Source: Candidatus Oleincola secundus (GTDB lineage: Bacteria > Atribacterota > Phoenicimicrobiia > Phoenicimicrobiales > Stramentimicrobiaceae). Taken from it: a stretch of 44,649 bases of DNA. The stretch spans positions 1-44,649 of the forward strand of contig JAGYLS010000006.1 of assembly GCA_018400815.1 (NCBI GenBank), read 5' to 3'. Of the stretch, positions 1 through 44,649 are shown one piece after another. The number at the start of each line of letters is the position of its first letter. Position 1 is the first letter of the stretch. A program made the position numbers and the translations under genes. The notes under the pieces were generated by a model that was not told the DNA's origin, did not search any database, and saw only the letters and a list, made by a program, of their open reading frames with translations.

Positions 1-67
1 ACAAAATATATTTTATCATAGTTGAGTAACAATAATCAAGTAAACAGATAATATTATTTAAAATTGT

Positions 68-307
68 TTTATTTAACCTGAAAAAACTTTTAAGAAGGTG
101 GTCATGGTTAAATAAATTGGTTTATCATGAAAAAGATCAAGAGAAGCTATCTGACAATTTTTTACCTGAAGTCCAAAGCAGGCAGTTGTATTGCTTAGAG
201 ATATTCAGTTCAAATACAAGAAAAAAGTAGAACAAGAAGTAACCAAGAAAAGGTTAAACCTCTTGAGGGGTTCTTAAAGCCACCTGCTATGCGGGTGCGA
301 TATTTGC
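68..307 (+). mobile_element. Non-autonomous IS200/IS605-like hairpin-ended repeat, copy 1 (near full length)
   Basis: Left palindrome TTTATTTAACC(68-78)...GGTTAAATAAA(106-116); internal TTTTACCTGAAGTCCAAAG shared with 33473-33720; right end AAACCTCTTGAGGGGTTCTTAAAGCCACCTGCTATGCGGGTGCGATATTTGC shared with five other copies. The repeat is seen directly; the family assignment is inference. Confidence 0.75.
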
Positions 308-350
308 AGTTGTATTTTAATAATATAAAAATATTTCAGAAGGTGATTTT

Positions 351-908
351 TTGATGAGAATTATAGCAGGTTTATATAAAGGATTCCCTTTACAATCATT
401 TCCAGGCAAAAGTGTTAGACCCACACCATCCAAAGTAAGGGAAGCTGTGTTTGACATACTGGGATTCAAAGTTATTGAATCTGATTTTTTAGACTTATTT
501 GCAGGAACAGGTGCTATTGGTATAGAAGCCCTTAGTAGGGGAGCAAAAAGAGTTACTTTTGTAGAGATAAATGGGCATGCGATAGATTTAATAAAAACGA
601 ATTTAATGAAAATTAATCAAAATGATTTTTCAAACATTATAAATAATAATTATATGCAGTCATTAAAAATGCTAAACTTTCAACAGAAGAAATTTGATAT
701 TATTTTTTTAGATCCACCTTATTATAAAAATATTACCCAAAAAACATTATATGAAATTGAAAGACACTATATTTTAAAAAGAAATTCTATAATAGTAGCA
801 CAACATCAGATCAATGAAGATGTGCAGGGGAGTTTTAAAAAGTTATCCTGTCTTAAAGAAAAAAGATATGGAAAATCTAAAATTACTCTTTTTAACTATA
901 AAGAATAA
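351..908 (+). CDS. rsmD: 16S rRNA m2G966 methyltransferase RsmD
   Basis: MRIIAG...RPT...VREAVF, LDLFAGTGAIGIEALSRGA, FLDPPY; adjacent to coaD; start TTG351 or ATG354 after GAAGGTGA. Confidence 0.95.
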   Translation: MMRIIAGLYKGFPLQSFPGKSVRPTPSKVREAVFDILGFKVIESDFLDLFAGTGAIGIEALSRGAKRVTFVEINGHAIDLIKTNLMKINQNDFSNIINNNYMQSLKMLNFQQKKFDIIFLDPPYYKNITQKTLYEIERHYILKRNSIIVAQHQINEDVQGSFKKLSCLKEKRYGKSKITLFNYKE

Positions 909-932
909 ATACTCATTAAAAAGGAGATATTA

Positions 933-1448
933 ATGATAAAGGCTATCTATCCAGGAAGTTTTGATCCAATCACTAATGGACATCTTGATATTATTAAAAG
1001 GGCAAGCAATATATTTGATAAAGTAATTGTGGTTATAGCAGAAAATTCACGAAAAAAATCTTTTTTCTCAATTGAAGAAAAAAAAGTAATGATTAATAAA
1101 GTAGTTAAAGATTTAAAGGGAATTGAAGTCCAGTCTTTTAATGGGCTATTAATCGACTGTGTGCGTTCAAACAAGGCAAATGTAATCCTGAGAGGCATGA
1201 GGGCAATTTCTGATTTCGAATACGAGTCTCAATTTGCTCTTATTAATAAAAAAATGGCTCCGGAAATTGAAACAATTTTTATGGTAACCAGTACAAAATA
1301 TTCTTATCTTAACTCCAGCATAGTGAAAGAAATTGCCTCTTTAAATGGTTGTATCACAGATTTGGTACCAGCATATGTTGCCAAACAATTGAAAATAAAA
1401 TTCAGTAAATATCGCACCCGCAAAGCGGATGGCTCTAAGAACCCCTAA
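933..1448 (+). CDS. coaD: Phosphopantetheine adenylyltransferase CoaD (last 14 codons and stop come from repeat copy 2)
   Basis: AIYPGSFDPITNGHLDII, RGMRAISDFEYE, SSIVKEIA. Confidence 0.97.
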   Translation: MIKAIYPGSFDPITNGHLDIIKRASNIFDKVIVVIAENSRKKSFFSIEEKKVMINKVVKDLKGIEVQSFNGLLIDCVRSNKANVILRGMRAISDFEYESQFALINKKMAPEIETIFMVTSTKYSYLNSSIVKEIASLNGCITDLVPAYVAKQLKIKFSKYRTRKADGSKNP

Positions 1449-1528
1449 AAGAGGTTTAACTTTTTCATGGTAAACCCAATTTATTTAACCATTACTTCCT
1501 TCTAAGAAGGGGGTAATGGTTAAATAAA
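1405..1528 (-). mobile_element. Repeat copy 2 (internally deleted, both ends kept)
   Basis: Reverse complement reads TTTATTTAACCATTACCCCCTTCTTAGAAGGAAGTAATGGTTAAATAAATTGGGTTTACCATGAAAAAG|TTAAACCTCTTTTAGGGGTTCTTAGAGCCATCCGCTTTGCGGGTGCGATATTTAC, matching both ends of copy 1. Confidence 0.8.
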
Positions 1529-1529
1529 T
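1479..1529. terminator. Long palindrome between convergent coaD and tmcAL; possible bidirectional terminator (left end of repeat copy 2)
   Basis: ATTTATTTAACCATTACTTCCTTC-TAA-GAAGGGGGTAATGGTTAAATAAAT; no clear U-tract, so function is inferred from position. Confidence 0.45.
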
Positions 1530-1539
1530 ATTGATACTA

Positions 1540-2838
1540 TCAATTATCTAAAATTATAATTTTCTTGGTATAATCCTGGGCTCCTAGTCTGGCCATTTTT
1601 GGTTTATATCCCAACACATATAGGTTCGTTGCCAGTATATCGTAATTTAACATTTTTTGTACCATTACATCTCCACTAAGCTTATTTTGTTGGTAAAAAT
1701 TTTTTAATTTAATAATAATAGGCAGTTTTGATTTCGATTTAATTTTTTTAAGCACAATTTTACCGTTTTCGGTCATTCCGAGAACCCGACAATAGGGAGG
1801 CCCTTTCTTGTTAAAAGCTATAATCTCTTTATGTGTCAAATTAAATAAACTATGAATTAATATCCTTTGTATCCTGGTCCTGGTGTAGCGTTTACTTTTA
1901 GTTTTTTGTATTAAATTTTCAATGTTAAAAGATGATATAGCACTTTCTTTTAGCCTATTTTCTAATCCTTCTTGAATACCATGTATTTCTTTGATTTCAT
2001 CAATTGACATTCTTCTTAGTTGACTAAAAATTCCCTGTTCAAAACATGATATAGTAATAGGATTAATACCTTTTTTTAGTTCATCTAGAATTATTTGATA
2101 TGAAGAAGAAGGCATAGATGAGCTTAATCCCTCTAAAGGAATATGATTATTATTAAAAATATTTTTAAATATTCTTTCTCTTATTGCAGTAGCACTGGAA
2201 TATTTTCCTTCTAATTTATCCTGTGAATAGTCTGAACCAATACGATTGATTGGAAATGGTTTAATAAGGCTATTTGTTTTTTTTAAAGATATCATATATT
2301 CTAAAGCCAAAACATTATTGGGTTGTTTCAATAGTTCTTTCAATTTTTCTATTGAATTGTTCTTAAATTTAGTTCCAAATTTTTTATAATATTTTTCTAT
2401 TGCCTTTTCTCGTATTTTTGGGAAATTTCCTCCTTTTTTTACCTCTTCTTTTAGTATTTGCTGGAAATAGAGTGGTTCTTTTTTTAATAATTCTACTAAT
2501 TCATTTAAACATGCTATCTGGCTATTCTCACAACCAAAAGAAACACAATCTACAATACCCAGAGAATTCAAAAGTTGAATACCGGCATGGGCAAACCCAC
2601 GGGCATCTTGGCTTGCAAAAACAAATGGAATCTCAATAACAAGATCAATTCCAGCTTTTAAAGCCATTATAGTACGAGTCCATTTATCTAAAATAGCCGG
2701 TTCGCCTCTTTGAAGAAAATTCCCACTCATTATAGCAATACTATATTTAGCTCCGGTTATTTCTTTTGATTTTTGCAAATGATATAGATGTCCATTATGA
2801 AAAGGGTTATATTCAGCAATAATTCCTATTGTTTCCAT
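1540..2838 (-). CDS. tmcAL: tRNA(Met) cytidine acetate ligase (HIGH nucleotidyltransferase, YlbM family)
   Basis: GIIAEYNPFHNGHLYHL, MSGNFLQRGEPA, PNNVLALEY, SATAIR, KRYTRTRIQR. Confidence 0.93.
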   Translation of the reverse strand: METIGIIAEYNPFHNGHLYHLQKSKEITGAKYSIAIMSGNFLQRGEPAILDKWTRTIMALKAGIDLVIEIPFVFASQDARGFAHAGIQLLNSLGIVDCVSFGCENSQIACLNELVELLKKEPLYFQQILKEEVKKGGNFPKIREKAIEKYYKKFGTKFKNNSIEKLKELLKQPNNVLALEYMISLKKTNSLIKPFPINRIGSDYSQDKLEGKYSSATAIRERIFKNIFNNNHIPLEGLSSSMPSSSYQIILDELKKGINPITISCFEQGIFSQLRRMSIDEIKEIHGIQEGLENRLKESAISSFNIENLIQKTKSKRYTRTRIQRILIHSLFNLTHKEIIAFNKKGPPYCRVLGMTENGKIVLKKIKSKSKLPIIIKLKNFYQQNKLSGDVMVQKMLNYDILATNLYVLGYKPKMARLGAQDYTKKIIILDN

Positions 2839-2866
2839 GTCTTTCCTCGATAAATGGTATTTTTTA

Positions 2867-2875
2867 TGCTATAAT
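2867..2875 (+). promoter_or_regulatory. Extended -10 promoter element for pta
   Basis: TGCTATAAT about 60 nt upstream of the pta ATG; SD AGGAGG follows. Confidence 0.5.
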
Positions 2876-2934
2876 TATACATCAATTTTTCTTAATTATT
2901 AAAAAGAATTATTTAGGAGGGAAATAAAGTCGCT

Positions 2935-3936
2935 ATGAATATCTCAGAAAATATTAGAGAAAAGGCCAAAAAAAACATCAAAAAAATTGTTTTGCCTGAA
3001 GGAGAAGAATCCAGAATGATTGAGGCTGCAAAGATTATTTATCGAGAAGGATTTGCAAAACTTGTTTTCTTGGGAAAAGAGGATAAGATAAGAGAAGTTG
3101 CAAAAAAATACAATGTAATTTTTCCAGAAGAAATTGAAATTATCGAACCAGAAAATTCTGGTAATCTGGAGAACTACGCTGAAATATATTACAACTTAAG
3201 AAAGAATAAGGGAATTTCCCGGGATGAAGCAAGAGAACTGCTAAAAAATCCACTCTATTATGGAGCCTTGATGGTCTATCAAAATGATGCAGATGGATTA
3301 GTAGCAGGCTCAATCCACGCAACCGGTGATGTTTTTAGACCTGCCTTACAAACAATCAAAACATCCAGTAATGTTAAAATTGTTTCAAGCTCTTTTATTT
3401 TAATTGTTCCTGATTGTTCATACGGTGAAAATGGTGCAATTTTGTTTGCCGATTGTGCTTTATTCCCTGATCCCAATGCTGAAGAATTGGCGGATATTGC
3501 TATTGCCAGTGCAAATACTGCGAAAGTTTTAATAGGCGTTGAACCAAAAGTTGCCATGCTGTCATTTTCTACCAAAGGCAGTGCTAAACATCCATTGGTA
3601 GACAAAGTTGTACAGGCTACCGATATTGTCAGAAAAAAAGCCCCTAATTTAAAAATAGATGGTGAACTTCAGGCAGATGCAGCATTGATTCCAGAAATAG
3701 GAAAAAGAAAAGCTCCTGATAGCAAGATAGCCGGAGAGGCAAATGTACTTATATTCCCGGATTTGCAAGCTGCTAATATTGCATACAAATTAGTACAAAG
3801 ACTTGCAAAAGCCGATGCAATAGGACCTATTTCACAAGGAATGCGCAAGCCAGTAAATGATTTGTCCAGAGGTTGTACCGCTGAAGAAATTGCAGATGTA
3901 GTTGCAGTCACAGCTCTGCAAGCTCAGGGAATCTAA
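2935..3936 (+). CDS. pta: Phosphate acetyltransferase
   Basis: [48 protein letters not shown]. Confidence 0.96.
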
Positions 3937-4008
3937 TAATAAATTGCACGTTATCTTCTTAAGATATTTTAAAATGATATATATAATGTAACTAATATAA
4001 ATATATAT

Positions 4009-4036
4009 TTGCAAAAATATAATTATTTAATATAAT
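4009..4036 (+). promoter_or_regulatory. Putative sigma70/sigmaA promoter for rpmF
   Basis: TTGCAA-16 nt-TATAAT; the AT-rich context lowers specificity. Confidence 0.45.
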
Positions 4037-4093
4037 ACTTAATTGTTATTAATTAACAAAATAACTATTAATGCTCTAAAAGGAGGAAAAAAA

Positions 4094-4294
4094 GTGGCTT
4101 GCCCGAAAAGAAAGATATCAAAATCCAGAAAAAATAAACGAAGAACTCATTGGGTAGAAAAGTCAATTAACCTAATAGAATGTCCCAGATGCCATGAATT
4201 TAAACTTTCCCATCATGTTTGTCCCTCTTGCGGTTATTACAATGGAGAAAAAATTATAGAAGAAAAGAGTGTTTCTGAAGCAAAAGCAAACTAG
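4094..4294 (+). CDS. rpmF: 50S ribosomal protein L32 (zinc-binding C4 form)
   Basis: GTG start 7 nt after AGGAGG; (M)ACPKRKISKSRKNKRRTH, CPRC...HHVCPSCGYY. Confidence 0.96.
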   Translation: MACPKRKISKSRKNKRRTHWVEKSINLIECPRCHEFKLSHHVCPSCGYYNGEKIIEEKSVSEAKAN

Positions 4295-4361
4295 ACTTTA
4301 GCTATTACGATTTCCTTATTTCTAGTTTATCAATAAGTTTATATATAACGATTATTATTGG

Positions 4362-4389
4362 ATAGAGTGTCAATATTTTGACACTCTAT
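4362..4389. repeat. Perfect 12-bp inverted repeat downstream of rpmF
   Basis: ATAGAGTGTCAA-TATT-TTGACACTCTAT. Confidence 0.7.
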
Positions 4390-4536
4390 AACTTTGTTAA
4401 ACTAATATTTAATCATATTTTAATATTATAAAATCATAATATATAAAATACTTTTCAGGATTTTATATATTAAAGCGCTTAATCTTATTAAAAGAAGTAA
4501 AATATTAAGGCTAGAAAAAATTTATAAATATACTAC

Positions 4537-4565
4537 TTGATTTCATTAAATATATTATATATACT
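4537..4565 (+). promoter_or_regulatory. sigma70/sigmaA promoter of the fapR-acpP-rnc-smc-ftsY operon
   Basis: TTGATT-17 nt-TATACT. Confidence 0.6.
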
Positions 4566-4589
4566 AGCAGTCAATAGTAGTAACAACTT

Positions 4590-4606
4590 TTAATAGGTAC
4601 TCTTAA
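4590..4606. promoter_or_regulatory. Putative FapR operator
   Basis: 17-bp imperfect palindrome TTAATAGGTACTCTTAA (TTAnnA-n5-TnnTAA format of FapR boxes) between the promoter and the fapR start. Confidence 0.55.
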
Positions 4607-4623
4607 AATATGATTTTAATTCA

Positions 4624-5181
4624 ATGCTAAAAAATATGCCCAAGGAAAAAAGACAGGAAAAAATAAGAGATAAAATATCTAATAACCCTTTTCTATCAGA
4701 TGAACAGTTATCAAAAATGTTCAGGGTGAGTATTCAGACAATTAGACTAGACAGATTAGAGATGAGAATACCCGAGATGCGAAAAAGGGTAATGATGCTT
4801 GCCCAAAAAGCGTCATCAAAAGTAAAGGCATTAAATAAAAACGATATCATCGGGGATTTGATTGATATTGAATTAGGTAAAAGTGGCATTTCCACTATGC
4901 GCGCTACTAAAGATATGGCCTTTGATAAAAATAAGTTAGTAAGAAGTCATTATATTTTTTCTCTGGCTGATTCATTAGCCATGGCAATTATCGATGCTGA
5001 CGTTGTTTTAACTGGAGTTGCTCGCTTAAGATATAAGAACCCTGTTTATGCAGGTCAACTTTTGGTAGCCAAAGCAAGAATTGCTACTATAAAAAGCAAC
5101 AAATACTTGGTTTCTATACATATAAGATGTGATAGTGTTGAAGTGTTTACCGCAAAATTAATCATGGTTTCATTGGATTAA
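4624..5181 (+). CDS. fapR: Malonyl-CoA-sensing transcription factor FapR
   Basis: NPFLSDEQLS...VSIQTIRLDRLEMRIPEMRKR HTH plus hot-dog domain (RSHYIFSLADSLA). Confidence 0.93.
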   Translation: MLKNMPKEKRQEKIRDKISNNPFLSDEQLSKMFRVSIQTIRLDRLEMRIPEMRKRVMMLAQKASSKVKALNKNDIIGDLIDIELGKSGISTMRATKDMAFDKNKLVRSHYIFSLADSLAMAIIDADVVLTGVARLRYKNPVYAGQLLVAKARIATIKSNKYLVSIHIRCDSVEVFTAKLIMVSLD

Positions 5182-5227
5182 GAAATATTTTACCTTAATA
5201 AATTTATAGAAATAAGGAGTTTTTAAG

Positions 5228-5458
5228 ATGGAAGTAATGGAGAAAGTAAAAAAAATTATTGTTGATCAGTTAGGCGTTGAAGAAGATAAAGTAAAGGAAG
5301 ATTCTTCATTTATTGATGATCTAGGAGCTGATTCTTTGGATATTGTTGAACTGATTATGGCCTTTGAAGAAGAATTTGATATTGAAATATCTGATGAAGA
5401 TGCTGAAAAAATTAAATTTGTAGGAGATGTAATTCGCTATTTAGAGAACAAACAATAG
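5228..5458 (+). CDS. acpP: Acyl carrier protein
   Basis: [21 protein letters not shown] phosphopantetheine site. Confidence 0.97.
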
Positions 5459-5498
5459 TCTAAAATGGTGTTTTCTTTCTGTTTCCCTAAAAATTAAT

Positions 5499-6215
5499 GT
5501 GTGCAGAAGGGGGCTAATTAATATAAATTTAAGCAATCTAGAAACAAAATTAGGATATAAGTTTAAGGATAGTAAACTTTTAGAAAGAGCCCTAACGCAC
5601 ACTTCATACTTTAACCAAAAAGAAAAAAATGAAATCAATCACTTTCAGAGACTAGAATTTCTCGGTGATTCAGTTTTAAATTTATCCGTAAGTGAATTAT
5701 TATATAAGAAATTTCCTTTTTTCTCAGAAGGCAAGTTATCTAAATTAAAATCTGTAATCATTAGTCAGCCATTTTTGGTCAAGCTTGCCGATTATATCAT
5801 GCTAGAAAAACATATTATTATTGGAAATAGCGTTGATTTGTCAAGAGGAAGGGGGAAATTTTCTATTTTGGCTGATTGTATGGAAGCATGTCTTGGGGCA
5901 ATTTATTTAGATAGTGGCTTGAAACCGTGCAAAAAAATCATTATTAATTTCATTAGCAATGAACAAATGGATTTGTTGCTGGATGAGCGTGTTATCAGAA
6001 ATTACAAAACTTTTTTGCAGGAAATAACCCAAAAAAAACTTAATTGTCTACCATTCTATAAAGTCCTAAAAGAAGAAGGGCTTGATCACCAAAAGAAATT
6101 TTACATCACTGTTCTTATAGATAATAATATTTTTGGCAAAGGTACTGGTAAAAGCAAAAAAGAGGCCGAACAAGATGCTGCTTATCAAGCTTTAAAAAAG
6201 ATGAAGGTTATTTAA
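5499..6215 (+). CDS. rnc: Ribonuclease III (true start may be ATA at 5523)
   Basis: ALTHTSY, QRLEFLGDSVL, ADCMEACLGAIYLDSG, dsRBD GKSKKEAEQDAA. Confidence 0.96.
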   Translation: MCRRGLININLSNLETKLGYKFKDSKLLERALTHTSYFNQKEKNEINHFQRLEFLGDSVLNLSVSELLYKKFPFFSEGKLSKLKSVIISQPFLVKLADYIMLEKHIIIGNSVDLSRGRGKFSILADCMEACLGAIYLDSGLKPCKKIIINFISNEQMDLLLDERVIRNYKTFLQEITQKKLNCLPFYKVLKEEGLDHQKKFYITVLIDNNIFGKGTGKSKKEAEQDAAYQALKKMKVI

Positions 6216-6230
6216 GAAAGGCATTTTAAA

Positions 6231-9200
6231 GTGTATTTAAAGGAAATTGAAATCAAAGGTTTCAAATCATTTGCAAATAAAATAAAATTGACTATCACGC
6301 CTGGCATTACAGTTATAGTTGGACCAAATGGCTGTGGAAAGAGTAATGTAACTGACGCAGTAAGGTGGATTCTTGGTGAACAAAATATACGTTCACTGAG
6401 AGGAAAGAATTTAACTGATATGATTTTTTCCGGTAACAAATATCAGAAAATGCGTAATCTTGCTGAAGTATCTATTTTATTTGATAATGTCGATCGAAAA
6501 TTACCTATTGATACTGAACAAGTTGAATTGAAAAGAGTTATTTACCGTTCCGGTACTACTGAAAACTATATTAATGGATTGCCCTGTAAATTAAGAGACA
6601 TTCACGAACTTTTCTGGGGAACTGGTTTGGGGAAAAACTCTTACTCTATTATAGCCCAGGGAAAAGTAGATTTTGTTCTTAATTCAAAACCTTCCGAAAG
6701 AAGAATTTTATTTGAGGAAGCAGCAAATATTTCCAGTTATAATAATAAGAAAGAATCTGCTATTAAAAAGCTTGATCTAGTAAAAAATAACTTGCTAAGA
6801 ATTAATGATATTTTATTAGAAGTTAAAGAAAACCTTTCTTACTACCAAAAAAAGGCAAATGATTTAAAAGCATATCACTCCTATCGTGATTATATTAGAA
6901 AATTAGAATTCTATCTTTTAAGTCAACAGTATATGTTATATGAAAAAAATACAATGAAATACGATAAGAAATTAGCCGATTTAAGTCTTGAAATAGTAAA
7001 AATTGAAAACTTAATGAAAGATAGCAAAAAAAGAATAATACAAATAGAAGAGAAGAAAGAATATCTGGAAAAAAAGTTAAATGATACCGAAAAATGTTTT
7101 CAGGAAAGTGAAAAAGAAAAAATTAATTATAATAATCAACTAATTGTATTAAAACAGAAAAAATCCGAACTAAGTCAACGCATAAGTAGTACATATGAAG
7201 ATATTGATAATGCTAATAAGCAATTTAAAAAATTCAAAGATAGCATATCTAATATAGAAAAAGATATACAAGAAACGGAATCTAATTATAAAATAATTAA
7301 TGAAAATTATGCTGAGAATAATTTACTGTTAAAAAAATATGATGATGTATTTACTTATTATAGTAAAATGATTTCTAATGTTGAAGAAAATAATAACACT
7401 TTTGCCAATAAATATATTCATAAATATAGAGAAGAAAAAATAAAAGAAGAAACAATAATGAAATCCTTAGAATCTTCTCTTCTAACAATTGAAAAAGAAA
7501 TTCTTTCAATAAATGATAAATTAATAGACAACAAAAAGAGGCTTTGCAGTATAGGAAAAAATATAACTTACTATGAAAGTGAATTAGTACGTTTGCAAAA
7601 AGAAAAAAGTGAAATAGGAAAAACATTAAATAAGAATAAACTAGTTATTGATCAAGAATACAACATAATTCGCAAGCTTGATAATGATATTATTCTAAAA
7701 AATAAAGAAAAAGATTTCCTGTTAGAATTAACAAAAAATAATCCATATAAAAAAACAGAAATTAACGAAGATATCTTTAAAAAATATTTTAAAGATATTA
7801 GATTATTGCAAGAAGTTTATGAAATCATTCAATATATTCCTGATAATCTAAAACATCTCATGCATTTTATTTTAGATAATCAATTAAAGCTTATAATGGT
7901 TAGCAATTCAGAGATGATCGCTGATATAGACCAATTTTTAAAAGTAAACAAATTAGGAAAAATAAGACTAATTTCTAATGATGTTGCAGAAAAGGTAGAT
8001 TTAAAATCAAAAAAGGAAAATATTAATCAATATTTGAGTCAAGAGAAAGTACTTGGGGTTGCTAATAAACTAATTAATTATTCATCTGAATTCAATAATT
8101 TATTTGAAATATTGTTAGGACAGGTATTAATCGTTGAAGATATGGAAAGTGCCCTTAATCTATATAAAAATTTAAAAGGCCAATGGGCAATTGCCTCTTT
8201 GGATGGTATGTTAATTGCTGTGAATGGTTTGATTATGTTAAATATTTTATCTGAAAATAAAGAAACTAACAATAATCTTTTACCAGAAGATAAAATTGAG
8301 CAACTCAAAAAAGAAATTCATTTTATAAATAAAAAGAAAATAGAACAGCAAGTAGTTTTTGATAATTCCAAAAATGATAATAAGGAATTAACCAGGAAGA
8401 CAGAACAACTGGATCAACAACTCAAAAATTATGAATATAAACTAAGTAAAGAAAACAACATTTCCATAGAAATAAATAAAAAAATAGCCGAATATGAAAA
8501 CCAGTTAAAATCTTTAACTTTTAAGAAAAAATCCGAAGAAAAAAGAATACAAAGTTTAATGAAAAGCATTGAACTATCTAAATCAGGTATTAATAAGGTT
8601 GAAGAATATATAGATTCTTTTCAATCTTTTTATCAATATATCTTAAAAATAAATAATCTTTGCCTTAAAAATATAGATTGGCTAAAAAAAGAACTTGAAA
8701 ATGATAATATGAAAATCAATTGGAATGAAGAAAGAAAAGCGCTTATGCAAAATAGAACAGAAGAAATGAATCATTTTATTCAGACTTATAATCAGGAGGA
8801 AAACCAAAGACAGGTTAAGATAACTCAGTATAAGAATGAAGAAATACAGCTAATGAAACAGAAATCTATATTAGAGAAAAAATTAAAAGAAATAATGCAA
8901 CAAAGGAAATTATTAGATAATGACCGAATAAAGTATAAAGAATCCACAAAGGAACAGGAAAATATATTAAGAAAAACCCATGAAAATATAGAAACAAATC
9001 AAGGCAAATTAGAAGAAAAAAAGAATATATATCATGAAGTTGAAATGAGCAAAGTACAGAATCAAGAAAAAACAAACCATTTGTTAAACACAATCAAAAA
9101 TCAATATAATTCCTCTGTAGATGAAATTATATTACATAAAAATGAAGTCAATAGTCAAAAAGAAGCTTATACAAAAATCTCAAAATATAAAGAAAATATT

Positions 9201-9815
9201 GCATCAATGGGACAAATAAATTTTGATGCACTACAAGAATATAAAAATCAATCAGACAGATATAATGATCTTCAAAGAAAAAAAGATGAAATTATAAAAT
9301 CTAAAGAAAAATTAATTAATTTAATTAATAAAATTGACCGAATTGCTGAAGAACATTTTTATCAAACCTTTTTAAAAGTTGAAAGTAATTTTAAAGATAT
9401 ATTTCAAAAATTATTTATCGGTGGGCAAGTATCTTTAGAATTAACAAATGAAAAAAAATTATTAGAGACGGGTATTGAAGTAATGGCTCAGCCTCCCGGT
9501 AAAAAGTTACAAAATATTTCTTTATTATCAACAGGAGAAAGGGCATTAACAGCCATAGCTCTTTTATTTGCACTTTGGAAAGCTAACCCTAGTCCATTTT
9601 GTTTTTTTGATGAAATAGATTCTGCATTGGATGAGGCGAATGCTTTAAGACTAGCATCTTTTTTAAGAAATGAAGATCTAAAAGATGCCCAAATAATCAT
9701 CATTACTCATCAGAGAGGTATAATGGAATCGGCTGATGCTCTTTACGGTATTACGATGGAAGGCTCCGGCATATCAAAATTGATGTCTGTAAAAATATTG
9801 GATTCTGGGGAGTAG
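6231..9815 (+). CDS. smc: Chromosome partition protein SMC (divergent)
   Basis: GFKSFA, Walker A GPNGCGKSN, long coiled coils, Walker B/D-loop FFDEIDSALDE, IIITH; located between rnc and ftsY. Confidence 0.93.
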   Translation: MYLKEIEIKGFKSFANKIKLTITPGITVIVGPNGCGKSNVTDAVRWILGEQNIRSLRGKNLTDMIFSGNKYQKMRNLAEVSILFDNVDRKLPIDTEQVELKRVIYRSGTTENYINGLPCKLRDIHELFWGTGLGKNSYSIIAQGKVDFVLNSKPSERRILFEEAANISSYNNKKESAIKKLDLVKNNLLRINDILLEVKENLSYYQKKANDLKAYHSYRDYIRKLEFYLLSQQYMLYEKNTMKYDKKLADLSLEIVKIENLMKDSKKRIIQIEEKKEYLEKKLNDTEKCFQESEKEKINYNNQLIVLKQKKSELSQRISSTYEDIDNANKQFKKFKDSISNIEKDIQETESNYKIINENYAENNLLLKKYDDVFTYYSKMISNVEENNNTFANKYIHKYREEKIKEETIMKSLESSLLTIEKEILSINDKLIDNKKRLCSIGKNITYYESELVRLQKEKSEIGKTLNKNKLVIDQEYNIIRKLDNDIILKNKEKDFLLELTKNNPYKKTEINEDIFKKYFKDIRLLQEVYEIIQYIPDNLKHLMHFILDNQLKLIMVSNSEMIADIDQFLKVNKLGKIRLISNDVAEKVDLKSKKENINQYLSQEKVLGVANKLINYSSEFNNLFEILLGQVLIVEDMESALNLYKNLKGQWAIASLDGMLIAVNGLIMLNILSENKETNNNLLPEDKIEQLKKEIHFINKKKIEQQVVFDNSKNDNKELTRKTEQLDQQLKNYEYKLSKENNISIEINKKIAEYENQLKSLTFKKKSEEKRIQSLMKSIELSKSGINKVEEYIDSFQSFYQYILKINNLCLKNIDWLKKELENDNMKINWNEERKALMQNRTEEMNHFIQTYNQEENQRQVKITQYKNEEIQLMKQKSILEKKLKEIMQQRKLLDNDRIKYKESTKEQENILRKTHENIETNQGKLEEKKNIYHEVEMSKVQNQEKTNHLLNTIKNQYNSSVDEIILHKNEVNSQKEAYTKISKYKENIASMGQINFDALQEYKNQSDRYNDLQRKKDEIIKSKEKLINLINKIDRIAEEHFYQTFLKVESNFKDIFQKLFIGGQVSLELTNEKKLLETGIEVMAQPPGKKLQNISLLSTGERALTAIALLFALWKANPSPFCFFDEIDSALDEANALRLASFLRNEDLKDAQIIIITHQRGIMESADALYGITMEGSGISKLMSVKILDSGE

Positions 9816-9819
9816 AAAA

Positions 9820-10737
9820 ATTAATAATATATTTTATTCATTAAAAAAAGGATTAAAAAAGACAAGAAATAGTTTGCTTGACAAATATGATTTATTATTT
9901 ACCGATGCAGTAAAGGATAAAAAAGATTTTTTAGAAAAGATTGAAGAATTATTGATCTTATCAGATATTGGACCTAAGACTGCCGGTGAAATTTTAGGTA
10001 AATTTGAGGAAGTTAATTTACACCAGTTTAAGACAAAAGACTTTAATCATTTTAAAACACAATTAAAAAATATATTAATTGATATGATACCTGAACAAAG
10101 ACCAGCACTTAAACTAGACCCTGATTTTCTAAATATTATCATGATTGTCGGTGTAAACGGTACCGGCAAAACATCCTTTGCCGGTAAATTAGCCTATTAT
10201 TTTAAAAATAAAGGGAAAAAAAGTTTATTAGTCCCTGCTGATACTTATCGTGCAGGTGCCATTAATCAGCTAACATTATTAGCGAATCAGGCAGGGGTTG
10301 AAACACTAAAAACCTCAGAAGGAGCTGATCCAGCTTCAGTAGTTTTTGACGGATTGAGATCAGCCATGGCAAAAAAAAAGGAGTTATTGATTATTGATAC
10401 GGCTGGCAGACTGCATACTTATAATAATTTAATGAAAGAATTAGAGAAAATTAAAAGAGTAATTATAAAAACAGCTCCTGAAGCTTTATTAAAAACAATA
10501 TTAGTTATTGATGCTACTACTGGTCAGAATGGACTTATTCAAGCTCGGCATTTTAAAGAATCTCTAGATATTAGCAATCTTGCACTAACAAAATTGGATG
10601 GTACGGCTAAGGGAGGTATTGTCCTTACTATACAAAAAGAACTTTATATCCCTGTAGAATATATAACTTTTGGTGAGAAAATTGATAATCTGACAGAATA
10701 TGACCCGGAAAATTTTATTGAAGCGCTACTTGATTGA
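9820..10737 (+). CDS. ftsY: SRP receptor FtsY (short NG form; probable ATT start, first canonical start is TTG 9874)
   Basis: LKKGLKKTR amphipathic helix in frame upstream of 9874; GVNGTGKT, DTYRAGA, DTAGRLH, TKLDGTAKGG. Confidence 0.93.
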   Translation: MNNIFYSLKKGLKKTRNSLLDKYDLLFTDAVKDKKDFLEKIEELLILSDIGPKTAGEILGKFEEVNLHQFKTKDFNHFKTQLKNILIDMIPEQRPALKLDPDFLNIIMIVGVNGTGKTSFAGKLAYYFKNKGKKSLLVPADTYRAGAINQLTLLANQAGVETLKTSEGADPASVVFDGLRSAMAKKKELLIIDTAGRLHTYNNLMKELEKIKRVIIKTAPEALLKTILVIDATTGQNGLIQARHFKESLDISNLALTKLDGTAKGGIVLTIQKELYIPVEYITFGEKIDNLTEYDPENFIEALLD

Positions 10738-10930
10738 CACCTATTATAATTTTCTATATACTGATAAAGAATTTGTTCTTTTTATTGTTTCTATGCATAT
10801 TTGGTACAATGGTTATAAAAAAAAGAAATTATTTAATATTGATATTTTATTGAAATTAATTTCTGATAATATTAATTTTTTGTTATAATATTTTTTTGAA
10901 AGGCATCTTTAAATGTTAAGGTAATGAATA

Positions 10931-12259
10931 ATGTTAGGTATACTGTCAGAAAAATTACAAAATATTTTAAATAAAATTAAAGACAAGGGAAAGATTACTG
11001 AAAAGGATATAAAGCAATCTTTAAGAGAAGTAAAGTTGGCACTCTTAGAAGCAGATGTAAATTATAAGGTTGTAAAAGACTTTATATCAAAATTAGAAAA
11101 GCGTGCTAGCCAAGAGGACTTATCTAGAGCATTAACACCGGGTCAGCAGATGGTTAAAATTACTCATGAAGTTCTCACAGAAATACTAGGCAATTATCAG
11201 AGCAAAGTTAGAACTGACATTAATGTTCCAACAATTATTCTATTAGTTGGCTTGCAAGGTTCTGGAAAAACAACCACTGCAGCCAAATTAGCATCACAAA
11301 TGAAAAGTCAAGGACATGATCCAATGTTGGTTGCTGCTGACAAAATAAGACCAGCAGCTGTTGAACAATTGCAGGTAATGGGTAAAAAAGCTGGAGTTGA
11401 AGTTTTTTCAAGAGGAACAAATGAAAAATCAATACAGACCATAAAGGCAGCAGAACAATTCGCAAAAGAAAATAAAAAAGATGTAATGATTATTGACACT
11501 GCCGGAAGACTGCATATTGACAAAAATCTCCTTAAAGAAATTAAAGACATAAAAAATGCCTTAGCTGTCAATGAAACTTTATTGGTTTTGGATTCATTGA
11601 TGGGACAAGATGCGTTACAGGTAGCAGACACTTTTAACCAAGAAGTTGGAATAGATGGATATATATTAACTAAGTTGGATGGAGATGCCCGTGGTGGTGT
11701 TACCTTATCAATTAAAGGTATAACCTCTTTACCAATTAAATATATAGGGATTGGCGAAAAAATTAATGATATTGAACCTTTTTATCCTGATAGAATGTCC
11801 TCTAGAATTCTTGGAATGGGAGATACGGTAACTTTAATTGAAAAAATTGAAGCTAATTATGACCGTAATGAAATAAAAAAGATGGGCAAAAAAGAATTTA
11901 GAGAACAATTCGATTTAAACGATTTTTATGAACAACTAAAAAGGTTAAAAAATATGGGTTCACTTGACAGAATATTCGATATGTTACCAATGAAGGGTCT
12001 TGGTTTAGCAAATGGAATAAATCCGAGTTTAGATGGCAGTGAAAAAGAGTTGGGTAAGGTCGAAGCAATAATATGCTCAATGACAAACCGGGAAAAAGCT
12101 GGGCCAGACATAATTAATGGAAGCAGGAGAAGGAGAATTGCAAATGGCAGTGGAACAACCGTTAGTGATGTAAATCGTTTATTAAAACAATTTTTAAAGA
12201 TGAAAAAATTTTTAAAACAAGGTCCAAACAAGCAATCAATAGCTTCGTTTATTAAATAG
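10931..12259 (+). CDS. ffh: Signal recognition particle protein Ffh
   Basis: ALLEADV, GLQGSGKTTT, DTAGRL, TKLDGDARGG, M-domain SRRRRIANGSG. Confidence 0.97.
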   Translation: MLGILSEKLQNILNKIKDKGKITEKDIKQSLREVKLALLEADVNYKVVKDFISKLEKRASQEDLSRALTPGQQMVKITHEVLTEILGNYQSKVRTDINVPTIILLVGLQGSGKTTTAAKLASQMKSQGHDPMLVAADKIRPAAVEQLQVMGKKAGVEVFSRGTNEKSIQTIKAAEQFAKENKKDVMIIDTAGRLHIDKNLLKEIKDIKNALAVNETLLVLDSLMGQDALQVADTFNQEVGIDGYILTKLDGDARGGVTLSIKGITSLPIKYIGIGEKINDIEPFYPDRMSSRILGMGDTVTLIEKIEANYDRNEIKKMGKKEFREQFDLNDFYEQLKRLKNMGSLDRIFDMLPMKGLGLANGINPSLDGSEKELGKVEAIICSMTNREKAGPDIINGSRRRRIANGSGTTVSDVNRLLKQFLKMKKFLKQGPNKQSIASFIK

Positions 12260-12324
12260 GATTATCTTTATAAAGTAAAAATATTTGAATATTAATTATT
12301 TGACAATATAGATGGAGGAATAAT

Positions 12325-12600
12325 ATGTCAGCAAAAATAAAATTAAGAAGAGAAGGGGCTAAGAAAAACCCTTCTTATAAGATTGTAGTAATTGATTCAC
12401 GTAAACCAAGAGACGGAAGATTTATAAAAATGTTGGGTTATTACCAACCAACAAGTGAACCTTGTGGTTTTAAAGTAGATAAAGAAGAAAGCTTAAAATG
12501 GATAAGCCAAGGTGCAACAATGACCAGAACGGTAGAATCTCTTTTTAAAAAAAATGGAATACTGGAAAATTCCCTTAATAAAAAAATTAATTCTAAATAA
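12325..12600 (+). CDS. rpsP: 30S ribosomal protein S16
   Basis: KIKLRREGAKKNPSYKIVVIDSRKPRDGRFI. Confidence 0.96.
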   Translation: MSAKIKLRREGAKKNPSYKIVVIDSRKPRDGRFIKMLGYYQPTSEPCGFKVDKEESLKWISQGATMTRTVESLFKKNGILENSLNKKINSK

Positions 12601-12617
12601 TATTTTGGAGAAAAAGC

Positions 12618-12848
12618 TTGAAAGATATTATTGAATTTTTATTAAAAGAAATAGTAAATTTCCCCGACCGTGTTCAAATCAATGAAATTAACGGAGAAAA
12701 TTTAAATGTTTTGGAAATAAGCGTTGATTCAACTGATGTTGGTAAAATCATCGGTAAACAGGGCAGGGTAATTAAGGCAATTCGGACAATAGTAAAAGCA
12801 GCTACAATCAAAGATGATAAAAAAACAATAATTAAAATTTCTGAATAA
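12618..12848 (+). CDS. khpA: KH-domain RNA-binding protein KhpA
   Basis: DVGKIIGKQGRVIKAIRT; follows rpsP; TTG start after GGAG. Confidence 0.92.
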   Translation: MKDIIEFLLKEIVNFPDRVQINEINGENLNVLEISVDSTDVGKIIGKQGRVIKAIRTIVKAATIKDDKKTIIKISE

Positions 12849-12892
12849 CAAAAAATTATTTTTTTAATAATAAGTGAGAAGCAAGGTATAAT

Positions 12893-13651
12893 ATGGAAAT
12901 AAACATATTGACAATTTTTCCGGAGATGTTTGTGTCACCCTTTTCGGAAAGTATTATCAAAAGAGCACAGGAAAAAGAATTAGTCAATATAAATATCTTA
13001 GACATAAGAGATTTTACTAAAGATAAACATAGAAGTGTTGATGATTATTCCTATGGGGGTGGACCGGGAATGGTCTTAAAGCCGGAACCAATCATTGAAG
13101 CAATGGAACGTGTCAGGAATGAGAAAAAAATAGGATTAAATACTAAAATCATTATTTCCTCTGCACAAGGCAAGAAATTTAACCAGAAAATGGCAAAAAG
13201 ATTATCAGACCATACAAATCTTGTCTTTATTTGCGGAAGATATGAAGGAATTGACGAACGAGTTTCACACTTATTAAAAGCAGAAGAAGTATCCATTGGA
13301 GATTATGTAATGACTGGTGGAGAGATTCCTGTTATGGTTATGGTTGATGTTATTATTCGCATGATACCCGGGGTTCTGGGCAAAGAAGAATCAATGATTA
13401 ATGATTCATTCTATAATGGCTTGCTTGACTATCCTCATTTCACCAGACCAGAAAAATATAAGGGACATGAGGTACCTGGGGTTTTATTATCAGGCAATCA
13501 TAAAAAGATTGAAATTTGGAGAAAAAAACAATCTCTCCTGGAAACAATGATTAGAAGACCGGATTTATTAGTTGATAGAAAATTTAGCAAAGAAGAAATG
13601 AAAATTATAAATGAGTTAAAAACAGATGAGAAGGAAAAGAGAGGAAAATAA
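12893..13651 (+). CDS. trmD: tRNA m1G37 methyltransferase TrmD
   Basis: VDDYSYGGGPGMV, CGRYEGIDER, SIGDYVMTGGE, LLSGNH. Confidence 0.97.
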   Translation: MEINILTIFPEMFVSPFSESIIKRAQEKELVNINILDIRDFTKDKHRSVDDYSYGGGPGMVLKPEPIIEAMERVRNEKKIGLNTKIIISSAQGKKFNQKMAKRLSDHTNLVFICGRYEGIDERVSHLLKAEEVSIGDYVMTGGEIPVMVMVDVIIRMIPGVLGKEESMINDSFYNGLLDYPHFTRPEKYKGHEVPGVLLSGNHKKIEIWRKKQSLLETMIRRPDLLVDRKFSKEEMKIINELKTDEKEKRGK

Positions 13652-13653
13652 TA

Positions 13654-13986
13654 ATGGATTATATAAAAGATATTGAAGATGTACAGTTAAAAAAAGAAAA
13701 CTTTGAGGCAAATCCAGGTGATTTAATAGAAGTATATCAGAAAATTGTTGAAGGAGAAAGAAAAAGAATACAAGTATTTAGGGGTATATTAATTGCCCAA
13801 AAACATGGTGGAAGCAGAGAAACAATTACTGTTAGGAAAGTAACTAAAGGTATTGGGGTTGAAAAAATATTCCCGCTAAATTCCCCAAATATTGAAAAAA
13901 TTAAACTTATCAAAAGGGGATCCACCAGAAAAGCAAAATTATATTATTTAAGGAACAGAGTTGGCCAAAAAGGTTTGATGACCTAA
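13654..13986 (+). CDS. rplS: 50S ribosomal protein L19
   Basis: RIQVFRG, ITVRK, GVEKIFP, RKAKLYYLR. Confidence 0.96.
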   Translation: MDYIKDIEDVQLKKENFEANPGDLIEVYQKIVEGERKRIQVFRGILIAQKHGGSRETITVRKVTKGIGVEKIFPLNSPNIEKIKLIKRGSTRKAKLYYLRNRVGQKGLMT

Positions 13987-14007
13987 ACATATATCCTGTG
14001 GAGTAAA

Positions 14008-14742
14008 TTGAATAAAAGATATTATATAGGAAAGATACTTCGCTTAAAAAAAAATATTAAGTTTTTTTACCGAGAAAGAGAAAGAGTGGAAAGACTTAAA
14101 TGTTTCGAAAAAAGACATATTTCTAATGGCTTTTATTATATTGCTGGAATAGATGAGGTTGGACGGGGAGCTTTGGCAGGACCTGTTGTTGCAGCTGCAG
14201 TGGTTATTAAGGATATTGATTATTTTTATCTTACTTACCTTAAGGATTCAAAAAAATTAAATAGAATAAAAAGAGAGAATCTTTTTGAGCTTATCAAAAA
14301 CAAATCAAAAGATATAGGTATTGGAATTGTTGAACCTGACATAATAGATAAAATCAACATTGCACAAGCAACTTTTCTGGCAATGAAAAGAGCCCTTATG
14401 AATTTGAAGAGATTTCCTGATTATATTTTAGTTGATGCATTTAAAATTCCTTATAACCGAATACCTCAAGATAATCTTATCAAGGGTGAAGATAAAAGTA
14501 TTTCTATTGCTGCAGCATCCATTATTGCCAAGGTATACCGTGATAAAATTATGTACGATTTCAATAAAAAGTATCCTTTTTATCAATTTGATAAAAATGT
14601 TGGATATGGTACAAGAAACCATATAATGGCAATTAAAAAATATGGTATTTGTCCTTTGCATCGAAAAACATTCAAAAGTGTATTAAAGGATGTGGATATG
14701 AACAAAAATATTATCAAACAAGAAAGGTTATATGCATATTGA
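14008..14742 (+). CDS. rnhB: Ribonuclease HII
   Basis: AGIDEVGRGALAGPV, DSKKL, SIAAASIIAKV, HRKTF. Confidence 0.96.
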   Translation: MNKRYYIGKILRLKKNIKFFYRERERVERLKCFEKRHISNGFYYIAGIDEVGRGALAGPVVAAAVVIKDIDYFYLTYLKDSKKLNRIKRENLFELIKNKSKDIGIGIVEPDIIDKINIAQATFLAMKRALMNLKRFPDYILVDAFKIPYNRIPQDNLIKGEDKSISIAAASIIAKVYRDKIMYDFNKKYPFYQFDKNVGYGTRNHIMAIKKYGICPLHRKTFKSVLKDVDMNKNIIKQERLYAY

Positions 14743-14749
14743 ATTATAA

Positions 14750-15103
14750 ATGAATAACATTGGACAAATTGGAGAAGATTTAGCAGGACAGTACTTGCTC
14801 AGAAACGGTTATACTATTTTGGAACAGAATCTTAAAGCCCCTTTTGGTGAAATTGATATTATTGCTGAAAAGAAAAATTGTATTTGCTTTATAGAAGTAA
14901 AATCAAGAAAGTCAAAAAAGTATGGTCTTCCGGAAGAGGCGATCACTCCTATAAAAAAGAAAAAAATAATTAAAGTCGCTCAGTTTTATATAAAAAAGAA
15001 ACAAATAAAAAATAAATTATTTCGTTTTGATGTTATTTCCATAAAATTTGATAAATATTTATTAAGAGAAATAAGGCATATTACTAATGCTTTTATTCAA
15101 TAA
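14750..15103 (+). CDS. yraN: YraN/UPF0102 family PD-(D/E)xK nuclease
   Basis: [26 protein letters not shown]; sits upstream of comM as usual. Confidence 0.9.
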
Positions 15104-15129
15104 TTATAACATGGATTGTAGGTGTTCTG

Positions 15130-16665
15130 TTGATAGCAAAACTTCGCAGTACTGGCCTTTTTGGAGTAGATGCATTTGTCGTTGAAGTAGAAATAGATGT
15201 TTCTAATGGACTCCCTTCTTTTAATATTGTCGGACTTCCAGATACAGCTGTACAGGAATCAAGAGAGAGAGTAAGGTCTGCAATAAAAAATACTGAATAT
15301 CAATTTCCCATGCAAAGAATAACTGTTAATTTAGCCCCGGCCAACGTCAAGAAAGAAGGACCAGCCCTGGATTTACCTATCGCCATTGGAATATTGGCCG
15401 CCAACAATCAGATAAATAATTTTTCTTATAATAAATTTATTATCATCGGAGAGGTCTCTCTTAATGGTCAAATAAGACCGGTGAATGGTATATTGTCTAT
15501 AGCACTAATGGCGAGGAGAAAAGGATTTAAAAATATAATTGTACCCAAAGAAAATGCACCTGAAGCTGGTATTGTAGATGGAATTAATATTTATCCTATT
15601 TCTAATTTGAGAGAAGTGGTTAGGTTTCTAAATAAAGAAATTGATATTTTGCCAATTAAGGTTGATAAAAAAGAAATAATGAGGCATAGTAATGATTATC
15701 AAATAGATTTTTCTGATGTAAAAGGTCAAAACCATGCCAAAAGAGCCCTAGAGGTCGCTGCTGCAGGTAGTCATAATGTAATTATGATAGGACCACCTGG
15801 ATCTGGTAAAACAATGTTAGCTCAAAGGATACCAACAATTTTACCATCTTTGTCCCTGGAGGAATCAATAGAAATAACACGGTTATATAGTGTTTCCAAT
15901 CTATCTAATCGGGATTGCCCAATTATGACTAGGAGACCTTTTCGTTCTCCACACCATACTATTAGTAATATAGGATTAATCGGTGGTGGGCGTATACCAA
16001 AACCAGGAGAAATTAGTATGGCACATAACGGTGTACTATTTTTAGACGAATTGCCTGAATTTAATCGTTCTGCCTTGGAGTCATTACGCCAACCTTTAGA
16101 AAGTGGTAAAGTCACAATATCCAGGACATTAAGATCAGTTACTTATCTTTCTCATTTTATGCTAATTGCCGCTGCTAACCCATGTCCTTGTGGTTATTTT
16201 GGTGACCCCGTAAAACAGTGTACCTGTACTTCTAATCAAATCCGAAAATATAGATCAAAAATCTCAGGCCCATTGTTGGATAGAATAGATATACAAATTG
16301 AAGTACCAAGATTAGATTATAGGGAATTAGCAAACAGAAATAGTCATGAAGATACTTCTAATACAATCAGGGACAGAATAGAAAAATCAAGAAATATTCA
16401 GCAGATGCGTTTTAAAAATCAATCTATATTTAGTAATTCTCAAATGAATCGTAAAGATATTGAAAAACATTGCAAATTATCGAAAGACGGTTGGGCTTTG
16501 TTGAATCATGCCATGGATAAATTAAAATTAAGCGCCCGAGCTTATGATAAAATATTAAAACTATCAAGAACAATTGCAGATCTTAGTTTGTCGGAAGAAA
16601 TAAATATTTCTCATCTATCCGAGGCAATTCAATACCGAAGTTTGGATAGAGAAGATTTAATATAA
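15130..16665 (+). CDS. comM: ComM/YifB Mg-chelatase-like AAA+ helicase
   Basis: [54 protein letters not shown]. Confidence 0.93.
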
Positions 16666-16705
16666 TAAATATCGTTTTTTAATTTTTTTTTGAAAGGGTA
16701 AGATA

Positions 16706-17374
16706 ATGATTAAAAATAAATTGGCACCATCGATATTGAATGCTGATTTTTCTTGTTTAAGAGAAGTTTTACTTATGTTAGAAAAAAGTAAAATAGATTT
16801 GATACATCTTGATATAATGGATGGTAATTTTGTTCCAAATATATCTTTTGGGCCCATGATAGTTGAAACAATAAGTAAAATCACCTCTATTCCATTGAGT
16901 GTACATCTGATGATAGAAAATCCAGAAAATTTTATCAATGATTTCTCTCATGCTATGGATAAAAACGATTGTCTTATAGTCCATGCAGAGGCTTGTAAGC
17001 ATTTAGATAGCACACTTCAGATTATTCTTGATTCTGGTTTAAAGGCAGGAGTAGCGCTGAATCCCTCTTCACCATTGGAATTAATAAAATATGTTACGGA
17101 TAAATTGAATACTATACTTATTATGACAGTAAATCCTGGATTTGGTGGTCAAAAATTCATACCGTCAATGATGTCAAAGATTACAGCAGCCAGGGAAATG
17201 GTTATAAAAGCTAAAAAAGATATTGATATTCAGGTTGATGGTGGAATTAATCTTGAAAATATCTTAGGTGTAAACCAAGCTGGTGCTAACATATTAGTAG
17301 TTGGTTCTGAAATATTTAAATCACAATATCCTGAAAAAATAATTAACAGTATTCAAGAAATGTTGTCTAAATAA
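16706..17374 (+). CDS. rpe: Ribulose-phosphate 3-epimerase
   Basis: APSILNADF, HLDIMDGNFVPN, MTVNPGFGGQKF, VDGGI. Confidence 0.96.
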   Translation: MIKNKLAPSILNADFSCLREVLLMLEKSKIDLIHLDIMDGNFVPNISFGPMIVETISKITSIPLSVHLMIENPENFINDFSHAMDKNDCLIVHAEACKHLDSTLQIILDSGLKAGVALNPSSPLELIKYVTDKLNTILIMTVNPGFGGQKFIPSMMSKITAAREMVIKAKKDIDIQVDGGINLENILGVNQAGANILVVGSEIFKSQYPEKIINSIQEMLSK

Positions 17375-17471
17375 AATTATCATTTCTAATCAATAACATT
17401 CTTACAAAATAAATTGCGCAATATTATAATATGATTAATATTTTAAACAATATAAAAAACAGAGCAGGATT

Positions 17472-18812
17472 ATGGTAACAAAAATAGCAATTATCGGAAA
17501 GACAAATACAGGAAAATCAACTTTATTTAATCGCCTAGTTGGATATAGAAAGGCAATAGTTTTAAGAGAAACAGGTATTACCCGTGATAGAAACTATGCT
17601 GATTTTTCCTGGCAAGGTAAAACTTTCACTTTGATTGATACAGGCGGAATTGATTACGATAAAGAAAAAGAATTTATACAAGGGAAAATAGTCGAACAAT
17701 CAAAAAGAGCAATAATCGAATCTGATATTGTTCTGCTAATGCTTGATATTATGACAGGCATTCAACAAGAAGATGTTGATATTGCCAAATTTATCCGCAA
17801 AAAAAATAAAAAGACAATTTTAGTAATTAATAAAAACGACATTAAAGATAGAAACTATTTTTTAGGTGATTTCATCAAACTGGGTATGGGAAACCCCTGT
17901 TTTGTATCAGCAGAGCAAGGGGAAAATATTGGTGAATTATTGGAAAGAATTGTCAAATTAACTGCTGATGATAATGAAACTGGTAAAGATAACGAAGAAA
18001 AAGATAGCAATACAATAAAGATTGCCATCATTGGAAAACCAAATGTGGGTAAATCCAGTATTTTAAATGCACTTCTAAATGATGAAAGAATAATTGTTGA
18101 TAACTATCCCGGTACTACACGCGATGCCATTGAAGCTTCCATGGATTTTAATGAATATAAATTGAAATTTGTAGATACATCTGGTCTTCGTAGGAAAAAA
18201 AGTGTTAAAGAAAAAGTTGAATATTTCGGAAATATTCGTGCATTGGAATCCATTAAAAAAGTAGATATAGTGTTACTTGTTTTAAATGCAAATAATTATA
18301 TAAGTATGCAGGATAAACGTCTTGCAGAAAAGATTATGGAAGAAAAAAAGGCTTGTATTGTTTTGTTAAATAAATATGATTTAGTAGTCAAACAAAAAGA
18401 AATTGATAAAGATTTATTACTAAAAATGAGTAGATACGAATTAAGATTTCTAAAAGATACACAGATATTAACAACTATAGCAGTTGGTGCAAAAAAAAAT
18501 GTTTCTCAAATTTTAAAAGCAATTACAAACACCTATAATGAATATAATAAAAATATTACTACTCCGGAATTGAACAAATTTTTGCAAAAAATTGTAAATC
18601 ACAAACCTCCAAAAATTATTAATGGAAGAAGGCTTCATTTTTTTTATATTACCCAGGTAGGGGTAAATCCACCAACATTTAAGGTATTTGTAAATGAACC
18701 TGAACTCTTATATAATTCATATCAAAGATATCTTGAAAATCAATTTATGCAGTATTTTAATCTTAAAGGAATTCCCATTGTATTACATTATCAAAAAAGA
18801 AAAAAATATTAA
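17472..18812 (+). CDS. der: Ribosome biogenesis GTPase Der (EngA)
   Basis: Two G domains (GKTNTGKS/DTGG/NKND; GKPNVGKS/DTSG/NKYD) plus C-terminal KH-like domain. Confidence 0.96.
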   Translation: MVTKIAIIGKTNTGKSTLFNRLVGYRKAIVLRETGITRDRNYADFSWQGKTFTLIDTGGIDYDKEKEFIQGKIVEQSKRAIIESDIVLLMLDIMTGIQQEDVDIAKFIRKKNKKTILVINKNDIKDRNYFLGDFIKLGMGNPCFVSAEQGENIGELLERIVKLTADDNETGKDNEEKDSNTIKIAIIGKPNVGKSSILNALLNDERIIVDNYPGTTRDAIEASMDFNEYKLKFVDTSGLRRKKSVKEKVEYFGNIRALESIKKVDIVLLVLNANNYISMQDKRLAEKIMEEKKACIVLLNKYDLVVKQKEIDKDLLLKMSRYELRFLKDTQILTTIAVGAKKNVSQILKAITNTYNEYNKNITTPELNKFLQKIVNHKPPKIINGRRLHFFYITQVGVNPPTFKVFVNEPELLYNSYQRYLENQFMQYFNLKGIPIVLHYQKRKKY

Positions 18813-18827
18813 TTGGATGATTAAGAA

Positions 18828-19424
18828 ATGACACATATTTTTATAATTTTGTGTAGTTATCTAATTGGCTCAATACCATTTGGTTACCTTGTAGGAAAGT
18901 ACTTAAAAAGAATAGATATCAGGGAATATGGGAGTGGTAACATTGGCGCATCCAATAGCTTTAGGGTTATGGGAACCAAGTATGCCTTGTTAGTTTTAAT
19001 TGGAGATTGTCTGAAAGGTTTTTTTTCAATTATACTGGCAAAATGGTTACTGGTAGAGTCAATTGAATTTTATTTATTGATTGGGCTTGCTGCAATTATT
19101 GGCCATAACTGGTCTGTTTTTTTAAATTTTAAAGGTGGAAAGGGAATCGCCACTACATATGGTGTTGTCTTGTCTTTCTATCCATATATTGCAATCATTG
19201 CAGCAATAATATGGGGAGCTATTGTATTTACTACCAGATTTGCTGCATTGGGTTCCATTATTTCGGTTTTTGCCATGTTAATTATATCTTTTTTATTCAA
19301 AACACCTTTGGAATTTAAGATTTTTGTTGTTATAATTTTTTTATTTGCTATTATTAGGCACCATAGTAATATCAATAGGTTGCTGCACAAAAAAGAAAAT
19401 AAGATTACTAATGGGAACAAGTAA
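18828..19424 (+). CDS. plsY: Glycerol-3-phosphate acyltransferase PlsY
   Basis: YLIGSIPFG, GSGNIGASN, GHNWSVF...FKGGKGIAT, RHHSNI. Confidence 0.96.
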   Translation: MTHIFIILCSYLIGSIPFGYLVGKYLKRIDIREYGSGNIGASNSFRVMGTKYALLVLIGDCLKGFFSIILAKWLLVESIEFYLLIGLAAIIGHNWSVFLNFKGGKGIATTYGVVLSFYPYIAIIAAIIWGAIVFTTRFAALGSIISVFAMLIISFLFKTPLEFKIFVVIIFLFAIIRHHSNINRLLHKKENKITNGNK

Positions 19425-19481
19425 AATAGGGTCATTCGATTTTATTCTAAAATATTTTAAGTCTATAGGAAAATATTATAT

Positions 19482-21584
19482 ATGAAAGAACATCTAATTA
19501 TTGTAGAATCCCCAACTAAGGAAAAAGTTCTTAAAGAGATTTTGGGAGAAGGTTTCCAGATTACTTCAAGTAAAGGTCATATCAAAGATCTTCCAAAATC
19601 TAGATTAGGAATAAATACGGAAAATCATTTTGAACCTACCTGGGTTATTATTCCTGCTAAACGTCAAATGATTAAAAAACTGAAAAACATTGCTGAAGGG
19701 AAAGATAAAATATTACTGGCAACCGATCCGGACAGGGAAGGAGAAGCAATATCATGGCATATTGCCAGAGAGTTAGACCTGGAAAAAGAAGAATGCCGTA
19801 TTGTTTTTAATGAAATTACAAAGGATGTTGTTATTCAAGCAGTTAAAAATCCCAGAAAACTTAATATGAATGTTGTTGATTCACAAATTGCACGAAGATT
19901 ACTTGATCGTTTAGTTGGATACAAAGTAAGCCCCTTGTGTTATAAATATGCTCGTGGAAAAAGTGCCGGTAGGGTACAGTCAGTTGCGGTACATCTGATT
20001 GTCAAAAGAGAAAAAGAAATACAGGCATTTCAGCCTGAAGAATATTGGAAAATTAATGCCTTTTTATTAAAGAAAACCAATAAAAAAGAAATCCCCTTTG
20101 AAGCATCATTGGTTTCAAAAAATGGTAAAAAGATTGATATCAGAAAAAAGGAACAAGCTGAAAGTATTTGTAATGAAATTAAAGACAGTCAATTTATTGT
20201 TTCTGAAATAAAAAATAAAAAGGAACATAAACATGCACCATTGCCATTCAAAACAAGTACATTACAACAGGTATCCTATAATAAATTAAATTTTTCAGTA
20301 AAACGTACAATGCGTATTGCCCAACAATTATATGAGGGTATCTCTATAACAGGCAAGGGGACTCTGGGATTGATTACTTATATGAGAACTGATTCTAATC
20401 GAATATCTGATGAAGCAAAAAATAATGCAAGAAATTACATACAGACAAACTATGGAAAAGAATATGTCTCTTTTAGTAGAAAAAGTAATCGTTTAACAAA
20501 AAAAGGAAGTGCTAAAATACAGGATGCACATGAAGCAATCAGACCAACTTCAATAGATCTATACCCTGAGCTTATAAAAGAAAGTTTATCATCAGACCAA
20601 TATAAGCTATACCAATTAATCTGGAAATATTTTATTGCTAGCCAGATGAAGTCTGTCTTACTAGAAAGATGCAATGTAAAAATAAAAGTTAATGATTATA
20701 TTTTTGAATTAAATGGTGCCAAAATATTGTTTCCCGGATATCTTAAAATTTTCGATAACAATGATATCGATAAAAAAATAGTACCTAATTTAGAAGTAGG
20801 CGAAAAGCTAATATTGACAAAATTGGACTCAAAACAATCATTTACTAAACCGCCAGCCAGATATAATGAAGCAAGTCTGGTGAAAGTTTTAGAAAAAGAA
20901 GGTATCGGAAGACCAAGCACTTATTCAGTTATAATTGATAAAATACAAAGTAGAAATTATGTAGAAAAAGAAAATAAAAAGTTTATCCCTACTAGATTAG
21001 GATTTGTTGTAGATGAATTTTTAATGAATTATTTTTCCAATATAATCAATGTTAAGTTTACTGCAATAATGGAAAGTAAATTGGATAAAATCGAATCAGG
21101 AGAAAATAACTGGCAAAAAACATTGGATATATTCTATCAATCACTATTAACAGATATAAACAGATTAACCCAAAACCCACCTGAAAAATTAATTGAAAAG
21201 AGTAGGGTATTGACAGATGAGAAGTGTACAGTCTGTGGAAGTCAAATGGAAATAAAAAACGGACCTTATGGTAAATACCTTGCTTGTTCCAAATTTTCTA
21301 CCAAACATCCTACCAAGCCATATATGATAAAAATAGGGGTTACTTGTCCTAAGGAGAATTGTAACGGTGAAATTATTAAACGGAAAAGTAAAAAAGGAAG
21401 AATATTCTATGGATGTAGCAATTACCCTAAATGTGATTTCTATTCCATTCATATGCCTGTCAATGAAAAATGTCCGAAGTGTGGCTCTATCTTAGTAAAA
21501 ATAAGTAGCAAAAAAAAGGGAACTTATTACCAATGTAGTGCGAAAGAATGTGATTACCGTAAAAAGGTAAGCAAAGATGAATAA
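19482..21584 (+). CDS. topA: DNA topoisomerase I (type IA) with C-terminal zinc ribbons
   Basis: IVESP, ATDPDREGEAI, SAGRVQS, ITYMRTDS, GIGRPSTY. Confidence 0.97.
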   Translation: MKEHLIIVESPTKEKVLKEILGEGFQITSSKGHIKDLPKSRLGINTENHFEPTWVIIPAKRQMIKKLKNIAEGKDKILLATDPDREGEAISWHIARELDLEKEECRIVFNEITKDVVIQAVKNPRKLNMNVVDSQIARRLLDRLVGYKVSPLCYKYARGKSAGRVQSVAVHLIVKREKEIQAFQPEEYWKINAFLLKKTNKKEIPFEASLVSKNGKKIDIRKKEQAESICNEIKDSQFIVSEIKNKKEHKHAPLPFKTSTLQQVSYNKLNFSVKRTMRIAQQLYEGISITGKGTLGLITYMRTDSNRISDEAKNNARNYIQTNYGKEYVSFSRKSNRLTKKGSAKIQDAHEAIRPTSIDLYPELIKESLSSDQYKLYQLIWKYFIASQMKSVLLERCNVKIKVNDYIFELNGAKILFPGYLKIFDNNDIDKKIVPNLEVGEKLILTKLDSKQSFTKPPARYNEASLVKVLEKEGIGRPSTYSVIIDKIQSRNYVEKENKKFIPTRLGFVVDEFLMNYFSNIINVKFTAIMESKLDKIESGENNWQKTLDIFYQSLLTDINRLTQNPPEKLIEKSRVLTDEKCTVCGSQMEIKNGPYGKYLACSKFSTKHPTKPYMIKIGVTCPKENCNGEIIKRKSKKGRIFYGCSNYPKCDFYSIHMPVNEKCPKCGSILVKISSKKKGTYYQCSAKECDYRKKVSKDE

Positions 21585-22497
21585 AACAAAAATACTAATT
21601 AATCAACTAAAAGATTATAAAAATTATCTTAAAGAAAGAAGAAATTTTTCTTACAATACCATAAATGCATATATTAAAGATATCTGTGATTTATTGTATT
21701 TCATAAATAAAGATAAGAAAATCAACGATTTTACTCTTATTAATTACCATCATATAAGAAAATATGTTGTTTTTTTGAAACAAGAAAGATATGCCGACAG
21801 AACAATAGCAAGAAAAATATCATCTTTTCGTGTATTTTTTAAATATTTAATACAGCAAGAATTAATCAATAGCAATCCAGCAGAGTATGTACAAATTCCC
21901 AAAATAAAAAAAGGGTTACCGGATTTTTTATTTTTTGAAGAAGTCATCAAGTTAATTGATTCTTTCAAAGAAAACAAACCTATTATCAAAAGAAATCAAG
22001 CTATTGTAGAATTGTTGTATGGAACAGGAATGCGGGTAACAGAACTTTCTAGTTTAAACGTTGATGACATAAATTTGGATGATGATATAATAAAAGTTAT
22101 GGGCAAAGGCTCTAAAGAAAGGATAATTCCATTTAGCAAGCCAGCTAAAACAGCCATATACAACTATTTGAAATACCGGGAACAGGTACCAAGGGCAAAT
22201 TATCATCAATCAATCTTATCTAAGGCTTTATTCATTAATTGTATTGGAAAAAGGCTTTCTCCTAGAAGTATTCGGAGAATGATTAACAAGTATATGCAAC
22301 TTGCTCATCTAAATAAGAAAATTAGTCCACATGTCTTTAGGCATACTTTTGCAACTCACCTCTTGAATGGCGGTGCTGATTTACGATCAGTACAAGAGTT
22401 ATTGGGACATGAAAGCTTATCAACTACACAGATTTATACTCATATAACCAAAGACAAATTAATAAAAACTTATAAAAATTCTATTCCGAGAAAATAA
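21577..22497 (+). CDS. xerC: Tyrosine recombinase XerC/CodV
   Basis: TGMRVTE, GKGSKER, HVFRHTFATHLL, LLGH, TTQIY; topA-xerC-hslVU context. Confidence 0.9.
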   Translation: MNKTKILINQLKDYKNYLKERRNFSYNTINAYIKDICDLLYFINKDKKINDFTLINYHHIRKYVVFLKQERYADRTIARKISSFRVFFKYLIQQELINSNPAEYVQIPKIKKGLPDFLFFEEVIKLIDSFKENKPIIKRNQAIVELLYGTGMRVTELSSLNVDDINLDDDIIKVMGKGSKERIIPFSKPAKTAIYNYLKYREQVPRANYHQSILSKALFINCIGKRLSPRSIRRMINKYMQLAHLNKKISPHVFRHTFATHLLNGGADLRSVQELLGHESLSTTQIYTHITKDKLIKTYKNSIPRK

Positions 22498-22573
22498 ATG
22501 ATTTTTATATTTGAACATATAAAATAAAAACAATCACAAAACAATATTACAATTTAAGGAGATGGTATTGATT

Positions 22574-23107
22574 ATGTATAAAGGTACAACAATTCTCGCT
22601 GTCAGACGGGAAAATGAGATTGCTATTGCTGGAGACGGACAAATTACGATGGGTAATACTATTGCTAAAAATGAAGCCAAAAAGATTAGGAAAATTTATC
22701 ATAATAAAGTTTTAACCGGCTTTGCAGGAGGTGCGGCAGATGCACTTACTTTATATGAACGATTTGAGAATAAATTAGAGGAATTCCAGGGAAATCTAAA
22801 ACGGGCATCAATCGAGTTAGCTAAAGATTGGAGAACAGATAAAGTATTAAGGAGACTAGAGGCTCTATTAATTGTTGCAGATTTAGAAGATATGTTCACT
22901 ATATCGGGAAATGGTGATATTATAGAACCTGATAAACCCATTGCAGCAATTGGTTCTGGTGGACCGTATGCTTTGGCATCAGCCCAAGCGTTACTTGGAT
23001 TTACTGAATTATCTGCTTCTGATATTGCCATGGAATCATTAAAAATAACTGCCTCAATTTGCATTTATACAAATGATTATGTTGCAGTTGAATTTCTTAA
23101 AAGCTAA
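22574..23107 (+). CDS. hslV: ATP-dependent protease subunit HslV (ClpQ)
   Basis: (G)TTILAV N-terminal Thr, GDGQIT, AIGSGG; alternative ATG at 22562. Confidence 0.96.
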
Positions 23108-23119
23108 TGGAGGAAAATT

Positions 23120-24550
23120 ATGTTAAAAGGTTTAATTCCATCTGAGATTGTATCAGAATTAAATAAATATATTATTGGACAAAAAAAAGCAAAAGAAACT
23201 GTGTCTATTGCCTTAAGAAACAGAATAAGAAGAAAAAAACTGCCTAAAAAATTAATTGATGAAGTTACTCCTAAAAATATTATAATGATAGGACCTACGG
23301 GTGTAGGAAAAACTGAAATAGCCCGCAGATTGGCTAAAATTGTCAAAGCACCTTTTATAAAAGTAGAGGCAACTAAATTTACCGAAGTAGGCTATGTTGG
23401 TAAAGATGTTGATTCTATGATAAGAGATTTGGTACAGGCTGCCATACAACTTATTCGGAAGGAAAAAATTGATGAGGTTCGCGAGAAAGCTAAGGAAAAA
23501 GTTGAAGAAAGAATAATGCAAGCTCTTTTCCCTAACATTAATCAAGAAGATTTAAAAGACGAGACAAATATAAATTACCAAAACAAGCACGATGGTATTC
23601 TTATAGATAAAGAAGGAAACACAGTCACTGATCATGATTTATCTAAACAAAATCAACAAAAGGAAAGATTTAAAAAAACAAAAGAAAAGCTGAGAGAAAG
23701 GCTCAGAAATGGAAAGTTTGAAGAAAAAATTATCGATATTGATATTGAAGAACAGAGCCAATCCTCAATGGATTTATTTTCTAATATGGGTATGGAAGGA
23801 ATCGGCATCAATTTTAAGGATATAATGGATAGAATGTTGCCTAACAAGAAAAAAAAGCAAAAGTTAAAAATATCAGATGCAAGAAACGTTCTGCTGGACG
23901 AGGAAATTGAAAAAATGTTGGAAACAAACAAGATAGCCAGGGAGGCTATTACCAAAACTGAGGAATTAGGAATTGTTTTTATTGACGAAATTGATAAAAT
24001 TGCAATGAAAGAAAAATCATATGGACCTGACGTATCAAGAAGTGGTGTACAGAGAGATATTTTGCCAATTATTGAGGGTTCTTCTGTTGTAACTAAATAT
24101 GGAGTAGTAAAGACTGACCATATTCTCTTTATAGCTGCTGGTGCTTTCAACTCCTCCAAACCTTCAGATTTAATACCTGAATTACAGGGTAGATTCCCGT
24201 TACGAGTAGAATTAAATAGTTTGAAACAAGAAGATTTAGAGAAAATACTGATAGAGCCAGACAATTCTTTAATTAAACAATATAAGGCACTTCTAAAAAC
24301 AGAAGGAATCGAGTTGGAATTTCAGTATGAAGCAATAAAAGAATTGGCTAGGATGGCTGCAATTGTAAATGAACAAAATGAAAACATTGGTGCCAGGAGA
24401 CTTTATACAGTCCTTGAAAAATTATTGGAAAGGATATCATTTAATGCCCCTAAGATAGGAAAAAAGAAATTAGTTATAACTAAAAACTATGTTAAAACTC
24501 GTTTGCAAAATGTCATACAACAGGAAGATTTGAGCAAATATATATTGTAA
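23120..24550 (+). CDS. hslU: ATP-dependent protease ATPase HslU (ClpY)
   Basis: GPTGVGKTE, KFTEVGYVG, FIDEIDK, PELQGRFP, ENIGARRL. Confidence 0.97.
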   Translation: MLKGLIPSEIVSELNKYIIGQKKAKETVSIALRNRIRRKKLPKKLIDEVTPKNIIMIGPTGVGKTEIARRLAKIVKAPFIKVEATKFTEVGYVGKDVDSMIRDLVQAAIQLIRKEKIDEVREKAKEKVEERIMQALFPNINQEDLKDETNINYQNKHDGILIDKEGNTVTDHDLSKQNQQKERFKKTKEKLRERLRNGKFEEKIIDIDIEEQSQSSMDLFSNMGMEGIGINFKDIMDRMLPNKKKKQKLKISDARNVLLDEEIEKMLETNKIAREAITKTEELGIVFIDEIDKIAMKEKSYGPDVSRSGVQRDILPIIEGSSVVTKYGVVKTDHILFIAAGAFNSSKPSDLIPELQGRFPLRVELNSLKQEDLEKILIEPDNSLIKQYKALLKTEGIELEFQYEAIKELARMAAIVNEQNENIGARRLYTVLEKLLERISFNAPKIGKKKLVITKNYVKTRLQNVIQQEDLSKYIL

Positions 24551-24638
24551 TAATATCAAATACTAAAAATTAATGTATAATATAATAGTAGATATTATAA
24601 AGGTCTATAAATTTTGCAAAAATATTGAGAGTCATTCT

Positions 24639-24755
24639 AATATTATAGTTAAAGGTGAAATAATAAATTGGAAGAAAAAGAGCTAAAAAGTGGTAACAAG
24701 TTAAACCTCTTTTAGAGGTTCTTAAAGCCACCCGCTATGTGGGTGCGATATTTAC
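24639..24755 (+). mobile_element. Repeat copy 3 (5'-truncated, right half only)
   Basis: AATATTATAGTTAAAGG...AAAAAGTGGTAACAAGTTAAACCTCTTTTAGAGGTTCTTAAAGCCACCCGCTATGTGGGTGCGATATTTAC aligns colinearly with about 33604-33720. Confidence 0.8.
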
Positions 24756-24779
24756 TAATTACAATATCAATTGTTTATC

Positions 24780-24808
24780 TTGATTAACAAAACTAATTAT
24801 GTTATACT
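24780..24808 (+). promoter_or_regulatory. sigma70/sigmaA promoter of rpsB-tsf-pyrH
   Basis: TTGATT-17 nt-TATACT with TG extension (TGTTATACT). Confidence 0.65.
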
Positions 24809-24889
24809 TATTTGGTTTTTATCGTTCTTTATTTTATAATATAACTATGATAAAATATTTAAATAATTTTTAAAAAGGAGAGTGGTTAT

Positions 24890-25603
24890 TTGAGCGTTGT
24901 ATCTATGAAACAATTATTAGAGTCTGGTGTCCATTTTGGACATCAAAAAAGGCGTTGGGATCCCAGAATGCGATCATATATTTTTACTGAAAGGAATAAT
25001 ATATATATTATTGACCTTCAACAAACTGTAAAATTAATAGATGAAGCTTACAATTTTGTTCATAACCTTGCTAGTAAGAATGGTAATATTATGTTTGTAG
25101 GAACAAAAAAACAGGCACAGGAATCAATTAGTTTAGAGGCTGAAAAATGTGGAATGCCATATGTTAACTATAGATGGCTCGGTGGCACATTGACTAATTT
25201 TAATACTATTAATCAAAGAGTTAAGCGCCTTTTTCAGTTAGAAAAAATGGAACAAGGGGAAGATTTTAATCTTCTACCTAAAAAAGAAGTCATTATTTTG
25301 AAAAGGGAAAAAGAAAAACTTGAAAAATTATTAACCGGCATTAAATATATGGAAAGATTGCCAGATGCTTTATTTATAATTGATCCAAAGCGAGAAAAAA
25401 TTGCAGTAGCGGAAGCTAGAAAGCTATCTATTCCTATTGTAGCAGTTGTTGATACCAATTGTAACCCTGAGGAAATTGATTACGTAATACCTGGGAATGA
25501 TGATGCAATCAGGGCAATCAAGCTGATGACCTCAGTTGTTGCTGATGCTGTTTTGGAAGGCAAGAAGGCATCTTTAGAAGATAATGTTAAAATAGCAGTA
25601 TAA
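24890..25603 (+). CDS. rpsB: 30S ribosomal protein S2
   Basis: [43 protein letters not shown] start after AAGGAG. Confidence 0.98.
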
Positions 25604-25646
25604 TTTTTTAAACAATATATGTTAACTTAAAGGAGATTGAAAGAAG

Positions 25647-26240
25647 ATGAGTATTAGCGCTAAACTAGTGAAAGAACTAAGAGATAAAACAACTGCGGGC
25701 ATGATGGATTGTAAAAAAGCCTTAACCCAAACTAATGGAGATTTAGAAAAAGCAGTTGATTATCTCCGTAAAAAAGGCATTCAATCAGCAAGTTCTAAAT
25801 TTGGTCGTAAAGCTTCAAATGGGTTAATTGCCTCTTATATACATTTAAATGGAAAAGTAGGGGTATTGTTGGAAATAAATTGTGAAACAGATTTTGTCGC
25901 AAAAACCCCAGAATTTAATGAATTGGCAAAAAATATTACGCTTCAAATTGCAGCATCCAATCCAAAGTACATTAAGCGTGAAGAAGTCCCGGAAGAAGTT
26001 GTAAGCAAAGAAAAAGAAGTTTATTATGGCCAGGCAGAAAATCTAAATAAACCTCAAAAAGTTCTAGACAATATAGTTGAAGGTAAGCTTAATAAATACT
26101 TTAAGGAGATTTGCTTGTTGGAACAAGAATACATACGCGAGCCTGAAAAGACAGTCAATCAACTGGTTTTAGAAGCAATAGCTAAGCTTAAAGAAAACAT
26201 TATAGTTAAAAGATTTGCTAGATTTAAACTTGGAGAATAG
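25647..26240 (+). CDS. tsf: Elongation factor Ts (short form)
   Basis: VKELRDKTTAGMMDCKKAL, EINCETDFVA. Confidence 0.97.
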   Translation: MSISAKLVKELRDKTTAGMMDCKKALTQTNGDLEKAVDYLRKKGIQSASSKFGRKASNGLIASYIHLNGKVGVLLEINCETDFVAKTPEFNELAKNITLQIAASNPKYIKREEVPEEVVSKEKEVYYGQAENLNKPQKVLDNIVEGKLNKYFKEICLLEQEYIREPEKTVNQLVLEAIAKLKENIIVKRFARFKLGE

Positions 26241-26318
26241 ATCGAGGGATAGAATGATTATTGAAAAACCTTTAAAATAGTTAACATATCTTATAATTCT
26301 AAACAATAATTAGAGAAA

Positions 26319-27044
26319 ATGAATAAAAATAACCCTATTTATAAAAGAATACTGTTAAAATTAGGTGGTGAATCCTTTTCTGAAGGAAGAAAAGGAGGAA
26401 TTGATGTTGGACGTGTTAAATTTATTTCAAAAGAATTAGCCGATATAAAACAGATGGGAATACAGATTGCAATTGTTATTGGGGGCGGAAACATTTTTCG
26501 AGGAAGAGAAGCAAGCAAGAAAGGAATTAATCAGGCATCTGCTGATTATATGGGAATGCTTGGCACTGTTATTAATGCTCTTGCCTTACAAGATTCATTA
26601 GAAAAGCTTAATATTGAAACAAGAGTTCAGACCGCTATTGAAATGAAAGCTATTGCCGAACCTTATATCAGGAGAAGGGCTATCAGACATTTAGAAAAAG
26701 ATAGGATTATTATCTTGGCAGCAGGTACGGGACATCCCTTTTTTACAACCGACACTGCTGCTGCATTAAGGGCTATCGAGTTAGAAGCCGATGCAATACT
26801 TAAAGCAACTAAAGTAGATGGTATTTATGAGTCAGATCCGCTTTTAAATGCGAATGCATTGAAATACAAAAAAATAAGTTTTCTTGATTTTCTAAATAAA
26901 AATTTAAGAGTTATGGATGCTACATCCATTTCATTGTGTATGGAAAACAATGTTCCTGTAATTGTTTTTAATCTAAATTTACCCGGGAATATAAAAAAAG
27001 TTATTTTAGGCGAACCTATCGGAACAATCGTAAAGGGGGACTAA
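26319..27044 (+). CDS. pyrH: UMP kinase
   Basis: [37 protein letters not shown]. Confidence 0.97.
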
Positions 27045-27594
27045 TGATGGTAAATGAACTATTAAAAGAAGCTAAGCATAAAATGAAAAAAGCTATTCAA
27101 ATAATTAGAGACGAACTGTCTCATATCAGGACAGGTAGAGCTTCATCTGCATTAGTAGAAACATCAAAGTAGAGTATTATGGTATTCCACTCCTTTGGCA
27201 AATTAATATATTTCATTCCTGAGGCTGATTTGATTGTTATCCAGCCAAGGGATAAGGGAGTTCTGTTATCGATGTAGAAAGCTATATGGAAAGAAGACTC
27301 AACACCTAATAATGATGGTACTGTTATACGTCTTTCAATTCCTCCCATGATTTGAAGACAGAACAGTATAGTTAAAATAGTAAAAAAGAGATAGAATCTT
27401 CTAAGGTTGCTATTAGAAATATCAGAAGAGATATTAAACATAAAATAAAAAAAATTGGAAAAAACAGTGAAATATCATCCGAAGACCAAAGCAAAGAAGT
27501 ATTCAAAGAAGTTCAGACTTAACAGACCACTACATAAAAGAAGACACAGATAGAAATTTATAAAGAAAAAGAAGCAGAAATAATGAAAGTCTAA
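27044..27594 (+). CDS. frr: Ribosome recycling factor, multiply frameshifted as written (probable sequencing errors)
   Basis: Fragments in shifting frames: MKKAI...IRTGRASS, KVEYYG, IVIQP, VEKAI, TPNNDGTVIRLSIPP, KVAIRNIRRD, KEKEAEIMKV*; pyrH-frr-uppS synteny. Confidence 0.9.
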
Positions 27595-27776
27595 AAATAA
27601 ACTATTTCTATCATTTTTATTTTTAATATTAATTACCAACTGGAGGTATGTAAAAATTATATAAAATAGCTGATGAATATTGAATATATTAATTATTCCC
27701 CCACTCATTGTAGTTATAAATATTGAATTATTTCTTTAGAATAAAATGGGGGTTTTATAAAATAATAAAGGTAAAA

Positions 27777-28519
27777 ATGCCGGAAAATCCAATAATAATT
27801 TAAATAATAATCAAAATATAAACTATCAATTTCCAATCATTGAGAAGGATTATAATGATGAAAATAGAAGATAAAAAAAATACCTTCCAAGATTTGCTGG
27901 AAGTCAACGCTGGAGTGAAAACGATAAGAATGGTCACGCTGAATCATTAAAGGCAGGGGTAAAAATATTAACTCTCTATGCCTTTTCCACTGAAAATTGG
28001 AAAAGATCAGAAAGAGAAATTACTTCAATAATGAATTTATTCCAAGAAGTTATTGAGAAAGAAAAAAGAAATCTTATCGAAAACCAGATTAAAGTTAATT
28101 TTATTGGTGACCGAATTACCTTATCCGAAAAATTGAAATCATCAATGAGTAATTTAGAAAATGCAACACAAAAAAATTATAAACTTATTCTAAATATTGC
28201 TATTAATTATGGAGGTCGATCAGAGTTATGCCATGCATTCCAATCAATCTATCAACAATTTAAAAAAAATAATCTAGAACCTTTCAATATAAATGAAAAA
28301 ATTATTAATCAAAATCTTTTTACGACAAATATCCCTGATCCTGATTTACTAATCCGCACAGGAGGGGAAAAGAGGATCAGCAATTTTCTTTTATGGCAAA
28401 TAGCATATACGGAGTTGTGGTTTACAAAAACATTCTGGCCGGATTTTTCTAAAAAAGATTTATGGAGAGCTTTTAATGATTATGAAAAAAGGGTGAGAAA
28501 ATTTGGGGGAGAAATTTGA
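27777..28519 (+). CDS. uppS: Undecaprenyl diphosphate synthase; 5' part frameshifted as written
   Basis: LTLYAFSTENWKR upstream in frame with ORF 28031; NYGGR, DPDLLIRTGGEKRISNFLLWQIAYTE, WPDF; start approximate. Confidence 0.9.
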
Positions 28520-29312
28520 AAAGATAAAAACCCGAACATTTACTATTGTGATCGGTGTGCCTTTTGTGCTACTTGTTATTCATTTAGGTGGAGTAATTTT
28601 TCATTCAATAATTGCTTTATTGGCAATTATAGGTACTATTGAACTATGGAATATTTTTAAAAGCAAATATAATCCTTCCCTAATTCTTGGAATAGCGGCA
28701 TCATTATTTTTTTTATTTAGAAGAACTATACCGGAAACGTTTTTTCTTAATGGTAATTTACTATTCACAATAATTATATTGCTTATTTTCATAGAACACT
28801 TTTTACTGAAAGCTAACAAAAAATACATGGTTATTAACATAGCAACAACTATATTTATTGCTATATATATTGGACATTTGTTGTCCTTTTTAATTGATAT
28901 TAGAAGCTTAACGGACGGTAATTTATTTATAATTTTTGCTTTATTCACAACCTGGATGAGTGATACAGTGGCATATATTGTAGGTATTAACTTTGGAAAA
29001 AAACATATTTTTCCAAACATTAGCCCTAACAAAACATTGGAGGGTTCTATTGGCGGGATTTTGGGTGGCTCTATTTGTGGAATAGCTTTTTATTTTTTGC
29101 TACCCTTGCATCCCTTAATGCTGTTCACCCTAGGTTTGATTTCTGCTATTTGTGGCCAAGCGGGTGATTTATTTGAATCAATAATTAAAAGAAATTTCGA
29201 TGTTAAAGACTCTGGTAAATTAATACCCGGCCATGGTGGAGTGCTAGATTGTATGGATAGTATTTTATTCTCAGTACCGGTTTTATATTTTTGTCTAAAT
29301 TATCTTAGTTAA
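28503..29312 (+). CDS. cdsA: Phosphatidate cytidylyltransferase
   Basis: Multi-TM; SDTVAY, ISPNKTLEG, GDLFESIIKR...KDSG...PGHGGVLD. Confidence 0.95.
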   Translation: MGEKFEKIKTRTFTIVIGVPFVLLVIHLGGVIFHSIIALLAIIGTIELWNIFKSKYNPSLILGIAASLFFLFRRTIPETFFLNGNLLFTIIILLIFIEHFLLKANKKYMVINIATTIFIAIYIGHLLSFLIDIRSLTDGNLFIIFALFTTWMSDTVAYIVGINFGKKHIFPNISPNKTLEGSIGGILGGSICGIAFYFLLPLHPLMLFTLGLISAICGQAGDLFESIIKRNFDVKDSGKLIPGHGGVLDCMDSILFSVPVLYFCLNYLS

Positions 29313-29352
29313 AGTTATTTTTGTTAAAAAAAATGGAGTAAAAATTATTTTT

Positions 29353-30519
29353 ATGAAAAAATGTATAACAATATTAGGATCAACTGGTTCTGTAGGGAAA
29401 CAAACCTTAGAGGTAATTCAAAATGAACCAGAAAGTTTTGAAGTTATTGCTTTATCGGCCTGGAAAAATGTTGATTTATTAAAAACACAAATTGATCAAT
29501 TTAAGCCTAAATATGTAGTAGTAAAAGATGATAAGTTAGCTAAGGAATTAAAAAATAAATTAGCAAATAAAAATAATTGCAATATACTGTATGGGGACTA
29601 TGGACTTAGTAAAATATCCACCATAAAAGAAATTGACATGGTAGTTGTTGCAATTGCTGGCATGAATGCTTTAAAGCCTGTAATCGAAGCAATCAATGCC
29701 AAAAAAGAGATTTGTCTGGCAAACAAAGAGATAGTAGTTTCTGCCGGAGAAATACTCATGGAGGAAGCAAAAAGAAATGACATAAAGATAGTTCCTATTG
29801 ACAGTGAGCATAGCGGAATATTGCAGTGCATTCAGCCACAATTTTATAATAACATCGAAAAAATTATTATTACTGCATCAGGAGGGCCATTTTATAATTT
29901 AAAAGAAGCTGCTCTAGATACTGTCTCAGTAGAGGAAGCTCTAAACCATCCCAATTGGCAAATGGGAAATAAGGTAACAATCGATTCAGCAACTTTAATG
30001 AATAAAGGCCTTGAAGTTATTGAAGCTTATTGGCTTTTTAATATTTCTCTTAACAAAATTGAAATATTAGTTCACCCTCAAAGTTATATTCATGCCCTGG
30101 TTCAATACGAAGATGGTAGTATGATTGCTCAACTAAGTAACCACGATATGCGTATCCCTATCCATTTTGCTTTACATTATCCAAAAAGAGTTAAAAGTAA
30201 CCTATCTAGACTTAATTTGGCAAAAATTGGTCAACTAACTTTTAAAAAGCTTGACTCTAAAAGATTTCCCAGTGTTGATCTTTGTTATGAAGCAATTAGA
30301 CAGGGGGGCACTTTTCCTGCAGCACTAAATGCAGCAAATGAAGTTGCTGTTAATGCTTTTTTAAATCAAGGATTAAAATTTAAAGAAATTATAAATATTG
30401 TATCAAAAGTAATAAATAAACATAATAATAAAACAAATCCTAGCATACAAGATATTATCTATCAGGATCGGGAAACTAGAAGGCTGACAAGCCAATTTTG
30501 CACCGAAAATAAAAATTGA
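29353..30519 (+). CDS. dxr: 1-deoxy-D-xylulose 5-phosphate reductoisomerase
   Basis: LGSTGSVG, LANKE, PIDSEH, TASGGPF, HPNWQMG, NKGLEVIEA, NAANE. Confidence 0.97.
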   Translation: MKKCITILGSTGSVGKQTLEVIQNEPESFEVIALSAWKNVDLLKTQIDQFKPKYVVVKDDKLAKELKNKLANKNNCNILYGDYGLSKISTIKEIDMVVVAIAGMNALKPVIEAINAKKEICLANKEIVVSAGEILMEEAKRNDIKIVPIDSEHSGILQCIQPQFYNNIEKIIITASGGPFYNLKEAALDTVSVEEALNHPNWQMGNKVTIDSATLMNKGLEVIEAYWLFNISLNKIEILVHPQSYIHALVQYEDGSMIAQLSNHDMRIPIHFALHYPKRVKSNLSRLNLAKIGQLTFKKLDSKRFPSVDLCYEAIRQGGTFPAALNAANEVAVNAFLNQGLKFKEIINIVSKVINKHNNKTNPSIQDIIYQDRETRRLTSQFCTENKN

Positions 30520-30572
30520 CAGATAGCTAAATAAATAATAAACAAACCATTAATTAAGAGGAGACATAGAAA

Positions 30573-31634
30573 TTGTTGACCATATTAGCCTTTATTTTTG
30601 TTCTGGGAATAGCTATTCTTTTTCATGAATTTGGTCATTTTATAACAGCAAAATTATCAGGAATAAAAGTTTTTCGTTTCTCTTTAGGTTTCGGACCAAA
30701 AATTGCCGGTTTTTTCTGGAAGGGAACGGAATATATATTATGCTTATTTCCATTTGGTGGATATGTTAAGATGGCAGGGGAAATGGCAAATAACGAAAAT
30801 TATGAAAATAAAGATATATCGACAGAAGAATATATTCCCGAAAAGCAAAGATTTGACAAAAAATCATTTTTTGTCAGAGCTTCTGTAATAGTAAATGGCC
30901 CTATTATGAATATTGTTTTGGCATTATTATTGCTAATAATTGTTTTCTACTTTTCTGGAATAGCACAAGTATCAAACACCATTAGTAATGTTGCTGACGA
31001 AAGTCCTGCAACAAAAGCTGGCATTTTAAGTGGTGATAAGATAGTATCTATCGATTCAACCATAATAGAAAATGCTGAAGAAATCTCAGAGATTATTAAT
31101 CAAAAAAAAGAGGAAATGATTACAATACGCCTTAGGCGAAATAATGATTTCTTCGAAACTAAAGTTGTTCCAGAATACAATGCTGAATACGAAAGGGCTA
31201 TGATAGGTATTACCCTTGAGGTTAATATAAAAAACCTAACTTTTTTACAGTCAGTCAGCAAGTCTATAGAAATGGTTGGTGAAATAATCCGTTTGATTGG
31301 AAGAGGATTTTTGGAAATGTTCACAGGAAAAATGCCTATAGAACTCGCTGGTCCATTGGGGATTGCTCAAATGGCCGGAGAAGCAGCACAAGTTGGCTTT
31401 TTGAACTTGTTATTTTTTACAGCAGTAATAAATATTTTTTTAGGAATTATCAATCTCTTCCCTATCCCAATATTGGATGGTGGACAAATTGTCTTGTTAG
31501 CAATCGAAAAAATCAGGGGTAAACCACTTGAACCTGAACACGTTAATTTTATTTATATTGTCGGTCTTGCATTGGTTGTTATGATTTTCCTAATCGCAAC
31601 CTATCAAGATATTTTAAGAATTTTTACAGAATAA
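30573..31634 (+). CDS. rseP: RIP metalloprotease RseP/RasP (M50 plus PDZ)
   Basis: HEFGH, FSLGFGP, PFGGYVKM, NLFPIPILDGG. Confidence 0.95.
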   Translation: MLTILAFIFVLGIAILFHEFGHFITAKLSGIKVFRFSLGFGPKIAGFFWKGTEYILCLFPFGGYVKMAGEMANNENYENKDISTEEYIPEKQRFDKKSFFVRASVIVNGPIMNIVLALLLLIIVFYFSGIAQVSNTISNVADESPATKAGILSGDKIVSIDSTIIENAEEISEIINQKKEEMITIRLRRNNDFFETKVVPEYNAEYERAMIGITLEVNIKNLTFLQSVSKSIEMVGEIIRLIGRGFLEMFTGKMPIELAGPLGIAQMAGEAAQVGFLNLLFFTAVINIFLGIINLFPIPILDGGQIVLLAIEKIRGKPLEPEHVNFIYIVGLALVVMIFLIATYQDILRIFTE

Positions 31635-31650
31635 TAATTAGGATTAAATA

Positions 31651-32745
31651 ATGTCTGAAAATATTAATAGAAGAAAAAGTAAAATTGTAGAAATTGGTAG
31701 CTTAAAAATTGGTGGAAACCATCCTGTTTCTGTACAATCCATGACCAACTGTAATATTAAAGATACTAAAACAACTATTAAACAAATTAAACAATTAGAA
31801 TCAGCTGGATGTGATTTGATTCGGATTGCTATTCCCGATATTGATTCATGTCGTTTTATTCCAACTATCAAAGAAAAAACTCATATTCCTATTATGGCTG
31901 ACATACATTTTAACTCCACTATAGCCATAGAGGCAATAAAAAATAATGTTGACGGTATAAGGATTAATCCGGGTAATATAAAGCAAGAATCCCAAATAGT
32001 TCATATTATTGAAGAGGCCCGGGAAAAAAATATTATGATTCGTTTTGGGGTAAATTCTGGTTCACTTGATAAAAGCATTATGAAAAAGTACGGTGAGCCA
32101 AATTTCAAAGCAATGGTTGAAGAAACAGATCGTTTGATTTCCTTTTTAGAAAAAATTAGCTATGATAATATTGTTCTATCCATTAAATCAAGCGATGTTA
32201 TGGATACCATCAAAGCAAATCAAATCATTGCTGAAAAAACTGATTATCCTTTGCATATTGGTATCACAGAAGCTGGTTTTGATAGAAAAGGTATTACAAA
32301 ATCGGCAATAGGAATTGGCATATTATTGTATAAAGGGATTGGTGATACAATAAGAGTGTCTTTATCTGGTAATCCTATTCAAGAAGTTTTAGTAGGACAT
32401 GATATTTTACGTTCACTAACAATCAGAAAAAGAGGTATTAATATTATTTCCTGTCCCACCTGTGGAAGATGTAAGGTTGATATTCATTATATTGGCAAAA
32501 AAATAGAACGTAATTTACGGGATATCAATCAACCTTTTACTATTGCAATTATGGGTTGTGTTGTAAACGGTCCCGGTGAGGCGAAATTTGCCGATATTGG
32601 AATTGCCTTTAATAACCAAGAAGCCATGCTTTATAAAAAGGGTCAATTAATTGGCCGGTATAGCAAAGAAGAAGCTGTTACTAAGTTGATAGAAGAGGTT
32701 AGGTCTATTTCTAAAAATAATATTAATACTCTCAATGTTGATTAG
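31651..32745 (+). CDS. ispG: HMBPP synthase IspG
   Basis: VQSMTN, ADIHF, RINPGN, PLHIGITEAG, GDTIRVSL, SCPTCGRC, MGCVVNGPGE. Confidence 0.97.
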   Translation: MSENINRRKSKIVEIGSLKIGGNHPVSVQSMTNCNIKDTKTTIKQIKQLESAGCDLIRIAIPDIDSCRFIPTIKEKTHIPIMADIHFNSTIAIEAIKNNVDGIRINPGNIKQESQIVHIIEEAREKNIMIRFGVNSGSLDKSIMKKYGEPNFKAMVEETDRLISFLEKISYDNIVLSIKSSDVMDTIKANQIIAEKTDYPLHIGITEAGFDRKGITKSAIGIGILLYKGIGDTIRVSLSGNPIQEVLVGHDILRSLTIRKRGINIISCPTCGRCKVDIHYIGKKIERNLRDINQPFTIAIMGCVVNGPGEAKFADIGIAFNNQEAMLYKKGQLIGRYSKEEAVTKLIEEVRSISKNNINTLNVD

Positions 32746-32794
32746 CTTAAATTTATTTATATTAATAAAAAATACTGCCAAAAAAGGTGAATAG

Positions 32795-33424
32795 ATGAAA
32801 ATATCGGTTATTATACCTGCTTACAATGAGGAAATTACTATTGCAGATGTAATTAAAACAGTAAAAAATGTTCCCGAAATTAATGATGTCATTGTAGTAA
32901 GTGATGGTTCAACTGACGATACAGTAGCTATTGCACGGGGATTAAATGTAGATGTTTATCAGATGGAAGAAAATATTGGCAAGGGAGGGGCAATTAAAAG
33001 AGGATTTGAAAATACTGACTCAGATATATTGTTGTTTTTAGATGCTGATTTAATCGGATTAAAGAATGAACATGTTTATGCTTTAATAAACCCCATTAGA
33101 GAAAATATTGCCGATATGACTATTGGTATTTTTACCCAGGGAAGATTACTAACGGATTTGCCCCAATTCTTAATGCCCTATCTTTCGGGACAGAGAGCAA
33201 TAAAAAGACAAATTATTGATACTATTCCCAATATGGATTTACTAAAGTATGGTCTTGAGTTAGCTATCACTAAAATTGTAAAAAAGTACGACTATAGGGT
33301 CAGCAAGGTAAAGTTACATAATTTAACACAAAGAATAAAAGAAGAAAAATATGGTCTTGTTGAAGGTGCCAAAAAAAGGTTACAAATGTATTTTGACATT
33401 GTAAAACAATTAAAATCTGATTAA
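32795..33424 (+). CDS. Glycosyltransferase family 2
   Basis: SVIIPAYNEE, DGSTD, GKGGA, FLDADL, LSGQRA. Confidence 0.88.
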   Translation: MKISVIIPAYNEEITIADVIKTVKNVPEINDVIVVSDGSTDDTVAIARGLNVDVYQMEENIGKGGAIKRGFENTDSDILLFLDADLIGLKNEHVYALINPIRENIADMTIGIFTQGRLLTDLPQFLMPYLSGQRAIKRQIIDTIPNMDLLKYGLELAITKIVKKYDYRVSKVKLHNLTQRIKEEKYGLVEGAKKRLQMYFDIVKQLKSD

Positions 33425-33472
33425 CTAAGCATCTTTTATTTACTTTAGTTTAAGGATCTATTTTATATATTT

Positions 33473-33720
33473 TTTATCTAACCATTTCCACCTTCTAAGA
33501 GGGTGGTAATGGTTAGATAAACAGTTTTACTATAAAAAAATTAAGAGTAGCTAGATGACAATTTTTCACCTGAAGTCCAAAGTTGGAAGTACGATTACTT
33601 AGGAATATTATAGCTAAAGGTTAAATAAAAAATCGAAAGAAAAAGATCTAAAAAGTGGTAAAAACTTAAAACTCTTTTAGAGGTTCTTAAAGACACCCGC
33701 TATTCGGGTGCGGTATTTAC
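33473..33720 (+). mobile_element. Repeat copy 4 (full length, 248 nt)
   Basis: TTTATCTAACCATTTCCACCTTC-TAA-GAGGGTGGTAATGGTTAGATAAA left palindrome; TGACAATTTTTCACCTGAAGTCCAAAG; right end CTCTTTTAGAGGTTCTTAAAGACACCCGCTATTCGGGTGCGGTATTTAC. Confidence 0.82.
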
Positions 33721-33763
33721 TTGATTTGATTTTAAATTAAAAGTAGAAAAAGCATACTAATAA

Positions 33764-33791
33764 TTGACAAACATTAAATATTGGTTACAAT
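33764..33791 (+). promoter_or_regulatory. Putative promoter of the V-ATPase operon
   Basis: TTGACA-16 nt-TACAAT between repeat copies 4 and 5. Confidence 0.45.
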
Positions 33792-33896
33792 AAACTTAAA
33801 TTCATAATATATAAATTTCAAAAATAATATCTCTTTATAGATACAATTTATCTGACTTAAAAAAATATTTATGATATTTTTTAAAGTATATTGTTC

Positions 33897-34065
33897 TGAT
33901 TAATATTTTACCTTTAAATCCTAAATAGACAAACATGGTATAAAAGAGCTCCTTTAAAAGATAGCTAACAGATCAAAGAAAAACTATAGAAAAAACTGTC
34001 TAATAAAACTTAAGCCTCTTTTAGAGGCTTCTAAGGCCACCCGCTATGCGGGGTGCGATATTTAT
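33897..34065 (+). mobile_element. Repeat copy 5 (degenerate; left boundary uncertain, possibly about 33848)
   Basis: AATATTTTACC...TCCTAAA shared with copy 6; ATAGCTAA shared with copy 4; right end AAGCCTCTTTTAGAGGCTTCTAAGGCCACCCGCTATGCGGGGTGCGATATTTAT. Confidence 0.72.
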
Positions 34066-34115
34066 TTGACACATGCATTTATAAAGGTCAAATTAGTGCT
34101 TTTGGGAGCATTAAT

Positions 34116-34430
34116 ATGTTAAAAAAAAAAAATCATAAAAGAATTAAAAGATACTGAACATGAAGCAGTAAAAATGATTGAAGATGCAAAAAAAGAAGGC
34201 CAAAGATGGTTCAGGGAGGAAAAGGATAAACAAGAACAGATTAAAACAATGTAATTATTGAATGGAACCAAAAGGGTCAGACATGATAGAAGAGCAGAAC
34301 AAAAAAAGCCCAATAAAAAACTAAAGATATTCATGCAAAATAGTAAAAAGAAAAAGAAAGACTTAGAAATAATTTAAAAAAGAAATATAATCAGGCAATT
34401 GAGATGATTTTAGATAATCTGGAGAAATAA
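34116..34430 (+). CDS. ntpF: V/A-type ATPase peripheral stalk subunit G/H (NtpF-like); frameshifted as written
   Basis: IIKELKDTEHEAVKMIEDAKKEG...YNQAIEMILDNLEK*; about 105 codons, first gene of the operon, SD GGGAG. Confidence 0.7.
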
Positions 34431-34431
34431 A

Positions 34432-36419
34432 ATGGCAATATCTAAGGTAAATAAATTTCATATTTTTGCACATTTATCAATAAAAGAACAATTGGTCTAG
34501 AAGAATTGCAAAAATTAGGTTCTGTTGAAATTATGCATATCAGTAAAAACTGTATTTCATGATTGGAAAAATATTGAAGACAATCTTGATATTAATATAT
34601 CCGCAGAACTAAATAAGGTAAAATTTTGCATTGATCTTCTTTCTAATTACCAAGAAGAAAAATAAAGGATTAAAATCATTATTTTCATCTAAAGAAACAA
34701 TAGATTTATAAAGGTTAGTTGGCTATCACAGCAACTGGAATATGACAAATTATACCCAGCAATGCAAAGAATTGGATAATGATCTTAATAACCTGAAACT
34801 ACAGAAAATAAATTAAAGGCTATCGAACAAGAACTTCAGGATTGGAAAGAGTTAGAACTCTGATTTAAGCACAATTAATCAGTCAAAATATGTCAGATAT
34901 CTCTTGGGTTCAGTGGCTAAAAACAATCTGGAGGCTTTAAGAACAGAAATAAAAAAAACAAAGTAAATTTAATGTTATCCAGTCTATCAAAGAAGAAAAA
35001 CAAATCCAATATTGTTGTTATTAGTGTAAAAGAAAATATCGAGAAATACAGCGAATTGCGCAGAAATACCAGATTGAAATCTATAAGTATAGTTATAATT
35101 ATTCTGAACTCCAAAACAAATATTAAAAGAAATTTCAAAAGAATTAAGGGATATTGGCAAAAGAAGAAAAAAAATTGAATTAGAATTAAAAGATGTTACC
35201 TTTCTTTTTAAGAACAATCAATCAATCTACCAGATTTATAGATTTTTATCGATTAACAAAGAAAAAGAAGAGGTTTCTGGTTATCTGAAGAAAAGCGAAC
35301 AATCTTTGTAATAAAGGGTTGGATACGGAAAAAGACATTTCCATACTACAGGGTAGATTAAAAGTGAAACATTTTACGGCTTATGAAGTCTATTTTACTG
35401 AACTAAAAAGAAGATGAACAGGTTCTGTTTCTTTAGACAATCACAAATTCAGCCCTTTGAAGTTATTATAACTGGAGCTTTATAGTCTACCAAATTATTT
35501 TGAAATGGATCCGACTTCCAATTCTTCAATATTTATCTATCTGATCTGGCCTGATGTTGGCTATGGTGCTGCTCTGGCAATTTTATGTTATCTTGCCATC
35601 AACAAATTGAGTTTCTTGGTTGTAGTGCCAGAAAGTTTTCAGTTTACTTTATTATTATGGAATTGCCGAAATATTCTTGTGGAGGAATAGTCGTTGGGAG
35701 CTGGTTTGGAGATATTTTAAATTATTTACCACCCACATTTAGTAATATAAGGCATTTGGTTCAGAGACTTTCCTTATTTGAATCTCGACAGATAACCCTA
35801 TCCCGCTTTTGATTTTAAGTCTTTCTCGGGGTCATACAAGTTTATAATGGGAATTATTTTAAAATTTTTAGATAATGTAAAAAGATAAATTACTAGATGG
35901 GCTTATGGATCAGGATATCAATGGTTAATCTTTTTAACAGGCATTATTTTGCTTTTACTGCAAGGAATGATAGCCCCAATTTTTGGTAAAATAGCATGGT
36001 TTCTATTGATTGCAGGTATGCTTACAATCATCTTTACCCAGGGAAGGACAAACAAGAATATTATAATGAGAATTGGTAGTGGAATACTATCTTTATATAA
36101 TATTACAGGATATTTCAGTGATATTCTTTCCTATTCTAGATTGTTCGCACTAGGTTTGGCAACAGGTATAATTGCCACCATGTTTAATATGCTTGCCACA
36201 ATGGTTAATGTGCCCTATATAGGAATATTTTTAACTTTAATCATATTGTTTATAGGACATGTTTTCAACCTATTAATTAGCGGATTAAGTGCTTTTATTC
36301 ATGATGCCAGATTACAATATGTAGAATTTTTTACAAAATTTTATCAAGCTGGTGGGGTTGCTTTTAAACCATTTAATCTCAAGACGACATATACTAAAGT
36401 TGAGGAAAGAAAACAATAA
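34432..36419 (+). CDS. ntpI: V/A-type ATPase subunit I (a); 5' three quarters heavily frameshifted as written
   Basis: MAISKVNK start, EELQKLGSVEI, YSLPNYFEMDPT, DVGYG; intact C-terminus SDILSYSRLFALGLATG, HDARLQYVEFFTKFY. Confidence 0.9.
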
Positions 36420-36438
36420 AAAAATTTTCATAGGTTAG

Positions 36439-36699
36439 TTTATTTAACCATAAAAAAACCACCTGAAATATTTTACCCGAGGTCCTAAAAAGAGGCAACA
36501 CCATAGTGCTTAATCGTATTGGAATATTAAATAAAGCGATACAATGAAGCACTACGATCTCTTCATTAAGACCCAACTATATACGAAGTTAGATTTTAAG
36601 ATGAAGCAGAGTATCCCAGGGGGTCTCAGGGGGAAGGTTTCTCATTGAATATCCTGGGAAGAATCGTTTAGCCACCCGCTTTGCGGGTGCGGTATTTAC
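36439..36699 (+). mobile_element. Repeat copy 6 (left-hairpin deletion, about 130 nt unique structured interior)
   Basis: TTTATTTAACCATAAAAAAACCACC, TTTTACCCGAGGTCC...AGGCA...TGCTTA, perfect right hairpin GCCACCCGCTTTGCGGGTGCGGTATTTAC. Confidence 0.75.
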
Positions 36700-36751
36700 T
36701 AATGAATTTAGTAATTAATTAGAAAGAAAAAGATAGAAAAGGGGGATTTGA

Positions 36752-37228
<477 letters not shown>

Positions 37229-37252
37229 TTATTATAATAGGAGTTTTTTACA

Positions 37253-37870
37253 ATGCCGATAAAAGATATAAAAGATAAAATTATTGAAGATGCTCTGCAA
37301 GAAAAAGAAAAAATAATAAAAGAAGCTAATGAAAATATTAAGAAAATCAGAGATAATAATCAGAAAGAGCTTAGCTCCATAAAAAATAATATAATGGAAC
37401 GGTGTGAACAAGAAGCAGAGCTAAAAGAAAAAAATATCATCACAGAAGCCAGATTAGACGCCAACAAAGAAATTCTTTCTGAAAAACAAGCAATTATTGA
37501 AGAAATATTCAATGAAGCTGAAAATAGGATTGAAAAATTAGATAACAAAAAATATGCTGATTTTATGGAGAAACTTATTCTTGAAAATGTAGAAAATGGA
37601 GAAGAAACCCTCTATCTTGGAGATAATGAACGTAAAGAAATAAACCAGAATTTTATTAAAGACATTAATGAAAAATTAAAATCCAAAGGGAAAAAGGGAA
37701 ATTTGAAACTTTCTAAAAAATCAACGCCTATTAAGGGCGGTATTATTATCGGGACAGATGAAATCAGGAAAAATGCTTCTATTGAAGTCATTCTTGAAAA
37801 TATTAAGGAAGATATTGAAACAAAATTGAATCAATTTTTATTTCAAAAGAATGAGGATTTGAATGCTTAA
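37253..37870 (+). CDS. ntpE: V/A-type ATPase subunit E
   Basis: N-terminal coiled coil, IKGGIII...NASIE; operon position. Confidence 0.88.
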   Translation: MPIKDIKDKIIEDALQEKEKIIKEANENIKKIRDNNQKELSSIKNNIMERCEQEAELKEKNIITEARLDANKEILSEKQAIIEEIFNEAENRIEKLDNKKYADFMEKLILENVENGEETLYLGDNERKEINQNFIKDINEKLKSKGKKGNLKLSKKSTPIKGGIIIGTDEIRKNASIEVILENIKEDIETKLNQFLFQKNEDLNA

Positions 37871-38891
37871 ATACATCAACGAGAGCACAAATACACAGGA
37901 AGATTATGGCTATGCATGTGCCAGAGTCAGAGAACTAGAAAAAAGCTTACTAAACCAGGAAATATTGGGTAAAATGATTGAATCGCAAAACTTGGAAAAT
38001 ACCATAAAAGTTTTGGCAGAAAGCAATCTTAATGAATATATTTTTGAAAATACGGAACCTTTGGCTATTGACAATCATTTAGTAAATATTTTAAAAAAGA
38101 CTATTAAATTAATTAAAGAAATATCTCCTTATCCATATTTATTTGAGTTGTTTAATTGGAAATATGACTTTCACAACCTTAAGGTGCTATTAAAGACAAA
38201 AATTCTCGACAACAAGGAAAAAATTCCACTCTATGAAATTGGAAACATAAGTCAAGATATATTAAAGGCTGCCGTTTTTGATGGAAAATATCAGTCGGTG
38301 CCTATTTTAATTGAACGGTTTATAAAGCAATCAGAAGAATTGTATATGAAATACGAAGATTTGCAGTTAATGGAAATTTCCTTAGATAATGGGTATTACG
38401 AAATACTATTTAATAATTTGGAAAATATTAATCAACCTTTTTTATTTTATTTTTATAAAACTGAAATTGATTTATTGAATATCATGATTGCCTGTAGATG
38501 TAAAGTTAGACATATTAAGAAAGCAAACTTATCTGAAATATTAATAAAATATGGTAACTTTTCTCCCCAAAAGATAATAAATATTTATGAAAATTCTGTT
38601 CATTCATGGCCAAACTATTTTGAAAAAACTGATTATTCTTCCCTAGTGGAAAGTGGGATTAAACATTGGCAGGAAGAAAATTCTTTGCTGGAAATTGAAC
38701 GTCTCAGCGATAATTTTTTATTAAATTTGTTAAAAATTGGCAGGTATAATTCCTTTGGACTGGAAAGTGTTATTGCATATTATTATGCTAAGGAAAATGA
38801 TGTAAAAAATATTCGAATGATATTAAACGGTAAAAGATATCTATTGCCAAAAGATATCATTAGAAAAAATATAAGGAATAGTTATGTCTAA
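37863..38891 (+). CDS. ntpC: V/A-type ATPase subunit C (d)
   Basis: YGYACARVRELEKSLL, YDFHNLKVLLK, KENDVKNIRMILNGK. Confidence 0.9.
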   Translation: MLKYINESTNTQEDYGYACARVRELEKSLLNQEILGKMIESQNLENTIKVLAESNLNEYIFENTEPLAIDNHLVNILKKTIKLIKEISPYPYLFELFNWKYDFHNLKVLLKTKILDNKEKIPLYEIGNISQDILKAAVFDGKYQSVPILIERFIKQSEELYMKYEDLQLMEISLDNGYYEILFNNLENINQPFLFYFYKTEIDLLNIMIACRCKVRHIKKANLSEILIKYGNFSPQKIINIYENSVHSWPNYFEKTDYSSLVESGIKHWQEENSLLEIERLSDNFLLNLLKIGRYNSFGLESVIAYYYAKENDVKNIRMILNGKRYLLPKDIIRKNIRNSYV

Positions 38892-39207
38892 TATAGCACT
38901 AATCGGAGAGAAAGAAGTTATTATCGGTTTTAGCTTAATTGGATTACAATTGTTTCCAGTAACTGATTCCGAAGGAGCGATAAAAGCATTAAGGGATTGC
39001 GATAGAAATAACTATTCAATTACTTTTATTACTAACGATATTGCTCAAAAAATATTTGAAAAAATTGTAGAATATCAAAAACTATCAACAATGACTATAT
39101 GTATACTTCCCAATCGTACGAAAGAAACTACTCTTAGTTTAGACATTTTAAGAAAAAATGTTGAAAAAGCGGTGGGTACAGATATTTTGTTTAGAAAAGA
39201 GGGATAA
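38884..39207 (+). CDS. ntpG: V/A-type ATPase subunit F (NtpG in Enterococcus naming)
   Basis: IALIGEKEVIIGFSLIG, ILP, VEKAVGTDIL. Confidence 0.9.
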   Translation: MSNIALIGEKEVIIGFSLIGLQLFPVTDSEGAIKALRDCDRNNYSITFITNDIAQKIFEKIVEYQKLSTMTICILPNRTKETTLSLDILRKNVEKAVGTDILFRKEG

Positions 39208-39208
39208 T

Positions 39209-40990
39209 ATGCAACAAAATACAGGCAAGATTGTTAAAGTTTCAGGACCGGTTGTAATTGCAGGTGGATTAAAAGGGGCCAAAATGTATGATGTGGTAAA
39301 AGTTAGTGAAGGTAAGCTTATTGGTGAGATAATCGAATTAAACGAAGATAGAGCCACTATTCAGGTTTATGAAGAGACTTCTGGTATTGGACCAGGGGAA
39401 CCTGTTTATACTACTGATTTACCATTAAGTGTTGAATTAGGACCCGGTCTGATTAAATCAATTTATGATGGAATTCAAAGACCTTTAGATATAATATTTA
39501 AAAATGAAGGTGCTTTTATCACCAGAGGAGTAGAAGCTGAGAGTTTAAATAAAACAAAAAAGTGGGACTTTAAACCATCTAAAAAAAAGGGAGAAGAAGT
39601 TAGTTCTGGTGACTGGTTGGGAATAGTTCAAGAAACTTCAATTGTTGAACATCGTATAATGGTTCCGATTGGACTTCAGGGAACAATAGAAAGCATTAAC
39701 GAAGGAAGTTTTAAGGTTACGGACACTATTGCTAAGATCAAAGATAAGTCCGGTAAGATTCATGATGTTCAAATGTTACAAAAATGGCCAGTCAGAAAAA
39801 TGCGGCCATATCAAGAAAAAATGCCCCCTAACGAACCTCTGATTACAGGACAAAGGGTCATTGATACATTGTTCACTATTGCAAAAGGTGGTACAGCCTG
39901 TATTCCCGGACCCTTCGGTAGTGGTAAAACCGTAGTACAACATCAACTTTCCAAATGGTGTAATGCAGAAATTATTGTTTTTATTGGTTGCGGGGAAAGA
40001 GGGAATGAGATGACAGACGTTTTACTTGAATTTCCTGAATTAATTGATCCCAACTCAGGAAAGCCATTAATGGAAAGAACTGTATTAATTGCCAATACTT
40101 CTAATATGCCTGTGGCGGCGAGGGAAGCATCCGTCTATACAGGAATAACAATTGCAGAATATTATCGAGATATGGGATACAATGTTGCTCTAATGGCTGA
40201 CTCAACCTCAAGATGGGCTGAGGCAATGCGAGAAATATCTGGTAGGTTGGAAGAAATGCCTGGCGAAGAAGGGTATCCGGCATATTTAGGGACAAAAATT
40301 GCTAGCTTCTATGAAAGATCAGGTAGAGTAAAATGTTTATCCTCTAAAGAACAAGAAGCAACTATTAGTGTAATCGGAGCTGTATCTCCACCTGGTGGAG
40401 ATTTATCTGAACCGGTTACTCAAAATACTTTACGTACTGTGCAAGTCTATTGGAGTTTGCAAGATAAATTAGCCTATAAAAGACATTTTCCTGCAATCGA
40501 TTGGTTAAAGAGCTATTCTTTGTATCTGGATCAGTTAAGCAATTTTTTTAAAGATGAAATCAACAAGGATTTCATTAATACCAGGATTGCATCAATGAGC
40601 ATTCTTCAGGAAGAATCAGAATTAGAGGAAACTGTTCGGCTAGTGGGTATTGATGCATTATCAAAAATCGAACGTTTGACTTTGGACACTGCTCGTTCAA
40701 TCAGGGAAGATTTCTTACATCAAAATGCCTTTGACGAAATTGATACCTATACTTCTATGAAAAAGCAATATTTAATGTTGAAGTTAATTATTTTATTTCA
40801 TAAAAAAGCAAAAAAAGCCATCACAGAAGAAGATATTTCTAATGAACAATTAAATCAATTATCAGTAAGAAATAAGATTATAAGATCTAAATTTATACCG
40901 GAAGATAATTTAGATGAATTCCAAAAATAAAAATGAAATAGAAAAGAAATCGAATCCCTCACATCCAATAAAGTCGGAAAGGATGAATGA
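39209..40990 (+). CDS. ntpA: V/A-type ATPase catalytic subunit A (last about 20 codons broken by homopolymer deletions)
   Basis: ATG 39209 after [37 protein letters not shown]; restoring three A's gives ...[24 protein letters not shown]. Confidence 0.95.
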
Positions 40991-40992
40991 TT

Positions 40993-42420
40993 ATGATTAA
41001 AGAATATTCAACCATTACAGAAGTTAATGGTCCTCTAATCATTGTTAATAAAATAGTAAATGTTAAATATGATGAATTAGTGGAAATAGAATTATCAGAC
41101 GGAGAAAAAGAAGAGGCCAAGTCTTGGAAGTTTCCGAGGATAAGGCAATTGTCCAAATGTTTGAGGGAACTACAGGAATTGACATATCTAATACTAAAGT
41201 ACGTTTTTGGGTAGAGTTCTTGAAATACCCGTATCTACTGATATGTTAGGTAGAATTTTGATGGATCCGGGAGACCGATTGATAAAGGTCCTAAAATTAT
41301 TCCTGAAAAGAGATTGGACATTAATGGTAGTCCTTTAAATCCTTATGCCAGAGATTACCCTAATGATTTTATACAAACAGGAATCTCCTCTATTGATGTT
41401 CTGAATACATTAGTTAGAGGACAGAAACTACCTATATTTTCTGGTTCCGGACTTCCCCATGCCAAAGTTGCCTCACAGATTGCCCGTCAGGCTAAGGTAT
41501 TGGGGAAAGAAGAAAGTTTTTCAGTAGTATTTGCAGCTATGGGGATAACCTTTGAAGAAGCTAATTTTTTTATAACTGATTTTAGAAGAACCGGAGCCAT
41601 TGAAAAAAGTGTAATGTATATTAACTTAGCAAATGATCCGGCAATAGAAAGACTTATTACCCCAAAGATGGCTCTCACAACTGCAGAATACCTTGCATTT
41701 GAAAAAGACATGCATGTGCTGGTAATATTGACAGATATGACCAATTACTGTGAAGCTTTAAGGGAGGTTTCTGCTGCACGCAAAGAAATTCCCGGAAGAA
41801 GAGGATATCCCGGTTATCTTTATACAGACCTGGCAACACTTTATGAAAGAGCAGGGCGCATAAAAGATAAAAAGGGTTCCATTACAATGGTACCAATACT
41901 CAGTATGCCTGAAGACGATAAAACACACCCTATCCCTGATTTAACCGGCTATATTACCGAAGGTCAGATTATATTGGCTCGTGAATTACATTTAAAAGGG
42001 ATTTATCCCCCCATAAATGTTTTACCATCCTTATCCCGTTTGAAGGATAAGGGGATTGGTAAAGAAAAAACCAGAGAGGATCATTCAAATGTTATGAATC
42101 AGCTTTTTGCCTCTTACGCCCGCGGTAAAGAATCCAAAGAACTAGCCACCATATTAGGGGAAGCTGCTTTATCGGAAGAAGATAAAAAATATGTAAAATT
42201 CTCTGATAAATTTGAGGAAATATTTGTTCAACAGGGAGAAGATGAAAATCGTGATATTGAAAAAAGTTTGGGCATTGGATGGGAAGCTTTGGCAATGTTA
42301 CCGGTAAACGAATTAAAACGTATAAAAGATGAATATATTAAAAAATATTTACCAAAGTCATCGAAAAATGATGACAATAATGAAGATAATGATAATAAAA
42401 ATGAGGAAGACAAAGAATAA
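40993..42420 (+). CDS. ntpB: V/A-type ATPase subunit B (three single-base homopolymer deletions near the 5' end)
   Basis: [15 protein letters not shown]...(R)RGQVLEV...[50 protein letters not shown]. Confidence 0.95.
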
Positions 42421-42461
42421 AACACCGATTAATATGCTTATTTAATAAGGAGTATTTAAGA

Positions 42462-43082
42462 ATGATATTAGCAGTTAACCCTAATCGGATGGAATTATTA
42501 AGATTAAAAAGAAGATTAACCCTGGCTAGAAGAGGTTATAAACTGTTAAAAGATAAAAGAGACGCCCTTATTCAAAAGTTCATTCAGCTTGTACATGAAA
42601 ATAGGAATATAAGAGAAGAATTTGAGAAAAAAATGAGGGAGTGTATGAATAGTTTTCTGATTGCCAGTCTTGCTATGGGTTATAATGATTTAGATTCAAT
42701 ATTTTCATTTCCCAAGAGAAATATAAATGTAAAAACAACTTATCAAAATGTGATGAGTGTCCAGGTTCCTCGTTATAAAATTATCGAGGAAGGGAATCTT
42801 TATACTTATGGTATGAAAAATACAAGTCCGGAATTAGACAATGCAATAAAAAAATATAAACAAATTATTCCATTAATGGTTAAGATGGCAGAATTAGATA
42901 AGGCTATTGTGCTCCTAACAGAAGAAATTGAAAAAACCAGGAGAAGGGTTAATGCATTAGAGTATGTAATGATACCGAATTTGGAAGATACTATTAAGTT
43001 CATCACCATGAAGTTGGATGAAATGGCAAGGTCAAGTAATTCTGCTCTAATGCGTATTAAAGAAATTATTCGTGGTGAATAA
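42462..43082 (+). CDS. ntpD: V/A-type ATPase subunit D
   Basis: NPNRMELLRLK...ARRGYKLLKDKRD, EIEKTRRRVNALE. Confidence 0.96.
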   Translation: MILAVNPNRMELLRLKRRLTLARRGYKLLKDKRDALIQKFIQLVHENRNIREEFEKKMRECMNSFLIASLAMGYNDLDSIFSFPKRNINVKTTYQNVMSVQVPRYKIIEEGNLYTYGMKNTSPELDNAIKKYKQIIPLMVKMAELDKAIVLLTEEIEKTRRRVNALEYVMIPNLEDTIKFITMKLDEMARSSNSALMRIKEIIRGE

Positions 43083-43300
43083 TATTCATCATATTCGATA
43101 TTTGGTAATTTTTTCTCAATTTCTACAAACTAAGCATAGTAAATATATAATTACCCACATAATATTTATGATTGGTGTATTTTTAGTGCTAATCCCCCTT
43201 CTTGATGTAATAAATATTATTACAATTAATATTTCTTTACTAAATTCTTGTAATGTTATAGAAATATAACCTAAAATAATGATATTATATGTTAGTGAAT

Positions 43301-43374
43301 GTGCCCGTGGCTTAAATGGATAAAGCGACGGCCTCCGGAGCCGTAGATTGGAGGTTCAAGTCCTCTCGGGCACA
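43301..43374 (+). tRNA. tRNA-Arg(CCG)
   Basis: Acceptor GTGCCCG/CGGGCAC+A, D stem GCTT/AAGC, anticodon arm ACGGC-CTCCGGA-GCCGT, T loop GGTTCAAGTCC; followed by CCT rather than CCA. Confidence 0.95.
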
Positions 43375-43422
43375 CCTATTATTGTAAAATTGAAATAAGA
43401 TCATTAATAATAACAAATAGTA

Positions 43423-44052
43423 GTGTGTAAAATGTTTTATAAAGTAGTACGATTCATGGGTTATGTCTTGACTCTTTTATTCTGGCCAATCAAGACAAAA
43501 GGGCAAAATAATTTAATTAAAGAAAGTTCTTTAATATTGGCTGCTAATCATGTTAGTTATTTAGATCCTATTGTATTGGGGGTTGCAATTAGAAGACAAA
43601 TTTATTTTATTGCCAAAAAAGAGGTATTTAATATTCCTATTTTGGGTTTTATTATTAGATCCCTAGGTGCAATTCCTGTTGATAGAAAAAAAGCAAATCC
43701 AGTCTCAATAAAAAAAACTTTTTTAGTTTTAAAAAAGGGCAATATTTTGGGCATCTTCCCCGAGGGAACTCGTTCTCTGAATGGAGAACTTTTAGAGTTT
43801 AATATTGGTTTAATCAAAATAGCTTTGAAAACAAACTCACCAATCATTCCTGTAGGGATTAATGGTACATTTTCTATTTACCCTCCTAAAGCGAAACTTC
43901 CATCCTTTTTTAAAAGAAAAAATATTTACATTAACTTTGGTGAACCGATTCATCTTGATAATACAAGAGAAAAAGATATAAAATATCAAAAAGAATCTTT
44001 GTTATTAATAAAAGAAAAAATAAATGAACTGGCTAGTATAGCAAACAAATAA
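43423..44052 (+). CDS. plsC: 1-acyl-sn-glycerol-3-phosphate acyltransferase (start GTG 43423 or ATG 43432)
   Basis: NHVSYLD (HX4D), FIAKKE, IFPEGTRS, PIIPVGI. Confidence 0.9.
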   Translation: MCKMFYKVVRFMGYVLTLLFWPIKTKGQNNLIKESSLILAANHVSYLDPIVLGVAIRRQIYFIAKKEVFNIPILGFIIRSLGAIPVDRKKANPVSIKKTFLVLKKGNILGIFPEGTRSLNGELLEFNIGLIKIALKTNSPIIPVGINGTFSIYPPKAKLPSFFKRKNIYINFGEPIHLDNTREKDIKYQKESLLLIKEKINELASIANK

Positions 44053-44091
44053 TACTATAATAAGCCTAAAATGATAGTGAGGTGAAGTTCT

Positions 44092-44649
44092 ATGCTTTCC
44101 ATGTTTAAAAGTAATAACACAAAATTAGTTTTTTTTGTAATTACTTTATTTTTAATGCTTAGCAACATTATTATAAGTGTTTATGCTATCAATAGTGACT
44201 ATGTTGTTGAAATGACCTTTGGAATATTTGGAAGCAGGGAAGGGGAATTTAATTATCCCGTTTGTATTGCCCTAGACCAAAATGACAATATATATGTAAC
44301 TGACTGGGAAAATGACCAGATACAAATCTTTAATAGCAATGGAGAATTGCTTCGGATTATTCCTGGTAAAAATAGTAATTTTCAGCTTGATGGTCCAGTA
44401 GGTATAGCGCTAGATGAGGATAATAATATTATTGTAGTAGAACAACACAACAACCGTTTACATAAAATATCCAATGACGGTAATTCAGTTCAAATATTTG
44501 GTCAGCAGGGAAGCAATCCCGGAGAATTCGACAACCCCAGGGGAATTGCGCTTGATGAAGACGGTAATATCTATGTTGTGGATACCGGTAATAATAGAGT
44601 ACAAGTATTATCTAAGGATTTTGATTTAGAATATATGTTTGGTAGAGAA
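44092..44649 (+). CDS. Secreted NHL-repeat beta-propeller protein, truncated by the window end (not in the ORF track)
   Basis: SD GAGGTGA; signal-like KLVFFVITLFLMLSNIIISVYA; NHL repeats GEFNYPVCIALDQNDNIYVTDWENDQIQIF, LDGPVGIALD, GEFDNPRGIALDEDGNIYVVDTGNNRVQV. Confidence 0.85.
   Translation, partial: MLSMFKSNNTKLVFFVITLFLMLSNIIISVYAINSDYVVEMTFGIFGSREGEFNYPVCIALDQNDNIYVTDWENDQIQIFNSNGELLRIIPGKNSNFQLDGPVGIALDEDNNIIVVEQHNNRLHKISNDGNSVQIFGQQGSNPGEFDNPRGIALDEDGNIYVVDTGNNRVQVLSKDFDLEYMFGRE

What the first reader, a model, noticed from the sequence alone, without database searches (positions are those of the whole stretch)
68..36699. Six copies of a hairpin-ended, TIR-less ~250-nt element family dispersed through a housekeeping region
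Seen: related elements at 68-307(+), 1405-1528(-), 24639-24755(+), 33473-33720(+), ~33897-34065(+) and 36439-36699(+), about one per 7 kb. The shared architecture is a left palindrome TTTATYTAACC...GGTTARATAAA, an internal TTTYACCYGARGTCC block, an A-rich spacer, a hairpin AACCTCT-TTT-AGAGGTT, a hairpin CACCCGC-TWT-GCGGGTG and the terminus GCGRTATTTAC. There are no terminal inverted repeats, no target duplication and no transposase in the window. Known: IS200/IS605 elements use subterminal hairpins rather than TIRs, make no TSD, and give rise to non-autonomous palindrome-ended derivatives. Inference: an abundant, probably uncatalogued non-autonomous Y1/HUH-mobilised family (PATE/REP-like) that occupies most of the larger intergenic gaps here.
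Basis: partly seen in the sequence, partly recalled or inferred. Interest (0 to 1): 0.78.

Follow-up and report, generated by a model that had tools for sequence, protein, structure and literature searches.

The report
Gene-less IS200 transposon copies (PATEs)
The six repeats are real and belong to about 90 gene-less remnants of an IS200-type jumping gene scattered through this bacterial genome, likely spread by that element's transposase acting from elsewhere, which makes them a new example of a well-known kind of element (PATEs) rather than a new system.

Summary
Observation confirmed with corrections; interpretation supported. All six copies exist. The genome holds 89 right-end motifs against 0 in a shuffled genome, and Rfam has no match. 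Relatives of the same order (Atribacterota by record titles) carry intact IS200-type elements: a 147-aa HUH/Y1 TnpA, no tnpB, enclosed by the same left and right hairpins. Filled and empty sites show insertion 3' of TTTAT/TTGAT without duplication. Guide and cleavage tetranucleotides covary as in IS608 (126 of 130 right ends, 83 of 86 left ends), and the repeats carry matching pairs. Occupancy in relatives is patchy, against an ancient RNA. Corrections: only 3 of 6 copies keep a full left palindrome; its first TTTAT is the target, not element; copies fill 4 of 11 large gaps, not most. Against current activity: no cognate tnpA in this 86%-complete genome, and no two copies over 94.5% identical. 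The scan reported the same family before on another genome (e1-4518158). Verdict: new PATE family of the IS200 group; low-to-moderate interest.

The parts
68..72 (+). TTTAT target (left cleavage site C_L) of copy 1; host DNA
   Evidence: target assignment from empty sites elsewhere
73..307 (+). Copy 1, full-length 235-nt PATE upstream of rsmD; decayed left hairpin; right hairpin 280-297 with guide AAAG 276-279; last four bases mutated to TTGC
   Evidence: absent at the orthologous site of G001, with about 13 nt of flank also missing
1405..1523 (-). Copy 2, 119-nt internally deleted PATE with both ends; its right end lies in the last codons of coaD and supplies a 14-residue C-terminal tail
   Evidence: same right junction in G001, site empty in 10 of 11 family genomes with both flanks aligned
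1524..1528 (-). TTTAT target of copy 2 (minus strand)
24639..24755 (+). Copy 3, 5'-truncated (right 117 nt only), between hslU and rpsB
   Evidence: absent in G001, about 20 unrelated nt instead
33473..33477 (+). TTTAT target of copy 4
33478..33720 (+). Copy 4, full-length 243-nt PATE; left palindrome of the 'perfected' form that lacks the AAAA guide; the stop-codon hairpin of the ancestral tnpA precedes the right hairpin; ends TTTAC
33897..34065 (+). Copy 5, left end lost, interior of a second subfamily, right end with a 1-nt insertion
   Evidence: G001 has a 92-nt copy with a left end at this site
36439..36443 (+). TTTAT target of copy 6
36444..36699 (+). Copy 6, 256 nt, long-interior subfamily; half of the left hairpin, intact right end; upstream of the V-ATPase subunit K gene
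   Evidence: short remnant in G001, site empty in 10 of 11 family genomes
36619..36656 (+). Diverged copy of a second, REP-like palindrome inside copy 6

Best explanation
The repeats are gene-less derivatives (PATEs) of an IS200-group insertion sequence, and they were likely spread by peel-and-paste transposition with the parent's Y1/HUH transposase TnpA supplied in trans. Shown: they share the left hairpin, the tnpA stop-codon hairpin and the right hairpin with intact tnpA elements of relatives. They sit 3' of TTTAT (rarely TTGAT) with no duplication and end in TTTAC. The four bases at the 5' foot of each hairpin (AAAA left, AAAG right) are the Watson-Crick partners of those cleavage sites in the IS608 register. 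Inferred from IS608 biochemistry: TnpA binds both hairpins on single-stranded DNA, cuts after TTAT and after TTAC, releases a top-strand circle and inserts it after another TTAT, probably on the lagging-strand template. Inferred history: most of the spread predates or accompanies the split from the sister species G001. Since then copies have decayed by microhomology deletion and palindrome self-correction, and most are probably immobile now.
For: Same ends around an intact IS200/IS605 TnpA (NF033573, 149.8 bits against cut-off 55) in 3 genomes of the order and many metagenome loci. Truncated intermediates in G025 and G078, and a decayed relic in the same family (G003) with the PATE's right hairpin. 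A profile of the autonomous element hits both ends of the genome's copies, E down to 2e-14. One exact empty site (gap 0; G001:C111 filled, G000:C192 empty) and two within 1 nt (G011, G007). Left flank TTTAT in 44 of 50 copies with a left hairpin. Guide/cleavage complementarity in autonomous relatives: position 4-4 in 126 of 130 right ends (shuffled mean 45.7, max 63) and 83 of 86 left ends (mean 29.3, max 44); position 1-2 in 126 of 130 and 81 of 86. Head-to-tail junctions RE|LE in G000:C79 and L124-L126. Top strand on the G-rich strand in 67 of 79 copies although non-coding TTTAT is commoner on the other strand.
Against: No cognate tnpA in G000 or in the other PATE-rich genomes searched (best matches 42% identity or less); the intact partners lie in a sister family where the PATE motif is in 1 of 30 genomes. 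PATE ends differ from the partners' in the last ~10 nt and in an extended left arm (39 of 47 copies against 0 of 20 partners). The middle 100-250 nt shows no significant similarity to the tnpA coding sequence (z at most 2.1, no nhmmer hit). Only 30 of 89 right ends keep the exact AAAG/TTAC pair. The two window sites empty in G001 (copies 1, 3) are imprecise. The strand bias cannot be separated from gene orientation: 85% of coding DNA is on the G-rich strand, and only 12 of 18 copies between oppositely oriented genes follow it (counted by hand).
Confidence: 0.9

Rival explanations
1. Each copy is a separately decayed full IS200 insertion: the autonomous element spread and every copy then lost tnpA in place, so no gene-less unit was ever mobilised.
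For: In-place deletion is common: shared sites in G000 and G001 hold copies of different length. Half-deleted tnpA elements exist (G025, G078, G003).
Against: 27 copies share one ~240-nt collinear layout with subfamily-specific interiors. Two copies at different loci of G037 are identical at 200 of 207 columns, including their shortened interior. Independent deletions would not converge like this.
Confidence: 0.04
2. The repeats are a domesticated regulatory element or RNA (terminator, mRNA stabiliser, REP-like site) kept by selection, whatever their origin.
For: Almost all copies are intergenic (right end inside a long ORF in 4 of 89), and 53 of 89 are co-oriented with both neighbours. Two terminator-like hairpins lie in copy 5 (2 found against 0.3 expected).
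Against: No Rfam match. Occupancy is patchy: the right-end motif is in 10 of 21 family genomes and 0 of 34 genomes outside the order. Shared sites show independent large deletions and hairpin loss. Intergenic location is also expected from purifying selection on insertions.
Confidence: 0.04
3. The repeats are REP/BIME-type sequences spread by a RAYT (TnpA-REP), or were cross-mobilised by the genome's own unrelated IS200 transposase.
For: G000 encodes two RAYT-like proteins and one IS200 TnpA, which lies directly behind a copy on C133.
Against: No copy flanks the RAYT-like genes. The resident IS200 is enclosed by its own, different hairpins and is only 39% identical to the partner TnpA; in G015 and G019 the same IS occurs with those hairpins and no copy beside it.
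Confidence: 0.02

Closest known systems
PATEs (palindrome-associated transposable elements) of Haloquadratum walsbyi (PMC3119063; passages read)
   Same: No TIRs, near-terminal palindromes related to IS200/IS605-family elements, no target duplication, too short for a transposase, high copy number, heterogeneous copies, repeat-mediated core deletions, strain-specific insertions, targeting by other mobile elements, and spread without an intact tnpA found in the genome.
   Different: Bacterial (Atribacterota) host; parent is a tnpA-only IS200-group element rather than IS605-type with tnpB; unrelated end sequences; the invader of the palindrome here is a group II intron.
IS608 of Helicobacter pylori, IS200/IS605 family (PMC3201880; abstract, introduction and passages read)
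   Same: Subterminal hairpins, tetranucleotide guides at their 5' foot, insertion 3' of a target kept once, right cleavage site inside the element. IS608's left pair (AAAG/TTAC) is this element's right pair. The partner TnpA matches ISHp608 transposase structures at E 1e-20.
   Different: No coding capacity in the repeats; the partner has no tnpB; target TTAT rather than TTAC; mechanism not tested here.
PATE-like elements of ISGst in Geobacillus stearothermophilus (10.1101/2023.03.14.532601; passages read)
   Same: Gene-less elements with the ends of resident IS200/IS605 elements; covariation between guide and TAM/TEM.
   Different: Those parents carry TnpB/IscB and omegaRNA; here none of the close autonomous loci examined has room for tnpB.
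REP/BIME and RAYT (TnpA-REP) systems (PMC6006769; passages read)
   Same: High-copy intergenic hairpins processed by Y1 HUH enzymes.
   Different: REPs are single 21-65-nt hairpins tied to RAYT genes; this element has distinct left and right ends, about 240 nt, and an IS200-type partner.

Membership tests
PATE | No terminal inverted repeats | tested here: met
   Elements begin TTAACC and end TTTAC; ends are not complementary
PATE | Near-terminal palindromes related to those of an IS200/IS605-family element | tested here: met
   Both ends align with tnpA-bearing elements, e.g. copy 4 left 50/71, right 38/49
PATE | No target duplication | tested here: met
   Empty site with gap 0 and target kept once; two more within 1 nt
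PATE | Too short to encode a transposase | tested here: met
   52-318 nt for the 53 copies with both ends called; a few longer forms up to about 400 nt; no tblastn hit to TnpA below E 0.28
PATE | Mobile as a gene-less unit (strain-specific insertions) | tested here: met
   Species-specific filled/empty sites; near-identical pair at two loci in G037. Conspecific polymorphism not shown.
IS200/IS605 family (parent) | Y1 HUH TnpA enclosed by these ends | tested here: met
   147-aa TnpA with HIH and Y..Q, NF033573 over cut-off, in relatives; not found in G000 itself
IS200/IS605 family (parent) | Guide tetranucleotides pair with cleavage sites | tested here: met
   126/130 and 83/86 at position 4, 126/130 and 81/86 at guide 1-site 2; sequences are related, and site positions 1 and 3 were constrained by the search pattern
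IS200/IS605 family (parent) | Insertion 3' of a fixed tetra/pentanucleotide | tested here: met
   TTTAT in 44 of 50, TTGAT 3, others 3
IS200/IS605 family (parent) | Top strand on the lagging-strand template | tested here: inconclusive
   67 of 79 on the G-rich strand, but confounded with gene orientation in a fragmented assembly
IS200/IS605 family (parent) | Single-stranded circular intermediate, TnpA-dependent excision | not testable with these tools
   Needs biochemistry; only chromosomal RE|LE tandem junctions were seen
IS605 group | tnpB present | tested here: not met
   The right end follows the tnpA stop within about 45 nt in the close autonomous loci, so the parent is IS200 group
REP/RAYT system | Repeats flank a RAYT gene in the host | tested here: not met
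   No profile hit in loci L002-L004 or L028-L043
MITE (TIR type) | Terminal inverted repeats and usually a target duplication | tested here: not met
Known Rfam RNA family | Match at gathering score | tested here: not met
   Only a tRNA passes in the window
Named ISfinder element | High identity to a catalogued IS | not testable with these tools
   ISfinder not available; best plasmid TnpA matches are 53.5% identical and unnamed; no DNA match in plasmids or viral contigs

The most novel reading that the evidence does not exclude
The PATE's left hairpin has gained a 3' arm (TAAATAAA; 39 of 47 copies, 0 of 20 close autonomous elements) that folds back over its own target and cleavage site once inserted. 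It would mask the site from TnpA after insertion and act as an excision lock, a one-way ratchet explaining how a gene-less derivative reached about 90 copies in one family while its parent stayed at 1-2 copies per assembly. Further self-correction of the palindrome (14 of 46 copies) would erase the guide and fix the copy for good.
Probability: 0.12. Interest if true: 0.55.

Novelty: new member of a known kind. Interest (0 to 1): 0.25.

Why it matters
It documents an IS200-derived PATE family in a little-studied phylum, with boundaries, target and partner transposase defined, which helps annotation: the copies fragment assemblies, alter gene ends (coaD) and host group II introns. The 160 related tnpA loci give a natural data set of guide/cleavage-site covariation that extends the IS608 rule to several guide types. 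None of this changes what is known about how such elements work.

Tried and rejected
Rfam scan of the window: only a tRNA above threshold. The IS200 tnpA right behind a copy on G000:C133 looked like the partner but has its own different hairpins and 39% identity, so it was rejected. RAYT-like genes: no copies beside them. The idea that the whole interior is decayed tnpA was not supported; the stretch that by eye resembled an LKGK codon run is a separate REP-like palindrome. Apparent 5-nt duplication (TTTAT ... TTTAC/TTTAT): rejected by empty sites. The class of copies that starts about 60 nt in is not a second left end: in the copies listed it is mostly a deletion between two near-identical 9-nt repeats, or an intron insertion. 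Laying four runs on window 23500-37500 gave no clean conspecific empty site; one contig skips copy 6 imprecisely, and other joints lie inside repeats. Whether the samples that hold this genome also hold a cognate tnpA remains open. No match of copy 4 in plasmids, none of the right-end motif in viral contigs. Promoter-like sites around copies 4-5 were at chance level, 6 against 4.8. Part's output (rows for copy 3) was cut and is not used. Paper supplements were not opened; PMC3119063's tables of PATE ends were therefore not compared.
Full report
Observation. All six elements are present at the stated places. The window is contig C170 of a 2.02-Mb, 86%-complete genome, G000. A 26-nt right-end motif with up to four mismatches occurs 89 times in the genome and never in a base-shuffled copy. 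Blastn with copy 4 returns 27 full-length copies that align collinearly over about 240 nt. The right end is in 6 of 6 copies, the penultimate hairpin in 5, the exact internal block in 3 and a complete left palindrome in 3; copy 6 has half of it and copies 3 and 5 none. The copies occupy 4 of 11 gaps over 150 nt in my ORF list plus one short gap. Rfam gives only a tRNA above threshold. Flanking genes are housekeeping genes: rsmD, coaD, hslU, rpsB and V-ATPase subunits.

The autonomous partner. G000 has four PF01797 matches, none in the window. One, an IS200 TnpA on C133, lies directly behind a copy but is enclosed by its own different hairpins. Of the 30 Y1 loci returned from 41 genomes, two besides that C133 locus matched the repeat profile. 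In G036:C36 both ends enclose an intact 147-aa TnpA; in G025:C66 the same left end leads into a truncated tnpA that runs into a PATE-like right end. The protein scores 149.8 bits on NF033573 (cut-off 55), has HIH and a tyrosine followed four residues later by glutamine, and matches solved IS200/IS605 transposases (E 3e-28 to 1e-20). Its closest database hits carry Atribacterota record titles, so the window is inferred to come from that phylum. Close relatives in genomes and metagenomes share the layout: TTTAT, left hairpin, about 40 nt, tnpA, a stop codon inside the CTCT-TTT-AGAG hairpin, a right hairpin, TTTAC or TTTAG, with no room for tnpB. A profile of 17 such elements hits both ends of the G000 copies (E down to 2e-14), including up to about 60 nt of the A-rich tnpA tail (composition may inflate that part). 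The middle of the repeat could not be tied to tnpA (z at most 2.1 for 10 interiors; no nhmmer hit).

Boundaries and target. One site is exact: G001:C111 carries a 145-nt copy where G000:C192 has the flanks joined with gap 0, the target TTGAT kept once. Two G000 copies on C192 have empty sites within 1 nt in G011 and G007. The five bases before the left end are TTTAT in 44 of 50 copies, and the first base after the right end is T in 81 of 89. The likeness of TTTAT and TTTAC is therefore not a duplication. Head-to-tail junctions occur in G000:C79 and in autonomous loci L124-L126.

Guide test. In IS608 the cleavage sites are read by four bases at the 5' foot of each hairpin: guide 1 pairs with site 2 and guide 2 with site 1 (PMC3201880). 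The 4-4 pair is recalled from the IS608 structure paper and fits that paper's AAAG/TTAC pair. Of 160 tnpA loci, 135 distinct right ends and 88 left ends were extracted, and a site was called in 130 and 86. Position 4-4 is complementary in 126 of 130 (2000 shuffles: mean 45.7, max 63) and 83 of 86 (29.3, 44); position 1-2 in 126 of 130 (89.7, 101) and 81 of 86 (71.9, 78). The sequences are related and the pattern constrained site positions 1 and 3, so these are not probabilities, but all four bases occur at position 4. The repeats carry AAAA/TTAT on the left (guide intact in 31 of 46) and AAAG/TTAC as the commonest right pair (30 of 89 exact).

Distribution and age. Copy 4 matches 16 of 21 other genomes of the family and 5 of 19 of a sister family, the latter weakly. 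The right-end motif is in 10 of 21, 1 of 30 and 0 of 34 genomes of the family, the sister family and the rest of the phylum. In the sister species G001, sites 2, 4, 5 and 6 are filled by copies of other lengths; sites 1 and 3 are empty but imprecisely so. Sites 2 and 6 are each empty in 10 of 11 family genomes with both flanks aligned. This is neither identical occupancy nor conserved length, which argues against an ancient RNA. The intact partner was found only in sister-family genomes (G036, G083, G084), with a decayed relic bearing the PATE's right hairpin in G003. No PATE-rich genome searched has a match above 42%; these assemblies are incomplete and repeats often fail to assemble. The 27 full-length copies have a median identity of 78%, and no pair among 59 extracted elements exceeds 94.5%, so spread in G000 looks old. 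Two copies in G037 are identical at 200 of 207 columns, pointing to more recent movement there.

Orientation. The top strand is the G-rich strand in 67 of 79 copies on contigs of 8 kb or more, and by majority in 36 of 39 contigs, although non-coding TTTAT is commoner on the C-rich strand (1873 against 2344). That fits lagging-strand-template targeting (PMC5027513; passages). But 85% of coding DNA is on the same strand and only 12 of 18 copies between oppositely oriented genes follow it, so the test is inconclusive.

Mechanism. Shown: shared ends with an IS200-group element, target 3' insertion without duplication, guide complementarity, patchy occupancy. Inferred: TnpA in trans excised top-strand circles and inserted them after TTAT. 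Afterwards, deletions between short repeats removed left hairpins or interiors, and template-switch correction turned the left end into a perfect palindrome without its guide in 14 of 46 copies. One feature is specific to the PATE: a 3' arm complementary to the target and first bases, in 39 of 47 copies and 0 of 20 close partners. It may be a by-product of palindrome correction (one of three TTGAT copies has the compensating change) or, less likely, an excision lock.

Comparison and verdict. The element meets the definition of PATEs given for Haloquadratum (PMC3119063; passages) and resembles the PATE-like elements of Geobacillus (10.1101/2023.03.14.532601; passages) and Halanaerobium (PMC7290912; passages). 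It fails the tests for TIR-MITEs, REP/RAYT and the IS605 group. A search for Atribacterota with repeats and IS200 found 0 papers. A looser one listed only general MITE papers, and another only general IS papers (listings seen only). ISfinder could not be searched. It is a new member of a known kind; interest 0.25.

Noticed in passing
G000:C192:1820-3939 (L356); L136, L138, L142, L326: A group II intron (Rfam RF02001, RF01998, RF00029; 474-aa ORF with a reverse-transcriptase-like YADD motif) sits about 5 nt behind the left hairpin of one copy. Intron parts also interrupt the left end of two autonomous elements and follow the right end of two others. This fits class IIC introns, which insert behind stem-loops (PMC7923331; passages); the class was not tested.
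   Followed up: partly
window 36619-36656; G010, G014, G015: A second, REP-like palindrome lies inside the long subfamily including copy 6. It stands alone and in tandem with 192 and 158 matches in G010 and G014, 15 in G015, 4 in G000 and 2 in G001. It was not found beside the Y1 genes held; its mobiliser is unknown.
   Followed up: partly
window 1405-1448: Copy 2 lies in the last codons of coaD, so the reading frame ends in 14 residues read mostly from the element; G001 has a different, longer read-through from its copy.
   Followed up: partly
window 34070-36440: The V-ATPase subunit I region between copies 5 and 6 is broken into short frames (longest 176 codons) where G001 has a 665-codon open frame, and it is 84% identical to G001 against about 92% elsewhere. 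Contigs of other runs show indels here. Pseudogene or assembly error, not resolved.
   Followed up: partly
G000:C133:17100-17650 (L001): An unrelated IS200 (39% identical TnpA, own hairpins) is inserted directly behind the right end of a copy; the same IS occurs in G015, G019, G027 and G003.
   Followed up: yes
G000:C1: The largest contig (88.5 kb) has 27% G+C against 34% for the genome and no copy of the repeat; possibly a mobile or mis-binned region.
   Followed up: no
window 43301-43374: A tRNA gene on the + strand.
   Followed up: no
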